Of a stretch of DNA of 64,000 nt, positions 1 through 64,000 are shown in pieces. The notes under the pieces are model-generated. The model was not told the DNA's origin. It saw nothing but the letters and a program-made list of their open reading frames with translations, and searched no databases. The position numbers were made by a program, and so were the translations under genes. The stretch lies in the sequence record MW879340.1; one strand, 5' to 3'. How positions within the stretch are numbered: the stretch's first letter is position 1; each line of letters starts with the position of its first letter.

Positions 1-29
1 CGTCGTGGCCGTAAGTTTAAGGGGTAATT

Positions 30-368
30 ATGCAGACCAACGAATTGATTGAAGCATGTTTGTCGGATATTACCGACTACATGAAAGAGGACAGGGATCG
101 TGAAGCGTCAAGACGTTTGATGGTGTTCATTGAAGAACGTTTCAAAGAACGCGACCTCTTGACCGTCAATGCGTTTCTGACTCGTTGTCGTGAAGACAAG
201 GGACTAGCACTCACGCCACGTCACAAGGTTACTGTTCTGCGTACTTGCTTGCGCTTTCGTCGTGACCTTAGCGAATACAGTCCGCTCCTGCGTGTATGGC
301 GTCAAGAGTTGGATGATGCCGGGATGTCACGTATGCTAGTGGGGATTGGTCATGGCCGAGAATCTTGA
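30..368 (+). CDS. hypothetical protein
   Basis: 112-aa ORF, AGGGG RBS-like sequence upstream, tiles with next gene. Confidence 0.8.
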   Translation: MQTNELIEACLSDITDYMKEDRDREASRRLMVFIEERFKERDLLTVNAFLTRCREDKGLALTPRHKVTVLRTCLRFRRDLSEYSPLLRVWRQELDDAGMSRMLVGIGHGRES

Positions 369-762
369 ACAGGTAGAAGGGGAACTCATTCCTGACCTGC
401 CCGCACACCGTGTCGATATAGTTGCAGATGGACTGCATGCGTACTTTAAAGTGCTTTATTTAAAATCGTACGTTGGCCAGTTTGTTACCGACCGTTGGTA
501 CGGTGTCTTCTATACTTTCCGTGGCGGGATGTTCATAACTGAGCTGACCGATGCGACTGATGAAGCAACAGCTTATCGTCATACTCGTCTAGTAGTGAAC
601 GAGTATAGACCCGGTGAGATTGTTTCTTCTTACGTTTTTAAATGCCTGGCCGCTGGTGAATACGAACACGTTATCCAGTGGGCGCCGACCGCAGTAACCA
701 TACCCGTAGTGATGGACCTGAGTAATAACCGACACACCCTTACTACCAAAACTATCCATTAA
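352..762 (+). CDS. hypothetical protein
   Basis: ATG 352 after GGGGA; overlaps the previous stop. Confidence 0.75.
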   Translation: MAENLEQVEGELIPDLPAHRVDIVADGLHAYFKVLYLKSYVGQFVTDRWYGVFYTFRGGMFITELTDATDEATAYRHTRLVVNEYRPGEIVSSYVFKCLAAGEYEHVIQWAPTAVTIPVVMDLSNNRHTLTTKTIH

Positions 763-767
763 AAGGA

Positions 768-1511
768 ATGACCCGTATGAGCAATAGTCCAAGTGATTCA
801 TTTATAATGTCCCTCAAGCATTTATTCCCAAAACCTGTTAGCGTTATAACCCCACGGGGTTTGGGTAAAACCGGTAGTCTTCAATTGAGCTTAGAGGATA
901 TTGAGGAATCACGCAAACGCATAGAGCGTGACTACCGTATCGTTAACGCCCCGTCGTTTGAAGTCATCAAGGGCCGGCCATGGTTAGCACATGAAGGCTT
1001 CCGTAACGACTGCATCCGCTGGAATGGGTTAAGCGGTGAATACGAATGGGTGCATCCGTTTGCAATGCCAGTCACTCGTCACATCGGTCGTAGCTGGTTA
1101 TGGGAGACCATGTTTGGTACCCCACGCGGTAACATCTGGGATCGTTTTGTTCGCACATGGAGTCCGGTGTTTATTAGAATGGGTCGTCGCTTGCGTCCGA
1201 TTGAATCCTACTGGTCAATGGACTGGTTGTTGAACGTGATGGTGCCGCGTATCAATCAGTACGATCCTGTGGACTACGTGAAGTACTGTGAAGACCACCT
1301 GAAGTATAACCCGATTCGTAAATCCAAATGGGAAGAAGAATTCGGCATGTATAAGTCGCATTCCGCGTTTTACGACACGATACCAATGTGGTGGACCACT
1401 TCTATTCGCGATCCGTTCAAGAACGACCCGTACGGTATCGATGCTAACTGCAAAGCCATCCTGGCTGAAATGTTCCCGGTTAAATACCAGGCACCTAAAA
1501 GGATTTTCTGA
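768..1511 (+). CDS. hypothetical protein (Trp-rich)
   Basis: 247-aa ORF, AAGGA upstream; start could be ATG 777. Confidence 0.8.
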   Translation: MTRMSNSPSDSFIMSLKHLFPKPVSVITPRGLGKTGSLQLSLEDIEESRKRIERDYRIVNAPSFEVIKGRPWLAHEGFRNDCIRWNGLSGEYEWVHPFAMPVTRHIGRSWLWETMFGTPRGNIWDRFVRTWSPVFIRMGRRLRPIESYWSMDWLLNVMVPRINQYDPVDYVKYCEDHLKYNPIRKSKWEEEFGMYKSHSAFYDTIPMWWTTSIRDPFKNDPYGIDANCKAILAEMFPVKYQAPKRIF

Positions 1512-2188
1512 TGGCAATGAATCACGATTACTACACCCTGGTCCACAACTACGTCTTGAAGAAAGGGATGGACCGGGTAGACGCTGAGGATATTGCCACC
1601 TCCTTAGCAGTGTTGATCCCAATGCGTCATGACTTTGGTAAGGCGCCTGATCATCACTGGCCATATAACAGTCATGTGGTTACGTCCATTACCAAGTTGC
1701 ACCAGGGTAAAGACTACAAACGCATCGTGCCTTATGACCTGGATATCCCAGTGATTAAACTCGATTCCTTTGACGACTTACCGCAAGCCACCACGTACGG
1801 TCAACGTTACTATATTCGTCGTAGCAACACTTGGCTGGAAACTAAACCTAATGGTACCACAGAAGTTATTGATCACGTGATGACCATTGAGGTCGATGAG
1901 CCGTTGTTTGTGGATAAGCTCCTGCTGGACCGTTTGCGTGAAGGCATGGCGCAACGCGGTATTACGCTGGAAATCTGGAAGAAAGATGACAGTCATCCAA
2001 ATAACGTGCTGGGCTTAGCTCAGCTACGTGCCTTTATGGCTGGAGAGAGTGATCGGTTGATCACCGCTGAACTCAAAGAACAACGCGCCGCTGACCAGGG
2101 TTGCTGGTCAAAACCAACGGACCGTATCAAGTTTCGTGATCGTCCGACTAATCGTTTAACTCGTATGCGTAACAGAAAAAGAGGTTAA
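1511..2188 (+). CDS. hypothetical protein, basic C-terminal tail
   Basis: TGATG stop/start coupling with the previous gene. Confidence 0.8.
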   Translation: MAMNHDYYTLVHNYVLKKGMDRVDAEDIATSLAVLIPMRHDFGKAPDHHWPYNSHVVTSITKLHQGKDYKRIVPYDLDIPVIKLDSFDDLPQATTYGQRYYIRRSNTWLETKPNGTTEVIDHVMTIEVDEPLFVDKLLLDRLREGMAQRGITLEIWKKDDSHPNNVLGLAQLRAFMAGESDRLITAELKEQRAADQGCWSKPTDRIKFRDRPTNRLTRMRNRKRG

Positions 2189-2189
2189 C

Positions 2190-3266
2190 ATGTCACATCC
2201 AGGACCACGCGGCCCAATAGCCATGTCAAGTTCATTTGTTGATAGTTTCCGTAATGACGAAAGCATCAGCAACCTGCTGGGTCAAGACGGCGTACTCAAA
2301 CTGATCTTGATCAACTACGGCACTAAAGGCGATTCGATTGCTATCGATGATTTGCTGACCGCCTCAGCAAACTGCTCTAAGCTGGAGTTTATGGCGGTTA
2401 ATGCTCGCGACCTCACTCCTGAACGTATGCGCCAATACCACGAAGAACAGTGGGGGTTTGTTATCAATACCGAAAACTGTGGTTATAGCGGCAGCGCGTG
2501 CTTGTATGACTGCAACGGTCAGCATTATGGCTGGCGTGGCGGACCCGGTGACAGAGGGTTCAGCGGATTCCCTATCCAGACTACGGTTATTTATCAGGAC
2601 TGCATGATTGGTTCTCGTGTTGTTATTAACCGTGAAGAAGGTTCGGCCACTGAGTTCCTGGATCAGGTCATGACCATTGGTGCGTACTTCGATCGACCTG
2701 ATGAGATTCACATTGTCTTCCCAGATGACGCAAAACTGGTAGCGGGTACGTATGCGCTGCGTGATATGGTTGAAGCCATCTTCGATGGCGAGGTCAAGCT
2801 GGTAAGTTATCTTGAAACGCTGCTGACTAACCAGATTAGCGATAAGCGCATTAAGTACATTGCGGTATCGATGGCACGTCGTGGTCACATGTACGACTAT
2901 GAATGTAACCAGCATCGCCCTATCGATCGTGTTGGTCAGCGCTACATGTGGTCTGCGGATCCTGCTAAACTGGCAGCTTTCCACAAACAAGCCATGAACC
3001 GTTTGAATCGTGAAAGTTTGTCTGGTGGCTTCCGTCGTGGTGAAATACATGTTCTCGGTGCGACCACACCACCATCACGTTCACGTATCATCCCTGTCAT
3101 GGATGAGCCGGCTCACATCGGCGGTGTTCGTACCTTGACCATCCCGCAATACGGGTCTGACTGGTCTATACTGACCACACCGGTTAGTAAACGTCCTAAG
3201 GGTCCGATTACGATGCCTGGTTTGGGTGAACGTAAGAAGAAAGGCAAACACCGCTCAAAGCGTTAA
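2190..3266 (+). CDS. hypothetical protein with a short DnaB-like segment (GGFRRGEIHVLGA) and basic tail
   Basis: 358-aa ORF, GAGG RBS; segment resembles the window's own helicase. Confidence 0.8.
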   Translation: MSHPGPRGPIAMSSSFVDSFRNDESISNLLGQDGVLKLILINYGTKGDSIAIDDLLTASANCSKLEFMAVNARDLTPERMRQYHEEQWGFVINTENCGYSGSACLYDCNGQHYGWRGGPGDRGFSGFPIQTTVIYQDCMIGSRVVINREEGSATEFLDQVMTIGAYFDRPDEIHIVFPDDAKLVAGTYALRDMVEAIFDGEVKLVSYLETLLTNQISDKRIKYIAVSMARRGHMYDYECNQHRPIDRVGQRYMWSADPAKLAAFHKQAMNRLNRESLSGGFRRGEIHVLGATTPPSRSRIIPVMDEPAHIGGVRTLTIPQYGSDWSILTTPVSKRPKGPITMPGLGERKKKGKHRSKR

Positions 3267-3275
3267 GGAGTTGAC

Positions 3276-3617
3276 ATGTCGGATGTTGTTATCGTATCAA
3301 AACAATTGCTCGAACGTTTGTTAGAAACGGTTGAGTGTAACGATCCACGCAACGAATACCTGAATGCGGTACGTTCAGAGATCGCCAAGAATGAACACTT
3401 GCGTGAAACGGCTGATGACGTAATGCACAAGTTCCACATGGAATCAGGCAGTGCGTCGTATCATGAACTGGATCGTAAAAACAAGAAGTGGCTGATCATG
3501 GGTGAGTTTGGACTTGACCCGTTGAAAGTCATGGTAATGTATTTGGCTAACCCTCCCGCTGACAACCAAGGTATGCTCGTGCCATGGGACAACCTGAAGG
3601 ACTTCAATGATGACTAA
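3276..3617 (+). CDS. hypothetical protein
   Basis: AAGGAG RBS. Confidence 0.8.
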   Translation: MSDVVIVSKQLLERLLETVECNDPRNEYLNAVRSEIAKNEHLRETADDVMHKFHMESGSASYHELDRKNKKWLIMGEFGLDPLKVMVMYLANPPADNQGMLVPWDNLKDFNDD

Positions 3618-3861
3618 ACAAGAGATTGCATACATCGCAATCGGCTTGCTATTAACGGCATCAGCGTCAGCTAAGGCTGATACGGTTAACGTTAATCAGT
3701 GCACAACCAATAACAAAGATTCGGTTATTGTGACTCAGTGTTCTGATGGCACCGTAACCGTAGTTAATGCCGCCGTCAATACCGTATTGATCTGTCACAC
3801 TAAAGACGCCGGGCATGTACCGGTGTGTGGCCAGTATAAATTAACAGGGGTCGACAAGTGA
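3607..3861 (+). CDS. small exported protein (signal peptide, 4 Cys)
   Basis: K, hydrophobic core, then ASA-KA-D cleavage-type pattern. Confidence 0.7.
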   Translation: MMTKQEIAYIAIGLLLTASASAKADTVNVNQCTTNNKDSVIVTQCSDGTVTVVNAAVNTVLICHTKDAGHVPVCGQYKLTGVDK

Positions 3862-4502
3862 GCAAACATAAACGTCGTAAAGCAGCGCAACGTAAACAAC
3901 ACAACGTCACGGCTAAAGACCGTGCACGTGAATGGCAGGAGCGTTTGCTTAAATCGCGCACACAAGCTGAGGTTGAACGCGCACTACGTGCTGCTGAAAC
4001 CAAAGAGGTTAAGATCAGCGAACCGCTTCCGCCTACTGACCCACTGTCAATGTTACTTGACGGTGTGCTTGATGGTGGTCGTGTGCGATCTGCCAGTCAG
4101 TTACTTCCCGGCCTTTATAATCCAGACGGTACGTTAGATCTTCTCAAGATTGCGACTCGCTTCCAAAGTCTGGGCGGGGTTTCGTTTATCGACACTGAAG
4201 GTTCGTTGTTCGGTCATTCTGAAACAACGCGTGATAAGGATGGGGTTTGGACAACCGTGTGCGAGCCAGGTATGCAGATGGCGCGTAAAGACATTAAGGT
4301 CGGTAACCCTAACGACAAACACACCGAACAGTGTATGGCGCGCCATATGGCTCGTGTGAACGAGGCTGGCGAAGCTCAGACTAAGTTGCTGGAAGCCGGA
4401 GAAGAAGCGTTAGCGTGTTATCTGCTGCCAGTGCTGATGGTGTGTACTTGTGACCAAGTCGATGAACCGGAGAACGAAGATGACGCCAGCCGAATACAGT
4501 AA
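3858..4502 (+). CDS. hypothetical protein, basic N-terminus, FIDTEGS motif
   Basis: GTGA overlap with the previous stop. Confidence 0.75.
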   Translation: MSKHKRRKAAQRKQHNVTAKDRAREWQERLLKSRTQAEVERALRAAETKEVKISEPLPPTDPLSMLLDGVLDGGRVRSASQLLPGLYNPDGTLDLLKIATRFQSLGGVSFIDTEGSLFGHSETTRDKDGVWTTVCEPGMQMARKDIKVGNPNDKHTEQCMARHMARVNEAGEAQTKLLEAGEEALACYLLPVLMVCTCDQVDEPENEDDASRIQ

Positions 4503-4689
4503 GCAGTTTGAACAACGTAACAAAGAGCGCTGGGTCGGAATGACCTGCCCAGTGATTCAGGTTGCTGAAGGGGTCGATGTTGAGAAGCTGTTGCGGGAAG
4601 CTAAGAAACCGATCATGGTTTGCAAACTGACCATCAACGGTATCGATCATGCAACTGTAGATCATCACATGGGGCCGCATACCTCATGA
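4480..4689 (+). CDS. hypothetical protein
   Basis: GGAGA RBS before ATG 4480. Confidence 0.65.
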   Translation: MTPAEYSKQFEQRNKERWVGMTCPVIQVAEGVDVEKLLREAKKPIMVCKLTINGIDHATVDHHMGPHTS

Positions 4690-4841
4690 GAAAAGACCAG
4701 TACAAAAAGACGAAGTCATGGGCCTCGTATCGTCGTGCTGAATTGAAAGATGCATACGGTATTATTCGTAACATACTTACCGGTGCGCCGCACAACTATC
4801 GAGTAACTGATGCCGATAAAGAAGAAAAGAAAGGTCAGTAA
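4686..4841 (+). CDS. hypothetical protein (51 aa, MRKDQYKK...)
   Basis: ATGA overlap with the previous stop. Confidence 0.55.
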   Translation: MRKDQYKKTKSWASYRRAELKDAYGIIRNILTGAPHNYRVTDADKEEKKGQ

Positions 4842-5058
4842 AGCTGCGCCGGTAAGGCGTCGACGTAAACGTAGTCGTAAACGCAAGCCTGCGGGTTCCA
4901 CAGACCACGCGCTGAAGTTTATCAACCACTATCAGCCTTTTAAGACAGAACCTTATGAGCCGCCTCGTACGGACGATTATGGGGTGGTGCCTAATCTGTT
5001 TCAACCGATCACTGCGGAAGAACTCGAATTCCAACGTTCTTTACGCAGACGTCGTTAG
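4810..5058 (+). CDS. small highly basic protein
   Basis: 16 of the first 27 residues are K/R; fills the gap to the next gene; RBS weak. Confidence 0.6.
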   Translation: MPIKKKRKVSKAAPVRRRRKRSRKRKPAGSTDHALKFINHYQPFKTEPYEPPRTDDYGVVPNLFQPITAEELEFQRSLRRRR

Positions 5059-5066
5059 GGGAATAC

Positions 5067-5657
5067 ATGAGTCAGCATGATGAAATAGAAAACATTCAGT
5101 TAAAGAACAAGGCGGGGTTCAACTACGCCGGTTTACGTATCGTGATGGGTCACCGTCGTGAAGGTATGGAAATCTGGAACAATGTCGTAGTGCCTTTCGT
5201 TGAGGTTTACTGGGAAGACAAGTTGTTGGGTGACTATAACACACTGCCGGCGGCCATCGTTGGTGCATTCAGTGCAGTGCGTGTTTGCCGTCCAGGGATC
5301 TTTGAACTTGTCGGTGAAGACCGTACCGAGGTGCTGGTTGCATTGTCATCGCTTAGTCCGGTAACCGGTATAGAGGTATCTGCATTCAGTGATACCGAGC
5401 CGATGGAGACGCGTTTTTATCCTAAGAGTGAACGTGTCAATAAAGCCATTCCGGACTGGGATGATCGCCCGCAAGTTATCGTTACGGCATCAATGTCTTC
5501 CATTGACCGCCACAACTTTAATAACGAATCGATCAAGTACCATATCTCGATATCAACTTACGGCACGACATTTACCCACGAAGTAAATGCGCCAGTGTGG
5601 AAGTTACCGGACATCTACGAATTAGTGGATGATCTGGTCATCAAGCACTTCGCTTAA
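5067..5657 (+). CDS. hypothetical protein
   Basis: AGGGGA RBS; followed by a terminator. Confidence 0.8.
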   Translation: MSQHDEIENIQLKNKAGFNYAGLRIVMGHRREGMEIWNNVVVPFVEVYWEDKLLGDYNTLPAAIVGAFSAVRVCRPGIFELVGEDRTEVLVALSSLSPVTGIEVSAFSDTEPMETRFYPKSERVNKAIPDWDDRPQVIVTASMSSIDRHNFNNESIKYHISISTYGTTFTHEVNAPVWKLPDIYELVDDLVIKHFA

Positions 5658-5659
5658 AC

Positions 5660-5689
5660 AAGAGGGCTGCTTACGCGGCCTTCTTTTTT
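5660..5689 (+). terminator. intrinsic terminator
   Basis: AGAGGGCTGC-TTAC-GCGGCCTTCT followed by a T run. Confidence 0.75.
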
Positions 5690-5693
5690 GTTA

Positions 5694-5704
5694 CGATCTT
5701 ATGT
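5694..5704 (+). promoter_or_regulatory. putative late promoter CGATCTTATGT
   Basis: Identical 11-mer at 18222 (+) and 59032-59042 (-); TATG is the reported phiKZ late promoter core. Confidence 0.55.
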
Positions 5705-5725
5705 GATTAGCATAAGAGGTGGTGT

Positions 5726-6376
5726 ATGTTAGAGGCGCTATTAGGAAAACCAAACATCAAGAGTAAGTACTTAGTCGACATTAACTTTGAGGCTGAGTCC
5801 GTTGGCTCCCGACTGATAACTGACAGGGGTACTCTGGGTGTTAATTTAGTACGAAATGTAAGTACCGGTACCCGCACTGATGGCGTTGTTGATGATCCGA
5901 CCTTTGGTAAATGTTACAAGTTTGATGGTGGCACAATCTTTGTCGGCGATAAGAATCCAGCTGTCTGGAATAAACAATATCGAATGGAATTGAAGTTCGT
6001 CAATATCGGCACAAACTCATCTTCCGTAATCTGCTGTGGCGATTACCCTGGGTCAGCTGCGACACATGCCGGTTGGGAATTGTCGCCTAACCAATACCCG
6101 TCTACGTACATGCAGATGTTCATGGTCACACAGCAGAACAGCTACACACGTTTATTGTTACCCGGTACCAATCCAGGCCCAACGGTATTAGAAACCATCA
6201 TTGTTACTCGTGTTGGGTCGACTATTACCATGTCCAACCCACGCACAGGGCAATCGGTTACCTCTACGTTTGATACGGGTAATGATTACCGAATGCATGT
6301 CGGCGGTGTGTACTCTATGAACTACGGCGCAGCGTTCCAGGGTCTGTTGAAATCCTTTACTATCGAGTTAACATAA
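5726..6376 (+). CDS. putative virion accessory protein, LamG/ConA-like domain, MLEALLG N-terminus
   Basis: GAGGTGG RBS; beta-rich pattern (YKFDGG, MHVGG..FQGLLKSF). Confidence 0.65.
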   Translation: MLEALLGKPNIKSKYLVDINFEAESVGSRLITDRGTLGVNLVRNVSTGTRTDGVVDDPTFGKCYKFDGGTIFVGDKNPAVWNKQYRMELKFVNIGTNSSSVICCGDYPGSAATHAGWELSPNQYPSTYMQMFMVTQQNSYTRLLLPGTNPGPTVLETIIVTRVGSTITMSNPRTGQSVTSTFDTGNDYRMHVGGVYSMNYGAAFQGLLKSFTIELT

Positions 6377-6407
6377 AGGGTGGGGCTCTAGCCCCGCTTT
6401 TATGCCG
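6372..6407 (+). terminator. terminator with TTATGCCG tail
   Basis: CATAAAG-GGTGGGGCT..GCCCCGCT-TTTATGCCG. Confidence 0.7.
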
Positions 6408-6454
6408 ACCTAGTATTACTGGACATCTATCGTAAATAAATTGCGTTGTAACAA

Positions 6455-6479
6455 TTTTCACCCCTACATTACTAAGGTG
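6455..6479 (+). promoter_or_regulatory. putative early (virion RNAP) promoter
   Basis: TTTTCA-CCC-CTACATTACTAAGGTG; 4 copies in the window; resembles the phiKZ early TATTAC motif. Confidence 0.7.
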
Positions 6480-6532
6480 AATGCATTCCTGCTCAACCAT
6501 TGAGCTTATCTACACAACGAGGATCCACCCCT

Positions 6533-7231
6533 ATGTATCAGCAGATTAACACCACTCAAATGCCTGTCGTTAAACCGGTTAACGACATCATTATCAATCT
6601 CGTTAACGAAGCTAACGCTTTGATCAAGGAAGTCACCGCGGATTATCAGATCAATTCTGATACTGGTGAAATCGTTGGTAAACGTCTTAAGCCTTCCCTG
6701 GTTGGTGAGCAGCACTACGACCACGGCACCATCGGGTATGTGGCTGCGGGTAATGCGGGTATCGTCACCGCTAACAACTATTTCAAAACCGAGCCGTTTG
6801 CTCAGCGCATCGAAAAGCTGCACTATCTGAGCATCGTCAGCCTGGCTGAAAAGATCGCTAACCTGGAAGATGCGGACAAGCCGGTTACTGAGTACGAACC
6901 TATCGGCGTTGCTTCTACCTTCGATGGTCTGTTCATTGAAGCCCTGGCGGTTGTATTGACCGAACACGGTTTCTATGTTGAGCTGACTTCCACTCCGAAC
7001 TACAACAACCCGAACGGCCCGAAAGAACTGATCGGCGCGTATTCGTTCGAACAATGGTCACGCCCGCTGCCACTGCGCGGCACCCGTGCGGCGTTCGTTG
7101 AGCGCTGGAAACGTGTTCTGAACGGTATCCCTGAGGCGTACTCTCAGGCTTACGGTCTGGCACTGCAACCGGTGAGCAACCAACAACCAGTACAAGAAGT
7201 CGACAATCAGGCCGACGAACAGCAACAGTAA
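6533..7231 (+). CDS. early hypothetical protein, Q-rich C-terminus
   Basis: GAGGA RBS before ATG 6533; first gene after the early promoter. Confidence 0.8.
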   Translation: MYQQINTTQMPVVKPVNDIIINLVNEANALIKEVTADYQINSDTGEIVGKRLKPSLVGEQHYDHGTIGYVAAGNAGIVTANNYFKTEPFAQRIEKLHYLSIVSLAEKIANLEDADKPVTEYEPIGVASTFDGLFIEALAVVLTEHGFYVELTSTPNYNNPNGPKELIGAYSFEQWSRPLPLRGTRAAFVERWKRVLNGIPEAYSQAYGLALQPVSNQQPVQEVDNQADEQQQ

Positions 7232-7250
7232 CTTTTAACAGGGTACGTAC

Positions 7251-7616
7251 ATGAGCGATTATACTCAAGAAATCTACAGAGCGGTTACATGCAAAACGGT
7301 AACCAAGGGCGCCACGATGTTCATTGATGACTTCTGTGATGTCTGGACCATGATTCCGATGCTGAACAGCTTTGGAGAGATGAGTCAATTTCGCCAGTAC
7401 ACTGGTCGCCTTATTGTGACCAGCCGCCCGCTACTCAACGACGCCACGGGCAACTACCTGTATCTGGGTGAGCTCGTGCCGTCGTACCACTTCTCACTGC
7501 GTAACCCGTCGCCGATGATTGCGGGGTTGCAGCATCAGCTCGGTTTTTACATGACCGGGCGTTTGAACAAGGTTCTTAACCGTTACCAAAAGAAACCCGT
7601 ACGTTGTAAAGGATAA
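7251..7616 (+). CDS. hypothetical protein
   Basis: 121-aa ORF in an operon-like array. Confidence 0.75.
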   Translation: MSDYTQEIYRAVTCKTVTKGATMFIDDFCDVWTMIPMLNSFGEMSQFRQYTGRLIVTSRPLLNDATGNYLYLGELVPSYHFSLRNPSPMIAGLQHQLGFYMTGRLNKVLNRYQKKPVRCKG

Positions 7617-7622
7617 CCACCC

Positions 7623-8057
7623 ATGTTGAAAAAGCTCACTGTGCTGGCTGGTCTAATGATCAGCCTTAACGCCTTCTCAGCCGATACCGTGATTAACGGT
7701 AAAGTATGGTCGGTAGAATACAATACCGGCTCAGCGTTCTATTCAGCAATAAAAGGAAAGCAAGAAATCACCATGGAGTGTCTGTTAGGTGACATGACCT
7801 TCGCACTCCATGATGACGAAACCGGTCTGGACTTTAACTCCCGTGATAACCACGTTGGGGTTATTGTCGACGGTGTCATCTACAGCACACCTAAAACGCT
7901 CAAGGAGCGCCGTGCGTTCTATGACACTGTCTTGCATGCTTCTGACAGTATAATGCTTCAGGAAGTCAACAGCGAACGCTCAAAGGCATTCCCGATTAAG
8001 GAACTGCGTCAGCTGTTCCAGTCCATTGAATTCGACCTGTCAGATTGTAAGGAATGA
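7623..8057 (+). CDS. exported protein with signal peptide
   Basis: MLKKLTVLAGLMISLNAFSA-D; AAGGA RBS. Confidence 0.75.
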   Translation: MLKKLTVLAGLMISLNAFSADTVINGKVWSVEYNTGSAFYSAIKGKQEITMECLLGDMTFALHDDETGLDFNSRDNHVGVIVDGVIYSTPKTLKERRAFYDTVLHASDSIMLQEVNSERSKAFPIKELRQLFQSIEFDLSDCKE

Positions 8058-8551
8058 ACATGCGCAATGATCGTGTAATACGAATTGATGACTTGGTTAA
8101 TCGCATGGTTGATCGCAACATGCGACCTAAACTGGTACTCACTGGTTTTTATGCCGACCTGAAGATGTATAATGAATGGGAAAAGAAAAACCAGTTTATT
8201 CCTGTTCAAAGGAATGTGTCTGAAGAATACATGCGCAAACTGCGAGCGTATGGTTATTCGATGTGTGAGGAGCACTTCGAATTATCCTTCACCGATGCAC
8301 TGGGTTCTCAACGTAACATTCGCATCAGTATGTCCTGCGCAATGGATCCCATTTCCAAGAATAGCGGTGATATAGCAATGCCTGAGCAAATAGCCTGTGG
8401 AGTTGAAGATATCGACGGTGGTCACATGTTCGTTGATAACGTACGGGCTATTTTCGACATCACATTAGGTCGCGTGGTCATGGGTAATGGTGACTACATG
8501 CGCTCTAACCTTTCATCGGTTGTTATCCAGGATGACGATAATTTATATTAA
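8054..8551 (+). CDS. hypothetical protein
   Basis: ATGA overlap. Confidence 0.75.
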   Translation: MNMRNDRVIRIDDLVNRMVDRNMRPKLVLTGFYADLKMYNEWEKKNQFIPVQRNVSEEYMRKLRAYGYSMCEEHFELSFTDALGSQRNIRISMSCAMDPISKNSGDIAMPEQIACGVEDIDGGHMFVDNVRAIFDITLGRVVMGNGDYMRSNLSSVVIQDDDNLY

Positions 8552-8568
8552 CCTGTAGGAGCTTTATC

Positions 8569-8889
8569 ATGGAAGCGATCCCTCAAGCACTGATCAGTGA
8601 CGTCTGTCCTGAAGGTGTTCTGGTCTACATTAACAAAGACCATTTCGTTTTAGTCAAAGGTAGTACCAACGGCCGTCCAACAGAAACCGTGCTTGGTGCG
8701 GTATTGCTTTCCACTACGCCTGCTAAAGAAGGCGAGACCAAAGACGCCGTGTCATTCCCGTTGCAGCGTGATCCGAACACTTATCTGTACATCGTCGGTA
8801 ATGAGTTCCCTGACTCACGTTGTTTAGCAATCTGGGATATGATCTTTGATAACCTGGATAAATACTTAGCAATTAAAGGGTACCGCTAA
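8569..8889 (+). CDS. hypothetical protein
   Basis: AGGAG RBS. Confidence 0.8.
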   Translation: MEAIPQALISDVCPEGVLVYINKDHFVLVKGSTNGRPTETVLGAVLLSTTPAKEGETKDAVSFPLQRDPNTYLYIVGNEFPDSRCLAIWDMIFDNLDKYLAIKGYR

Positions 8890-9254
8890 TGCACTTCCAC
8901 ATCAACCGTATAAAAGTTACGGCAAACATCGACGGCTGGGTTAATACCATCGTCATCGAGGACCGCGATGTACTGACGTTACGTGACGTCCACCTCACCC
9001 GCACTGAACATAAAACGATCGACCTTAGCTTTTGTGTCAGTGTCCCAGCGGGTGTGGCTAAAATCGAATTACCGGTAACCCTCAATTGCATGAATGGCAC
9101 ACGGCTTAGCATGGAATTACCGAGCAAGGTGATTGCAATGGTTAACGATAAACGCCATCTGGTCATCCTCAGCAACCCATCTTTTGAACTTATTGATTTG
9201 ACTCCAGCCATAAAGTCAGCAAACATCATTCCAGTGTTTGACGTTGTTGCTTAG
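8889..9254 (+). CDS. hypothetical protein
   Basis: TAATG coupling. Confidence 0.75.
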   Translation: MHFHINRIKVTANIDGWVNTIVIEDRDVLTLRDVHLTRTEHKTIDLSFCVSVPAGVAKIELPVTLNCMNGTRLSMELPSKVIAMVNDKRHLVILSNPSFELIDLTPAIKSANIIPVFDVVA

Positions 9255-9279
9255 CCAGTCAAGTAAATAATAATGATAT

Positions 9280-9312
9280 ACAGCGGGGAAACCACCTCGC
9301 TGTTTTTTTTTT
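9280..9312 (+). terminator. intrinsic terminator
   Basis: ACAGCGGGG-AAACCA-CCTCGCTGT followed by a long T run. Confidence 0.8.
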
Positions 9313-9326
9313 GTTGAGGTGAAGTA

Positions 9327-9737
9327 ATGGCTAAGGTCTATAGCAAGATAGTGGCAATCGCCTGTGACTTTGCTGGTGACTTCTCATTCCCTAAGCTCCG
9401 GGAATGTTTGCCGCCAAATACCCGCATTGTTGCACTGTACAATTTTGCCACCGCCACGCAATTCGCAGAAGACGTTAAGTCAGCGATGAAACGCAGCGAT
9501 GTCATTGTTGTCGATACCAGTGAGCACACATTACGCTTTCTTAAGATGTTGGATATTCCGTATCAGCTTATCTTTGTTGGTAACTATACCACGGATGACG
9601 AATACCGCCACATCAAGAACTGTCGCTTACAGCCGAACTGCATCCACACCGAGCTGGAAAAGCCGAGTGATTTCGATAAGTTAATTTGGCACTACCGTCC
9701 TGATACAGGGCTGTCCGTTGAATACCCATCGGCATAA
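9327..9737 (+). CDS. hypothetical protein, possibly a degenerate P-loop/kinase-like fold
   Basis: GAGGTG RBS; DVIVVD Walker-B-like strand but no intact Walker A. Confidence 0.7.
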   Translation: MAKVYSKIVAIACDFAGDFSFPKLRECLPPNTRIVALYNFATATQFAEDVKSAMKRSDVIVVDTSEHTLRFLKMLDIPYQLIFVGNYTTDDEYRHIKNCRLQPNCIHTELEKPSDFDKLIWHYRPDTGLSVEYPSA

Positions 9738-9788
9738 AAGCATGAGGGCTTCTACTCCTTTGCGGGAGTAGAAGCACCTCTATGCCGA
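9729..9788. terminator. bidirectional terminator, GGCATAAA..TATGCCG family
   Basis: Convergent junction; inner stem GCTTCTACTCC/GGAGTAGAAGC flanked by TCGGCATA/TATGCCGA. Confidence 0.8.
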
Positions 9789-10268
9789 TTATGGTTGTTT
9801 TTTATTTGCTTCGATGAAGGCTTTCTCTAAATCAGATAAGCCATTATCTTTTACTTCGTCACGTTTCTTCCCGTAACGAATAGCCTGCGCTGACAGCATC
9901 TTCTGTTTCGAGTAGGTATACTTCATCCATCTGTCGAAAGGAATCCCCAAGAACTCGAAGATCCGGTTATTGAGGTACTCTTCGATATACCCACCAAACC
10001 CACTGACCAACAAGGCGTCTTCTTGATCCACTTGGCTGACCAGTGAGAACGGCGATAGATCGGCATCGTGATTCACAAACCCATACGTATCGTCGTACAG
10101 CTCCAATAGCCGTAGTGTGGCAACTTCCTTGTCGCCACTGAGGAACTTGGGATCTGTTAATGCTGCTTCCCAAGCCCCACTACGATCACTGTAAGCGCTA
10201 CCGAAATCAGGGTGGATTAGATGTCGGCGCTCGCTATAGAACTGTTCAGCGTATTCGTTAAGAGGGTA
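9789..10268 (-). CDS. -1 frame extension of the upstream 550-aa protein (putative tail-assembly-chaperone GT-like part)
   Basis: Frame open from about 10305 to the stop at 9789; no ATG/GTG/TTG before TTG 10106, which lacks an RBS; entered by the slippery T TTT TTT at 10274-10268. Confidence 0.65.
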   Translation of the reverse strand, partial: YPLNEYAEQFYSERRHLIHPDFGSAYSDRSGAWEAALTDPKFLSGDKEVATLRLLELYDDTYGFVNHDADLSPFSLVSQVDQEDALLVSGFGGYIEEYLNNRIFEFLGIPFDRWMKYTYSKQKMLSAQAIRYGKKRDEVKDNGLSDLEKAFIEANKKQP

Positions 10269-11869
10269 AAAAAAGCTCGTTCCATGTTGACTGGCGTGAA
10301 CACAGGGAACTTCTCACCCACGGCCGGTTGACGCTGACCGCACGCGGTGCACTTGTAACGCGGCAGTGCAACTACACCGACCGTCATGTCGTTGATGAAG
10401 TTACCGACTTCTTTGTAGAAGCTTTCTTTGAAGGCCTCGTCCTTGCTGAGTTCTTTCAGTGCTTCGTACAGATCTTCTTCACCTTCAACGAAGCCGTCCA
10501 CCTGACCAGTAGAATCGAGGTAGTCAATACGACGGACCCAGTGAGCGTAGTTACGCAGTGCCGTAATAGCCGCTTGTTTGTTGATGTACTGAACACGTTG
10601 TTCACGGGTCAGCTCATCTTTAAACGACAGCGTTACGGAGTCTTCGATTGCATCCAGCCATGCATTACCTGCCAGCAGTTTGTTATCGATTGCCGGTACA
10701 CTGAACACAACACGCACACCCGGGGTGATATTCACAACGTTCTCACGAATCGCAGTGAAGTATTCCTGGTATGCCATGACCTGATCCAGCGTATGGCCGG
10801 ACTGGCGACGCATATGCGCTTGTTGTGCTTCAGTCAGACGGGCGTTGTCAATAATGATCATGCGGCCAATGTTGACTTTATGCACGTCGACGTTACCACA
10901 TTTGGCCGGATCAACCTGGCAAGGCTGTGCCAGCATGTAGCCGGAACGGAAACGCGCAGCCATGTAATAGCCAACGATCAGCGGGATGTCCTGGATCTTA
11001 ATGACCGCACCCAGTTCCTTCTTGTTGACTTTACCCATGGACGTACTGACGATCATGTTCGCCAGCATATCCCACAGGTGACGCAGCACGATCACGTCGG
11101 AGTTGGAGAAGACCAGACCCGCAGTACGACGACCCAACACAGACTTAGACGCCAGTACACGAGTATGGAAGTTAACCATCTCGTCTTCACCCGCAACCAA
11201 CAGCGTTAGCCAGATACCAGAATGCGGAATTGGGAAGGTGATGAAGTCACCGATCTGCATTTCCTGACGCGCACGCACCATCGCATCACGACCGGTCAGT
11301 CGCTCACCTTTCTTGTGTTTGCTGTTGTTGATGGTCGGGCGATAACCACCACGGACCTGGTTGTCGATCAGGATACCTTGCAGCCAGCGACTGTTTGTAC
11401 GCTCAACGGTGTCGGTCAACCCGTTCATGTAAGCCATGTGGTTGATAGACTGTTGTGTAGCGTTCAGCCATTCCATGGTTGCCGGCGCACCTTTCAAACG
11501 CACCATCTCACGGAACATTTCAGTTTCCGGAGAATCCGCTTTACCTTCATTAATCCCGTTCACGAGATCGTTGATGGTCATCTGGTCGCCGTGGGCTACG
11601 TGCAGTAATGCAGACAGCTCTTCGTACGGCTCCAGTACGCGGGAGATACGAGGATCGACAAACAGGTCATCGAGTTCGATCTCTGGGATTTCAGGCAGTT
11701 CCAGGCTCGGATCAAAACCTTCTTCCAGATCACCACCAGTTGGATCACTACCCGGACCTGACACGCCCGCATCACCGATTGGTTCTGGTGCAACGGCTAC
11801 GCCAGCAGAAGGTACCGGAATCGCATCAATGTCAATTGATACGTTTTCTTCGTTAGTTGGTTCAGTCAT
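10217..11869 (-). CDS. conserved jumbo-phage protein, putative tail/baseplate assembly chaperone (two Cys pairs)
   Basis: 550 aa; acidic N-terminus; CQVDPAKC and CTACG motifs; function inferred. Confidence 0.7.
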   Translation of the reverse strand: MTEPTNEENVSIDIDAIPVPSAGVAVAPEPIGDAGVSGPGSDPTGGDLEEGFDPSLELPEIPEIELDDLFVDPRISRVLEPYEELSALLHVAHGDQMTINDLVNGINEGKADSPETEMFREMVRLKGAPATMEWLNATQQSINHMAYMNGLTDTVERTNSRWLQGILIDNQVRGGYRPTINNSKHKKGERLTGRDAMVRARQEMQIGDFITFPIPHSGIWLTLLVAGEDEMVNFHTRVLASKSVLGRRTAGLVFSNSDVIVLRHLWDMLANMIVSTSMGKVNKKELGAVIKIQDIPLIVGYYMAARFRSGYMLAQPCQVDPAKCGNVDVHKVNIGRMIIIDNARLTEAQQAHMRRQSGHTLDQVMAYQEYFTAIRENVVNITPGVRVVFSVPAIDNKLLAGNAWLDAIEDSVTLSFKDELTREQRVQYINKQAAITALRNYAHWVRRIDYLDSTGQVDGFVEGEEDLYEALKELSKDEAFKESFYKEVGNFINDMTVGVVALPRYKCTACGQRQPAVGEKFPVFTPVNMERAFFTLLTNTLNSSIASADI

Positions 11870-11871
11870 GC

Positions 11872-12321
11872 TTAATTACCCTTTTGGTCGTTTTGCGCTT
11901 TCAATGCGGCAGCGTGAGCCTGTTCGTTAGAGTTAAACAACGGCACGAAGTAATTGTCCCAGAGCTGCAACATGTTGCTTTGAATAAGGACATATTCTTC
12001 ATGAATCGCCAGGAACTGTGCGATATCACTTGCAGCCATCGCATTACCTTTACGTCCAAGGTGTTTAGGATGAATGGCTGCGAGCTGTTGTTCGGTATTC
12101 TGAATGCAGGTCAGCAACGTTTCGATGCATGGATTCAGAATATTAGGATTCGGATGGAAATGGATAATGTTTGGATTAACCGCGAGCATGCACTGATTAC
12201 GATACTGCTGGAGCAGCTCAATCGTATAGTGTCTAACACCGGTTTCCAGGTATTCCCAGTTGCTCTCGGGCGCTGGTTGTGCCTCTGGTTTTGCCAGTGG
12301 ATAGAGTGGTGTGGTTGACAT
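11872..12321 (-). CDS. hypothetical protein
   Basis: AAGGA RBS; tiles directly into the next minus-strand gene. Confidence 0.75.
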   Translation of the reverse strand: MSTTPLYPLAKPEAQPAPESNWEYLETGVRHYTIELLQQYRNQCMLAVNPNIIHFHPNPNILNPCIETLLTCIQNTEQQLAAIHPKHLGRKGNAMAASDIAQFLAIHEEYVLIQSNMLQLWDNYFVPLFNSNEQAHAAALKAQNDQKGN

Positions 12322-12416
12322 ATTTTGGACGTCCTTAACAAATCAAAAAGAATAGGGCCTTCATATATTGATACGGCAAATGTAACAGAATACCAATTAA
12401 TGAAGAGAGTGCGTGA

Positions 12417-13259
12417 ATGAGCGACTTCAGTGAACTGAATGAATATTTGATGCCGTTGATCAGCGTCGAGCGCCGTGAGCGCATTATCACAGCCTGCCAG
12501 GAGCTGTCCAACGCGGGTTATAATCAGGTCCAGCCTGACGTTGATCGTTTGTTAAACATGTCCAATGATGGCGAAGCAGATTCGGTGATTGATGATCTGC
12601 ACGCCCAGTTGTTCGAACACCTGTACAGCATTACCCTTGACCTTGGTTTCGTGTGGCCGGAAGAAATCAACTGGGTGGAGGACTTCAACCTGCTGTCTGA
12701 CATTCTGCATGGCATAACCTTGCTTGACAATGTCGAAGATTACGGTGAGATCACCCGTGTGTTGAACGATGACCTGATGTCGAATGAAGAGAAGGTGGTT
12801 GACATTCTTTCTTCAACGTTGGCAAAAGACATGCATCTGATCATGGAGCGTGTTCAGGAAGTCATGCCTGAAACCCTCGAAGGCATTGCCACATCCATTG
12901 TCACCCCGTACGCCGAAGAAGACAGTGAACCACCAACCAAAGAACTGGACTACGTCAAAGAACGTCTGGTGCGGTTCGAGGCTAAACTCTACCAAGGTTT
13001 GGCATACACTTACATTGCCTCTGGCGGCGCACTGGGTGTGACCTATGACTCATTGCTGTTGATGTACAACGATCAGCTGGGTGCGTTGATTGATTACGAT
13101 AAAACCATTTTGACGCAGGAGCTGATTGGCTTTGCGCTGGTGAGCGATATCATCGACGACATGCTGCAAGATGAAGTTTGCAAGCAGCTGGATATTTACA
13201 TTGACGATAAACTGACACTGCAACCGTTGGGTGCCATCGTAACAGGATTCTTCGCATGA
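12417..13259 (+). CDS. acidic conserved hypothetical protein
   Basis: 280 aa; ATGA-coupled to the RNAP subunit gene. Confidence 0.8.
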   Translation: MSDFSELNEYLMPLISVERRERIITACQELSNAGYNQVQPDVDRLLNMSNDGEADSVIDDLHAQLFEHLYSITLDLGFVWPEEINWVEDFNLLSDILHGITLLDNVEDYGEITRVLNDDLMSNEEKVVDILSSTLAKDMHLIMERVQEVMPETLEGIATSIVTPYAEEDSEPPTKELDYVKERLVRFEAKLYQGLAYTYIASGGALGVTYDSLLLMYNDQLGALIDYDKTILTQELIGFALVSDIIDDMLQDEVCKQLDIYIDDKLTLQPLGAIVTGFFA

Positions 13260-14566
13260 ATCAGAAAGAGTTCTTATTAGCCTCGATTCGAAATCAGGCC
13301 TATCGACACCGTGCTTGGGTGTTCAGCACCCTGTCAATTACCAGTCATGATTTTGACTGGGACTTCCCGGACCGCTCACAGGGGCTGGCACCGTTCCAGA
13401 TCCTGCGTGGGCCTCAAAACGATCGCGTGTTCTTCTGGAATCCCGATAGTCAGGTGATGGAAGAGCTGACGGGCATTGATCCTAACTTCCCAGCGTTTCG
13501 TCCTGATGACGAGATCACACTGGACAGTAGCGACTGGTCCATCATCAAAGAACCTACGGTAACCAAGTTCGGTCGCATACTGACAAACCTGTACTACTTC
13601 TACGACGTACTGGGTGATCGTGCACCGTTCTTTAATCAGGAATTCAGCAAAGGGATGCTGGAAAGTTTCTTCAAGAAATACTTCCGCAATAAAGACCATC
13701 CCAAGTATAACGACCCTGACACTATCACGTACGATCAGTTCAAGGCCTGCATTAACAACGGTTTCTCCATGGCGCCGTTCAGCCGAGTTTGTGTGGCGAC
13801 GGCTTGTCCTGAAACCATGTATCCGCCACGTTGGTTAGTGGAGATGCGTGACAAGTTGTTCGAAGAGCACAAAGACCAGCTGTCCGATCCACTGGTAATG
13901 GGGCGTATTCAGGAGCAGCTGCTGAAAGCGTACAAAGAGTTCTTGGCTACTACACCTTCAAAGAACTCGTTCATCAAAGCGAAGACCATCAACGACGCCT
14001 TCAACAAAATGTTTGTGTCCGGTGGTATTTCAACGAACTTTGGTGTGTCAACCGTTGTAACCCGTTCCTTGTACGAAGGCTGGGATCTTAAACAACTACC
14101 TGCGCTGGCTAACTCCTCCATCGAAGCGTCCTTCGGTCGTGGTGCGTCTACAGCGGATGGCGGTGAAAAGGTTAAGATGCTGATTCGTGCCACACAGAAC
14201 ATCATGATCACGCAGGATGATTGTGGTGCAACCCTGGGTATTCCATGGACGGTTGACCAGCATGTGATTAAGAGCCAGGTGGATGCGTACGGCATTATCA
14301 ACGGCAAGACCGTGCTGTTGACCCCTGAGATCCTTCAGGCCAACTTAGGGAAAGCGATGTTGATTCGTTCCCCTGATTTCTGTAAGAAGTCTCATGGCGA
14401 CACCTGTCGTTACTGTGCTGGCGCACACAACGCCACTAACGATCGTGGTACGTCATCTGGTGCTTCAGCAATCGGTTCTAAGATCATGCTACTTTCCATG
14501 AAGGCAATGCACAAAGGTTCTAAGATCGATCTGGTTGAATTGGATCTTGATGAGATCTTCTTCTAA
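13256..14566 (+). CDS. rpoC: RNA polymerase beta'-like subunit (C-terminal part, split phage RNAP, probably the virion RNAP)
   Basis: ITQDDCG...LIRSPDFC-x6-C-x2-C matches the second beta' zinc site (E. coli ITEDDCG...RSVVSC..VCAHC); GRGASTADGG resembles the trigger-helix region. Confidence 0.85.
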   Translation: MNQKEFLLASIRNQAYRHRAWVFSTLSITSHDFDWDFPDRSQGLAPFQILRGPQNDRVFFWNPDSQVMEELTGIDPNFPAFRPDDEITLDSSDWSIIKEPTVTKFGRILTNLYYFYDVLGDRAPFFNQEFSKGMLESFFKKYFRNKDHPKYNDPDTITYDQFKACINNGFSMAPFSRVCVATACPETMYPPRWLVEMRDKLFEEHKDQLSDPLVMGRIQEQLLKAYKEFLATTPSKNSFIKAKTINDAFNKMFVSGGISTNFGVSTVVTRSLYEGWDLKQLPALANSSIEASFGRGASTADGGEKVKMLIRATQNIMITQDDCGATLGIPWTVDQHVIKSQVDAYGIINGKTVLLTPEILQANLGKAMLIRSPDFCKKSHGDTCRYCAGAHNATNDRGTSSGASAIGSKIMLLSMKAMHKGSKIDLVELDLDEIFF

Positions 14567-14575
14567 GGGGTCATA

Positions 14576-15217
14576 ATGCTTGAATCGATATTAGGGGGAA
14601 AACACACGCCCTGGGTTCCGCCGTCTATGGATGCGAACACGTTATTCAGATTGGTAGATTTTAAAGCCACTACCGATATCGTGGATCGAGGACCTAGTGG
14701 GATAGTGGTGGCGCGCAATGGTGCGCCTGATGTTGGGACGGATGATATCTATTCGTACATTCAATTCACAGCCGGTAAGTATTTAACATTCACGTCGTCG
14801 TTATTAAACCGCACTAATATTGAGTTGACGTGGGTGGTTGGAGAGATAACGAAGTTAACCACGCCATACTCTGGGCCGTTGTTGGACACACGACCTATGG
14901 GAACTAATGGTAATTATCACATCCTTACTATTAACCAGCATCAGGCCGCACCGTTTACAATGAATTATAATTACCCTTCCAGCAGCACAGCAGGGTTAAA
15001 TACTTCAATTAAACCAAACGATGGTCCGTATGTTATTAAACTTCAACTCCGATCGACTGGCACTCGTATTCTGGTTAACGATGCGGTGTTCTATGGCACC
15101 ACTCAGACATCATCACTGGATACGACATATATGAAAATCGGACGTAGTGCGTTCTATAATCCGGTGCCTGATCTACAGTTACGGCTGTACTTCTTTGAGA
15201 TCAAAGCCCTAACTTAA
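14576..15217 (+). CDS. putative virion accessory protein, ConA-like domain, MLESILGG N-terminus
   Basis: AAGGGG RBS; beta-rich; AT-richer codons than its neighbours by eye. Confidence 0.65.
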   Translation: MLESILGGKHTPWVPPSMDANTLFRLVDFKATTDIVDRGPSGIVVARNGAPDVGTDDIYSYIQFTAGKYLTFTSSLLNRTNIELTWVVGEITKLTTPYSGPLLDTRPMGTNGNYHILTINQHQAAPFTMNYNYPSSSTAGLNTSIKPNDGPYVIKLQLRSTGTRILVNDAVFYGTTQTSSLDTTYMKIGRSAFYNPVPDLQLRLYFFEIKALT

Positions 15218-15240
15218 TTCATTCCTACATTACTAAGGTG
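15216..15240 (+). promoter_or_regulatory. putative early promoter
   Basis: AATTCA-TTC-CTACATTACTAAGGTG; the 17-mer 15224-15240 is identical to 6463-6479. Confidence 0.7.
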
Positions 15241-15282
15241 GTCATCCAAACGGGTGGCTGCTTTAGTAATCCTTTTATGCCG
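15229..15282 (+). terminator. 19-bp hairpin terminator with TTTTATGCCG tail, overlapping the early promoter
   Basis: 15229-15247 pairs with 15252-15270 (5 GU pairs), AAAC loop. Confidence 0.7.
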
Positions 15283-15296
15283 ATCAGGAGATTAAC

Positions 15297-15665
15297 ATGT
15301 CAGACAAAAACGTAATAGAAGTTGTGTTCGATACTCGTAGTCCGGATTTTAGTAGTGGTGCTCAGCACGCTTCATTGATTAATCAGGTGGACGAATTGCT
15401 ACGTTCCGGTAAATTGTACAACAAACTCGAGATCACACAATGGGCGGCGTACGATAACGGTGAACTGGTAACAAGCGATGAGAATGTCCATGTTCCTATT
15501 TATCGTCATTTTTACCACGACCAGAAACATAATAAATTTGGTGGTGGGTTCATGCTGTTTGAGTTGTTAGAAGATCTGAGACGTTATTACGATTTCGCTG
15601 ATTTCCTCCCAGGGATGTCAGAGAACTTTGAAATGACTTACACCATCACCGTTACAGTGGCATAA
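15297..15665 (+). CDS. early hypothetical protein
   Basis: AGGAG RBS. Confidence 0.8.
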   Translation: MSDKNVIEVVFDTRSPDFSSGAQHASLINQVDELLRSGKLYNKLEITQWAAYDNGELVTSDENVHVPIYRHFYHDQKHNKFGGGFMLFELLEDLRRYYDFADFLPGMSENFEMTYTITVTVA

Positions 15666-15765
15666 CCTCAGTCATCCAGCGATAGGTACCTGGCATTAGT
15701 TAAGTTGGACATAAAGAACCTATCTTACTGATAGTAGACCTATGTCCGAATTAAAGGAGTGTTGT

Positions 15766-16572
15766 ATGTACGTGTTAGTAATACTAACGGTATCAGGGAC
15801 TGACACTAAGCATCTATCGGTAATTGACGAAGATGGAAAGAAGGAGTTCGCCGGCATGTTGCTAGGCCGTCGAGCACAGAAGGGTGAGATCGCCAATGCT
15901 CACTTTCGTAAGGTACTGGCCGAATCAGTAAGCCAGCATGTGGATGTGCAAACGCTGTCACCCGATGGGGCTGACGGATGGGAAACTAAAGAGGAGGCCG
16001 TACGTCAAGGGTATGCGTACATCAATAGCCAAATCGCCATTCACAATAACAAGGATCTGCGTGAGATCGTTAACATCGGCGACTGGTTAGACAAACCTGG
16101 CTGTGTAGGTTGGGGCGATGGTAGTAAGCAATACACAACCAGCCTAATTCGCATGGTCATGCGTACCAATGCCTGGGATGCCCAGTTGACGTTAAACCCA
16201 ATCCCTGAGAACAAGTGGCCAGAAGACTGCGATCGCTTTACCGAAAAGACAGACGAACCCATCATCTACAAAGATGAGCGTGAAGACTCATGGGCTTGCA
16301 TCATGATCAAACACACGGAAGACCCTGGCTTTGTGGTGCTGGTAACCCGTGATGTTCGCGCAGTGGAAGAGAACCCACAACGTTATTATCAGGCGGTGTA
16401 TAAAAAGCTACCACGCTTTGCCCGCATGGTGGATCGTTACCAGGGTGAAGATCTTTACTATCAGGTCATCACAGCAGGGTCAGAAGATCGTTGCCGTAAC
16501 AAAGCACGTGAGATGCTGGCGAAGTACGTGGATGATATTCGTTGTCTTAACTTTGAATCGGGGAATTGGTAA
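15766..16572 (+). CDS. hypothetical protein, degenerate GIY-YIG-like domain(s)
   Basis: AAGGAG RBS before ATG 15766; NIGDWLD motif shared with 20103..20897. Confidence 0.7.
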   Translation: MYVLVILTVSGTDTKHLSVIDEDGKKEFAGMLLGRRAQKGEIANAHFRKVLAESVSQHVDVQTLSPDGADGWETKEEAVRQGYAYINSQIAIHNNKDLREIVNIGDWLDKPGCVGWGDGSKQYTTSLIRMVMRTNAWDAQLTLNPIPENKWPEDCDRFTEKTDEPIIYKDEREDSWACIMIKHTEDPGFVVLVTRDVRAVEENPQRYYQAVYKKLPRFARMVDRYQGEDLYYQVITAGSEDRCRNKAREMLAKYVDDIRCLNFESGNW

Positions 16573-17198
16573 TGTCAGAACTTGTAGAACGCGCTCAGCT
16601 AATCGCAATGATTGCGCATGACGCTGTAGGCCAGAAACGTAAGTTCACCGGTGAGTCGTATTGGTATCATCCGCGGGCGGTTGCAGAACTTATCGCTAAA
16701 CATACAACTGATGAGAACCTGATTGCCGCTGCCTGGGTGCATGATGTACCGGAAGACACCGGGGTTGGTGAAGGGCATATTGCGGCACAGCTCGGGTTGC
16801 CGGTGTTTAACCTGGTCCTTGACGTTACCAAGCAGGCGCCTTACGGTGAAGGCGATAGTCGCAATACGTTGCATGAGATCAAACGCCAGATCAGCATGCG
16901 CACGGATAGTCAGTTATTAAAGCTGTGCGACATTCAGTGCAACATCGCTGACATGAACCCGGCGTGCGGTATGGAGTTCATCATCGAGTGGCTACCTAAG
17001 AAACTTGCGGTGGTGCTGGGTATAAAAATGAACACACCGGTGTACAGTGTAATCTGTGATGAAACTGTCCAGCTGGCACGTACGTTGGTGAAACGTCATT
17101 TTCCAATGCTACACTCAGGTCGTCTTTACGCCGAAAGCACACACCTGTTAGGAAGAGCCATGGCCTTCAACCCGGAAGAGGAACTCGCCGATGACTAA
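16572..17198 (+). CDS. HD-domain hydrolase of the RelA/SpoT (small alarmone hydrolase, Mesh1-like) type
   Basis: AH..GQKRK.TGESY..HP..V, AAWVHDVPEDT, LKLCD..CN; TAATG coupling. Confidence 0.8.
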   Translation: MSELVERAQLIAMIAHDAVGQKRKFTGESYWYHPRAVAELIAKHTTDENLIAAAWVHDVPEDTGVGEGHIAAQLGLPVFNLVLDVTKQAPYGEGDSRNTLHEIKRQISMRTDSQLLKLCDIQCNIADMNPACGMEFIIEWLPKKLAVVLGIKMNTPVYSVICDETVQLARTLVKRHFPMLHSGRLYAESTHLLGRAMAFNPEEELADD

Positions 17199-17502
17199 GT
17201 CAACCTTCGTTATTACCATCGCACGCTTTGATCAGGAACACTTTAATTTCTGCAAGCACATCCAGTCCTTACGCAAGAAGAACATCGAGCCTAAGGTAGA
17301 GTTGATTGGGTTTGTGGTGTACGACGGTCAGACCGTAGCAGGACAGGATAATACTCGCCGTATTGACCTGAGCAAAATACCTGACCAGTACGGCATGCTG
17401 GATGAGCAGGAGGTTATCCTGGCAATCAACGCGATCTACGGCACTAGTTTCCCGGATACCTGCAAGGTGTCGAAGGCGCTTGAGGTGAGCTATGAGTCGT
17501 AA
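17191..17502 (+). CDS. hypothetical protein
   Basis: GAGGA RBS; overlaps neighbours. Confidence 0.75.
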   Translation: MTKSTFVITIARFDQEHFNFCKHIQSLRKKNIEPKVELIGFVVYDGQTVAGQDNTRRIDLSKIPDQYGMLDEQEVILAINAIYGTSFPDTCKVSKALEVSYES

Positions 17503-17866
17503 GCAGCGCGCGCGTAATAACGTCCTGCTGGTCAACAATGATGAATGGAATGAGCGTTTCTTTAAAGCCTGTCAGGCAGCAAAGGACAATCGCTTCATCG
17601 ACCAGAAGGTCGCGATCATCGGGTGGAAAGCTTACCGTCGTGGCGGTATGATCGATTACCGTGGTGAGACCAACATCGACATCACGGTGACGGCAATGAC
17701 CATGGTAAACCCGCCCAGTTTCAGCGAATACATCAAGCTCATCAACGAGCACGATAAAGCGGGCATCAACGACGATGGTGAGGTGACGTTAAGCCTCACC
17801 ATCGAAATTAGTTACTACGCTAAGAAGAAACCGGTGGTGAGTCATGCGAGTAGTCACGGTAGTTAA
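17492..17866 (+). CDS. hypothetical protein
   Basis: GAGGTGAG RBS. Confidence 0.75.
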   Translation: MSRKQRARNNVLLVNNDEWNERFFKACQAAKDNRFIDQKVAIIGWKAYRRGGMIDYRGETNIDITVTAMTMVNPPSFSEYIKLINEHDKAGINDDGEVTLSLTIEISYYAKKKPVVSHASSHGS

Positions 17867-18200
17867 GTTTAAAAAGGATGTTATTCATCCGTACCTTAGC
17901 CAGCCTGAACATGACACTATACGTTACACCCCAGACATTGAAAAGCTGGGTACGGTATTGAACGTGTTCCAGGAAGACAAAGGTATCTTTGCGTGGAAGC
18001 TGCTGAGTAGTCTGTGGGATGATGAAGGTCAAGACTACTACCGTGTGGTTGACGCCGGTGAGATGGATGATCTAATCCAGGGATTGCTTAATGGTAGCAG
18101 TACTTCCCGTGGTAGTATCATGACGGATGACTTCACCAAAATTGCTGTTGATGTTGATTTCAAAACAGAGCGTCTTGGCTGGCGATTGGAAGAAGTGTGA
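17844..18200 (+). CDS. hypothetical protein
   Basis: GGTGAG upstream; tiling. Confidence 0.7.
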   Translation: MRVVTVVKFKKDVIHPYLSQPEHDTIRYTPDIEKLGTVLNVFQEDKGIFAWKLLSSLWDDEGQDYYRVVDAGEMDDLIQGLLNGSSTSRGSIMTDDFTKIAVDVDFKTERLGWRLEEV

Positions 18201-18221
18201 CATACTTCCTCTCGCAGCAAA

Positions 18222-18232
18222 CGATCTTATGT
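18222..18232 (+). promoter_or_regulatory. putative late promoter CGATCTTATGT
   Basis: One of 3 identical copies. Confidence 0.5.
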
Positions 18233-18254
18233 GTTTTACACACTTGGAGCTATC

Positions 18255-18581
18255 ATGAAAGAAACACTCATGGTCACTGACGAAGCCTATCGCAGTGATA
18301 TGGAGCGGTTGTGGCGTAAGATTCGTACCTTACGTGACACCACCGAATACAAAGACGTTACCTTTACCCTACAGAACTGGATGATCGCCTGTGACGGCGA
18401 GAACCTCAAGTCGGGTCTTGCAGCTAACGTCAGCATGACTGATCTGTTCTTCAAGCTATCCCAGCAGCCGACCAACGCAGAAATGCTTGCGGTTATGGTG
18501 GCAGGTGGTCTGGATGCAGACAGTGATCTACCGGTGTTGCTAACCTTTACGCTTGATGTGCAGTACACACGTATCAACTAA
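18255..18581 (+). CDS. hypothetical protein
   Basis: GGAG RBS before ATG 18255. Confidence 0.75.
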   Translation: MKETLMVTDEAYRSDMERLWRKIRTLRDTTEYKDVTFTLQNWMIACDGENLKSGLAANVSMTDLFFKLSQQPTNAEMLAVMVAGGLDADSDLPVLLTFTLDVQYTRIN

Positions 18582-18582
18582 A

Positions 18583-18638
18583 TCGGCATAAAAGAGCCAG
18601 GGTTCCGTCAAGGACCCTGGACTCTTTATTTATGCAGA
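18583..18638 (+). terminator. terminator, CGGCATAAAA..TTTATGC family
   Basis: AGAGCCAGGG..CCCTGGACTCT stem. Confidence 0.7.
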
Positions 18639-18902
18639 GGATCATAACAAACAACCTGTCAATAGCCAGTTAACAGGGTACTACTTGGGCAAGACTTCGC
18701 TCTATATAATACACTGTTAGCTTGTTGTGTTTGTATTAGTTAACACTAATACTACTTACTATAATTAGTGGCGGTATTATTTATATTAAAATATATACTG
18801 TCATAAAAGTCTGTCTCGTTAGCGTTAGCTCGCTAAGAAATCAATAATGACTTCTATACGAATGACTAATAATGTATTCTTTTACTAAGGAACAAAACAA
18901 TC

Positions 18903-19553
18903 ATGATCCACGAATTAGAAAAGATCGTACAGAACTTAGTAGTGGCAATCAGCAGCATGGATGTCAATGAATATCCTCGCGCTACTGTATATCGCCATCA
19001 CATGGATCTGACCATTAATCCGTTAGACAAAATCCATTCGCTGTTTGACTTCGTTGACATGAGCGACAGTGATCTCCGTGACCTGTTCCTCTGTAGTGGT
19101 GCTGAAGTCGTCACTTTAAATGAATCCATGACCGGGTTGCGTATTAACGACTACAACGGTAAAGGTAGTCCGGTGTACTGGATCAACGTGGATACCAAAC
19201 TGCGTGATCAAGCCATGAACGATCAGTACAACTCGGTGAATAACTTCATGGAGAACATCGCCGTGGAAGAACGTGCCGAGCAATGCGTCGTCATGGGGGA
19301 TTGTGGTAACCTGATCAATTGGCGTTCTGTGCAACGCCATATCGTGAACAATCCACGTGATCTGGTGCTGGGTTGTTTGAATCACCCTAATCGCTTCTTC
19401 ACGCCGTCTCCAACGCTCTATGTGCGCATGAAAGATGCAAAGGAGACCGAAGTACTTCCGTCCCTCGACTACCTCGCACAGAGCGATGTGCAGAGCGAGG
19501 AGCCAGTTTGGTTTACCGTTGGTAAAACTGTACGTAACACCATAGTTCTATAA
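18903..19553 (+). CDS. hypothetical protein
   Basis: AAGGAA RBS after an AT-rich intergenic region. Confidence 0.8.
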   Translation: MIHELEKIVQNLVVAISSMDVNEYPRATVYRHHMDLTINPLDKIHSLFDFVDMSDSDLRDLFLCSGAEVVTLNESMTGLRINDYNGKGSPVYWINVDTKLRDQAMNDQYNSVNNFMENIAVEERAEQCVVMGDCGNLINWRSVQRHIVNNPRDLVLGCLNHPNRFFTPSPTLYVRMKDAKETEVLPSLDYLAQSDVQSEEPVWFTVGKTVRNTIVL

Positions 19554-19562
19554 GAGGCGAGT

Positions 19563-20078
19563 ATGTCTGATTTCAATAAACCATACATCGACATTCCGTG
19601 CAGTTCCGCGATGCCGTATCCAATGACTGCCAGCGGCTGCGTAATGCCGTTGGATCCACGGGATATGATGGCGCCGGAACCTATTTACGAAACCCGCATT
19701 GCTAAGAAGGAAGAGCCTGTGTCAGTTCCTCACGACAACATGGTCGAGACCATGAAGCTGCTGGACTACGATCCTAATAAGCCTCTGATTGATGCTGACC
19801 TGCACAGTCAAGAACAGCAGCTGGTGCAACAGTTGAATATCCGTGCCGATGCACGCTTGGCGCTTTTCATGAATGCCTGCCGTGAACTGCGTGAGTCAGA
19901 CCCCATGCAGCTGCCTTCCGCAGTAGCCAAATTTGTCGATGATGTTATCGATACCCATTTTGACGGTCGGCCTCCGATCGACACTACCACCCGTCACAGT
20001 TTCACCATGAAGCTTGTGATGAAAGCAGCAATCATGCACGTGATCCTTAGCCAAGATCCCGGGCGTTCAGGTTTATAA
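19563..20078 (+). CDS. hypothetical protein
   Basis: GAGG RBS. Confidence 0.8.
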   Translation: MSDFNKPYIDIPCSSAMPYPMTASGCVMPLDPRDMMAPEPIYETRIAKKEEPVSVPHDNMVETMKLLDYDPNKPLIDADLHSQEQQLVQQLNIRADARLALFMNACRELRESDPMQLPSAVAKFVDDVIDTHFDGRPPIDTTTRHSFTMKLVMKAAIMHVILSQDPGRSGL

Positions 20079-20102
20079 GTTCCATCTAAAAAGGATAGCA
20101 CT

Positions 20103-20897
20103 ATGTTTCTCAACAAGCACGCTAAGGTACTGCATGTCGTGCGGTTCCGTAAGGGTCCGGTCATTTACATGACAACCACCGATGACCCTGAGACCTCAGC
20201 TCTGGTTATCAATGAAGAACTGCGTTGCAAGATCTTCAATAACAAAGAGTTCCAATTGGCGTATGAATTAGCCAAAACGGAAATGGGGTTACTGGACCCA
20301 GATCCTAACGACGTGATCTTCCACCAGTTCATTACCAATGACGGCTCCTCAGGCTACCTGACGGGGCATTGGTTGATCCGTGATTACCTGGCACGCAATA
20401 CCGGGTTAGACGTGATTGCCAATATCGGTGACTGGTTAGATGCCGAAGGGTTTATCGACATCACCCCGCCAGACCAGGACAAACACAAGTTCCTCCGGGT
20501 GACCGACATCGGTAAGTACTACGCGGCAGAAGGTTACTTTGAGGTTGGGGTGTATCCACTGTATATCCTGGCTGAAGAGAACAACCAAATCCAGGCCAGC
20601 GGTCTGCTTGAGAACCATCGTGATGAACAACCTAAACGTGGCGGGTACGATCGCGCTATTGTTTACGGCGGTAATCCATCGCCAGTGCTGTTGGACTACA
20701 ACGATGTCAGCATTGACCTGACCGCAGACGAAGAACAGGTTATTAACAACAAACCTATTTCTGCTAACGGTCGTCTGTACAGCAACATCAATCAGTTTGC
20801 CCACGCCCGTAACCTACCGACCTGGTTCGTGCTTCAGCAGATCAATGTCACCTCAGAGAAGCGTTACAACTACTCTCAGGACTGGCATTTCGTGTAA
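20103..20897 (+). CDS. degenerate GIY-YIG homing-endonuclease-like protein with C-terminal NUMOD/HTH-like domain
   Basis: VIYMTTT...N.EFQLAY pattern; C-terminal PISANGRLYSNI..FA...N..W; catalytic signature not intact. Confidence 0.5.
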   Translation: MFLNKHAKVLHVVRFRKGPVIYMTTTDDPETSALVINEELRCKIFNNKEFQLAYELAKTEMGLLDPDPNDVIFHQFITNDGSSGYLTGHWLIRDYLARNTGLDVIANIGDWLDAEGFIDITPPDQDKHKFLRVTDIGKYYAAEGYFEVGVYPLYILAEENNQIQASGLLENHRDEQPKRGGYDRAIVYGGNPSPVLLDYNDVSIDLTADEEQVINNKPISANGRLYSNINQFAHARNLPTWFVLQQINVTSEKRYNYSQDWHFV

Positions 20898-20905
20898 CAG
20901 AAAGT

Positions 20906-20933
20906 GGGCTGCTTCGGTAGCCCTTTTCTTTTT
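20906..20933 (+). terminator. intrinsic terminator, UUCG loop
   Basis: GGGCTGC-TTCG-GTAGCCC followed by a T-rich tail. Confidence 0.8.
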
Positions 20934-20938
20934 GTCTT

Positions 20939-20948
20939 CATCCTATGT
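20939..20948 (+). promoter_or_regulatory. putative late promoter CATCCTATGT
   Basis: TATGT core between terminator and RBS; similar AATCCTATGT at 24570. Confidence 0.4.
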
Positions 20949-20979
20949 AACCACCACTTTGTAATTAAGAGGATTACAT

Positions 20980-21798
20980 ATGGGCAAGCAACAAAATAAA
21001 CGCAACAAGGAGACATCCGTGTCTGACGTAGAAAAGAAAGAAGAACAGCTGAACTCTGAAGAAACCATCGAAGAGACCTCTGGTGAGCAGCAGCTGCCTG
21101 AAGGTACCGAAGGTGATAACACTGACGGTGGTGAAGAAGGCGCTGAAGGTGAAGAAGGGTCTTCTGGTGAAGAACCGCCGGCTTCTGGGTCTGAAGATGA
21201 ATCAGGTGTTGACGGCAGTGGGTCCGACGAAGGTGAAACTAACGCTGGCGATAGCGATGTGGTTGCTGCTGCTGAACCAGCTGAACCTGCTGTGGTTCAG
21301 CCTCTCACAACCTTAGCGCAGCTTGCTGAAGCCTCAGCACCTGTTGCACCGGCCAGCACCGTGCGTTCCGATAAAGCCGATGCCATCATTGGTTATATCC
21401 GTGAATACGTGGTGGCAATGGATCCGTCTAAGTACCAGGATGCGAAGTCTGGTGTGCCGCGTCAGAAACGTCTGTACACCATGCTGGGTGAATTGGCTAA
21501 GCTTGAGTTCCTCGACTTTAAAATCGGGATGGATAACCTGCTGAAGCTGATCTTCGAATACCGCCATGCAGCATTCAGCGAACTGTACATCCGTCGCTTC
21601 TTCGAAAACCTGTACCCGTCGCTAACCCATGAGCAGGTACGTGAGTTCGATGATCTGCTGTCTATCCTGGTTACCGTGGGTTCTGCAACCAACCGTAGCC
21701 GTGCGATGACTCAGGTTGATCTCGGTGCTGCACTGAAATCAATCAAGAACCCTAAAGCACAGCAGAACATGTCTGCGTACTTTAGCGCGCTGCGTTAA
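20980..21798 (+). CDS. protein with acidic low-complexity N-terminus and helical C-terminal domain
   Basis: GAGGA RBS; E/G/S-rich first ~100 aa. Confidence 0.85.
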   Translation: MGKQQNKRNKETSVSDVEKKEEQLNSEETIEETSGEQQLPEGTEGDNTDGGEEGAEGEEGSSGEEPPASGSEDESGVDGSGSDEGETNAGDSDVVAAAEPAEPAVVQPLTTLAQLAEASAPVAPASTVRSDKADAIIGYIREYVVAMDPSKYQDAKSGVPRQKRLYTMLGELAKLEFLDFKIGMDNLLKLIFEYRHAAFSELYIRRFFENLYPSLTHEQVREFDDLLSILVTVGSATNRSRAMTQVDLGAALKSIKNPKAQQNMSAYFSALR

Positions 21799-21800
21799 TC

Positions 21801-21864
21801 GTCATAAAGGAGCTCTTGTTCCCTTCGGGGAACAAGGCTCTCTTTTTATGCCGCTCTTTTTTTT
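21801..21864. terminator. bidirectional terminator, TTATGCCG family
   Basis: CTTGTTCCC-TTCG-GGGAACAAG; convergent junction. Confidence 0.8.
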
Positions 21865-22713
21865 TTACCTGGGGGTAACGTCTCGTGTATTGGTGTTGGG
21901 GAATAGACGACCCTCACCCCAAATGATCCTGATCACACCCCGACCACCACCTCCCGCTCCGTACTTGGTATCGACGTAGCCATTGGAATCATCGGCACGT
22001 GAGCCTTGACGACCATATGCAGAATATATGCTGCTAGACGCCGCACCAGGAACACCCATTCCATATGGTAACGTACCGCCACCGGCTCGCCCTACTTTAT
22101 CAGCACCACCACTGCTACCGCTTCCGTTATTACCAACGGCACCGTTGGTGTAGTCAGCTCTACCTGCCGGCGCGGTGGCATTGTATCCAGCTGCCGCCCC
22201 TGCACCGCCCGCGCCACTGCCAGCCACACCAGAAGCACCCGCACCACCAATGCCGCCGCCGTCGTTTATTTCATCAGCGCTCTTACCGCCTAGACCACCC
22301 GTGCCACCAGGGCCACTTGAACCAGTAGAGCGACCGCCTTGCCCGCCTTTAGCAATACATAGGTAGCTGTCTTCGCGTAGAAGATATGTGTCACCACCTG
22401 CGCCAGCGATACTGCTTGCTGACGATACATTGCTCCCAGCCGCACCGACCACTAATGTCAACGTTTCACCCGGTGTAACACGGATGTTATTGCGCCAGGA
22501 TAACCCTCCACCACCGCCTCCTCCGCCATACCAGTATAGGCCACTGCCGTTTGAACCGCCGAACGTAGCCATACCACCACCTCCCGCGATAACAACAGCA
22601 CAGATTGATGTTACCCCGTCAGGCACGACCCATTCACTGGTGCCCAACGTATCGACCATAACTTGACCTTTACGCGATACAGGGCCTCCGCCCGCTAGTA
22701 TAAATTCAAACAT
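21865..22713 (-). CDS. glycine-rich putative virion accessory protein, MFEFILAGG N-terminus
   Basis: CAT at 22711-22713 and TTA at 21865-21867 show it is on the minus strand (track label says +); W.VP.GVTSI..V.IAGGGG Gly-rich domain pattern. Confidence 0.75.
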   Translation of the reverse strand: MFEFILAGGGPVSRKGQVMVDTLGTSEWVVPDGVTSICAVVIAGGGGMATFGGSNGSGLYWYGGGGGGGGLSWRNNIRVTPGETLTLVVGAAGSNVSSASSIAGAGGDTYLLREDSYLCIAKGGQGGRSTGSSGPGGTGGLGGKSADEINDGGGIGGAGASGVAGSGAGGAGAAAGYNATAPAGRADYTNGAVGNNGSGSSGGADKVGRAGGGTLPYGMGVPGAASSSIYSAYGRQGSRADDSNGYVDTKYGAGGGGRGVIRIIWGEGRLFPNTNTRDVTPR

Positions 22714-22769
22714 AAATTATCCTTAGGATATTTTCCCCGCCTGTGCGGGCCTTGGTAACATAGCATCGG

Positions 22770-22820
22770 TCGGCATAAAGCCCTCTGGCTCCTCCACCGA
22801 AGTAGAGAAGACCAGAGGTG
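22770..22820 (-). terminator. terminator of the DNA polymerase gene with TTTATGCCG tail, followed by a GATGCTATGT late-promoter-like site (22758-22767)
   Basis: Minus strand CCTCTGG..TTCG..CCAGAGG-GCTTTATGCCG. Confidence 0.65.
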
Positions 22821-22829
22821 AAACCAACT

Positions 22830-24560
22830 TTATGCTGCATCAAGGTAGGTGAAGGACAGGTTGTTCTCTTCTGCGTACGAACGAGCCAGTGTTGCCAGAT
22901 CTGGTGCCTGGTAAACCATACGAGCAATCTCACCCGCATTGTTATACCCGCCCGATGCCAGGTTAACTGCAACCTGACGGTACTGTGTATCATCCAGTCC
23001 TTCGATCTTGGTCATCTCAATCCACGTGGTTTGTTTACCCACGTTCATGATAACCGTACCGGATGGGTATGCCCCTTCTACGTCGATGTCATTCGTACCT
23101 GTACGGACGTATGACGGTAGGTTAGGCAGCTCTTTAAACATCGGCTTACCGTTGACCGCCACAAGCTCTGTTGGGAGCATGACAATCCAACCACCCAATG
23201 ACTGCAAGTTGTCATCAAGGTCGGTACGCATCTGGTCAGACGTAGTGCCCCAGACGTAGCCGTTGTCCATAACGTCGTAGTGCATCGCTTCGGCAATACG
23301 CGTTGGCTGAGAAGTGAAGTTACGGTATTCGGATACACCACAGAACGCAGGTACCGCCGCCGCCAAGTCATTGGTCTTCTCATCCATCATTTCAACCACA
23401 ATGCAGTCGAATAAGTTATACACCACATATTCGTACTTGTACTGGGTCTGCATGAATTCGTGCAGGTCCAAACCGTAATAGCCTTCCGCCTCTTTGAACG
23501 CCAGCTTACCAATACCGTCCAGCACTTTACTGGCGATGTAGTCAAGCTTGTAGTTCAGCTCTTTCCCTTTAGCGGTACGCAGGTAATAATACGCACACAT
23601 GGAGTCGGCCCAACGGAACGAAGCCGGAGCATTTACATACGGCCACTTTTCGTAGTTAGCCAATGGACGCTTAGTTTCTTTAATCCCGTCGTTCTTAACC
23701 TGATGCGTTTTACCCTGGAAGTATTTCACGTTACGGTATTCTTTCGGTACCGATGGATCGCAATACACATCCGCTGGGTTAATGCCCGCCATTTCTAAAC
23801 AGTTGGTGATAACCTGATAGTCAAAGTCCAAGCTGTTCCAGCCGGTAACAAAGTCGGGTTTCCATTCGTGGGCTTTGGCAAACAGTTTAACAAACCCATC
23901 AGCAGGATGATCAACGAGTTCGTATTCCATGGTGAGGTTACGTTCTTTGATGACTTCACCAATGTGTTTATGCGCACATTCGTGAAGCTTACGAATAATC
24001 GTAGCATCATCTTCACCCGGGAAGAACCGACGAACAACGAAAGTGTAAGAACGATTTTTAAATGATAATGACGCCATTAAAGGCTGGTTCTTATACTCTT
24101 CATTTACTACGTCGGTTTCGATATCGATTACGCTGACTTGATAAGGTGTCATGCCAACGTCAGGGAATCTACGATCGTACATTCCTTTGACTACGGACGC
24201 TGGACTAATATCAGCGCCGTACACGTAAGGACTGCGACAGATTTGTTTCAGCGGTAATGATGAGGCACCTTTACCTAATGAACGGCTGATGTGGTTGCCC
24301 AGGTTCCAGTACGGTGTAGTAAACTTCTGAAGCTTCTTGATCTCTTCGTAGTCTTTCTTATCCTGGTGATCACGAAATGCTTCACGGGTCAAGTAATAGT
24401 CGTACGGCATGTCTTTGATCATGCGCGTGTTTGGTGTGCGAGAACCATCAGGATGATGGATGACTTCCTTGACAAAAACAATATCTGATTTACCCGTATA
24501 GCTTGGACTATACACGGCAAACTTACATTCGAACTTTAACTGTTCAGCGTTATCGCTCAT
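22830..24560 (-). CDS. family-B DNA polymerase, exonuclease + motif A subunit (split polymerase)
   Basis: ExoI DIETD, ExoII GWNS.DFD, ExoIII YN.FD, motif A D....YPS; no motif B or C in this ORF. Confidence 0.85.
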   Translation of the reverse strand: MSDNAEQLKFECKFAVYSPSYTGKSDIVFVKEVIHHPDGSRTPNTRMIKDMPYDYYLTREAFRDHQDKKDYEEIKKLQKFTTPYWNLGNHISRSLGKGASSLPLKQICRSPYVYGADISPASVVKGMYDRRFPDVGMTPYQVSVIDIETDVVNEEYKNQPLMASLSFKNRSYTFVVRRFFPGEDDATIIRKLHECAHKHIGEVIKERNLTMEYELVDHPADGFVKLFAKAHEWKPDFVTGWNSLDFDYQVITNCLEMAGINPADVYCDPSVPKEYRNVKYFQGKTHQVKNDGIKETKRPLANYEKWPYVNAPASFRWADSMCAYYYLRTAKGKELNYKLDYIASKVLDGIGKLAFKEAEGYYGLDLHEFMQTQYKYEYVVYNLFDCIVVEMMDEKTNDLAAAVPAFCGVSEYRNFTSQPTRIAEAMHYDVMDNGYVWGTTSDQMRTDLDDNLQSLGGWIVMLPTELVAVNGKPMFKELPNLPSYVRTGTNDIDVEGAYPSGTVIMNVGKQTTWIEMTKIEGLDDTQYRQVAVNLASGGYNNAGEIARMVYQAPDLATLARSYAEENNLSFTYLDAA

Positions 24561-24569
24561 GAGATTTCT

Positions 24570-24579
24570 AATCCTATGT
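24570..24579 (+). promoter_or_regulatory. putative late promoter AATCCTATGT
   Basis: Upstream of the head-protein operon in a divergent gap. Confidence 0.4.
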
Positions 24580-24658
24580 CAACAAGGGCAAGCGGTAGTC
24601 CCTTTAAGAAGGCTATAACATCAGCGCGCTCATTTATCTTTTTACAAAGGAGTTCATC

Positions 24659-25912
24659 ATGCTGCTTGGCAGTGGTTTAGAAGTCATTGCTTTTCAACGT
24701 ACCCGACCCGTTTTCAAACTGCTCACTGCCGAGATCCAATCAATGATGGATAAGATGGTTGAGGATAAAGTCACACGCTTTACCGACGCCATGCTGAATG
24801 AATCAAAGATCCCGACGATTATGCAGGTTGCCAGTGGGTTCGACAAGATCACCATGGTGGCGGACCAGAGTGCGCCAATCAACGCATACACTCACTGTAT
24901 TACGTTGACGAAGAACCATGTATTCAACAACAAGATGCAGCGTATGTTCCTCGGCACGGCAGACGCCTATAATCTGTTCCGTCAGGCAAACAACGTACTG
25001 ACCGGTCAGATCGATCTTGAGTCAGGCAAAGTTTCCGGTGACTTCAGTAAGATCCCGATCACCATCGGTTTGGGTTGTGAATTCATGAACCCTAAGTGGG
25101 GTTTCACCGCTGAAGAGATTGCAGCAATCCTGCTGCACGAACTGGGCCACGATTTCACGTACTGTTATGCGTTGCATTATACCTGCACCACTAACCTGGT
25201 ACTGGCTGCTGCGGCTAATGCGATCATGGCGGCTGGCGACACCAAACAGAAGCACGCGATCATGACCGACGTTGAGAACTCCCTCGGCATCAAGATTGAT
25301 AACCAGGCTGAGCTGACCCAGTACGACAAGTACGAAAACTACTACATCACCATGCTGGGTAAATACCGCGAGAAGATTTATGATGCATTAGGTTCTGCAT
25401 CATACAACACCAACATGTCTGAGCAGATGGCAGATATGTACGCGGCCCGTCACGGCGGTGGCTTGGCAATCGTCAGTGGCCTGAACCGCATGCATAAACT
25501 GTTTAACCCGCCGAAGTGGGCGCGCGTTATCCAGAACATGCAGAGCCTGTTTGCGTTCGTGATGCTGTTCCCTTTAACGGTACCGCTGTTCATTGTTGGT
25601 GCAATGGTCAACGACTTTGTTGCCGGCACGTACGATCTGGACAAAGACCGTTTCATTCGTGTGCGTAACGAATCCGTTGCGGCACTGAAAGATCCCGAGC
25701 TGACTTCCGATGAGAAGAAGCTCATTGTTGGTGAGATTGAGAAGCTGAACGAAATCATTGCGGCTACGGATAACGCCTGGTCGTACTGTGAGAAGTTCGC
25801 TGTCTTGGTTCGCTCCAGCCAACGTAACCAAATGCGCCAGAAGCGTCTGCAACAAGACCTGGAAGCATTAACCAATAACCCACTGTATATTGCCGCCGCA
25901 AAATACGCTTAG
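24659..25912 (+). CDS. virion head protein with zinc-metallopeptidase motif (M48-like)
   Basis: H160-E-L-G-H164, E255-Q-M-A-D259, hydrophobic helix; N-terminal GLE site. Confidence 0.7.
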   Translation: MLLGSGLEVIAFQRTRPVFKLLTAEIQSMMDKMVEDKVTRFTDAMLNESKIPTIMQVASGFDKITMVADQSAPINAYTHCITLTKNHVFNNKMQRMFLGTADAYNLFRQANNVLTGQIDLESGKVSGDFSKIPITIGLGCEFMNPKWGFTAEEIAAILLHELGHDFTYCYALHYTCTTNLVLAAAANAIMAAGDTKQKHAIMTDVENSLGIKIDNQAELTQYDKYENYYITMLGKYREKIYDALGSASYNTNMSEQMADMYAARHGGGLAIVSGLNRMHKLFNPPKWARVIQNMQSLFAFVMLFPLTVPLFIVGAMVNDFVAGTYDLDKDRFIRVRNESVAALKDPELTSDEKKLIVGEIEKLNEIIAATDNAWSYCEKFAVLVRSSQRNQMRQKRLQQDLEALTNNPLYIAAAKYA

Positions 25913-25927
25913 TAAAGGAATGTAATA

Positions 25928-26422
25928 ATGGTCTTAATGAATCCGAACGATGTAAAGAACAACGTCATCGCCACTCGCGCCATGTCTGAGATTCCGGCTA
26001 CGCTGCGTGAAGAGCTGGTTGTCTTTGGTCTGGCCCGCCTGATTGCGTACGGCACAGTGATCCCGTCTAACCCGGTAGAGAACCCGGTGGCTTTCTTTGC
26101 TGAAAACAGCAAGACGGCAAAAGGGGTGATTGCGGTGGTTAACGAAAGTACCGTGGTCAATGTGTCTAAAGTGGTCGAGATGGCTGCAACAATCTACCGT
26201 GGTCGTTATGACATGGTTCACTCCCCGCTGACCAAAGACGCACAGCAGCTGGCCATGCAGTCGCTGATTGCAGCAAGCCAGTACAACTTCCCGCAGGCTA
26301 TTGCTGACACACTGTCACTGAGCGAAGACTCTACTGACCTGGCTCGTTCTGTTGCATATGCACTGAACATGTTCGCCGTGTCCACTACGCCGTCTGAAGA
26401 AGCTGCCGCCGAAGCTGAATAA
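25928..26422 (+). CDS. putative virion structural protein
   Basis: AAGGAA RBS; lies in the structural operon. Confidence 0.7.
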   Translation: MVLMNPNDVKNNVIATRAMSEIPATLREELVVFGLARLIAYGTVIPSNPVENPVAFFAENSKTAKGVIAVVNESTVVNVSKVVEMAATIYRGRYDMVHSPLTKDAQQLAMQSLIAASQYNFPQAIADTLSLSEDSTDLARSVAYALNMFAVSTTPSEEAAAEAE

Positions 26423-26431
26423 GGAGCGATC

Positions 26432-27838
26432 ATGTCTTTAGAAATGATTACCACGTACATGCAGCCTAACGGTGCCGTGCCGAAGTCTGCGTTTACCGTG
26501 GTGAAGAAACCCAATGACGACATTGAGATCGTCACGGAGTCTCAGGACAAAGCGATCAACGCCTCGCTGGAGCACATCGGTAACCTGATCAATCTGCACA
26601 ACCGCATCGCCAGTGAAGGGATGTCTCGTGCTGCGGTGGCGGAGTTAAAAGAAATTGCTCCGTCAGCTGTTCCGGGTGGTTATGGTCTGGAAGCGTTCAC
26701 CGAACTCCCAACCGACGTCATGTTGGATGAAGGTCTGGAAGGGATTGTTGGTCAGACGTTGGCCGCATTGCAGAAGCTGATTAAGTTCCTCATTGAGAAA
26801 CTGAAGGCAGGCTTCAATGTGCTGATGGATTCGTACAAAGTGTTAACCGGTATTTCACCTTCCGCGTATAAGCTGTCTAAGCAGAAGGCGTACACCGAAG
26901 CGATCACGAAGAACTGGCGCACAATCATGGGTAGCGATCTGGACACCGTGGTGCTGGAAGCGTTGCAGAAAGACGGCAACAATGAACTCGGCGCTCAGTT
27001 GATCCTCGATGGCTTCTGGAACGACGCAAACGGTATCTGCGATAACCTGGGTACCTTTGAACCTCTGGTGTCACAGCTGCAACGTGCGGTTGAGGACATG
27101 ATTCTGGAATCGTCTAACAACCAGGCCACCTATAACCGCGTATGGGAAAGTCTCCAGCGCGGTAAGCCTACTGAAGACGAATACCGTGACGCGGCGCTGA
27201 AGATCTCTAACCTGATCGATACACCGCACTTCCAACGCATCAGTAAACTGATCGAGCAGTTCTCGAAGAAAGTCCTGGAATCCAAACTGTACAAACCTGA
27301 TGACAAAACGGGTAAAGCCATTGTCGATCGCCTGCGCAGTGACAAGTTCCGTGATGTACTGATCGGTCTGCAAGATGCTTGTCGTGTCAGTAAGCCACTG
27401 TGCCTGAAGCCGGCTGAAGCGTTTGCTGTTGCTAAGCAGCAGGACTTCGATGCCATGGTTGATCAGCTGAAGCTGTTTGATCCGGTTGAACCGAAGACTG
27501 CGCGTGAACTGAAGCAACAGCTTGATGCGCTGCGTGTGTACGATCGTTACGTCAGCATTGACATGTCTGATGAGAAAGGGTTCGAAGTAATGTCTACCGA
27601 ATTCCTCTCCCAGCAGAACGACGTGAAAGCGGTTGTGGATGTGGTGCGTGATATCACGGCGAACTACGCAGAGACTGTCTTCAAGATCGCGGCCTTCCGT
27701 GATAAAGTGCGTATGCTGAAAGTGCCTCGCATGGTAGCAACTACGCCGGATGAATTGGCGATGGAAGCTAACGAAGAACGTATGGATAAAATCCGTGCAG
27801 CGGTTAAACAGTGGATCACTAACGCCACTAAAGTCTAA
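26432..27838 (+). CDS. putative internal head protein
   Basis: ASLE, GLEA, GLEG protease-type sites in the N-terminal ~105 aa. Confidence 0.7.
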   Translation: MSLEMITTYMQPNGAVPKSAFTVVKKPNDDIEIVTESQDKAINASLEHIGNLINLHNRIASEGMSRAAVAELKEIAPSAVPGGYGLEAFTELPTDVMLDEGLEGIVGQTLAALQKLIKFLIEKLKAGFNVLMDSYKVLTGISPSAYKLSKQKAYTEAITKNWRTIMGSDLDTVVLEALQKDGNNELGAQLILDGFWNDANGICDNLGTFEPLVSQLQRAVEDMILESSNNQATYNRVWESLQRGKPTEDEYRDAALKISNLIDTPHFQRISKLIEQFSKKVLESKLYKPDDKTGKAIVDRLRSDKFRDVLIGLQDACRVSKPLCLKPAEAFAVAKQQDFDAMVDQLKLFDPVEPKTARELKQQLDALRVYDRYVSIDMSDEKGFEVMSTEFLSQQNDVKAVVDVVRDITANYAETVFKIAAFRDKVRMLKVPRMVATTPDELAMEANEERMDKIRAAVKQWITNATKV

Positions 27839-27847
27839 GGAGTCTCC

Positions 27848-29110
27848 GTGACTACATTAGCAGAGACCATTCGTGAAACGGTCAATCTAACGGATGACCT
27901 GATCACACTGGTGCAACGCGCTGATGTTCTGGAATCTCTAACGGGCGAACATACCGAGTTTGCTGGACTGTATGAGACGATCCGTAAAAAGATCGTCTTT
28001 ATCGCCGGCTCAATGGAATCCATTGAAGAACACGGTATCTCCCAAGAGATCATGTCGAGCATCCAAACGATGCTGCCTGGCATTGCTCCTGACATCCCGC
28101 TTAACGGGTATACCCGTGCATTGTCCGATCACAACGTGAGCTACGCCATGGAGTCCTTGGCAGCCGGTAAGAACGTGTTACTGGCCGGCGGGGTAGGCGG
28201 TTTCATTGCCATCATCCTGAAAGCCATTCAATGGTGTATCACCACGTTAAAGGCGTATTTGAAATCCCGTCGGGAGATCAACCGCGTTGGCCTGGGTGTG
28301 ACAACCGCAGCTAACCGTGTGTCGTTGAACATTGATACACCTGCCGACGTCCTGGATAAACTGGTCAAGTCGAAAGAGTTTATCAATGCGGCTAACGGTT
28401 ACAACTGGTTAATCTCTATACGTGATGACCCAGGTGCACCATTCGCCTTCGACGGTAACACCATGACCGAGTGGTGGCCTGAGCTGTCGAAAGAAATGGA
28501 GTACGAGTTCAAGGCGATCAACGCACGCTACCAGGCATTGCTGGAAGGCGAAACGTTTAAGGCTAACGTGTCTAAGGTAAAAGACTCCGCAGCGTTCTAC
28601 CGTTTCTTCAAAGCCTTACCGCAGGGCGTGGGTCGTGATGGTAAACCGTTTACCGTTGAAGCGGCTGTGGCGGATTTCAATCGTGATCCAACCATTGCCT
28701 TAACCAACCTGAACTCGCGCTTAGGTCAGATGTTCCTGTTACCGAAGATTGACAATAAGGAAGAGCTCGCGCTCAACCTATTGCGTATCGGACGCAGCAT
28801 TGAAACGTACACCATGATCGATCGTGTGGTTTACGACTCTCTGAACAACATCGAAATCAACCGTTCTTTCGATCGCCTGCATGCGGACTTCACCCAGTTC
28901 TATAAACGGGTGCAGACACAACGCTTCATGGCGCCACAGGAGATCGTGGACGACTTCGTTGCATTGGTTAATACCTACGCAGAGAAGATGAACTGTTATT
29001 CGCGTCTGATCACGGTAGTCGCATATCTTGATGCCATGTCGTATACTTCAGGGGAAGCCCTCGGTAACTTCGTGGCTAAATGGGTGGCGTTGATGGAAGA
29101 CCGGGCATAA
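27848..29110 (+). CDS. putative internal head (ejection) protein
   Basis: GTG start with AAGGAG; SME/AMES sites followed by a hydrophobic segment. Confidence 0.7.
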   Translation: MTTLAETIRETVNLTDDLITLVQRADVLESLTGEHTEFAGLYETIRKKIVFIAGSMESIEEHGISQEIMSSIQTMLPGIAPDIPLNGYTRALSDHNVSYAMESLAAGKNVLLAGGVGGFIAIILKAIQWCITTLKAYLKSRREINRVGLGVTTAANRVSLNIDTPADVLDKLVKSKEFINAANGYNWLISIRDDPGAPFAFDGNTMTEWWPELSKEMEYEFKAINARYQALLEGETFKANVSKVKDSAAFYRFFKALPQGVGRDGKPFTVEAAVADFNRDPTIALTNLNSRLGQMFLLPKIDNKEELALNLLRIGRSIETYTMIDRVVYDSLNNIEINRSFDRLHADFTQFYKRVQTQRFMAPQEIVDDFVALVNTYAEKMNCYSRLITVVAYLDAMSYTSGEALGNFVAKWVALMEDRA

Positions 29111-29156
29111 AGCACAGAGGGTTCTGCTCCTTTCGGGAGCAGAACGCCTCTTATGC
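29104..29156. terminator. bidirectional terminator, GGCATAAAGCACAGAGG family
   Basis: Convergent junction; GTTCTGCTCC/GGAGCAGAAC stem. Confidence 0.8.
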
Positions 29157-29159
29157 TGA

Positions 29160-32114
29160 TTATGCACTCAGGTTGGATTTAGAGTCTTTGTGTTTCAGGA
29201 AGTTCACGGTGATGTCTTCCATGACGGTCAAGCCACCATTGGAGGTTACATCCAGACGTTTCTTCACAGCACAACGCAGAGTCGGATCCGATACGGTCAG
29301 TACTTTGATGTCGTGGTCCGGACCAAAGCCCGCTACATCGATGTCCACGACTTCAGACGTACGATACGGTTTCAGTTCATCAGACAGATCACTGTTCGAG
29401 AAGGTCTCACGAGACAGCAGTTCGGTAATGACCGTTGGGATAGCTTTCGTCAAGTTCTCACGCAGCGAAGTATTCTTGTAGCCGGTATCGGTGAGATACA
29501 CATCCAGCGAGAATCCAACAGCCGCAGAGATTTGACGTGCTTCCTTGGCATTGGCTACGATGTCGATCACACCCAGCGTTTGCTTCGGACGGAACACGAC
29601 AACCGTTTGGTTCAGCAGTTTCGCTTTCACCACGGCCATGTCATCCACCACCCAAGTCACCAGTTGACTGATTACGTCGTTAACGTAAGTCGCATCCAGT
29701 GAGTTCGTGGAGAAGTAGTATGTGCCATCCAGGCCGACCATGTCAAACTCATGCAGGATCACACGCTGACTGATTGGGATTGGACGACCCTGATCATCGA
29801 ACTTAACGTCACCTTTATGGTAACGAATCATTGTCTGACCTTCTGCATCTAAACGCAGATCACCTTTTGAATGCAGCTTGATCGGGTTACCCTGATCATC
29901 GAAGACCAACTGCTGACGATCGTCGTACTGATACTCATCTGCCTCGTAACGCCAGAACACATCTTCTTCGTACTTCTTGTAAGCTACGTTGGATGGGATG
30001 GGGCGTGAGCGAGTATAGATGTTGTCCATCGCCGCACCGAACTTCAGCTGGTACTGTTGTTCCGTAACTACCACGAACTGACGATCCGTGTAGACGTTAC
30101 CCAGCTTCTTATCGCTGTCGGACAAGACCACGTCGTTTGGCGACTTGGCTTTCGCAATACAGTTCAGTACCGTAAAGCTACCTGACAACAATGACTTCAG
30201 CTTGGATGGCGCGTTACCGAATTGACCAAAGGCATTCAGTACCAGTTCGTGTTTCTCGGTGATATCCATGTCGGACGTTAAACGGAATTCCCAAACACGC
30301 TCACGGGATTCGGTACGACCGATGATCTTCCCGTTCAAGTATGCGTAGGTGGACTCGTTCTCTGGCATGAACAGCATTTGCATTAACACGTCAGCGTCAT
30401 CGAGGTTCTTGTAGAAATCACCCGACGTCGTGGTCAGCGTAAAGACATAGCCGTCCTTATCCTTACCAAACGAATAGTTAGCAACACCCGCTTCTACACC
30501 GATGGAGTTGTTCTCATTTAAGAACGACCGGTATTCTACCTTCGGACGATCCATGTCATAGACACGGGTCACGAACGCATCGTCATTGGTATCGAGCAGG
30601 TAATAGAATGGGCTGTACAGGTAGAGGCCGTTGTTGATCGCCACCGCCATGTCTTCCGTCTTCATTGCACGCAACTCGGTCATGCGTACGTCACTAACCA
30701 TTGTGTACACACCGTCCACCACTTCGAACAACGCGTTCGGGGTGATGGTCACACGGTTACCGTTATCAAACACCGCTGAGTTGGTGACCAGCTGTTCGAT
30801 GGTCATTTGCGTGGTAATGATGCCCGTACCGATAGATGAGGTCAGCTTCTTGTTCGTTTGCTTACCAACCATCCGGCTTGCCTGATAGATACGACTGGTG
30901 ACCAGGTCTTCTGTCTTCAGCGCATCATAACCCATGTCGGACAACGTAGCCGTTATTTGATCTGGTGTGATAGGCAGATCGGTTAAGTTACCCGCGTAGA
31001 TGACACGTTCCCGCAGAGCTTCAAATGACAGACTGTTCACACCACCGGACAATGTCCCGTTAGTCATGATGGTCTTTTCATTGAATACCGTAATTGGTGT
31101 AGAGAACTGATCCAGTTGACGGTTATCGTAATTGAAGTCCAGCCACTGTGCAGTGATGTTGGAACCATCCACCGCGGTAGGCTCAAGATACAGCGCGCCC
31201 TGTGATGTATAAACATCCACACGAACCTGACGACCAAGACCAAGGCCGTTTGCTACGTAGATTTCCGGTAAGCGAATCTCTACGGTCTCTTCCAGCACTT
31301 TCGCAGTGAACGTTAAGCGCGAGCTATCAAAGACCTGATCGCTGTGTGTAACGTGCGCCTCGGTCCAGTCAGCGTCAACAGTGGCACGTGTCCAAACACG
31401 CACATAGTAGAACTGTTCGTCGTTCAGGCTGAAGGTGTTCTTGTAGCCCGACATCGCCGTGATCACGCCGAAGTACGGCGTTGCAGTGAACTGACGCATG
31501 TTGAACATCACCGTCAGATATTCAACGTTATTGATCTTGTCCACACGCCAGTCGATCTGGTTAGTTTCCAGGTTCAGCAACGGAGTAGGCTGAGACACAT
31601 CCCACACGACCATGAAACCACCGTGCTTCATTACACGGATTTCCAGCGGATACTCCTGACTGAAGTTTGCGCCGGCTACTCCGTACTGGGAGTTACGCGG
31701 ATAAACAATCTTCGAATAGACTGAGTCAATGTCATCGTTGGAGTTCGCTGCAACCTGCACCGCACGTTGACGTACTTCATCCGCATTCATAACCAGCATG
31801 AATGGTAGTCGTGCTGGAGTACAGAAACGGTTTTTGTAATCCTCATCCGACATGTGACGATACAAGTCTTCCTGGGTATTCGCCTGCTGACGATAATACT
31901 GCGCCGTGGTGTCCGCCATCGTTTGCATGCTGGCGGTGTTCATCAGTGCCGCAGCTTCCAGCGCAAAGAAGAACGGGTTGCTGGCATCGGGGATATCAAT
32001 CTCACCGGCTTGCGCTTTGTCAAGCAGATCCAGTGCGAAGTCAACCATCAACGACGGATCGTAGCGAATGGCCATGATCTTGTCGACGGTGGTCATTGTA
32101 GATAAATCACTCAT
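29160..32114 (-). CDS. large virion protein, putative baseplate wedge (T4 gp6/baseplate-J-like)
   Basis: AAGAGGA RBS before ATG 32114; SGG.N..SFEALRERV...ITPDQI resembles the gp6/J GG.D.E..E.IR...VT..DY motif. Confidence 0.6.
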   Translation of the reverse strand: MSDLSTMTTVDKIMAIRYDPSLMVDFALDLLDKAQAGEIDIPDASNPFFFALEAAALMNTASMQTMADTTAQYYRQQANTQEDLYRHMSDEDYKNRFCTPARLPFMLVMNADEVRQRAVQVAANSNDDIDSVYSKIVYPRNSQYGVAGANFSQEYPLEIRVMKHGGFMVVWDVSQPTPLLNLETNQIDWRVDKINNVEYLTVMFNMRQFTATPYFGVITAMSGYKNTFSLNDEQFYYVRVWTRATVDADWTEAHVTHSDQVFDSSRLTFTAKVLEETVEIRLPEIYVANGLGLGRQVRVDVYTSQGALYLEPTAVDGSNITAQWLDFNYDNRQLDQFSTPITVFNEKTIMTNGTLSGGVNSLSFEALRERVIYAGNLTDLPITPDQITATLSDMGYDALKTEDLVTSRIYQASRMVGKQTNKKLTSSIGTGIITTQMTIEQLVTNSAVFDNGNRVTITPNALFEVVDGVYTMVSDVRMTELRAMKTEDMAVAINNGLYLYSPFYYLLDTNDDAFVTRVYDMDRPKVEYRSFLNENNSIGVEAGVANYSFGKDKDGYVFTLTTTSGDFYKNLDDADVLMQMLFMPENESTYAYLNGKIIGRTESRERVWEFRLTSDMDITEKHELVLNAFGQFGNAPSKLKSLLSGSFTVLNCIAKAKSPNDVVLSDSDKKLGNVYTDRQFVVVTEQQYQLKFGAAMDNIYTRSRPIPSNVAYKKYEEDVFWRYEADEYQYDDRQQLVFDDQGNPIKLHSKGDLRLDAEGQTMIRYHKGDVKFDDQGRPIPISQRVILHEFDMVGLDGTYYFSTNSLDATYVNDVISQLVTWVVDDMAVVKAKLLNQTVVVFRPKQTLGVIDIVANAKEARQISAAVGFSLDVYLTDTGYKNTSLRENLTKAIPTVITELLSRETFSNSDLSDELKPYRTSEVVDIDVAGFGPDHDIKVLTVSDPTLRCAVKKRLDVTSNGGLTVMEDITVNFLKHKDSKSNLSA

Positions 32115-32134
32115 GATGATCCTCTTGAGCATTA

Positions 32135-33202
32135 TTAAGAGAAGGAGCTCCACTGATTCGCGGACTGGGCTGGAGTGACAAGTTTACTGTCCTTCGGTAC
32201 CCACCATTCGAATTCGTTGGTGTTCATGTCGATACGCGGGTAACCCACGAAGTTGTAATACTGATACTCTTCCGGCGTCAGCTTACGGTAGAAGTTTGCC
32301 CGGTTCTCATCCTTCATCTGCGGGTTGAACATGGTGACCGTGGAATTGAAGTCCGCAATCAACGACATGGTGTTGTAACGGAACCCGACGCATGACCAGC
32401 TACAGTTGATCTGGTTGTTGGCTTTAATCAACGGCGTGTCTTTGGTAGACGAGTAGTCAAACGCGGCACCAATCGGGTTGGTGTTACAGATGGCTGCAAA
32501 CGGCGCACCGATCTTGGTGACGTACTTACAGGTCTGGTCCAGCACGATACGATAAGGGCGCATGGTGTAATCAACGTAGTTGTTGACGATCGCTTCCCAG
32601 TAAGGAACCATGTCACCCAGGTACACCGCGGACGAATACGTTTGCAGTAAATCGAGGATCATGGTGACCGGATCACCCGACACGTTACCGAATGAAGCAG
32701 ATAATTGATATGCCTCATTAAATTCAGATTGACCATCCACCATCTGCCAAGTTTCTTTACGAGCGCCTGGCGATGCAGTAAACAGATCGACCACGATATC
32801 CGGGAAACCGGTAAGTGATTCCAGCGTATTGCCTAAGATCGGAATGAAGGCCTGACTGTTATCGAACAACCGACTGTAGCGTTTTTCCGTTACCGTACCC
32901 TTGGCATCGAACATTGATCGTATAGCACCGGGGATCGTATCCGGGTTGTTTGTGGCTAACGCATACAGCTTCTCTTTCCTTAGCAGGTTATCGTATGATA
33001 AGTTAAGGATCGGCCGAGTCCAAAAGGTATAGCCCATGACGTCTCGGTTTATCGGGAGAAATGCGGCGCGGTTGCTGAACTTGTTAAAACCGTAGTAGTT
33101 GTGTGCGAGTGATGACGAGACGCTTCCGTGTCCGGCCGTGCGTGCCGCTTCATCAATTTCATTCATCCATAGGTTCGGGTTAAAGCTGCTTTCGTCGGCC
33201 AT
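32135..33202 (-). CDS. virion structural protein, possibly tail-tube-like/baseplate
   Basis: GAGGA RBS before ATG 33202; co-oriented with the wedge-like gene; fold call is inference. Confidence 0.6.
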   Translation of the reverse strand: MADESSFNPNLWMNEIDEAARTAGHGSVSSSLAHNYYGFNKFSNRAAFLPINRDVMGYTFWTRPILNLSYDNLLRKEKLYALATNNPDTIPGAIRSMFDAKGTVTEKRYSRLFDNSQAFIPILGNTLESLTGFPDIVVDLFTASPGARKETWQMVDGQSEFNEAYQLSASFGNVSGDPVTMILDLLQTYSSAVYLGDMVPYWEAIVNNYVDYTMRPYRIVLDQTCKYVTKIGAPFAAICNTNPIGAAFDYSSTKDTPLIKANNQINCSWSCVGFRYNTMSLIADFNSTVTMFNPQMKDENRANFYRKLTPEEYQYYNFVGYPRIDMNTNEFEWWVPKDSKLVTPAQSANQWSSFS

Positions 33203-33252
33203 TCCTGAGTTCCTCAAAAATCATTTATATTTGTCTCTTAAAGGAGTGACGT

Positions 33253-34428
33253 ATGTTACCAGTAGTTACTGGCGTTATCACGCTGGCCACCGCGCTGGGA
33301 TCGTTGGCGACTTGGCTGTCTCAAGCCAAAGATAAAGCTAATTCCGCCGGTGTTAATCTCGACAAGACGTTACAGGCGATTACGGCGGCAGGTAACTCGG
33401 ATTTGGTTACCTTCACCAAAGTGTGTCGCATGGAGCCTCTGGTATTACTGGATGATCGCCTGCGCAATGATCCGGTAACACCCGACCTGATGCAGGTGCT
33501 TACCAGCATCATCGCAGGTTACTATCTGCAAACCTTTGCGTTGCTCGGCCAGGTAAGTGGTATTGATGTCATCGGTACGCTTGACAAGTTAAACCCGTCC
33601 CGCACAGGGATTGGTCTGAACTCGTTTGATGCGAACGATGAGTACATTAAGAACCATAAGCTCGTCCATAATCCACTTCCGTTCTATAGTATCGGCATGG
33701 AAGCGCTACTGGATGACGCGGCTCCTCCGTCCGCCACGGGCAAAGATTCTAAAACCAGCCTGAACGTTCCGGGTAACGTTGCTGACATTTATCAGGCGAC
33801 TAACCTGGCGGTTGGTAAAATGATCAAAGCCGTTATTACGGCCGATGGTAATTCCATCGAGATCCCAATCACCATCCGCACCAAGCCGGTGACCACTGAT
33901 CCGGTTTCTATTGCGGCAACGTTGTCTATTGGTTCGACCAAGAACAACGTGAAAGAGCGCTGGCAGCGTTTCCGTGCCGGCGAGCTGACCTTCTCCAACT
34001 TTGTCTTTATGGACGACGTGGTGCAGCAGCACAAGTCTATCCTTATTAAGGATAAATCCGGCTTTTATGCTGAAGTGGTTCGTCGTGCTAACGGCAACCT
34101 GGCAAAAGGCGTGGTGACCGGCAACCTGTCCATGGCCACCAACTCTAACATCATCGTGATCACCGCACCGACTGCACAGATCGTGGCACGTGAACTCGGT
34201 GGTGAGCTGTCAGATTACAAGATCCGCGAAAGCGTGTTCAAGACTGTTCACTGCAACATTCTGGTTATTGTTAACCAGGACCGCGGTATGGTGAACTTCT
34301 ACTACCGTGGCGAAACCATGGCGAACACGGTTTCCGTGTACGATCTGAAACTGGCTAACAAAGGCAATGGGCCGGACATCATGTCCATCTTCACTGCGTT
34401 TGCTGAAAACAAAATTCCACCACTCTAA
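33253..34428 (+). CDS. internal head (inner-body type) protein
   Basis: AAGGAG RBS; GMEA site; recalled phiKZ synteny. Confidence 0.65.
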   Translation: MLPVVTGVITLATALGSLATWLSQAKDKANSAGVNLDKTLQAITAAGNSDLVTFTKVCRMEPLVLLDDRLRNDPVTPDLMQVLTSIIAGYYLQTFALLGQVSGIDVIGTLDKLNPSRTGIGLNSFDANDEYIKNHKLVHNPLPFYSIGMEALLDDAAPPSATGKDSKTSLNVPGNVADIYQATNLAVGKMIKAVITADGNSIEIPITIRTKPVTTDPVSIAATLSIGSTKNNVKERWQRFRAGELTFSNFVFMDDVVQQHKSILIKDKSGFYAEVVRRANGNLAKGVVTGNLSMATNSNIIVITAPTAQIVARELGGELSDYKIRESVFKTVHCNILVIVNQDRGMVNFYYRGETMANTVSVYDLKLANKGNGPDIMSIFTAFAENKIPPL

Positions 34429-34441
34429 GGGAACGGGTTGA

Positions 34442-35344
34442 ATGAACATCATTGAATACGCCAAATCAATCTTTTCAGGCGGCGTTGAAAAACGTGATCT
34501 GCTGAGCGAAGTTGATCGTTTAGAAACTGAACTGACCAAGTTCACGCTGAGCGGTTACAAGCAGGCAGTGGGCATGGGTCTGAAGGCAGATGGTCCTAAC
34601 TACTACTGCAAGCAGATCTCTCGCCTGTACGAAGCAACGCGTAACGAAAACCGTCTGCGTGCGGCTGATGCCATCGAAGGTACGTTCATGAGCCTCAACC
34701 AACTGACCCTGACCATTCCGTGGTTGCGTAAGCAGTTGGAGAAAGAAGCTAAGCAACGTATCGCACCGGAGAACCTGGATTTCAAAACCGCAAACTTCTT
34801 GCGTTACATTGACTCCATCGACTTCTTCCTGCGCTACTCCCGTTCGATGCTGCTGGTTGTTACCAGCATTAAAGCATCCGGTAACGAAAGCGGTTACCAG
34901 CTGGACAAGCAAGTGCTGATGTCTGAAGCGAAGTTCCTCGCAGAAACCGCAGGCTTCTTTACTTATCTGATCGGCCTGTTCTCACAGCCGGTGCAGACCA
35001 CTGAGAAGCTGTTTGATTCTGTACCGACCGTTGTGGTCTCTGAAGCTGACGAAGCGGCTGTGGCCGCCGTGCTCGGTGATAAGGTCAATGCGTTCCGCAA
35101 TGGCTTCATTCCGAAAGAGTTCAACGTCTTCTTCCTGTACGGTAAACGTCGTGCTGAACGTCGTGTGGCGCGTCTGCGTGCCGCAGAAGCATCGGCCCAC
35201 GCTATCGAGCTGACGCTGAACAAACTGCAAGAGCAGAAGGCCGGCGGTTCAGAAGACCCTACCCTCGATAAACAGATCAGCTACTACACGAACGTGTTGA
35301 ACAAGCTGAACTACGAAATCGAGACCATCAACGGCGAAGCGTAA
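34442..35344 (+). CDS. internal head protein
   Basis: Operon context; C-terminal coiled-coil-like helix. Confidence 0.65.
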   Translation: MNIIEYAKSIFSGGVEKRDLLSEVDRLETELTKFTLSGYKQAVGMGLKADGPNYYCKQISRLYEATRNENRLRAADAIEGTFMSLNQLTLTIPWLRKQLEKEAKQRIAPENLDFKTANFLRYIDSIDFFLRYSRSMLLVVTSIKASGNESGYQLDKQVLMSEAKFLAETAGFFTYLIGLFSQPVQTTEKLFDSVPTVVVSEADEAAVAAVLGDKVNAFRNGFIPKEFNVFFLYGKRRAERRVARLRAAEASAHAIELTLNKLQEQKAGGSEDPTLDKQISYYTNVLNKLNYEIETINGEA

Positions 35345-35353
35345 GGGGCGGGT

Positions 35354-35884
35354 ATGTCTAAAGTCAGTACCGGCGCTGATGCGATCTATGATACCGGTTT
35401 TACGTCTCATGCTCCACGGTCAAACGTGAAGTTTGAAACCGACCCGGACGTCATTAAGCTTTATCGCCAACAGATTGCCAATCCTGCGGTTATGGGCAAC
35501 TGGAACTATCGTGAAGCGGTGCTGGAAGTAACAGCGCGCCTGATGTTCCCGTTAGCCCCGTGGGTGATGGCACAACGTGCTAACAGCATGCATTCTAAAC
35601 ATGCTCTGCTGTTCGTGCGTGACATTGCTAAAGTGGCGCTGGGTGGCTGTCGTGACATGTCCGTGAAAATGCGCATGGACCTGATGACCGAAGCCGCTGT
35701 GGTGTCTAACCCCATTAACCTGCGCGGTGACATGGATAAGCTGAACTCTTATATCCCGATCCAACTGATCGAAGAGCTTCGCGACTACGACAATGGCCGT
35801 GCACTGGCCAACTTGACTGATACCCCGGAGAAACTCCGTGAGATGGTTCAGTCATTATATGTCATGTTTGGTACGGGTCGTTAA
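35354..35884 (+). CDS. putative virion protein
   Basis: AAGGGG RBS; operon context. Confidence 0.65.
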   Translation: MSKVSTGADAIYDTGFTSHAPRSNVKFETDPDVIKLYRQQIANPAVMGNWNYREAVLEVTARLMFPLAPWVMAQRANSMHSKHALLFVRDIAKVALGGCRDMSVKMRMDLMTEAAVVSNPINLRGDMDKLNSYIPIQLIEELRDYDNGRALANLTDTPEKLREMVQSLYVMFGTGR

Positions 35885-35920
35885 GACCCGCATCATCTAT
35901 CTATCTAAGAGGAAACGGTA

Positions 35921-37405
35921 ATGAGTTCATTTATCCTTGACAGCCTGCTCGGCGACGGCCTGGAAGCTTTCGACGATTCCGCGGCTGCACCGGTAACAGC
36001 AACCCCCGACGGCACGCCTGCCGCAGTACCGTCTGTTGACGTGACTGTCTGTGAAGAAGAGATCGCTGTTGTTGAAGCCGCTACCGACGCGGTGAAAGCT
36101 GAAGCTCAGCTGATTGACACCATCGTAGAAGTCGAAGCCACTGAAGTCCTGCTCGATGCACAGACTGAACTGGTTGTTGAAACTTCTGCGGTTGTTGCGT
36201 CCATGGAAAGCTTCATCGGTGCGCCGATGTCTAAGCAAGATGCGCTGGTACTCGCAATGCGCGTTACCCAGGCGACCCGTGGTCAGTACGTTGGTACTCG
36301 CGTTGTGGGTTCTGTTGAATCCTTCGGCACTGACATTGCAACCGACGACGCCATGAATGCTGGCCTGGAAGGCATCGGTGAATTCCTGGAAGCCGCCCGT
36401 AACAAACTGTCCGGTATCACTGCGGTGATGCGTGCAAAAGTTAGCGCCTTCTTCAAAGACGCTTTCGTTAACTTCAGCAAAGTCTCCCAACGTGCTGCGG
36501 CCGTTGAGCGTCTGGCTAAAGGCACTACCGGCGAATCCAACTCCTCTGCTATTCAGCTTCCGCTGGATACTGCATGGCAACTGGTGCGCGATGGCAAGGT
36601 TGTAACCAACTTTGCTAAAGAAGTGGCTGATCTGGCGAAGATGGCTGAAGTCATCATGAAAGACACCACTGAAGAACTTGCCGCTGATCGCCGTAAGTTC
36701 ATCGAACTGGTAAGCCCGCTGGCAACTGCCGACCTGGATACCGCTCGTGGTATCGCGAAGAAAATCGTTGACTGGAAGATGCCTAAACCTGGCTATGCTA
36801 AGGTTAAGCTTCAGACCCCTTCACGCACTACCGACGTATTCCGTTCTGAAGTGCTGATGGGTGACCAGGCGATCTTCGTTTCCGTGCCGCTGGACATGAG
36901 CTCTCCGAACGACAGCCTGAATACCCGCCTGGATAAAATTTACGGCGCGTATCGCGTGCTGGACGTCGCTACCCGTGAAGTCGGTAAGAAGCCGAACAAA
37001 CTGGACCTGGCGCTTGACACGCTGAAGCCGGCTGAGATCGTGAAGATCACTGAAGCGGTACAGGCTGTGCTGGGTGACATCAAAGTGTATTCCAAATCCT
37101 GGAACGCATGGGACGAAGCCAACACTGACCTCGACCGCCTGATGAACATCCTGGTGAACGTCGAGTATGAAGGCGACGACGAAACCTACGAAGGCACCGT
37201 GACCACGCAGTACGGCTCTACGGTTTACACCAATAAGCTGAACTACCGTTTGGCTGACTCGGTGTGGTATGTGAATGCCGCGTACGGCTACATGTCTACC
37301 CAGCCTATCATTCAGGTTGCTAAGCGCCTGATCGTCGTGCTGAACCGTATCCTGGAAGTGTGCGAACGCTCCCTGGCAACCTACAGCGACAACAACCTTA
37401 AATAA
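35921..37405 (+). CDS. internal head protein, paralogous family member 1
   Basis: GLEAF, SMESF, SVESF, GLEGI sites; acidic Ala-rich propeptide. Confidence 0.75.
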   Translation: MSSFILDSLLGDGLEAFDDSAAAPVTATPDGTPAAVPSVDVTVCEEEIAVVEAATDAVKAEAQLIDTIVEVEATEVLLDAQTELVVETSAVVASMESFIGAPMSKQDALVLAMRVTQATRGQYVGTRVVGSVESFGTDIATDDAMNAGLEGIGEFLEAARNKLSGITAVMRAKVSAFFKDAFVNFSKVSQRAAAVERLAKGTTGESNSSAIQLPLDTAWQLVRDGKVVTNFAKEVADLAKMAEVIMKDTTEELAADRRKFIELVSPLATADLDTARGIAKKIVDWKMPKPGYAKVKLQTPSRTTDVFRSEVLMGDQAIFVSVPLDMSSPNDSLNTRLDKIYGAYRVLDVATREVGKKPNKLDLALDTLKPAEIVKITEAVQAVLGDIKVYSKSWNAWDEANTDLDRLMNILVNVEYEGDDETYEGTVTTQYGSTVYTNKLNYRLADSVWYVNAAYGYMSTQPIIQVAKRLIVVLNRILEVCERSLATYSDNNLK

Positions 37406-37416
37406 GGAACGCCGGA

Positions 37417-38754
37417 ATGCAGATGTCAGTTCTTGATATACTGCTTTCCACTGGAGTGGAGGGGTTTAACACCCCTCCTTCTTCTTTCGTGGAAGCAACG
37501 CCGGTTGAAGTTATCAAAACTCAAACGGCTATTACCAATTCCTTGGCCGAAGCAGCACTTGCTGAAACCGACTTAAAAACAGCCCAACAAAACATCGCTG
37601 ACTTAACCCGTCTGGGCGGTGGCCTGGAAGGGTTAATGATCGAAGTGACCCGTGTCGAAAATAAAAACGACCCGACCACTGAAGAACTTGCCGCACTCCG
37701 TGTTGCCGCAATGTCTGTCCGCCGTGATCTGCTCAATGAAGACGAACGTCGTCTCGTTGATGAGCTGGCTGAAGGTCGTCTGGAAGGGTCTGTAGAAGGC
37801 CTGGGTGATCTGCTGAAAAGCGTGAGTACTAAACTCGGGTTTGCGGTAGGTAATTTCTGGGATGGCGTGAAACGTAACTTTAGCAGCGGTAAATCAGCAC
37901 TGGACGGTTTGGATCGCAAACTGGAAGATCTGATTGGTCGTGTGCGTAATTTGCCTGACGTTCCGTTTGAGCGCGTGCTGAGCAAAGACGATGCAGTCAT
38001 GTTCATGCTGAACGACAAGGTTGATCCTAAAGCTGTGGCGGCTGATATCGTTGGTGCGGTGGAAGATTGGTTCTATCGTCCGATGAACGTTCTGCTGTAC
38101 CGTATTGCCAAACTGTCTGACCACCTGCGGCTGACCATGGCGACCAAAACCGAAGAAGAATACCTCTCGGTTATCGAGTCAGAAGCTGCACTGTACGCAA
38201 CCCCAATTCCAGAAGGCGCTAAGAAAGTTGATGTGGTTAACGGTAAGCACTACATCTTCGATCTGTTCGACGTGCACTCGTCCTACGGCGGTCGTCAGCG
38301 CACTGTGTATGCTGCACGTCCTAACCCCAACACCCAGCTGAACAGTCCGCAGTATGATAATGCTGCTGCCACGGGTGTATCGTTTGTATCGATTACGCTG
38401 CTGCGTGGTATGCGTGCAACACCAACCAAAGTAACGCTGACCAAAGAAGATTTGCTCAACATTCTTCTGCAACTTCAGCGCGCGGTAAAAGAACTTGCTG
38501 TGTACCTGAAGAACCAGGATGCGATTGGTAAAGCTTATGGTGATTACTGTCGCGCAACCGGCGGTTACCAGGAATTCCAAAAGAATACCTTCGTAACCAA
38601 AATGGTACTTCACCGTACGAGCATTCAAGCATCGGCCATTCTGTCGCTGTTTGAAATGACCTGCCCGCCTGTTGGTGCCATCGCTAGCGACCTGGATCAA
38701 CTTGCCAGCATTATGAAATCATTTGTGTACAGCTCTGATCTGAGCAAGGGGTAA
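37417..38754 (+). CDS. internal head protein, paralogous family member 2
   Basis: GVEGF, GLEG, SVEGLG sites. Confidence 0.75.
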   Translation: MQMSVLDILLSTGVEGFNTPPSSFVEATPVEVIKTQTAITNSLAEAALAETDLKTAQQNIADLTRLGGGLEGLMIEVTRVENKNDPTTEELAALRVAAMSVRRDLLNEDERRLVDELAEGRLEGSVEGLGDLLKSVSTKLGFAVGNFWDGVKRNFSSGKSALDGLDRKLEDLIGRVRNLPDVPFERVLSKDDAVMFMLNDKVDPKAVAADIVGAVEDWFYRPMNVLLYRIAKLSDHLRLTMATKTEEEYLSVIESEAALYATPIPEGAKKVDVVNGKHYIFDLFDVHSSYGGRQRTVYAARPNPNTQLNSPQYDNAAATGVSFVSITLLRGMRATPTKVTLTKEDLLNILLQLQRAVKELAVYLKNQDAIGKAYGDYCRATGGYQEFQKNTFVTKMVLHRTSIQASAILSLFEMTCPPVGAIASDLDQLASIMKSFVYSSDLSKG

Positions 38755-38756
38755 TC

Positions 38757-40208
38757 ATGTCAGACATGTCGCTGTTTATGCACGGCATTGGGTTAGAAGC
38801 GTTCGACGACTCGGCTGATAAGGTTGTCCTCGAACAGGAAGTGGTCGACGTATCTGAGTTAGTGATCCTGGATAATGAAGCAGCTACCAACGAAGCCGCT
38901 GTGACCGAACAGTCTAAACGTGTTGCCGTTCTGACTGAAGCCCGTGTGTTTGGGGAATCCAAACGCAATGAACTTGATGAGAAAGTTGCCGTCGAGTTAC
39001 AGCGTCGTGTAATGGAAGTTGTTGGTGACAGTCGTGCCACACTGATCGTAGGGTCCGTTGAAAGCTATAACGGCTCTATCGGTGAGAGCATCCTTAACGC
39101 CAGTCTGGAATCCATTGGCGGGATGATTCAAACAGCCATCGCCACGTTGGTTCGTTTAATTCGTACCGGCATCAGTATCTTCATGCGCTTCATTACTTCC
39201 GCCCGTATCGTGTTGGCATCCACCAAAAGTAATCTGTCCAAACTGCGTGAGGCTATTAAGAAAAGCAAAAACTGGCGTACCGAATCCATCGGCATCACCG
39301 GTGATGATATCAGCAAGGTGAAAACGAAGTACGAAGGCAATGTCTTCGACACCACGCTGATCCAGACTGACATGACTGGCGGCAGCAGCGAAGTTCCGGT
39401 AACATTGTTACAGACACCGACTACGCTGAGCGCTCGTCATGCGATGAGTCTGTGCTTCGGTGAAAGTGGCGGTCTGCGTTTCCCACAGCCGTTTGTGCCG
39501 GCATTGAAAGCAACTGTTGGTGAATACGAGTCAATGGTTATTGGGTCTACTACGGGGATGCGTGATTACTTCCGTGCGGTGATGAGTCTGATTAAAGATT
39601 CTGCTGACATGAAAGATGATGACGAGCGGTTTAAAGCGAGTGACGCTTTGACGCTGGACAAGTTCCTGCCTATCTCCAAAATGACCATGTCGCGTGGCGG
39701 TAATGAATTCAGCGCAACCTTCGTCTCTAAACAGATGATGGGTAACGTTGAACTGTCACTCCATGCGCCGTTGGGTGTGGTGATGCAGGACTACAAACGT
39801 ACTGACACCATGCGTGTGGGTCACGGCATTGGTTCCATCGACCTTTCTTTGGCGACCAGTGATATTCACTCATCCAAAGCATCGATTCGTGGTATTGCTA
39901 TCAAACCACTTACCGAGCAGGAAGCTAACCAGGCGGCAGCACTCGTTGCCGGACTGCTTGATGAAGTTACAGGTTCTGATCTGAATGACAAAGCCCACTT
40001 GCTGGGTAAAGAATCTGATGAACTGGCGGCACGTGTATTACCACGCTTGTCAGATACCGGTAACATCAACAACTTCAAAGCATCCATGGTTCAGGCAATG
40101 TCCACGTTGTCGAGCCTCACCACCAACCTGCCGCGTAACTCTGTCGGATATGTAAACTCACTCAGCAATGCAGTGACTGCATACATCCGTATTAGCGCGG
40201 GCGTGTAA
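38757..40208 (+). CDS. internal head protein, paralogous family member 3
   Basis: GLEAF, SVESY, ASLESIG sites. Confidence 0.75.
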   Translation: MSDMSLFMHGIGLEAFDDSADKVVLEQEVVDVSELVILDNEAATNEAAVTEQSKRVAVLTEARVFGESKRNELDEKVAVELQRRVMEVVGDSRATLIVGSVESYNGSIGESILNASLESIGGMIQTAIATLVRLIRTGISIFMRFITSARIVLASTKSNLSKLREAIKKSKNWRTESIGITGDDISKVKTKYEGNVFDTTLIQTDMTGGSSEVPVTLLQTPTTLSARHAMSLCFGESGGLRFPQPFVPALKATVGEYESMVIGSTTGMRDYFRAVMSLIKDSADMKDDDERFKASDALTLDKFLPISKMTMSRGGNEFSATFVSKQMMGNVELSLHAPLGVVMQDYKRTDTMRVGHGIGSIDLSLATSDIHSSKASIRGIAIKPLTEQEANQAAALVAGLLDEVTGSDLNDKAHLLGKESDELAARVLPRLSDTGNINNFKASMVQAMSTLSSLTTNLPRNSVGYVNSLSNAVTAYIRISAGV

Positions 40209-40215
40209 ACTATGG

Positions 40216-40299
40216 TAGTGCGTCGTTAGTTAACCATTATATGTACCACCCGTGCGGTACACACGGGTTAATTGACGATGCATTATTTCATGAAATAAT
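40216..40299 (+). promoter_or_regulatory. structured leader: 20-bp RNA stem enclosing a TATG site, plus an 18-bp palindrome
   Basis: 40216-40235 pairs with 40266-40285 (4 GU); ATTATTTCATGAAATAAT at 40282-40299. Confidence 0.65.
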
Positions 40300-40313
40300 A
40301 CGGAGTACTAACA

Positions 40314-42083
40314 ATGAGTTTTTTCCTTGACAGCATTCTGGCTAACGCTGGTAACGAGGCGTTTGAAGACACCGCCCCGGTAGATCACGTAGCGCCAGTT
40401 GTTCCTGAGGTGCCGGTTGCACCCGTTGAGCCTGTAGAACCTGTGGTACCAGTCGAGCCGATCGTACCAGAAGTTCCAGTCATTCCTGAAGTACCCGTCG
40501 TACCGGAGGCACCAGTAGTGCCTGAAGTACCAGAAGTACCAGAAGTTCCGGTGGTACCGGAAGTTTCTGTGGTCCCAGAGACTCCTGAAGTTCCTGTAGA
40601 GCCGGCTGTCCCGGTTGTCCCAGAGGTTCCAGTTGTTCCGGAAGTCCCGGTCGAACCTGAGGTGCCAGTGGTGCCTGTTGAGCCAGAAGTTCCGGCAACC
40701 CCAGAGCCAGCTCCGGTTGATCCAATTGATGCTGCTGCTGTTAATGCTGCTGCGGTGCTGGTTGCTGAAGCTGAGGCCGACTACGCTGAAGCTGTGGGTG
40801 CTAACACCCTGGCAGTGCTGGATGGTGAGCTGGCTGCTAACGAGCGTACTGCTGAAGAAGCTAACGCTGCCGTTGCGCATATTCAGGAAGTGTCTGCGGG
40901 TATCGAACATTTCATGGAAATCGGTCACCTGTCAGCTAACACTGCAATGCTGCTGCAACAGTCCATCAACTCCGTCATGTCCCGCGTTGGTAAAGACGGC
41001 CGTGAGATCATGTCTGGCGGTCTGGAAACCTTCGGTGACGATCCTGACCAATGCCTGATTGTTCTTGGCGCTGGTCTGCTGGAACTGGAAGAAGAAGGTA
41101 AGACCAACAAAGGCCGTGTGATGAAAGCGCTGAAAGGTGCTCTCGCTACCATCGGTAAGTTTGTGTCAGAAGCGCTGAGCCAGTCTAAACGCCTGCGTAG
41201 CCGTGCTGCTGAACTTCAAACTGCGGTCTCCGGTAAGCCAGAGAAAGATGTTACCCTGTCTGCTGCGGCGCTGATGGTTAGTAAGAACTATTCTACTAAC
41301 CTGGTTGCTGACCTGACCAAGTTCAAAGACAAACTGATCAAAGCGTCTAACGAAGCGATCGGTACGCGTGCGAACTGGTACTTCAAAACTGCGCCTGGTA
41401 TCCTGGCTTCTATCAACAGCGCTGAAACTGCTGATGCTGCTGTCACCGCTGCGGCTAAGTTCCAACCACCTGCACTGAAAGGCGCATCCGTCTCCGTCGC
41501 TGACGGCGTGAAGCGTACTGAAGTGGTACTGGGTAACTACGCTATCTTCGAAATGTCCACAGCTGCTTCCGCACCGACTGACACTGCTTCTGCGGTTGAA
41601 TTCCTGCGTGCTGCTGCGAAGAGCCGTATCAGCATCCAGCGTGCTAAGACTCAGGCGCCTGAAGCTGAAACCATGTCCATGAATGAATCGACTGCGGCGA
41701 AAGTCATTACCGCATGTCTGTCCATCCTGGACGAAGCTGAAAATCTGAAAGGCGTGGTTGACTCCCTGGGCAAACAGTCTCTGGAACTCGACGCTAACGG
41801 TTCTAACAGCGATGACAAAGATGTTAAGAAGATTGCTGGCGCTGCTTCTGCACTGCCTGACGGTCTGGTTGATACCGTGTCTCAGCTGCCACGTACCGCG
41901 ACCCGTGCTGCGTTCGATGTTGTTGAAGCTGCGCTGGCTGTAGTTTCTTCTTTCGCTAAAGGTGCTAAAGCCGAGAAAGAAGAGAAGCCAGACAACAAAG
42001 ACGATAAAGGCGACGACAAAGGTGATACTAAACCACCTAAAGACGACAAGCAGCCGAAAGAAGGTGAAGGCGAAGACGAGTAA
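40314..42083 (+). CDS. internal head protein, paralogous family member 4, with a P/V/E repeat propeptide
   Basis: MSFFLDS..N.GNEAFE start resembles 35921; GGLE238 site; K/D-rich tail. Confidence 0.8.
40386..40722 (+). repeat. imperfect (V)VPE(V)P tandem peptide repeat, about 110 codons
   Basis: Direct translation; synonymous positions differ between units. Confidence 0.9.
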
Positions 42084-42095
42084 CCTAAACTAACT

Positions 42096-42128
42096 GGGGG
42101 AGGGGTTTTCCCCTCCTCCTTTATTCCG
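42096..42128 (+). terminator. terminator with TTTATTCCG variant tail
   Basis: GGGGGAGGGG-TTTT-CCCCTCCTCC. Confidence 0.75.
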
Positions 42129-42144
42129 ACCTATAGGTGAAGCC

Positions 42145-44415
42145 ATGAGTGTAGGACTATCCCTTGGTGTTGATCATCAGCAGCTCGTTGACGAGTATTC
42201 GCCCAAAGCACTCGATGAGAGTCAGGCGTTAGACGACATCACTGAGCGTTTATCCGGAAACAGTGCAGAGCTGTCAGAAGGTAACGAAGCGCTGGTAATG
42301 ATCGCCGCTCACGCACCGGAAGCTATCCCAACCGACTTAGAGTTGGAAACTCTGTTACACCGTGTTCGTGAAACGGTCATGGAGTACATGGGCAAGAATG
42401 CCGGTGATACCACAATCAATATCGATGGCATGGATACGCCGTTGATTGACGTAGGTCTTGAAGACTACAAGCAAGTGTTGACAATTGTCAAAGATCGGGT
42501 GATAAAAGCCATCCGTTGGTTAGGTCGTCAGATCATCGGTGCCTACAAGCGCCTCAGTGACCGTCTGGGACGTTTATCCGTTCGCATGATGATGGTGGAA
42601 CGTAAGATCGATTCGTCCAGCGACAATGCGATCCCGACCGATGTAATCGCACTGCCGCCTTCAGCAGCAATGCTGTCACTGTTTGGGAAGAAGCCGGCTA
42701 ACGCATCAGAAGTGATGAACGCGGTGAATAAAGTGAAATGGTTGTTCACTACAGTGCACAATGACTTCACATTGTTCCAGAACACGTTTAAACGGGCCGT
42801 AGAGACCGGCAACCGCTCTGAGGTACTGGATATCATCAAAGACTTCCTGGGGCACCTCTCAAGTCGTCTGAACACGCGTGCTGATCCACAGCGAAATGGT
42901 CGCCAGGTCTTTAACCAGTTACCGAACAATTACATCGTGGAAATCTCCATTGGGGATTCCTTTACCGACTGCTGGGCAACCATCAACCGGACCGGTGTAC
43001 TTGACGTGGGTGGCGAAGAGTCTCGTCGTCCAGACCGCGCATCATTGTCTCGTTTGATTGGCGAGTTGCGTAACTTCCTGAAGATTGTGAACGAGCTGTA
43101 CGGTAAGGTAGGTAGTCGCTTGACCACGGACTTCCGTAACCTGACCCGTGACGCTGAACGCAGTCTGGACAGCAGCAATACGGATAACCGTACCGTTGAG
43201 GCATCCATTAACTGGTTTACCGAGCAGCAGAACCGTTTGTTCTACCGGACGATGGTGTTGGCCTGCGGCACCATGTCTGCGGCGTTAGACTACTGTGTAG
43301 TGGCGTTGCGTGCGGCAGGTACAGGTAACGAAGGTCTGGATGATGACGAAGCAGAATTCGGCGCGACAGGTCGTCTTGACCAGTTGGACCAAATCTTTGC
43401 TCAGCGTCAAACGTCTCTGGACAAAGCAGCTATCGGGCTGACGGTTATTGGTACGGCACTGGAAGCGTTTAAGGAAGGGAAGTACGATCCTGACTACAGC
43501 GTAAGGCAGCTGATGGAGACAGACCTTCAGGCGTTGCAATTGCCTGGTGAGGTGATGTCGTATAATCACTGGATGTGGACCAACAGCAATCTCGGTAATT
43601 ACCCTGCATCGTTGACGGGGATTCTGAAAACGGTTGACCGCGAGCTGGATGACTTCAGCAACAATCAGATGGAGGAGTTCAAAGCACTGCTGTGTGCACG
43701 AACTGTTTCTAACGATAAGGCCAAACGCGTTCTGACTCGTCACGGCTATTTAGGTGAGACGGGTTATGTTCAGTATTTACTTAACGATGGTGCGACTCCG
43801 ACGAGTAGCGCTGGTGTCGTGGAAGGGGCCAGTGCTGGGGTGCATAACCTTACTAAGCTACTTGCAGCTTTCCGGAAACGCACCGACGTGGTTGCCGAAG
43901 CTCTTCACGATTCTGATATCATTGTAAGCAAGCTGTTCTTGGCCATTGGGCCGGGTACAGAAGCTACAGTACCAGATCTCCAGTTAACTGGCGGGTTTGG
44001 CGTGAAACAGCTGTCTGCTTGCACCGGGTACGGCGATGTAACGGTAACGCGCGCTTACTTTGACAATGATGCAGTTTATCATTGCAACGTTCCGGCGTGT
44101 GATGCTGAAGCAAACGTTGAACTGCAAGAGCTGTTGGTGAAGTTGGTATCGCAGGATAAGTTGTTGGCCGATCATTGGTCAGCGATTAACCAGCTGGTCC
44201 AGCACACCCGTAGCGTGCAGAACATCCTGGCTGATTCCATGGCAACGTGTAATCAGGGTAAAGCGGACGAGTGGTTGGCTGACGGGATTCGTTATCTGTC
44301 GATGATGTTCCATGAAGTGCGCTGGCAAGTTCGTTTACTGCGTGACATCCTGATGTATCGTGAAGGCCTGATCCTGTCCATCTGCTTCTATCAGGGCACT
44401 ATGGGAGGTTGTTAA
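42145..44415 (+). CDS. large internal head protein, family-related
   Basis: GLEDY and GNEGL sites; two-domain appearance. Confidence 0.7.
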   Translation: MSVGLSLGVDHQQLVDEYSPKALDESQALDDITERLSGNSAELSEGNEALVMIAAHAPEAIPTDLELETLLHRVRETVMEYMGKNAGDTTINIDGMDTPLIDVGLEDYKQVLTIVKDRVIKAIRWLGRQIIGAYKRLSDRLGRLSVRMMMVERKIDSSSDNAIPTDVIALPPSAAMLSLFGKKPANASEVMNAVNKVKWLFTTVHNDFTLFQNTFKRAVETGNRSEVLDIIKDFLGHLSSRLNTRADPQRNGRQVFNQLPNNYIVEISIGDSFTDCWATINRTGVLDVGGEESRRPDRASLSRLIGELRNFLKIVNELYGKVGSRLTTDFRNLTRDAERSLDSSNTDNRTVEASINWFTEQQNRLFYRTMVLACGTMSAALDYCVVALRAAGTGNEGLDDDEAEFGATGRLDQLDQIFAQRQTSLDKAAIGLTVIGTALEAFKEGKYDPDYSVRQLMETDLQALQLPGEVMSYNHWMWTNSNLGNYPASLTGILKTVDRELDDFSNNQMEEFKALLCARTVSNDKAKRVLTRHGYLGETGYVQYLLNDGATPTSSAGVVEGASAGVHNLTKLLAAFRKRTDVVAEALHDSDIIVSKLFLAIGPGTEATVPDLQLTGGFGVKQLSACTGYGDVTVTRAYFDNDAVYHCNVPACDAEANVELQELLVKLVSQDKLLADHWSAINQLVQHTRSVQNILADSMATCNQGKADEWLADGIRYLSMMFHEVRWQVRLLRDILMYREGLILSICFYQGTMGGC

Positions 44416-44729
44416 TGAAACCGGCCAAGATACCGTACTTGTACGAGTACCCGTTGGACTTCACGCCGTATGCAAAAGACATGGCCGCGCAAGCTGTGGG
44501 GCAACCCCCTACTCAGGCGTTGGCTGATGCACTGGCTACGTTAACAGGTCATCCGTGGACACTGGAGTTCCAAAAGCCGTATACGTTGTACGGTGCAAAG
44601 ATCTTCTACCGTGGGCCAAATCTGGAAGAGTTCGCAACCAGCAATCGCTTCGCGTACTGTATCGGCGTCCAGCTCAGCACCTACTACTTTAGTAAGAAGC
44701 TGTACCTGGTGTTCAATATCTTAAAATAG
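44415..44729 (+). CDS. small putative virion protein
   Basis: GGAGG RBS; TAATG coupling at 44413-44417. Confidence 0.7.
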   Translation: MKPAKIPYLYEYPLDFTPYAKDMAAQAVGQPPTQALADALATLTGHPWTLEFQKPYTLYGAKIFYRGPNLEEFATSNRFAYCIGVQLSTYYFSKKLYLVFNILK

Positions 44730-44736
44730 CACCTGC

Positions 44737-44766
44737 ACCCCTCTTCGGAAACGGAGAGGGGTTTAT
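44737..44766 (+). terminator. terminator, GAAA loop
   Basis: ACCCCTCTTCG-GAAA-CGGAGAGGGGT. Confidence 0.7.
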
Positions 44767-44813
44767 ACCAAGACAATATGGCCCTGTAATAATAACTTTA
44801 ATCAGAGGCTCTT

Positions 44814-44975
44814 ATGTTAGAATTAGTTGCACTTGTCGGCACCAGCGTCGACGACCCATCCAGGAAGACCAAAGTATCCGGTGTTCTTATTCATCGCTTA
44901 TTGAAACGTAAAGGCAGTATCCAGACACGTGTTGCCAGCGTACTTGTTCAACGTTTAGTTAAAGTTAATCCGTGA
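44814..44975 (+). CDS. 53-aa protein absent from the ORF track (MLELVALVG...), with an internal duplication
   Basis: GAGG RBS, ATG 44814, TGA 44973-44975 overlapping the next gene's RBS. Confidence 0.7.
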   Translation: MLELVALVGTSVDDPSRKTKVSGVLIHRLLKRKGSIQTRVASVLVQRLVKVNP

Positions 44976-44982
44976 GGTCAAC

Positions 44983-46032
44983 ATGGCTGTAATTCACATG
45001 TTAAGTGGCGAGGGAATCGCTGAAGTCGGACTTGGGACGGGAACTGGATTAGGGTATTTGCGTAAGTACGGGCTAGGTTCTTTTCAGTATCGCGGGAGAG
45101 AGATAGACTGTTTCGTTACGACCGGTAGTGGGTTGAGTATTGGACAGCCTACCACATGGTACGATATTGGTCGTGCATTCAGAATGGACAACAGCTCCAC
45201 GGCAGCACGTTTACATTATTCGATTCCGACAACGGACCCCGTGTTTGATCTTGACCGTAACGGCACATGGTTCATTCACGTTAGCATGCAGGCGGGTGGC
45301 TACGGTCCGACTACGAACTACGTTAACATTCCGTATTTAGATGCTGACGGCGCCAGTCAGACGTTAACACTATCTGCCGCTTTTGCCAACAAAGGCATGG
45401 TCCCTATTGAAGTCATTGTTGACTGGGTGTCTATGGCAATCACCGTGTATAAAGCCGGTGAGCAAATGGCTTACGTCAACTTCACCATGATCACCGGTGC
45501 CATTGACGTGGGGTATTGCAGTCGTGTTGCAACCAACACCGGTGGCTGGTCTGTTATCAATAATCTGTACTTTGTTATCGATCATCCAGATGATCCTAAT
45601 CCAACCGGTCGTCTTGGCCCGTGTGTAGTGCAAGCAGAGCCTTTAGCCACTTACATTACCGACGGTAACTTCGACCCCATCGACCCAGCTGTTGCGTTGC
45701 CTATCCTGAACACCTTTAATCCGGCTACCGCGTTAACCGCAGAGTCAGTAGTAACGGACGGTAGTTCTAAGCAACTTACCGTGGGTGTGGATCCTGCCTC
45801 TGTAAACGACGCTATCGCCGCCTACGTGACTGTGCTGACGTTCAAGGATTCGTTCTCCATGGCGAACACGGTTGGTAAAGCCAACCTCCCTGGTGCTGAA
45901 GAGATAGTTGCTGAAACACCTTCAACCAGCATTAACGGTTCCATTTCATACGCTATCAATTCTAACGCCAATGGTGATCCTTTAACCAAAGCTGGCGACA
46001 TTCCAACTGTATCAATTTGGTCAAAACTGTAA
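44983..46032 (+). CDS. putative virion protein with a ConA/lectin-like beta domain
   Basis: GAGGT RBS; INNLYF..D...TGRLGP.VV pattern recalled from phage virion proteins. Confidence 0.6.
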   Translation: MAVIHMLSGEGIAEVGLGTGTGLGYLRKYGLGSFQYRGREIDCFVTTGSGLSIGQPTTWYDIGRAFRMDNSSTAARLHYSIPTTDPVFDLDRNGTWFIHVSMQAGGYGPTTNYVNIPYLDADGASQTLTLSAAFANKGMVPIEVIVDWVSMAITVYKAGEQMAYVNFTMITGAIDVGYCSRVATNTGGWSVINNLYFVIDHPDDPNPTGRLGPCVVQAEPLATYITDGNFDPIDPAVALPILNTFNPATALTAESVVTDGSSKQLTVGVDPASVNDAIAAYVTVLTFKDSFSMANTVGKANLPGAEEIVAETPSTSINGSISYAINSNANGDPLTKAGDIPTVSIWSKL

Positions 46033-46034
46033 CA

Positions 46035-46092
46035 TCGGCATAAGAGGAGTTTCCTCCCCGCAAGGGAAGGAAACCCTCTGTGCTTTATGCCG
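46035..46092. terminator. bidirectional terminator, GGCATAAAGCACAGAGG family (reverse orientation)
   Basis: Reverse complement shares an 18-nt identical arm with 29104-29121. Confidence 0.8.
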
Positions 46093-46094
46093 TC

Positions 46095-46769
46095 TTATTC
46101 AACAAAACCCAGTGGGAGTTCTGGCAGTGTGTCACCCGGAACGAGTTTCAGTACAGCGTCTTTGAATTCCCAGTACTTACGATAAGCTTCATCGATAGCC
46201 GCTAGCAATGCCAACAGTTGATCGACCAGCTCAGCTGGCGTAAACTGAATGAACGTATTTTCGTAGGTGCGGATTGACGTCGCATCAGTCACACCTGCTT
46301 CTTTACGGATCGAGGCTACCTGGAAGATACCAACCCAGTTAGAACGATCACGCGGCCCAGCCTGAAGATGGAAGTTAACAGTTTCACCTTCAACTTCTTT
46401 AGTGAACGGAATACCGATCTTCAGTTCGCTTTCCACAAGCTCGTCAGCTTCTTTCAGCAATGCAGTTTTATGTTCGTTGAATTTGATCGATGGATCCGTT
46501 TCAGTCACGGTCCAGGTCTGATACCATTCACCGTCTTCACGAAGTTCAGGCGCGCCCTGAGTGACGACATCGCCCGCAGGCGGAGTGGTAGCATTGACTA
46601 CCGCATAACCGTATTGCTCGAGCTCAGACACTTCCAGCGTATCGGAAGAGAAGATTGTCTGTTTGTTGTCAGCTTTCAGGTTACGGTAGTAGCGAGGATA
46701 CTCTTGGGTATCCAGTTTGATCAGCGGCGTTGAGCCATTAATCACGCGTACAGTTTGGGTATCGCTCAT
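46095..46769 (-). CDS. tail fibre assembly chaperone-like protein (DUF4376-like C-terminus)
   Basis: GAGG RBS before ATG 46769; directly downstream of the fibre gene; W.QTW.V and R..EN.....T..E pattern. Confidence 0.65.
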   Translation of the reverse strand: MSDTQTVRVINGSTPLIKLDTQEYPRYYRNLKADNKQTIFSSDTLEVSELEQYGYAVVNATTPPAGDVVTQGAPELREDGEWYQTWTVTETDPSIKFNEHKTALLKEADELVESELKIGIPFTKEVEGETVNFHLQAGPRDRSNWVGIFQVASIRKEAGVTDATSIRTYENTFIQFTPAELVDQLLALLAAIDEAYRKYWEFKDAVLKLVPGDTLPELPLGFVE

Positions 46770-46829
46770 AGCGTCCTCAATCACAAAAAGAAAAGGGTGT
46801 TGTAAGGGGGTGTTTCCACCCCCAGACAA

Positions 46830-50225
<3,396 letters not shown>

Positions 50226-50252
50226 TACAATACCTTATTAATGGAGTGGAGA

Positions 50253-50774
50253 TTAGGAGCCTTCGACGACTAAGTAGCGGCCGTCTTCGGTCATCAATGC
50301 AAAATCGTTTTCAGTCATAATGGCGCCAGCCGGGAGACCGATAATAGCTACGGTGACCTGACCCTGATATGCGCGAGAGTTATTCGTGACGATGGTGTAG
50401 ATAATGTTACCGTCCTGATCAACATCGTCTGGGTTAATCGGGTTGTTAAGAACTTCACTCGCATCGATGCCGAGACCGTAACGTTCGTTGAACGCTGCGA
50501 CGACATCAGAAACATCTTGCAAGCTAGGTACAGTGAGGATTACCTTGAAGCGGAACAGTGCGTCCAGATCAAGGCGGTTGAAATTGCCTAATACGCTGCC
50601 TACGTACCCGCCACCAGGTTTCGCCAAGATAGGAAGATTGGTATCTCCGTTAACTGGGTTAAGCACCTGATCAGGTCTGCCGAATCGTACTTGCGCCATG
50701 GTTAACGAGACATTATTGTCTTTGTTTAACTGGGCAAGAATGATCTGGTCCGAAGGCTGTTTCAGGATGGTCAT
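50253..50774 (-). CDS. putative virion structural protein (fibre-associated)
   Basis: GDTNL.I.A....YVGSV...FNRLDL pattern recalled from jumbo-phage virion proteins; upstream of the fibre gene. Confidence 0.65.
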   Translation of the reverse strand: MTILKQPSDQIILAQLNKDNNVSLTMAQVRFGRPDQVLNPVNGDTNLPILAKPGGGYVGSVLGNFNRLDLDALFRFKVILTVPSLQDVSDVVAAFNERYGLGIDASEVLNNPINPDDVDQDGNIIYTIVTNNSRAYQGQVTVAIIGLPAGAIMTENDFALMTEDGRYLVVEGS

Positions 50775-50889
50775 ACAAGGTCTCCCTAACGCCGGTTTCG
50801 ATGATCATAGTATATTTTCAACTTTACATATTCAGCCTATTAAGGTAGTTACGAAATCGTATAGCTTTCCACCTAACTTGGGGTTCAGT

Positions 50890-52428
50890 ATGCCTATCGT
50901 CAAGCGCCAAATAAAGGAACAGCACAAATCGATTATTCGCCCGGTGGTGATCGACGTAGTAAACGACTTGATTCGTTTCATGGAGCTGAAGCCTAACACC
51001 GACATTATCTTCAAAGGTTACTCTGACATCGCCATGATGCCAAACGGCTACATGGGTCTGAGTACTGATAACGCAACCAGAGAAAACATTCGTACCGTGG
51101 GTCGTGAGCGTATCTTCATTGAGATGGAAGAAGAGAACCCGGAAACCACGTTGTTAGAAATGCCGGTGACCTACCCTGAATGGCCGTACATCTTTGCGGA
51201 TGAGTCATTGGGTATTTTCATCTACCCTATTAAGGAACGCACCAGCATTCGTTTGAACTTCGTTAACCGCTTCATGTCCAAAGGCAAAGCCGATGCTTGG
51301 CTCTCCCACATGAAACAGTTAATGGCGCAGCTGGTGAAAGACTACATCCACCAGGCCACGTACAATTATGCGTATCCTGATGAAGTCATAGGGTTGATCC
51401 ACACCTTGTGGAAGTATCGTGAAAACCAGGGTGGTTATAACGAAACCTTCTCGCAGTACTTCCGGGGTTATTCCACCAACAAGCTAACCGCGATTGCTAA
51501 CCAGTCAGGCAGTCAAACCGATCTGGTGATTGCTGAGACTGCGGACAACATCACCGGTAACTGGGAATTCGATACGCCACCATTCCCGACCAAGGCCAAC
51601 AACCTGGGCAACTGGCAAGCATCATTCTCGTATCGCTTTGAGTTTGACAAGCCATTGGGGATGGTAATTCAATACCCGATTGCAATTCACAACCAGGTGC
51701 TGGATGAGTCCTTGATCCCTAAACGTCGTTTACCGTCATACCGGGGTAAGGTTTACCACAAGCCGTATCAGCAGCAACGCTTTGAAGGAATCCAGGAAGA
51801 CATCGGGCAATCATACGATCCTCGTCTGACCGATTGGCTGATCTACCCGGACATCGATGAGTGGCAGCTGCCCACGTTCGATTACAAGTTCATTCCGCAG
51901 TATCAAGTACTGTTAGCCGTTAACCCGGAAGACAAGAAAGAGCTGGTCAGCCTGCGTGAGCTTGGCCCGTACCAGTTCACCGCCCGTGCACTGAAGTACT
52001 TGCAGCACGTTGGGGTGAAGTGCTTCCACCATCATCAGTCTATCATTCAGCTGGCGTTGTTCTGTGGTGACGATCTGATTGATCCTAACGATATCGAGAT
52101 GGATCCTCGCACCTGGGTTGTGCGCTGTAAGTATGATCTGGATATCCGTAAGCAGTATCGTCTGGTGATTTACATTGACGCTGACTTACGTCGCTTGTGG
52201 GAAGACACCGTATCCGATCTGAAAGACCGTGGTGTGTGGACACAGGAAGTGATTTCCGTGATCTACCCTGACAGGGTGCCACCGATCGATGAAGACGGTC
52301 GTGTGACCGATGAAGAATGGCGTAAGCTGATTGACGGGATCGACTGGAGTAAACTGCCGTCGACCGATACGCTGTACATTGGTCGTTTCGTAATTATTGC
52401 AAGGAGTGAGCGCGATGGCTATCGCTAA
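50890..52428 (+). CDS. virion structural protein
   Basis: ATG 50890 avoids overlap with the divergent gene; operon context. Confidence 0.7.
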   Translation: MPIVKRQIKEQHKSIIRPVVIDVVNDLIRFMELKPNTDIIFKGYSDIAMMPNGYMGLSTDNATRENIRTVGRERIFIEMEEENPETTLLEMPVTYPEWPYIFADESLGIFIYPIKERTSIRLNFVNRFMSKGKADAWLSHMKQLMAQLVKDYIHQATYNYAYPDEVIGLIHTLWKYRENQGGYNETFSQYFRGYSTNKLTAIANQSGSQTDLVIAETADNITGNWEFDTPPFPTKANNLGNWQASFSYRFEFDKPLGMVIQYPIAIHNQVLDESLIPKRRLPSYRGKVYHKPYQQQRFEGIQEDIGQSYDPRLTDWLIYPDIDEWQLPTFDYKFIPQYQVLLAVNPEDKKELVSLRELGPYQFTARALKYLQHVGVKCFHHHQSIIQLALFCGDDLIDPNDIEMDPRTWVVRCKYDLDIRKQYRLVIYIDADLRRLWEDTVSDLKDRGVWTQEVISVIYPDRVPPIDEDGRVTDEEWRKLIDGIDWSKLPSTDTLYIGRFVIIARSERDGYR

Positions 52429-53707
52429 TGTACCGCCGAAGAAACCTGACGTACCATTGCCAAAACCCCCTGAAGTAAAAAGCAACACGCTCCGGGATGA
52501 AGTCGTTAACGCCGGTTATGTTCCACTGAAGTCTCTGGTGCCTTACGCCCAGGGTAAGCCGTGGATGACCAACTACTTCAGTCAGAAGCTGGGCAAGGGT
52601 AGCGAGCCTATGCCACCGCAGTTTGACGATGCGAAGGCACTGCAAAGCTATCTGCGTGTTCGTAAGTTCGTCTTTAAGGTGCAGGCTGAGTTATCGCGTA
52701 ACCCGAACGACGAAGGTGAAATGGAACTCACCGGTGAATCCATTATCCTGCCGGGCATTGTTCCGAACATCTACGATGCGTTTACCGCCGACATTGGCGA
52801 TGGTCGCGTAGGGCTCTTCATTGTTAACCGGGTTGAGCAGTTATCCCAGTACAATGATGCGGCGTACCAGATCGGGTATGGTCTTTACGACTACTACACC
52901 AAAGATATCCAGGAGCAACTGGAGTCTCGTATAACGACGGATGCCGTGTATGACATGGACTATGTCAATACCGGTAAGAATCCGATCATCGCGTATGACG
53001 AGTACTTCACCCGTGAACGTTTAGACCGTGAAGAGCGTGGGTTATGTGATCACTTCTTCAGTCAGTTCTTTGATAAGGAGCTGGGGACGTTGTCCGTGCC
53101 GGATGCCGATGCCTTCCTGCGTTTGTACGATCCGTACCACACCCGTTTCGTTGATCGTCTGATTGAACACGATAAGCGCCCTTCTAGGATGCGCATGATT
53201 GTGTTGGACGAATCCATGAACAGTGTGAACACGCCGGTGACCTTGTGGGATATGTTGGGTAAACAGGATGTGCGTCAGTTTGCTTACGTGCAGCGTGACA
53301 TGCAAATGGTGGGAACCAAATACTTCCGTGGTGGTTCGGTGTTGATGGGCGGTGTAGCGTACAGCGGGTTTGATGACGTGGTGTTCCCTGTGTGTGACGG
53401 TGCGCCGTTATCGCAGCGTGACATTCTGGGCGACGCCAGCAGCAACGGTGATGAACGTGGTATCCTGTTCCAGCGCCTCGGCTATCAAACCAACTACGTG
53501 CTGTCTGCGGCGTTCTACGAGCAGCGTCGTGTTGACATGAACATGCTGGAACGTGAGATTCACAACCTCATTACCGGCCAGCCTATCAGCGTGGATAACG
53601 TGGATGTCTTATTGAACACGTACTACACCGCTCCGCGTCTGGTGCAGTTCTACGCCTTCCCGTTATTGGTAACGTTGTGCCGTACTGCGTCACAGCGTTT
53701 AGTGTAA
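52415..53707 (+). CDS. virion structural protein
   Basis: AAGGAG RBS before ATG 52415. Confidence 0.7.
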   Translation: MAIANVPPKKPDVPLPKPPEVKSNTLRDEVVNAGYVPLKSLVPYAQGKPWMTNYFSQKLGKGSEPMPPQFDDAKALQSYLRVRKFVFKVQAELSRNPNDEGEMELTGESIILPGIVPNIYDAFTADIGDGRVGLFIVNRVEQLSQYNDAAYQIGYGLYDYYTKDIQEQLESRITTDAVYDMDYVNTGKNPIIAYDEYFTRERLDREERGLCDHFFSQFFDKELGTLSVPDADAFLRLYDPYHTRFVDRLIEHDKRPSRMRMIVLDESMNSVNTPVTLWDMLGKQDVRQFAYVQRDMQMVGTKYFRGGSVLMGGVAYSGFDDVVFPVCDGAPLSQRDILGDASSNGDERGILFQRLGYQTNYVLSAAFYEQRRVDMNMLEREIHNLITGQPISVDNVDVLLNTYYTAPRLVQFYAFPLLVTLCRTASQRLV

Positions 53708-53716
53708 GGAATTAAC

Positions 53717-54340
53717 ATGACTACACAAACACGTCGTGAGTTCATCATTGCTGAAGTCAAGCGTTTGCAGACGGTGATCTTTGAATGCCGTTACGCATGC
53801 CGCATGACCCAGCGTGACCAGTATGATGTTACGTACCTGGAAGAGCGTGGTATTCCGGTAACTGGCATTGACTGGATCGACGCCCTTGCTGATGAACAGC
53901 AGAACCATGTGTTGCTGACGATTGACCGCATGGTGGAACTGTGTGACCAGGGGATCAACTTCTGGCTGGATGACCCGTCTCGTTATGCGGGTATCATCTA
54001 TAAGTCAATCACCGACTACATCCTGTACTACGCGGAGCTGAGTGATATTCACCCTAACCTACCGTTGCCTGACCAGGATGACTTCGAGCGTCTGGATGAT
54101 CTGGCAAAGAACATCTACAAGGTGTATCGCTGCTACGAAACCGAAATCGACACCGGTGGGTTCATCTCTCGTCTGCGCAATGGTCGTGTGCGTGCCTTTG
54201 ACATGCAGAAGGCGGGCATGATCAACATGGGCAAACCAATCCTGAACGACGATGGTTCGGTACCACAGAAAGAACACCAGTCTCAGCTGGCAACCGCCTT
54301 TGGTTATCGTTACCGCCCACGTAAGGAACCGACCCAATGA
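53717..54340 (+). CDS. conserved hypothetical/virion-associated protein
   Basis: AAGGAA RBS. Confidence 0.75.
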   Translation: MTTQTRREFIIAEVKRLQTVIFECRYACRMTQRDQYDVTYLEERGIPVTGIDWIDALADEQQNHVLLTIDRMVELCDQGINFWLDDPSRYAGIIYKSITDYILYYAELSDIHPNLPLPDQDDFERLDDLAKNIYKVYRCYETEIDTGGFISRLRNGRVRAFDMQKAGMINMGKPILNDDGSVPQKEHQSQLATAFGYRYRPRKEPTQ

Positions 54341-55683
54341 CCATTGATAGCACATCGCTTATTAATGAGATCACACAGATCGCTGCGCCCCAGCGGCGTC
54401 TGTACCACAACCTCACAGCCGAACTCACGTTTGACACAACGGTACTCAACGTGTTCCGTGTGGCGTCGTTAAACCGCTACTGTGACTTCGTGAAGGCGTA
54501 TGCTGAAGAGTGGATGATTGACCTGGTCATGAACAAAGGATTGTTCAACACCTACGTGGTGGATAACCAGGATCGATTGATGATCAATCTGTACATCGAT
54601 TCGTCTGTTCCAGGGAAAGCGCCGAACATCAAGAAGCTACAGATGCGAGCCTTCCCGAAGAACACCACCGATGAGCGTGTGAAACAAAACCGTTCTGCTG
54701 ATTTGAACCAGGAAGAAATTGGCAAGCTGGAAATGGACGTGTATCAGTTCCAGTTGGTGGACGTGGCGATGGAGCACATGCGGGCAATGCAGACCGGGGG
54801 TAATTACCCGGTGACGTCTGCGGCTTCTGTGTTGCGTACGTTGCTGGGGGGTGCGGGATCGATGTTGGATCTGCCATTGGAACAAAAGCCAGTGGCACCT
54901 GATGTGATTGCACCGGATACCGAAGTGGTGAAGAACATGATCTGTGTGAAGCAGGGAACCAACCTCTGTGACTTACCGGGTTATTTGCAACATCACTACG
55001 GTCTGTACAACACGCAGCTGGGCTCCTTCTACCATGACCGCTCTTGGTACGTTTGGCCGCTGTATAACACCAAGCGTTTTGAGCTGGCGAAGAAGACCCT
55101 GACTTTGATCAACGTCCCACGTGATCGTTTCCCGGATATCGAAACCACCTTTGCCATTCGTGGTAACAGCGTGGTCATTTTGTTAACCGGGGATTCGGTC
55201 TACGAAGACACTACCAACCGTCAACAGTATAATGATGGTAACGGTACACGTGCTATTCGTGCTTCCGCCGTATCGGGTGACGAAGGACGTATCGTGGACA
55301 AAGGTCAGGTCGTGGTGCAACGTAGTCAGTCCAACACCGAGATCAAAACCAACGACCGACGCACTGGCGTGAACGTTGTACCTTCTACTACAGAAGTTAC
55401 TGACAATACGGCCCGTGTGTTAAGTCGTACAGCAACGGTCAATGGTACGACAGCACAGTTTGCCTGGCAGAGTAGCGACCCTTCGCTGATCTTCCCAGGA
55501 ATGCCTGTGAAGCTGTTGTATTTGAAAGACGGTGTGGTCGTGCAGCGCTATGGAGTTCTTACCGCTGCTGAGTCACAGTACACGTTAGCACAGCCTGGGT
55601 TGATGGATAAAGCTTCTTTAGCCAAGACCGCCCTGACCGTGTTTATCAGTAACACCGACGACACATACAACACTTCACTGTAA
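54337..55683 (+). CDS. virion structural protein, possibly baseplate hub
   Basis: ATGA coupling; hub call from recalled synteny only. Confidence 0.6.
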   Translation: MTIDSTSLINEITQIAAPQRRLYHNLTAELTFDTTVLNVFRVASLNRYCDFVKAYAEEWMIDLVMNKGLFNTYVVDNQDRLMINLYIDSSVPGKAPNIKKLQMRAFPKNTTDERVKQNRSADLNQEEIGKLEMDVYQFQLVDVAMEHMRAMQTGGNYPVTSAASVLRTLLGGAGSMLDLPLEQKPVAPDVIAPDTEVVKNMICVKQGTNLCDLPGYLQHHYGLYNTQLGSFYHDRSWYVWPLYNTKRFELAKKTLTLINVPRDRFPDIETTFAIRGNSVVILLTGDSVYEDTTNRQQYNDGNGTRAIRASAVSGDEGRIVDKGQVVVQRSQSNTEIKTNDRRTGVNVVPSTTEVTDNTARVLSRTATVNGTTAQFAWQSSDPSLIFPGMPVKLLYLKDGVVVQRYGVLTAAESQYTLAQPGLMDKASLAKTALTVFISNTDDTYNTSL

Positions 55684-55687
55684 GCTG

Positions 55688-55724
55688 GATGGCGGGGTTC
55701 GAAAGAACCTCGTCATTTATGCCG
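55688..55724 (+). terminator. terminator with TTATGCCG tail, GAAA loop
   Basis: GATGGCGGGGTTC-GAAA-GAACCTCGTCATT. Confidence 0.8.
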
Positions 55725-55741
55725 TATTCGCAATGCAGATG

Positions 55742-55760
55742 ATTTCACATCTACATTACT
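55742..55760 (+). promoter_or_regulatory. putative early promoter
   Basis: ATTTCA-CAT-CTACATTACT. Confidence 0.7.
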
Positions 55761-55791
55761 CTGGTGATAATGATGACAAATGGAAACTAAC

Positions 55792-56175
55792 ATGAACCGA
55801 CCGCATGCAGTGGTACCAACCTCGATCATCCTCGAACTCCACATGGCCGCAGTAAAGAATTACGAAGACCGTTTTCTGAACTGTGATCCACAAGTGGCCG
55901 ACGTGTATCGTCACATTGGTTTGTATCGTTTGTTCAATACACCAGAGTTTAATCGCCCGAGCAGCAGCTGGATGGTCCAGGCTGTGCTTGAGACCGAGAT
56001 CGCCCGTGACGGTGTGACCATTAATACCAGCGAACAGTTGGATATTTACGTGGACAACTTCATGGCGAAAATGGCTGCTGTGAATAATGGCTTTGAAGAG
56101 AACGGTGATGTCCAGCGCATCATTCAGTTAGGCTTTAACAATCTTTACGACGCAAAAGGGTTTAATGATGAATAA
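55792..56175 (+). CDS. early hypothetical protein
   Basis: GGA RBS before ATG 55792 (alternative start 55780). Confidence 0.75.
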   Translation: MNRPHAVVPTSIILELHMAAVKNYEDRFLNCDPQVADVYRHIGLYRLFNTPEFNRPSSSWMVQAVLETEIARDGVTINTSEQLDIYVDNFMAKMAAVNNGFEENGDVQRIIQLGFNNLYDAKGFNDE

Positions 56176-56389
56176 ATTACTCGGCATCGTGGCGTTGCTG
56201 GTATCGTTTAACGTAATGGCGTCTCAGGACGCACCAGACGATCTGTACGCGATGCAATGCGTCGATGGTACGTGTTACTATGCTACAGGGAAACAAATCC
56301 CTGAGAACGTGCTGAAGAAGTTTGAGCAAGAAATGGCTGCCGAGATGGCAAAGATTGAACAAGAACAAGGAGAACAATCGAGTGAGTGA
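56165..56389 (+). CDS. small exported protein (signal peptide, CVDGTC)
   Basis: MNKLLGIVALLVSFNVMA-S. Confidence 0.7.
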   Translation: MMNKLLGIVALLVSFNVMASQDAPDDLYAMQCVDGTCYYATGKQIPENVLKKFEQEMAAEMAKIEQEQGEQSSE

Positions 56390-57029
56390 TTATAATTTCT
56401 TCGCAGCAGACGGATTAGACGGCTGCGGTAAGTCCACGTTGCTGGACAAAATCAACGCAGCGTTTAAAGAACGCGGTCACCCAGTGGCATGGGTGGATGA
56501 GCCCGGTCACTACGGTGAGCATGAACACCTGCGTCGCATCATGACCGACTCGTCTGTGAATGTAGACCCATCGGATAAGAACATGATCCGTACGTTGCTC
56601 ATGGCAGCAGATCGTGTACTCAGTGCCGCGGGTATCCGTAAAGCAATCGCCAAAGGCAATGCTGTTTTGAGTTCACGCTCGTTTATGTCCAGCGTTGTCT
56701 ACCAGGGTATCGTTGGCGGTCAGTTAGATCTGGTCACCAAGATCCATCAGGAAGCCGGTCTGATCTTCCCGTCTATTATCTTTGTACTCCGTGTCTCTGG
56801 TGAAACGTCTGTGCGTCGTATGACCCACCGTGGCCCGATGGACGACATTGAGAAAGACGTTGCTGACCGTGCCAATCAGTACGCTGCGGCGTATGACTAC
56901 GCAGAATCTTTCGTACGTCATATTTCCGGCGGTAAAACCAAGGTCATCTATCTGGATGGCGAAGCATCCCCTGACGATATTTTCGCACACGCGATGGCCC
57001 ACATTAAGGAACACATGGGATGGAATTAA
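56382..57029 (+). CDS. tmk: thymidylate (dTMP) kinase
   Basis: DGLDGCGKST P-loop, EPG, AADR, SR...S..YQG; GTG 56382 after GGAG. Confidence 0.9.
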   Translation: MSDYNFFAADGLDGCGKSTLLDKINAAFKERGHPVAWVDEPGHYGEHEHLRRIMTDSSVNVDPSDKNMIRTLLMAADRVLSAAGIRKAIAKGNAVLSSRSFMSSVVYQGIVGGQLDLVTKIHQEAGLIFPSIIFVLRVSGETSVRRMTHRGPMDDIEKDVADRANQYAAAYDYAESFVRHISGGKTKVIYLDGEASPDDIFAHAMAHIKEHMGWN

Positions 57030-57349
57030 CGTTAATGGCTGAACCAAGTGAAACGATTCTCTCTGAGCTGTACGGCTGGGGTGAAGTTCCGTTTGACTGG
57101 ATCGCCGAACGAGGCGCTGATTTTAATAAAGCACTGCTGGGCAACGGTGAGAATCCTTACTGCATGACCAGCGTGTATAAAGGGAAGGAAGAGTGTAGCT
57201 ACAGCCACATCTTCATGTTCCCTGCCGAACCGTCCAGTCAGCAACTGGATATCAATAAGCAGCAACGGGCGCTGATGGAAAATCTGTGCCGCGGTAAGTT
57301 CCGCATTCATCACATCCATGCCGGTGTGGAATGCTTTGCTTTTATGTAA
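57020..57349 (+). CDS. hypothetical protein
   Basis: 109-aa ORF; start may be ATG 57035. Confidence 0.7.
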   Translation: MELTLMAEPSETILSELYGWGEVPFDWIAERGADFNKALLGNGENPYCMTSVYKGKEECSYSHIFMFPAEPSSQQLDINKQQRALMENLCRGKFRIHHIHAGVECFAFM

Positions 57350-57382
57350 GTCAACAAACCTTTAACCTGTGAGATTGTAAAA

Positions 57383-57793
57383 ATGAAATTAGGCTATTAT
57401 TACGGATTAGTGATGGACAACAAATCCAATGCATACCGCCTCCTGAAAATCCAGCGTACCTCCGCTGGTGAATCTTCAGTGGCAGCCTACACTCGTTGGA
57501 TCAAAGAGTTGGAACAAAAAGAAAAGGGACGTTACACCACGATGGGCCTGTCTTTCGGTGCGCTGAAGATTGAGTACAATCCTAAAGCACTGTCGGGCGT
57601 AGTAAAAGTTGGGTTTGCCGAGCTTGGTATGATCACAGCTAAACCGTCTATCCTGTCCACCGCATTCAAAGGTGTAGCAGGACAGACATTATACCTGTCA
57701 GGTAAACCTAATCCTTTACACAGCAACACGACTCTGAACGAGATTCGTGATGCAATCCTTGAACACATCGAAGACGCTATCTGGGTGGGCTGA
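57383..57793 (+). CDS. hypothetical protein
   Basis: 136-aa ORF, tiling. Confidence 0.75.
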   Translation: MKLGYYYGLVMDNKSNAYRLLKIQRTSAGESSVAAYTRWIKELEQKEKGRYTTMGLSFGALKIEYNPKALSGVVKVGFAELGMITAKPSILSTAFKGVAGQTLYLSGKPNPLHSNTTLNEIRDAILEHIEDAIWVG

Positions 57794-57795
57794 TC

Positions 57796-58245
57796 ATGTA
57801 CCAACTGTATACTGAAGAACGTAAGTTTGAACAACTCGCTCAGTACTACACTGAAAATCCTCGTGACATCGTGAAAGGCAATGATGAGTTTAACAAATTC
57901 ATTGCCCGCATTCTTGCTACGCGGGAGATCATTACGCTAGCAGCGAGCACAGGACAGGTGTACGTGCGTAATAAACAAATGCTGTACATTCACATGGCTG
58001 TGACCAAGATCGGCGCTGAGATGGTCGCTGAGATCTTCCAGCAGGCACAGCAGCAGATATACAAGGATTACATTCTTGGCGATCAGCCACTGAGTGTGTC
58101 GTTGAAACCAACTGCGTTACAAATGCGCTTTAACTTTTATAACCATGAAGACCTGTGGTTCCAAGCCTTGACATTGCAATGTCATGGTTTAGTTAATACG
58201 CGATCGCAGGCTTATGTTATCGATTGTTTGAACGCAGTGCGCTAA
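57796..58245 (+). CDS. hypothetical protein
   Basis: 149-aa ORF, followed by a terminator. Confidence 0.75.
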   Translation: MYQLYTEERKFEQLAQYYTENPRDIVKGNDEFNKFIARILATREIITLAASTGQVYVRNKQMLYIHMAVTKIGAEMVAEIFQQAQQQIYKDYILGDQPLSVSLKPTALQMRFNFYNHEDLWFQALTLQCHGLVNTRSQAYVIDCLNAVR

Positions 58246-58247
58246 AC

Positions 58248-58314
58248 GTCATAACGCAGTTACCTACCCCGCAAAGGGTAGGTAACTGCAATTATGCCGA
58301 TACTCTTTTTTTTT
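58248..58314. terminator. bidirectional terminator, TTATGCCG family, GCAA loop
   Basis: GCAGTTACCTACCC..GGGTAGGTAACTGC; convergent junction. Confidence 0.85.
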
Positions 58315-58315
58315 G

Positions 58316-59008
58316 TTACTGAACCAATTCCAGGATAGGGCGCCAGCCCACGTTTGAGTTTGCTGTGGTACGACCCAATGACGAAGGAGAGATTACAGAT
58401 TCATACCCAATACACATGGCGTTAGCCTGAGAAGTATTAAGCTGCTGCACCATCGAGTGTTTACCCGGGATGCCCAAGTTAAGAGATGCCCACTTCGTGC
58501 CATCCTCAGAGTTTACCGTGGTGTTCTTATCCACAGACCACAGCATCCTTCCCCACTCTGACGCCTGTACTTCACCTGCCGAGTTCTGCCAGAATGTGTT
58601 CAATGAGATACTCGGTAACCGCACCAGGAACACCGACCCTTGAATGTTGATCGTCCTGTACTGGTTTACCCCAGGCATTATGGTCTGCCCACCGTTACCA
58701 TCCACCCCATATATCAATCCCTTGTTGTACATGGTGCTCCATGGAGTGCCGTCATTCAGGGTGACCAATGGCCAATACAAGATCCTGCCATCTAACTCGA
58801 ACTTAGTCCAGTTAGGGTTGTTGCCGTTAGACGTAATACCAAATGCACCACACAGCGCAGCGCCTGTGATAAACTGGGATGGCGTTAACTGTCCATAATA
58901 CTTGGTTGACTTCTTACCGTCGCTACTCGTGTAGCTGTTGGTTGGTGTGCCAGGTCCAGGACCTAGACCAGGGGTCGAAGACTTGCCACCAAATATAGAT
59001 TCAAGCAT
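58316..59008 (-). CDS. putative virion accessory protein, MLESIFGG N-terminus (GPGP..YYG...FITG..L..AFG jumbo-phage family)
   Basis: GGAGAG RBS before ATG 59008; the track's upstream ATG 59035 lies in the promoter motif. Confidence 0.75.
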   Translation of the reverse strand: MLESIFGGKSSTPGLGPGPGTPTNSYTSSDGKKSTKYYGQLTPSQFITGAALCGAFGITSNGNNPNWTKFELDGRILYWPLVTLNDGTPWSTMYNKGLIYGVDGNGGQTIMPGVNQYRTINIQGSVFLVRLPSISLNTFWQNSAGEVQASEWGRMLWSVDKNTTVNSEDGTKWASLNLGIPGKHSMVQQLNTSQANAMCIGYESVISPSSLGRTTANSNVGWRPILELVQ

Positions 59009-59031
59009 GACGCTCTCCAATTGTCTTAAAT

Positions 59032-59042
59032 ACATAAGATCG
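59032..59042 (-). promoter_or_regulatory. putative late promoter CGATCTTATGT
   Basis: Third identical copy. Confidence 0.55.
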
Positions 59043-59092
59043 GCATAAGACCCACCTAACCCCGTACCCGCAGGTAGGAGTCAGGCAGGCAA
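59040..59092 (-). terminator. GU-rich hairpin with CTTATGCCG tail
   Basis: Minus-strand stem followed by the family tail. Confidence 0.55.
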
Positions 59093-59221
59093 GACTACAA
59101 AGCATCGCATTAAAGTTTACTCAAGTCAAAATGGTTAAAAGATAGAAAAAGGTTTTAGTTAATTACGCTACGCCGGTTAGGGCTGTTTGTTTTAATTGTT
59201 TTAAGGCGTGAAGCCTAATCA

Positions 59222-59258
59222 GAAAAAAGAGGGGAGCACGACATCCTGCGCCTCCCCC
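59222..59258 (-). terminator. terminator downstream of the helicase gene
   Basis: GGGGAG..CTCCCC stem followed by a T run on the minus strand. Confidence 0.7.
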
Positions 59259-59311
59259 AAAGAACAAAACTAAAAGCATTTCTGGTCATACAATATACGG
59301 TAATGTATCCG

Positions 59312-60844
59312 TTAACCAAACCACGGGTTAGCGCCACCATCAGCCATTGTATCGCCAGCAACATGTTTACGAGACATGTCTTTACCATGAATGTCGTCCA
59401 GGATACCAGCTTCGGTAAACTTGTAGACACAGAACTTGTCTTTCTCAGGAGTAATGGAGATGGTACGGTGTTTACCACGTTGCACACACATGTATGTTTC
59501 TTCACCAACACGCACGAGGTGGATAATGATTTCCACGTCGACTTCCTGGTCAATCTTCGTACAGTTATCCCAATACCCTTTGTTCGCAGTTTCGCGTGGC
59601 AGGTCTTCTTCCATACCGTTACGTACCAGCATCTTCGCAGCCGGTGACAACTGGTGTGGAGTAATGACACAGATACCACGGGCGGATGTGAAGTTACGAA
59701 CACGACGGAACAGGTCACGGTATTCCTGCCCAGCCACACCTTTCTCACAACCCTGCTTGTTAAACATCCCCAGGTAGTCAATCGTTAACAGATGGATTTC
59801 ATAACCCATGTTCTCGAACTGCTTAATACGTTCGAACAGGTTACGGTAACCGAACTGTGATGGGTCGACACGACAGAAGTTAACTTCATAACCGTTGATC
59901 GATAATGCTTCCATCACTTCTTTAGCCGCTTGCGCTTCGTCAATCACCTGATGGTCATGAACCAAGCCGTCGATGTTGGCTTTGATCTTCTTCCACCAAG
60001 AAACCATGTTATCGGTCATGTTGTTCTCAGAAGAGATGTGCATGATCATTGGTTTCTTTTTCGGGTCACGCATGTACGGTGTGTTATGAATCGCGATCTG
60101 ACGCGTCAGGTCCATCGTGAAACCGGATTTGTTGTTGTGCTGCAATGCACCCACTAACACAAACTCGGAACGACGGAACCCACCGACCTCGCCCAGCATA
60201 CGGTTGATACCCTGATACCCGGTACGTAACACCCCAACCGTTGAAGATTCTTCCTTCGCTTGTTTAAAGAGTTGGCTTACCGCGTTAAGGTCACTTACCG
60301 AAACCTCTGCTACTACCGCCGGGTCAAACTGGTCGGTGGTGGTCAGGTTCAAGGTTTCAATTTCCTCGAACAACTTACCTACCGCCAAGTCAACGTCTAC
60401 GTCCTCACCACCATAGATGATTGGCATCGCTAACTTCTTAATCACCGCTTTGGCTTTACGACGGTTATCCCAGTTCTTCAGGTCACGGTAGATTTGTACT
60501 ACAGTTTGGTTTGCACGGTACGGGTCATCTTCGCTGGAGTTGATACCCATCTCCAGAGCTTGATACGTTGCGGTGTCCTGACCACAGTCATTTAACAGAC
60601 GCTGCATTAAATCGAGTTTATCAAGCGCTTCCATCTTGTTACGACCAATCAACCAACGAATGGTTTTACGTAACGCCAGCTGTACGGAACGCGCTTCATC
60701 GCTACCCATCGTCTCGATAGGAGCGGGAATATTCTCCATGAGTTCATCAATAAACTCACTGTGATCGTCGCCGGCTTCACCACCAACAATCGACTGTTGG
60801 TAAAATAACGTAATAATCTTTATGATAAGCAGGCCAGTGTCCAT
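59312..60844 (-). CDS. dnaB: DnaB-like replicative helicase
   Basis: TGYQGINRML..GGFRRSE, GALQHNNKSG Walker A, IDYLG, HQLS, QRGKHR; GAGGA RBS. Confidence 0.9.
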   Translation of the reverse strand: MDTGLLIIKIITLFYQQSIVGGEAGDDHSEFIDELMENIPAPIETMGSDEARSVQLALRKTIRWLIGRNKMEALDKLDLMQRLLNDCGQDTATYQALEMGINSSEDDPYRANQTVVQIYRDLKNWDNRRKAKAVIKKLAMPIIYGGEDVDVDLAVGKLFEEIETLNLTTTDQFDPAVVAEVSVSDLNAVSQLFKQAKEESSTVGVLRTGYQGINRMLGEVGGFRRSEFVLVGALQHNNKSGFTMDLTRQIAIHNTPYMRDPKKKPMIMHISSENNMTDNMVSWWKKIKANIDGLVHDHQVIDEAQAAKEVMEALSINGYEVNFCRVDPSQFGYRNLFERIKQFENMGYEIHLLTIDYLGMFNKQGCEKGVAGQEYRDLFRRVRNFTSARGICVITPHQLSPAAKMLVRNGMEEDLPRETANKGYWDNCTKIDQEVDVEIIIHLVRVGEETYMCVQRGKHRTISITPEKDKFCVYKFTEAGILDDIHGKDMSRKHVAGDTMADGGANPWFG

Positions 60845-60868
60845 CACGTTCCTCGTTAAGGTGAAGTT

Positions 60869-61495
60869 ATGTTCAAAGAGAAAATCATTATCGCGCCAGC
60901 TCCAATCCTGCGAGCTCTACGTGATAACCAATTAGCGTTAAAATCTTTACTCGAACCAGAAAAACTACTTAGTATATTATCCACTCGCGATGTCATTTTT
61001 TACTACGCCCTTAACGTCATGTTATGTAAAGTTGGTTTTCACAAATCGGCTGCGGCGTTTGCTAACAAGCTGACTGAGGCACTGGCTCAACTGCCGTACT
61101 TCTCAAATGGCATCATGGATGTGTTTACACAAGAAGAGTGGGTAAAGTTCGCAAGTACTTATCAGAACGATATCCAGGCTGAATTGTCGACGCTTAATCC
61201 TCGTGCTGTTTACGAGTACGCCACGGGCGAGCCCTATGATGTAGAAGCTCATCGCTCCGGTGATGCAGTGCGGTATGAATTCAAAACTACCGTCCTGAAT
61301 GCTGACACTGTCTGCATCATGGTTGTGCCCTGCGAAGACGCATGTGTGACTGATAGTATGTTAAGTCAACGTTTAATGCGTGATGTGCTGTACTCTATGA
61401 ACACCATCTCGGCTAAGCCGGAGGAGTACAAGAGTCTGTACGTAGGGCTGTGTAGCAGTGTTGTAAACAATGCGATTGCGCAGCGCAGAGTTTAA
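60869..61495 (+). CDS. conserved hypothetical protein between helicase and capsid genes
   Basis: AAGGTGA RBS. Confidence 0.8.
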   Translation: MFKEKIIIAPAPILRALRDNQLALKSLLEPEKLLSILSTRDVIFYYALNVMLCKVGFHKSAAAFANKLTEALAQLPYFSNGIMDVFTQEEWVKFASTYQNDIQAELSTLNPRAVYEYATGEPYDVEAHRSGDAVRYEFKTTVLNADTVCIMVVPCEDACVTDSMLSQRLMRDVLYSMNTISAKPEEYKSLYVGLCSSVVNNAIAQRRV

Positions 61496-61636
61496 TCCGA
61501 ATAATAATAGTATGTTAAATAACAAATTATGTTTGACGTACTGTTACCCAGAGTGTTAGCGCAACACATATCCACCTCGTAGCACCTATTCCTGGTGTAT
61601 CGAAAACTTATATAAGTTATTGAAAGGAACAGCATA

Positions 61637-63856
61637 ATGGCATTAAAAGTTCTTCACACCCAACACAGTGCTTCACTGTTTGAGCGTATCAGTTCTGCTG
61701 TGCAGAACGGCAACTTCGTAGCTGGCAAAGATGTTGTCTCCGGCTATGGTCTGGAATCTCTGGACGCTGTTCGTGCTGGCGAGCAGGATACTGCTATCAA
61801 TGGTGCGCTGCATCACCTGGAAGCTTTCAAAGGCACAGCTCTGTCTGAAGGCGTTGAAGCATTCAACGACGAACAGCTGAAAGCCGGTGCGATCGCTGCG
61901 ACTATCGTTGGCGACCTGAGCGGCTACGCGTCATCTCTGAAGATGGCTACCAACCGTGCTGCTGAGAAAGGCGGCTTCCAGACTGTTTCCGGTTCTCGTT
62001 ACGGTTCCGCCAACATGAAACAGGGCTACGGCGCTGAAGCATTTGAGCAGACCCAGGACTTTACCCCGCAGCAGGCTCAGACCATCGAGTACAACATCAA
62101 AGCTGCTAAGCAGGATCCGGTTGGCGAAGCGTTCTTCCCTACTACTACCCTGACTGCAAACGACATCGGCCTGGACGTTAAGATCCCGATCGACATCGTT
62201 GAGCCGTTCATCAAACACAAGTCTACCGGCGAAGTGACTGATTGGCAGCGTAAGAAGCTGATCAACACCCTGCGTGATCCGTCCATCCTGCGCAACGACG
62301 CAGTTAAACTGATCCCGTACAAACCGGCTGACAACAGCAATAACCAGTGGTTCGTAGCTGGCACCGACTTCCCTGAAGTTCAGGGTGGTGAAGACCTGCC
62401 AACTGCTGCGCTGAAACCTGGCGTGCGTATCGGTTTCCTGGGCCTGTGCTCTACTCCGTCTCTGATTCAGAACGGCGTGATGGATCACACTGACCAGATC
62501 GACAACAACGTCCGTCTGCAATACGTGTGGATCAAAGTCAGCAATGCTGGCGGCACCACCGAGCTGTTCCGTCTGCGCACTGATAACCTGGATCGCTCTG
62601 CATTCCAGAAAACTCAGGAAGGCGATAAATTCCAGACTTCTCTGGACCTCGACGTTCTGGCATACCAGCTGAACTCTGCACAGAAAACTGTTGCAGGTGC
62701 TCCGTCTGCGCTGCTGGCTCCGCTGACTGTAGGCAAACAGACTATCGGCCTGGCGCTGAAAGTTAACGGCACCCTGAACCACGAGAAAGGCGACCTGGTT
62801 GTCAACGCTCTGGAACAGCCACGTATCCACCGCGTGTACGACAACGAAACTCGCGAAGACATCACCAACACCCAGGCTGTTAAAGATGAAGTTGCTAAGC
62901 TGACCTTCGAGTTCGCTGGTTACTACATCAAAGCTAACCTGCGTAACAGCAACTTCCGTACCCGCGAACAGCGTATCGACCGCCAGACCAGCAACTACAA
63001 GTACCTGGTCCAGCTCGGCGCGCCTATCACTGCGGTAGCTCCGGCTACTAACGACTGGGGCCCGGTTGAAGCTGTTGCTGTTGAGCAGCTGTCTACTGCA
63101 ACCTACGCTCGTAACTCCGCAATGGCTATCAGCCGTCTGCTGGACTACGTTGACTCCATGCGCTCTTCTGGCATCGCTAACAACGCCCTGTGGCAGCGTT
63201 ACGACGAGAACAGCGTTGAAGGCGTTGGTAAAGCTGTTGTCGACCCATGGTTCGGCGAAGGTGATTACAACATCTCCAAACTGGTGAACTCCACTGCGTC
63301 CCACATGCGCCGTGAAGACATCAGCGAGCAGCTGCTGATGATCATCCGCAACTACGCATACCGCATGAACGCAGAGTCTGGCTACAACGTAGCTATCGGC
63401 CTGCTGTACAACGAACAGCAGCCAAACCTGCTGATCGGCACCGACAACATCATCGCTCAGTACCTGATGGAAGTTGGTGATCTGCGTACCGCTGGTATCT
63501 CCTTCAAAGTAACTGTTGTGACTTCTAACAACATCGAAATGAAAGGTAAGATCATCATGACCCTGTCTCGCCAGAAAGCGGGCGGTCTGGATCTGTGCAC
63601 CTTCGGTATGCACCTGTGGGTACCTGAAATCGTTGCTACCGTTAAGATCATGCGTAACGGTAACTACATCCAGGAAACCATGGTACAGCCGCGTAACCTG
63701 CACGTAGTTGTTTGCCCGATCATCGCTGCCCTGACCATCTCTGGTCTGGACGAGTCCTACACCGGTTCCATCAACATCCCGGTTAGCACTGGTGACCTGG
63801 CTGCGAACATCGCTTCCGCAGTACTGGACGGCCTGAACACTCAGCCTGCTCCATAA
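61637..63856 (+). CDS. major capsid protein (phiKZ gp120-like), with N-terminal propeptide
   Basis: 739 aa, strong codon bias, GAAAGGAA RBS, GLE/GVE/GAE-AF sites, position next to DnaB as recalled for phiKZ. Confidence 0.85.
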   Translation: MALKVLHTQHSASLFERISSAVQNGNFVAGKDVVSGYGLESLDAVRAGEQDTAINGALHHLEAFKGTALSEGVEAFNDEQLKAGAIAATIVGDLSGYASSLKMATNRAAEKGGFQTVSGSRYGSANMKQGYGAEAFEQTQDFTPQQAQTIEYNIKAAKQDPVGEAFFPTTTLTANDIGLDVKIPIDIVEPFIKHKSTGEVTDWQRKKLINTLRDPSILRNDAVKLIPYKPADNSNNQWFVAGTDFPEVQGGEDLPTAALKPGVRIGFLGLCSTPSLIQNGVMDHTDQIDNNVRLQYVWIKVSNAGGTTELFRLRTDNLDRSAFQKTQEGDKFQTSLDLDVLAYQLNSAQKTVAGAPSALLAPLTVGKQTIGLALKVNGTLNHEKGDLVVNALEQPRIHRVYDNETREDITNTQAVKDEVAKLTFEFAGYYIKANLRNSNFRTREQRIDRQTSNYKYLVQLGAPITAVAPATNDWGPVEAVAVEQLSTATYARNSAMAISRLLDYVDSMRSSGIANNALWQRYDENSVEGVGKAVVDPWFGEGDYNISKLVNSTASHMRREDISEQLLMIIRNYAYRMNAESGYNVAIGLLYNEQQPNLLIGTDNIIAQYLMEVGDLRTAGISFKVTVVTSNNIEMKGKIIMTLSRQKAGGLDLCTFGMHLWVPEIVATVKIMRNGNYIQETMVQPRNLHVVVCPIIAALTISGLDESYTGSINIPVSTGDLAANIASAVLDGLNTQPAP

Positions 63857-63877
63857 GCAGTAGCGTAAAAGCGTAAT

Positions 63878-63920
63878 TAGGCTTCACTCTCCTTCGGGGG
63901 AGTGAAGCTTTTTTATGCCG
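63878..63920 (+). terminator. terminator, UUCG loop, TTTTTTATGCCG tail
   Basis: GCTTCACTCTCC-TTCG-GGGAGTGAAGC. Confidence 0.85.
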
Positions 63921-63942
63921 CTCTAATAATAGAAGGTAAAAT

Positions 63943-63968
63943 ATTTGATACCTACATTACTAATAGGT
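63943..63968 (+). promoter_or_regulatory. putative early promoter
   Basis: ATTTGA-TAC-CTACATTACTAATAGGT. Confidence 0.7.
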
Positions 63969-63978
63969 AACGATACAA

Positions 63979-64000
63979 ATGCCAGCACTGGATGATACGT
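63979..64000 (+). CDS. probable start of the next early gene (truncated by the window)
   Basis: ATG after the early promoter and AGGT. Confidence 0.4.

What the first reader, a model, noticed from the sequence alone, without database searches (positions are those of the whole stretch)
5726..59008. Shared N-terminal peptide on scattered, unrelated cargo domains: a possible plug-in virion display system
Seen: genes far apart begin MLEALLGK (5726 +), MLESILGGK (14576 +), MFEFILAGG (22713 -), MLESIFGGK (59008 -) and, more loosely, MLELVALVG (44814 +). After about 9 residues they diverge into two different ConA/LamG-like domains, a Gly-rich domain, a GPGP..YYG domain and a 53-aa peptide. 14576 and 59008 share ATGCTTGAATCnATATTnGGnGGnAA, differing only at third codon positions. 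The four long genes are each directly followed by a terminator and interrupt core synteny (e.g. after the RNAP, DNA polymerase and helicase genes). 5726 and 59008 have the same CGATCTTATGT site upstream, and 22713 has GATGCTATGT. By eye they use more TTA/ATA codons than core genes. Inference: the peptide is a minimal docking or packaging tag that lets late-expressed, swappable binding domains attach to one virion site, so new adhesins can be gained by a short fusion.
Basis: partly seen in the sequence, partly recalled or inferred. Interest (0 to 1): 0.75.

Follow-up and report, generated by a model that had tools for sequence, protein, structure and literature searches.

The report
Shared N-terminal tag on phage adhesins
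Thirteen small, sugar-binding-type proteins of an Erwinia jumbo phage, built on five unrelated folds, all start with the same eight-residue peptide. It most likely plugs interchangeable adhesin domains into the virus particle, a short-peptide docking principle known from other phages but not described in this form.

Summary
The window is the last 64 kb of Erwinia phage pEa_SNUABM_48 (294 kb, every gene annotated 'hypothetical'). The peptide M-[L/F/I]-E-x-h-h-(G/A)-G-K opens four genes in the window and nine more elsewhere in the genome, against 0.03 expected by chance. It never occurs inside a protein next to a Met.

The cargoes belong to five unrelated binding folds: ConA/Laminin_G_3, Gly_rich_2, a chimallivirus 'virion structural protein' fold, Kelch and discoidin. 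AlphaFold models put the tag outside the fold (pLDDT about 50, against 90-93 overall).

In other phages the same cargo families carry other N-terminal anchors:
- MLPFPRLxEYGN in Rak2-like CBB, where mass spectrometry found the proteins in virions.
- An FN3 domain.
- A 154-residue N-terminal region that includes the paralog family B N-domain, in SPN3US, where the family is head-associated.
- An Mtd_N tail-fibre domain.

One genomic slot, after RNAP beta, is empty, holds a ConA-like cargo or holds a different tagged cargo in close relatives. Most tag genes are separate units with a phiKZ-type late-promoter-like site (GATnnTATGT) and a terminator.

Best reading: a minimal docking peptide for swappable adhesins. 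Virion attachment and the socket are inferred, not shown. This is a new variant of the known 'conserved docking peptide' principle.

The parts
5695..5704 (+). late-promoter-like site GATCTTATGT, 22 nt before the start of the 5726 gene
   Evidence: kept as GATTCTATGT in the 83 %-identical orthologue L022 while the flanks diverge; phiKZ late promoters are defined by T(-3)ATG(+1) (PMC7598289)
5726..6376 (+). gp298: tag MLEALLGK plus ConA-like cargo (phrog_6011 'virion structural protein')
   Evidence: M-L-E invariant in 7 orthologues of 68-100 % identity
6378..6407 (+). hairpin plus TTATGCCG terminator-like element after gp298
14576..15217 (+). gp311: tag MLESILGGK plus ConA-like jelly roll; starts 9 nt after the RNAP beta gene and has no promoter-like site of its own
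   Evidence: AF2 pLDDT 90.3 with residues 1-10 at 51; Foldseek finds lectin/CBM-type jelly rolls
15229..15282 (+). 19-bp hairpin plus TTATGCC after gp311; the same element directly follows RNAP beta in relative L022 and follows the different tagged gene in SA002
21865..22713 (-). gp323: tag MFEFILAGG plus Gly_rich_2 cargo (PF21722, phrog_4474), downstream of the DNA polymerase gene
22758..22778 (-). TTATGCCG (end of the DNA polymerase terminator) followed by late-promoter-like GATGCTATGT
21814..21837 (.). hairpin shared by the convergent genes gp322 and gp323
58316..59008 (-). gp355: tag MLESIFGGK, GPGP linker and 'YYG' domain (phrog_1062/3589), downstream of the DnaB helicase gene
   Evidence: AF2 pLDDT 93.0 with residues 1-10 at 50; BFVD matches are chimallivirus virion structural proteins
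59032..59048 (-). TTATGCCG overlapping late-promoter-like GATCTTATGT; the in-frame ATG at 59035 lies inside this site
58262..58299 (.). hairpin plus TTATGCCG between the convergent genes gp354 and gp355
44814..44975 (+). 53-aa ORF starting MLELVALVG: doubtful member, no cargo, orphan
50253..50774 (-). gp344: homologue of the N-domain of SPN3US paralog family B; weak candidate partner for the tag (Rosetta-stone lead only)
18223..18232 (+). a further copy of GATCTTATGT, before an untagged 108-aa gene (18255-18581)

Best explanation
The eight to ten N-terminal residues (M-L-E, one variable residue, two hydrophobic residues, then G/S-G and K/R) are a self-contained anchor peptide. The peptide is joined by a flexible Gly/Pro-rich linker to a single ligand-binding domain.

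Thirteen such genes are made late in infection, mostly from their own small promoter-to-terminator units. Their products are proposed to attach non-covalently, through the peptide, to a socket on the assembled particle (head surface, neck or tail appendages; which one is unknown). They would add a changeable set of lectin-like adhesins for host surface glycans.

Because the anchor is so short, a new binding domain becomes usable by gaining the peptide, and cargoes can be exchanged at fixed genomic slots.

Shown: the modular architecture, selection on the peptide at protein level, its position outside the folded domain, the alternative anchors on the same cargo families, slot turnover, late-type regulatory signals, and the virion location of homologous cargoes in other phages.

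Inferred: virion attachment in this phage, the docking role of the peptide, the socket, and glycan binding.
For: - 13 tagged genes against 0.03 expected, all at true N-termini.
- The first three codons vary synonymously between members (CTT/CTA/TTA, GAA/GAG), so selection acts on the protein.
- M-L-E is invariant in orthologue sets of 37-83 % identity, while residues 4-13 vary.
- Cargoes: Laminin_G_3/ConA-like, Gly_rich_2, YYG fold, Kelch, F5/8C discoidin. There is no cross-class similarity.
- AF2 gives confident domains, with residues 1-10 at pLDDT about 50.
- The same gp311 cargo family carries either the MLE-type tag or an MLPFPRLxQYGN-type tag.
- In CBB the second tag sits on Kelch, Laminin_G_3 and gp311-like proteins. 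CBB_536, 537, 548, 549 and 551 were found in virions by MS; the Kelch one, CBB_550, was not among the proteins detected (PMC5259590).
- The YYG cargo occurs with the tag (33 of 96), with an FN3 start, with Mtd_N, or fused to the SPN3US family-B N-domain. The alignment to SPN3US begins at residue 13, just after the tag.
- Family B is head-associated in SPN3US (PMC5105663, PMC5694885).
- The slot after RNAP beta is empty in L022, ConA-like in this phage and AH06, and a tagged YYG gene in SA002. The slot beside the DNA polymerase holds Gly-rich cargo here and two other tagged genes in SA002.
- GAT-n-n-TAT-G/A-T has 12 genome hits; 5 lie within 60 nt upstream of tag genes (0.016 expected). One more heads the gp104-111 cluster that holds two tag genes.
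- Published precedent: docking peptides as short as 7 residues on secondary receptor-binding proteins (PMC6872550).
Against: - There is no virion proteome for this phage or its twin pEa_SNUABM_37. The 'virion structural protein' labels on tagged homologues are annotation by similarity.
- No socket was identified and no complex prediction could be run.
- The same tag type occurs in chimallivirus-like jumbo phages and in Vequintavirinae, whose structural proteins are otherwise unrelated. The socket would therefore have to be shared or mobile, or the peptide does something more generic.
- The only partner lead, the family-B N-domain, was found only in jumbo phages.
- gp311 has no promoter-like site of its own.
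- GG is not strictly conserved (MLEALLGK, MLEMLMRD, MLETLLVV).
- SPN3US authors consider some family-B members possible internal 'ejection' proteins.
Confidence: 0.55

Rival explanations
1. The peptide is a capsid-targeting signal of the T4 CTS kind. It would bind the scaffold or core and carry the proteins into the prohead interior, so that they are internal or ejected head proteins rather than displayed adhesins.
For: SPN3US homologues of the YYG cargo (paralog family B) were found in tailless particles, and some abundant members are listed as 'Head ejection?'. T4 internal proteins use a short N-terminal CTS (PMC5694885).
Against: - The cargoes are lectin, propeller, discoidin and Gly-rich fibre-tip type domains. 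Elsewhere these sit in tail fibres, baseplate wedges and minor tail proteins.
- SPN3US prohead-protease sites all read A-x-E (AQE, ATE, ASE, AVE, ALE). No such site follows the tag in the four window proteins.
- The YYG cargo is also found behind an Mtd_N tail-fibre domain.
Confidence: 0.12
2. The peptide serves a function other than virion attachment. Examples are recognition by an assembly chaperone, control of stability or proteolysis, weak membrane association, or an effect on translation initiation. The proteins would then act as free lectins in the infected cell or after lysis.
For: - The tag is shared by phage families with unrelated virion proteins.
- The first six residues are mostly hydrophobic and are followed by basic residues.
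- There is no direct virion evidence for MLE-tagged proteins.
Against: - Synonymous variation argues against an RNA-level signal.
- A different tag sits on the same cargoes in CBB, where the proteins are in purified virions.
- The tag occupies the position taken by structural anchor domains (FN3, family-B N-domain, Mtd_N) in homologues.
- The promoter-like sites are of the late, structural-gene type.
Confidence: 0.2
3. There is no module. The shared start reflects chance, or full-length paralogy diverged beyond recognition.
For: Four members (gp106, gp109, gp132, gp355) are true paralogues, and the two ConA-like window genes are probably remote homologues.
Against: - 0.03 hits are expected against 9-13 observed.
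- Kelch propeller, discoidin, ConA jelly roll, Gly-rich and YYG folds cannot be homologous.
- The same cargo families carry other N-termini elsewhere.
Confidence: 0.02

Closest known systems
Conserved N-terminal docking peptides of secondary receptor-binding proteins (Klebsiella KP32/KP34/K11 groups, Menlow and PhiK64-1 groups; K1E/K1-5/SP6 with 7- or 11-residue peptides) (PMC6872550; PMC13352976)
   Same: A very short N-terminal peptide is conserved within a phage group and differs between groups. It sits on otherwise unrelated, exchangeable host-recognition proteins and is thought to dock them onto another virion protein.
   Different: The known cases are large trimeric tailspikes or depolymerases, clustered in the tail-fibre locus and docking on a T4gp10-like branching domain of a primary RBP. 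Here the cargoes are small single lectin-like domains (about 170-380 aa). There are up to 13 per genome, scattered as separate late units, with no identified branching protein, and the tag crosses phage families.
phiKZ fibre paralogues gp131-135 (PMC13250141)
   Same: A jumbo-phage paralogue set with a shared N-terminal attachment segment and different C-terminal (propeller) domains, anchored side by side on the baseplate.
   Different: The shared part there is a whole N-terminal domain plus a helix that forms a six-helix bundle. The proteins are large and homologous along that region. Here only 8-10 residues are shared.
SPN3US paralog family B (gp138-154 and others) (PMC5105663, PMC5694885)
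   Same: The YYG cargo and its FN3-type companions are homologous to family B members. The cassette [anchor-YYG][FN3-YYG][FN3-YYG] is conserved.
   Different: In SPN3US the YYG domain is covalently fused to a 154-residue N-terminal region that includes the family-B N-domain. Here the tag takes the place of that region, and the N-domain is encoded by separate genes.
T4 capsid targeting sequence on internal proteins (as described in PMC5694885)
   Same: A short N-terminal peptide is shared by unrelated proteins and directs them to one place in the particle.
   Different: The CTS is removed by the prohead protease and its cargo is internal. No protease-type site follows the tag here, and the cargoes are adhesin-like.
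Rak2-like phage CBB structural proteins CBB_536/537/548/549/551 plus Kelch CBB_550, which was not detected in virions (PMC5259590)
   Same: The same cargo families (Laminin_G_3, Kelch, gp311-like) appear as small proteins with a shared N-terminal peptide, and five of the six were proven in virions by MS. The phage bears unexplained tail 'whiskers'.
   Different: The peptide is a different one (MLPFPRLxEY[GA]N). The shared start was not remarked on in the passages of that paper that I read.

Membership tests
Docking-peptide ('conserved peptide') secondary RBPs of branched RBP systems | Short N-terminal peptide conserved among otherwise unrelated host-recognition proteins of one phage | tested here: met
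   13 genes, 5 cargo folds
Docking-peptide ('conserved peptide') secondary RBPs of branched RBP systems | The peptide differs between phage groups while the cargo families are shared | tested here: met
   MLE-type against MLPFPRL-type on the same family. However, the MLE type is shared by jumbo phages and Vequintavirinae.
Docking-peptide ('conserved peptide') secondary RBPs of branched RBP systems | A primary RBP with an anchor and a T4gp10-like branching domain that receives the peptide | not tested
   The proteome was not screened for T4gp10-like domains, and no partner was identified.
Docking-peptide ('conserved peptide') secondary RBPs of branched RBP systems | Cargo is a trimeric tailspike or depolymerase | tested here: not met
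   The cargoes are single ConA-like, Kelch, discoidin, Gly-rich or YYG domains.
T4-type capsid targeting sequence | The N-terminal peptide ends at a prohead-protease site and is removed | tested here: not met
   No A-x-E type site (the SPN3US sites) follows the tag in the four window proteins. Cleavage itself cannot be tested here.
T4-type capsid targeting sequence | Cargo located inside the head | not testable with these tools
   The only evidence is that SPN3US family B is head- or neck-associated.
SPN3US paralog family B | Sequence homology to gp138-154 | tested here: met
   This holds for the YYG cargo only: tblastn E 2e-28 (gp132) and 9e-12 (gp355). It does not hold for the ConA-like, Gly-rich, Kelch or discoidin members.
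SPN3US paralog family B | Family-B N-domain at the N-terminus | tested here: not met
   Alignments start at residue 13 of the tagged proteins. The N-domain is encoded separately by gp9-12 and gp344.
phiKZ-type late genes (nvRNAP promoters) | TATG at the transcription start | tested here: inconclusive
   GATnnTATGT lies 22-54 nt upstream of 5 tag genes and is conserved in an orthologue. Transcription starts were not measured, and the phiKZ consensus comes from PMC7598289.

The most novel reading that the evidence does not exclude
The MLE-type peptide is a cross-family 'universal plug'. One small, conserved or itself mobile socket, present on virions of chimallivirus-like jumbo phages and of Vequintavirinae, accepts any protein that starts with the peptide. 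Single-gene adhesin cassettes could then move between unrelated large myoviruses of Enterobacterales and work at once. Rak2-like phages would run a parallel system with their own plug (MLPFPRL...).
Probability: 0.25. Interest if true: 0.8.

Novelty: new variant of a known kind. Interest (0 to 1): 0.62.

Why it matters
If the peptide is a docking tag, large myoviruses have a very cheap way to diversify what their particles stick to. That would explain three things: the many small orphan 'virion structural proteins' with lectin folds scattered through jumbo-phage genomes, the unassigned hairs and whiskers seen on some of these virions, and how such genes are exchanged between phages.

It also gives annotators a simple rule: an N-terminal tag plus a binding domain marks an accessory virion adhesin. 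That rule would name about 4 % of the genes of a genome that is now annotated entirely as 'hypothetical'.

Tried and rejected
- Sequence search of the four window proteins against PDB chains found nothing significant.
- Foldseek of the YYG model against PDB found no significant match. The best hit has E 0.004 and TM 0.24 and is FGE/C-type-lectin-like, so it is only a hint.
- Word-indexed protein searches with single sequences returned only close relatives. A profile search and the exhaustive search were needed to reach further.
- The Agricanvirus mass-spectrometry paper used crude lysates and does not resolve the tagged proteins.
- Six of the seven full-text searches bore on the tag, and none turned up a description of it (and the papers read).
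- A double-glycine leader reading was considered and dropped: GG is not conserved and the peptide is far too short.
- A prohead-protease propeptide reading was dropped because no A-x-E site is present.
- The family-B N-domain as a universal socket is weakened by its absence from Vequintavirinae at tblastn sensitivity.
- The 53-aa ORF at 44814 and the 63-aa gp23 could not be assigned to the set.

Slip to report: while reasoning I recalled from memory a short T4 capsid-targeting peptide and a generic bacteriocin-leader consensus. The T4 comparison in this report rests only on the description in PMC5694885.

The pieces of the phage genome were scanned separately and never joined.


Full report
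**Identity of the window**

Window bases 5000-16000, used as the query, match Erwinia phage pEa_SNUABM_48 (MW879340.1, 294,405 bp) at 100 %, and its twin pEa_SNUABM_37 equally. That match places the 64-kb window at record positions 230406-294405, and the record's annotated gene coordinates there agree with the window's ORFs. All 358 features are annotated 'hypothetical protein'. The nearest named relative is Salmonella phage SA002. Split RNAP subunits, a DnaB helicase and a DNA polymerase place it among phiKZ-like, chimallivirus-type jumbo phages. I read the rest of the genome as five separate loci (L003-L007) and scanned them piece by piece, without joining them.

**The observation**

For the gene at 59008 an in-frame ATG lies 27 nt upstream, but it is part of the promoter-like site. 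A Shine-Dalgarno-like GGAGAG precedes 59008, and the GenBank annotators also chose 59008. The 5' ends of 14576 and 59008 differ only at third codon positions.

**Extent and significance**

A loose pattern run over all six frames of the whole genome hit only at the first start codon of an ORF, 59008 excepted (see above), and never at an internal Met. Inspection of all N-termini beginning M-[LFIMV]-[ED] brought the set to 13 genes, by genome start:
- gp106 (82341)
- gp109 (85149)
- gp112 (88031)
- gp114 (89312)
- gp118 (93853-)
- gp132 (104447-)
- gp164 (126723)
- gp177 (148585)
- gp208 (175985-)
- gp298 (window 5726)
- gp311 (window 14576)
- gp323 (window 22713)
- gp355 (window 59008)

The core motif occurs 8 times in 90,475 internal positions. 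That gives 0.03 expected among about 360 N-termini. Even counted as five independent families, P is about 1e-10. 'LE' is the commonest dipeptide after Met in this proteome. gp23 (63 aa), gp340 (window 44814, 53 aa, orphan), gp40 and gp134 are doubtful.

**The cargoes**

Beyond residue 12 there is no similarity between classes. The classes are:
- ConA-like / Laminin_G_3: gp118 and gp208 (Pfam); gp298 (phrog_6011 'virion structural protein'); gp311 (AF2 model).
- Gly_rich_2: gp114, gp164, gp323.
- Kelch propeller: gp177.
- F5/8C discoidin, just below the Pfam cut-off: gp112.
- The 'YYG' domain of phrog_1062/3589: gp106, gp109, gp132, gp355.

The gp298 and gp311 families are probably remote homologues (hhalign E 4e-4 over 85 columns).

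In other phages the same domains lie inside baseplate-wedge, tail-fibre, minor-tail and giant virion proteins.

The AF2 model of gp311 (26-sequence alignment) has pLDDT 90.3 and is a jelly roll. Foldseek matches lectin or carbohydrate-binding-module type jelly rolls at TM about 0.6 and about 10 % identity, which is fold-level similarity only. The gp355 model (56 sequences) has pLDDT 93.0. It has no significant PDB match, and its BFVD matches are 'virion structural proteins' of PhiEaH1, RSL2, PhiPA3, 201phi2-1, Phabio and Noxifer.

In both models residues 1-10 have pLDDT about 50, so the tag is a free extension and not a strand of the fold.

**The tag is selected as a peptide**

Codons for L2 and E3 vary among members (CTT, CTA, TTA; GAA, GAG). 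In the orthologue sets of gp298 (68-83 % identity) and gp355 (37-63 %), M-L-E is invariant while the following ten residues are among the most variable.

Column shares over 49 distinct tagged database proteins are:
- Position 2: L 0.76.
- Position 3: E 0.96.
- Position 5: L/M 0.90.
- Position 6: L 0.67.
- Positions 7-8: mainly G/S.
- Positions 9-10: mainly K/R.

Positions 2, 3 and 5 were part of the selection pattern.

**Modularity across phages**

This is the main new evidence.

(a) The gp311 family, searched exhaustively, has 28 members with E <= 0.001, most of them about 210-220 aa. Most start with the MLE-type tag, and about seven start MLPFPRLxQYGN-like.

(b) In the Rak2-like phage CBB the second peptide opens a Kelch protein, Laminin_G_3 proteins and two gp311-like proteins. 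CBB_536, 537, 548, 549 and 551 were detected in virions by mass spectrometry; the Kelch protein CBB_550 was not among those detected. CBB carries unexplained tail whiskers (PMC5259590). The related phAPEC6 has unassigned fibres on capsid hexamers and on three tail rings (PMC7247149).

(c) Of 96 short homologues of the YYG cargo, 33 have the tag and about 35 start with an FN3-like segment. A few start with an Mtd_N-type tail-fibre domain (PF18454), and the rest vary.

(d) In this phage the FN3-start genes gp107/108/110/111/129/130/131 share the YYG domain with the tagged genes. They form cassettes [tag-YYG][FN3-YYG][FN3-YYG], as in PhiEaH1.

(e) In SPN3US the first gene of the cassette instead has a 154-residue N-terminal region ahead of the YYG domain, the first part of which (residues 8-113) is the N-domain. 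The alignment to gp132 and gp106 begins at their residue 13, immediately after the tag. This cluster is SPN3US paralog family B, found in tailless particles and therefore head- or neck-associated (PMC5105663, PMC5694885). My mapping of the fetched cluster to gp138-154 rests on position and protein sizes.

(f) MLE-type tags on two or more cargo classes also occur in PCH45, PhiEaH1, Agricanvirus, SA002, RSL2-like phages, Pseudomonas phage D6 and the Vequintavirinae (PBES02, EspYZU08).

**Slot turnover**

Directly after RNAP beta, this phage has gp311 (ConA-like). Agricanvirus AH06 has a 36 %-identical homologue at the same place. SA002 has a tagged YYG-class gene (MGA_284). A 287-kb metagenomic relative (L022) has nothing there. 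In the three close relatives (this phage, SA002 and L022) the same conserved element follows: an early-promoter-like CCTACATTAC, a hairpin and TTATGCC.

Beside the DNA polymerase gene, this phage has the Gly-rich gp323, and SA002 has two other tagged genes (MGA_293 and MGA_294). The gp298 slot is empty in SA002.

Codon usage of the 13 genes deviates modestly but significantly from the rest of the genome. This fits more recent acquisition or lower expression.

**Regulation**

The pattern GA[TA]-n-[ATC]-TAT-[GA]-T has only 12 hits in the genome. Seven are intergenic. Five of those lie 22-54 nt upstream of tag genes (gp109, gp177, gp298, gp323, gp355). One heads the gp104-111 cluster, and one precedes the untagged gene at window 18255. 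The expected number within the 60 nt upstream of the 13 genes is 0.016. The site is kept (GATTCTATGT) in the L022 orthologue while its flanks diverge.

phiKZ late promoters are defined only by T(-3)ATG(+1), read by the non-virion RNAP (PMC7598289). Late expression is therefore likely but was not measured. gp311 has no such site and is probably co-transcribed with RNAP beta.

The terminators are the phage's own 'hairpin+TTATGCCG' element.

**Interpretation**

A short anchor peptide on exchangeable adhesin domains is the reading that fits all of this. Its closest precedent is the 'conserved peptide' of secondary receptor-binding proteins. That peptide can be as short as seven residues and differs between phage groups (PMC6872550). 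A second precedent is the shared N-terminal segments of the phiKZ fibre paralogues gp131-135 (PMC13250141).

What is missing is any direct evidence that the MLE-tagged proteins of this phage are in the particle, and any socket.

A Rosetta-stone lead exists. The N-domain that is fused to the YYG cargo in SPN3US is encoded separately here, by gp9-12 and by window 50253-50774. Homologues of gp9 occur in Agricanvirus and PCH45, which also use the tag, but were not found in Vequintavirinae. The lead therefore cannot be the whole answer.

That the same tag serves phage families with unrelated virions is the main unexplained point, and it keeps the rival readings alive.

I found no description of this tag in the literature I could search. 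That search covers open-access papers only.

**Verdict**

The finding is a new variant of a known kind.

One slip is reported under 'tried and rejected'.

Noticed in passing
window 6400, 8149, 9737(-), 15275, 18591(-), 21846, 22778(-), 46043(-), 46085, 55717, 58292, 59048(-), 63913; 57 copies genome-wide: The octamer TTATGCCG follows GC-rich hairpins throughout the genome: 57 copies against 8.8 expected, 46 of them behind a strong hairpin. It is also present in SA002 and L022. It looks like a phage-specific terminator or RNA-processing signal with a conserved tail in place of a plain U-run.
   Followed up: partly
window 6463, 15224, 45650, 63951; 16 copies genome-wide: The motif C[CT]TA[CT]ATTA[CA] often lies just after those hairpins. 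It resembles the AT-rich early (virion RNAP) promoter consensus described for phiKZ-like phages.
   Followed up: no
L004:31758-38940 and L005:2610-6447 (genome 80758-87940 and 100610-104447): Repeated three-gene cassettes [tag-YYG][FN3-YYG][FN3-YYG] are conserved in PhiEaH1. In SPN3US they are conserved with an N-domain in place of the tag (paralog family B). The three products may form one hetero-oligomer in which only the first subunit carries the anchor.
   Followed up: partly
window 50253-50774 (-) and L003:12675-16141: Stand-alone homologues of the SPN3US family-B N-domain, which is fused to the YYG cargo in SPN3US. This is a Rosetta-stone hint that they could receive the tag. The family is confined to jumbo phages.
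   Followed up: partly
window 18223-18581: An untagged 108-aa gene with no family match carries the same GATCTTATGT site as the tag genes.
   Followed up: no
L006:1585-2535 (genome 148585): The Kelch gene gp177 is annotated as starting 12 nt downstream, which cuts off the tag. The longer start restores MLEIMLGG and matches the SA002 homologue from residue 1.
   Followed up: yes
L004:32496-33254 (gp105): Collagen-like G-x-y repeats in a 252-aa protein at the head of the tag-rich cluster.
   Followed up: no
L016 (CBB 344368-352396): Five CBB proteins (four of them MS-confirmed structural proteins) of three cargo types all start MLPF(P/T/A)R(L/M/I)..Y(G/A)N. I saw no mention of this in the passages of the CBB paper that I read.
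   Followed up: partly

Follow-up and report, generated by a model that had tools for sequence, protein, structure and literature searches.

The tail-assembly-chaperone frameshift of the lambda gpG/gpGT type is known in long-tailed phages, and also in P2 (E/E+E′) and Mu; its conservation among long-tailed phages was reportedly described by Xu, Hendrix and Duda in 2004. In E. coli dnaX (tau/gamma) and in the IS3-family transposases, −1 frameshifting occurs at A_AAA_AAG, flanked 5′ by a Shine-Dalgarno-like element and 3′ by a hairpin or pseudoknot, and the shifted product of dnaX is the shorter one. T4 gp26 and gp51 appear among the proteins listed as hub assembly chaperones (PMC3004832).

Here we analysed a window of 64,000 nt (the whole stretch taken from sequence record MW879340.1) of the jumbo phage Erwinia phage pEa_SNUABM_48/37, in which an earlier note had proposed a hidden programmed −1 frameshift producing a G/GT-type pair of tail-assembly chaperones. 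We consider it likely that the gp77-like gene of this phage uses a programmed −1 ribosomal frameshift and, with lower confidence, that it may function as an assembly factor of the T4 gp26/gp51 class. The corresponding features of the window are the following:

11872..12321, minus strand: 149-aa ORF, phiKZ gp78 homologue (PHROG 10945), upstream of the long ORF
10217..11869, minus strand: zero-frame ORF, 550 aa plus stop, phiKZ gp77 homologue; predicted short product
10268..10274, minus strand: slippery heptamer T_TTT_TTT in X_XXY_YYZ phase, formed by the Phe533-Phe534 codons and the preceding wobble T
10217..10267, minus strand: dual-coding overlap of 16 zero-frame codons plus stop with −1-frame codons 1–17
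9789..10268, minus strand: extension in the −1 frame, 159 codons and a stop, with predicted entry solely via a shift at the T run
9789..10106, minus strand: GenBank ORF QXO10774.1, 105 aa, TTG start, covering the 3′ two-thirds of the extension
9733..9793, minus strand: strong hairpin over the extension stop, between convergent genes, −35.2 kcal/mol

The zero-frame ORF is homologous to phiKZ gp77, 201phi2-1 gp136, SPN3US gp39 and the Chimalliviridae core gene cg18, matches PHROG 4585/8054, and gave an AF2 model with a pLDDT of 72.8 and a pTM of 0.74. Its codons at the T run, GCT (10276-10274), TTT (10273-10271), TTT (10270-10268) and ACC, agree with the reading of a heptamer T TTT TTT at 10274-10268 in slip phase given in the earlier note, and 16 zero-frame sense codons separate the heptamer from the TAA at 10219-10217. 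As in lambda G/GT, the −1 slip would take place at an X_XXY_YYZ heptamer only a few codons short of where the upstream ORF ends. The −1 frame is open from 10313, and not from about 10305 as first stated, to the stop at 9791-9789, where its end at 9789 had been placed correctly. Its first ATG, GTG or TTG is the TTG at 10106, and no Shine-Dalgarno-like sequence lies upstream of this codon, in line with its earlier description as the first possible start and as lacking a ribosome-binding site. A slip would join 534 residues to 159, resulting in a predicted long product of the 693 aa already proposed, next to the short product of 550 aa. PHROG 13274 matches the extension beginning at its residue 1, and the annotated QXO10774.1 is most likely merely the 3′ two-thirds of the extension.

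The T run by itself is not remarkable. T7-run matches in the window numbered 12, compared to 8.95 ± 3.8 in shuffles, which is not unusual, and in-phase heptamers of a relaxed pattern are a chance expectation in a 550-codon ORF. The run at 10274-10268 is the only one of at least seven T in the window that lies within a long ORF, none of the other three falling inside an ORF of 60 aa or more. The frameshift signal is significant because it is conserved across relatives, not because of the run.

We compared 66 distinct related loci from GenBank phages (phiKZ/KTN4, 201phi2-1, SPN3US, LucasX, Agricanvirus, SA002, Proteus phage 10 and FLC9) and from IMG/VR. Phe-Phe codons TTT-TTY were present at the homologous place in all 66 loci, 56 of which carried the canonical T_TTT_TTY. 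Conservation of heptamer and phase among orthologues was a check named in the earlier note, and it supports the proposal of a hidden programmed −1 frameshift. In 10 of the 66, G replaces T at heptamer position 1, and P-site re-pairing would therefore be imperfect in those loci. The heptamer reads U_UUU_UUY in every canonical case, in contrast to the lambda G/GT class; as in that class, the frameshift architecture has been kept far beyond sequence similarity. The run varies from T5 to T9, mostly T7-T8, with T5 or T6 in 16/66 loci, although the frame relation is constant. The zero-frame stop follows 8–32 codons 3′ of the run, whereas no stop interrupts the −1 frame for another 150–181 codons. 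The −1 frame opens four codons or fewer upstream of the run in 20 of the 66 loci, and exactly at the run in a single locus; the interval in which a shift would be permissible is narrow. TTT serves as the first (P-site) Phe codon in 63/63 loci, compared to 33% TTT (341 vs 678) among the other Phe codons of these genes, and T occupies the wobble position preceding the Phe-Phe pair in 53/63. Across 110 protein sequences F533 is invariant, and F534 and L536 are at least 90% conserved; among 23–26 sequences, at least 90% conservation was found for both T535 and L536 of the zero-frame tail.

The same comparison bears on the possibility that one 693-codon gene was split, either by a sequencing error in the homopolymer or by a frameshift mutation of recent date. 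Homopolymeric runs are prone to error, and both GenBank records that are identical to the window share one laboratory. However, the split is seen in all 66 distinct loci, which derive from many laboratories, platforms and metagenomes, with a constant frame relation while the run lengths differ, and the zero-frame tail is under its own constraint at T535 and L536. A fused single-ORF version was absent from the 66 loci, from 27 database homologues and from the best 150 of 1,709 clusters, and repeating the word-index protein search with the alignment as query returned the same 26 proteins and none new. We regard the probability of such an artefact or decay as negligible.

We also examined the −1 frame for signs of coding. 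Variability in the apparent intergenic gap was 0.35/0.35/0.87 by −1-frame codon position, which, together with conserved residues in the −1 frame, agreed with the codon-level conservation upstream of 10106 expected in the earlier note. In the overlap (10217..10267), zero-frame third-position variability fell to 0.50 from 0.95 upstream among 11 close relatives. The gap is, judged by its sequence, coding in the −1 frame. Within the extension, conservation is at least 80% at residues 18, 24 and 25 in 63 sequences, and at least 90% at F22, Y58, P73 and E83 in 50 sequences.

These data have to be set against an arrangement of two ordinary genes, in which the downstream frame would start internally or non-canonically (at TTG 10106 in the Erwinia phage) and the T run would just encode a conserved Phe-Phe. 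GenBank and metagenome gene callers annotate the locus in this way, Phe-Phe is conserved in the zero-frame protein, and T4 gp26 also carries a Phe-Phe near its end but has no slippery codons. However, the coding periodicity and the conserved residues of the −1 frame extend well upstream of TTG 10106, which itself has no preceding Shine-Dalgarno-like sequence. No ATG, GTG or TTG occurs between the upstream −1 stop and a conserved His in 47/63 loci, leaving the conserved extension residues there with no start codon upstream. The first possible −1-frame start lies 10–153 residues into the conserved −1 piece, depending on the locus, and gene callers choose differing internal starts for the downstream ORF in different relatives. 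Protein coding alone also leaves the TTT in 63/63 loci unexplained against the 33% background. Two separately initiated genes are, in our estimate, highly improbable.

A programmed −1 frameshift giving a 550-aa and a 693-aa product is well supported by these sequence comparisons. On the gp77-like mRNA, the majority of ribosomes would terminate at the TAA at 10219-10217 and release the 550-aa protein. In a minority, the two tRNA-Phe on UUU UUU (10273-10268) would slip backward by one base and re-pair on U_UUU_UU, and the slipped ribosomes would translate the −1 frame to 9789, generating the 693-aa protein. Both forms would have the first 534 residues in common, the longer one carrying a predicted 159-residue, mostly helical domain in place of the 16-residue tail. 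The architecture and its conservation are observed; from them we infer the slip itself and its efficiency. The frameshift would set the ratio of a plain form to a form with an extra binding domain. This ratio logic, like a minor form, lengthened at its C-terminus, of a morphogenesis protein absent from the virion (a status that is putative here), would be common to lambda G/GT and the gp77-like gene, whereas family membership is not. With dnaX and IS3 the gene would share a bacterial-type −1 slip on a homopolymeric heptamer that yields, at a fixed ratio, two proteins identical in their N-terminal part.

The 5′ Shine-Dalgarno-like and 3′ hairpin or pseudoknot stimulators of dnaX and IS3, however, were not found at the gp77-like loci. 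A 3′ stimulatory structure was not detected in the window (folding z = −0.66 and −1.7), and downstream RNA folding of 61 loci did not differ from controls (mean z −0.56 vs −0.67), the window and the 61 loci thus agreeing with the earlier remark that no convincing 3′ structure is present. An upstream Shine-Dalgarno-like core occurred in only 4/58 loci, no different from controls, and an Rfam search returned no family match. Because neither a conserved 3′ structure nor a 5′ Shine-Dalgarno-like element was found, the slippery run seems to act alone; a strong stimulatory structure is often absent in the lambda G/GT class as well.

The only strong hairpin (9733..9793; z = −7.9, with 0/200 shuffles as stable) is located 3′ of the extension stop, with none after the zero-frame stop, indicating that the transcription unit continues past the latter. 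This hairpin is likely the transcription terminator of the unit; a simple promoter/terminator scan was uninformative. On the upstream side, the 149-aa ORF is probably in the transcription unit of the long ORF, since its stop codon lies right next to the ATG that opens the latter.

We further considered slippage during transcription, in which the phage or host RNA polymerase would stutter on the T run, and mRNAs with one additional U would yield the 693-aa protein by normal translation. The comparative evidence fits polymerase and ribosomal slippage alike because the protein product is identical. A homopolymeric site of T5-T9, mostly T7-T8, the lack of a detectable ribosomal stimulator in the window and about 60 loci, and the unusual multisubunit polymerases of these phages, with a subunit gene 1.4 kb away, are all consistent with stuttering. 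Runs of T5 or T6 are, however, short for efficient polymerase slippage, and only such runs are present in 16/66 loci. Moreover, what is strictly conserved is the in-phase TTT-TTY pair, with T at the wobble position before it (53/63), and this pattern fits tRNA re-pairing better than run length alone. Polymerase slippage therefore appears unlikely to us.

The G/GT assignment was not supported: the upstream part has 550 aa, compared to ~100–150 aa for the upstream protein of lambda G/GT, and lambda G/GT genes lie between the tail tube and tape-measure genes, whereas the gp77-like gene has no such neighbours. Neither does it show sequence or family similarity to G/GT chaperones in Pfam or PHROGs. 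Identity with lambda G/GT is therefore not supported, since size, neighbours and homology all fail, whereas the frameshift architecture fits. The phiKZ proteins gp78, gp79 (head) and gp80 (virion RNA polymerase beta′) have homologues next to the gp77-like gene, accompanied by small hypothetical genes, and the gp77-like gene is outside any tail, baseplate or hub gene cluster.

The suggestion that the upstream part is T4-gp26-like found some support in predicted folds. A Foldseek search of BFVD with the predicted long-ORF model returned about 10 models whose names refer to the baseplate hub ('baseplate hub assembly protein, T4-like', 'hub assembly chaperone' and 'hub subunit' among them), with E values of 3e-5 to 2e-2, probability of at least 0.99 and target-normalised TM of 0.44–0.60, predicted models being used on both sides; by this comparison of predicted models the long ORF would fall into the T4 gp26/gp51 fold class. 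The hhalign match to T4 gp26 was weak (probability 12–31%) and confined to the C-terminal 26–40 columns, where it aligned the C-terminal Cys-x-x-Cys ... Phe-Phe with the very end of T4 gp26; the C-terminal match to T4 gp51 was weaker (2–9%). A PHROG 'baseplate hub' matched weakly in 3/23 members. Pfam T4_baseplate PF12322 matched neither the window protein nor 23 relatives, whereas T4 gp26 and gp51 themselves match it at 1e-64 and 1e-52. The gp77-like protein is also more than twice as long as a T4 gp26/gp51-type protein.

The likeness of the extension to gp51 or GT, also proposed earlier, was not borne out by hhalign against T4 gp51 (probability 0.3%). Searches of the PDB by sequence and profile, and by fold for the long ORF, retrieved no relative for the long ORF or the extension, and Pfam held no relevant family for the two pieces or 23 relatives. 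The AF2 model of the extension (pLDDT 63, pTM 0.37) was too poor for a fold search. The phiKZ virion atlas makes no mention of gp76/77/78, and in the 201phi2-1 record the neighbours are flagged as found by virion mass spectrometry, with gp136 unflagged. We tentatively suggest, from predicted models, that the gp77-like protein might be an assembly factor that is absent from the virion and has a fold of the T4 gp26/gp51 'baseplate-hub assembly' class.

T4 gene 26 likewise has two nested products (gp26/gp26′), but by internal initiation. Its Phe-Phe is encoded TTC TTT with a stop three codons later and no extension. T4 gene 25, whose frame is −1 with respect to gene 26, was rejected as a frameshift partner, given this TTC TTT and its own ATG. 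A bolder and more doubtful proposal is that gp77 and gp76 together are the missing tail/hub assembly chaperone of nucleus-forming jumbo phages. T4 gp26/gp51 and lambda G/GT would then share one principle, a ratio of plain and tethering forms set by frameshifting or, in T4, by an internal start, and recoding would be obligatory across Chimalliviridae (>1,000 clusters). If this chaperone reading were true, slip efficiency might depend on phage factors acting on the host ribosome or on the phage polymerase. The comparison suggests that hub assembly proteins of the T4 type are linked to the frameshift logic known from tail chaperones of the lambda type.

We found no published description of a gp77-like frameshift, and the earlier note likewise pointed to none for phiKZ-like phages. 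Several literature matches to 'gp77' belong to the numbering of other phages. A frameshift was annotated in 0/12 GenBank records inspected, so that obligatory family-wide recoding, if true, would have been overlooked in every genome annotation inspected. With the frameshift, a single recoded gene with two products would take the place of phiKZ gp77 and of gp76, the small ORF behind it whose calls are inconsistent, and re-annotation would make the extension no less universal than this core gene of nucleus-forming jumbo phages. The frameshift provides a concrete starting point for a function-unassigned protein family conserved across Chimalliviridae, and a compact comparative case of U_UUU_UUY frameshifting with no detectable stimulator. 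At least 216 GenBank phage genomes carry a gp77-like gene.

The window is 100% identical to Erwinia phages pEa_SNUABM_48 and pEa_SNUABM_37, both 294-kb jumbo phages. Codons 532−535 of its long ORF read GCT TTT TTT ACC, so that the run of seven T's forms T_TTT_TTT in the X_XXY_YYZ phase, followed in the zero frame by 16 sense codons and TAA. The features of the locus were as follows:

10217..11869, minus strand: long ORF of 550 aa
10274−10268, minus strand: heptamer T_TTT_TTT (seven T's, X_XXY_YYZ phase)
10313 to the stop at 9791−9789, minus strand: open −1 frame
9789−10106, minus strand: GenBank "hypothetical protein" of 105 aa, start at TTG 10106
9733−9793, both strands: strong hairpin past the stop of the −1 frame

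TTG 10106 is the first ATG, GTG or TTG of the −1 frame, and its choice as the GenBank start leaves an apparent 110-nt gap behind the zero-frame stop. Slippage at the heptamer would produce a 693-aa protein (534 + 159 residues). The earlier note had described the heptamer, its phase, the −1 frame lacking a start until TTG 10106 and the 693-aa product accurately; its −1 frame, said to be open from about 10305 to 9789, ends as described and opens a few bases further upstream, at 10313. The stop of the preceding gp78-like ORF (11874−11872) directly adjoins the ATG of the long ORF at 11869, which suggests translational coupling in one unit.

The T7 run is not rare by itself (12 matches in the window versus 8.95 ± 3.8 in shuffles), and chance alone predicts some relaxed heptamers in a 550-codon ORF. 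The significance of the slip site derives from comparison with relatives. The 64 kb hold three other runs of at least seven T's (T10 at 9303−9312, T10 at 21857−21866 and T9 at 58306−58314), none of which falls inside an ORF of 60 aa or more. Two of them separate convergent ORFs and the third a tandem pair, and all are probably the tails of terminators or tracts of promoter regions.

Annotated relatives identified the long ORF as a homologue of phiKZ gp77, 201phi2-1 gp136, EL gp47 and SPN3US gp39, preceded by a gp78 homologue and with homologues of gp79 (head protein) and gp80 (virion RNA polymerase beta') nearby. The available part of the Chimalliviridae core-genome table gives phiKZ gp077 as core gene cg18, "hypothetical protein", and has no gp076 entry between cg17 (gp075) and cg18. 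The long ORF was found by tblastn in 216 phage records, with alignments mostly stopping at query residues 536−545, at the run, and a search with its profile against 1.84 billion representative proteins returned 1,709 clusters at E ≤ 1e-3 (1,193 at E ≤ 1e-30).

Ten GenBank loci, 62 IMG/VR loci located via a motif distant from the run, and 8 metagenome contigs from close relatives were compared. In-phase Phe-Phe codons TTT-TTY occupied the homologous position at 66 distinct junctions, 56 of them reading T_TTT_TTY (T_TTT_TTT 38, T_TTT_TTC 18, G_TTT_TTT 6, G_TTT_TTC 4). When 110 sequences are aligned (mean column identity 23%), F533 is one of only six invariant columns, and F534 is at least 90% conserved. 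The first Phe codon of the slip site was TTT in 63/63 loci, compared with 33% of the other Phe codons in those genes (341 vs 678), and the preceding wobble base was T in 53/63. Among 11 close relatives (60−95% protein identity), T7 kept the same phase in all, and the run plus the next 8 bases was 99% conserved. The same protein would result if the polymerase slipped on the T run; we consider this unlikely, since the in-phase codon pair is strictly conserved and 16 loci have no more than T5 or T6 (T5 4, T6 12, T7 19, T8 27, T9 4 among the 66 junctions), both of which favour the ribosome. The loci with G_TTT_TTT (L011, L032, L053, L056, L060, L068) and G_TTT_TTC (L064, L065, L067, L073), which include FLC9, Noxifer (L065) and possibly Phabio-like phages, lack the first T and retain an open, conserved −1 frame; these natural variants could show the importance of P-site re-pairing.

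At all 66 junctions the −1 frame stayed open for 150−181 residues, the zero frame stopped 8−32 sense codons past the run, and the +1 frame of the compared loci usually closed quickly. The −1 frame opened no more than 4 codons before the run in 20/66 loci, once exactly at it, so the shift has to take place at the run or immediately behind it. Sixty-three distinct −1 pieces were conserved over their full length, with residues 18, 24 and 25 at least 80% identical; F22, Y58, P73 and E83 reached at least 90% in a 50-sequence alignment. The first possible start codon lay at a median of residue 37 (range 10−153), and 47/63 loci had no ATG, GTG or TTG from the upstream −1 stop to the conserved His. 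In the 11 close relatives, zero-frame third positions were less variable in the overlap (0.50) than upstream of it (0.95), and past the zero-frame stop the −1-frame codon positions varied by 0.35/0.35/0.87. This pattern is a plain coding signature in a frame without a start; by sequence variation, the −1 frame is protein-coding from the run onward, including the part above TTG 10106 whose conservation the earlier note had named as a check. A −1 frameshift is well supported, and the conserved in-phase TTT-TTY and the coding −1 frame speak for the hidden one that the note claimed.

Annotations place the downstream start at different internal ATG, GTG or TTG codons (L003−L011 and metagenome loci), giving products of 68−153 aa (81 aa for the phiKZ type), so that homologous residues are annotated as coding in some genomes and left in an intergenic stretch in others. 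No fused protein of ~690 aa occurred among the homologues, either in 27 word-index matches (all 320−565 aa) or in the 150 best of the 1,709 clusters (453−645 aa), whose C-terminal ends lay at most about 20 residues from the profile's end. An additional ORF of 111−114 aa, missing from the window, separates the extension from the convergent gene in SA002 (L002:3749−4087) and in several close relatives from metagenomes (L076−L079, about 3570−3960).

RNA folding, a Shine-Dalgarno scan and Rfam revealed no stimulator; the earlier note had likewise seen no convincing 3' structure. Folds after the run were no better than shuffles (z = −0.66 for 68 nt, −1.7 for 128 nt) or, over 61 loci, than control windows (mean z −0.56 vs −0.67); a Shine-Dalgarno-like core 5−20 nt upstream of the run occurred in just 4/58 loci, and Rfam gave no match. 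The hairpin at 9733−9793 (−35.2 kcal/mol, z = −7.9), overlooked by a simple terminator scan, sits between convergent genes ending at 9789 (minus) and 9737 (plus) and is likely a bidirectional terminator. The location of this sole strong hairpin after the extension's stop is consistent with a transcript spanning both frames.

Programmed −1 frameshifting in a phage morphogenesis-type gene is already known in kind; what stands out here is its family-wide reach and its omission from annotation. No published description was found in a full-text search of non-subscription literature, which included the core-genome paper, the phiKZ and Goslar structure papers, a 2026 jumbo-phage review, work on SPN3US genetics and the PRFect paper. 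The locus would work in the manner of lambda G/GT, a −1 slip setting the two nested forms of an assembly-type protein. Membership in the G/GT family, as the earlier note proposed, is not supported: size, position and homology all speak against it.

Neither piece matched Pfam, both belong to PHROGs families of unknown function, and the extension, predicted by AF2 to be helical with low confidence, had no detectable relatives outside the family. For the long ORF, AF2 gave a usable model (pLDDT 72.8, pTM 0.74; residues 1−80 disordered) that had no PDB neighbour. Beyond orthologues, it matched ~10 BFVD models (E 3e-5 to 2e-2, target-normalised TM 0.44−0.60) named "baseplate hub assembly protein, T4-like", "hub assembly chaperone" or "hub subunit", names of a kind already used by some depositors (AH06, MJ359); PHROG 150 "baseplate hub" matched weakly in 3/23 relatives. 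T4 gp26 and gp51 (sequence by the accession in PMC10175313) are both members of PF12322 and are listed as hub assembly chaperones (PMC3004832). With hhalign, the family's C-terminal Cys-x-x-Cys ... Phe-Phe weakly matched the very end of gp26 (probability 12−31%), with lower values for gp51. On the predicted model, the protein looks structurally similar to the gp26/gp51 class. Neither gp76 nor gp77 is named in the phiKZ virion atlas, which fits a non-structural role.

The gp26 Phe-Phe that aligns with the slip site is encoded by TTC TTT, with a stop three codons on. T4 gene 26 (L082:15803−16429) has an annotated internal-start product, 26', and gene 25 (L082:15405−15803) begins in the −1 frame in a TAATG overlap, but with its own ATG. 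Finally, four cysteines, C317, C324, C507 and C510, each reach at least 90% conservation across the family, and this arrangement of C-x6-C and C-x2-C ~185 residues apart suggests a putative metal site.
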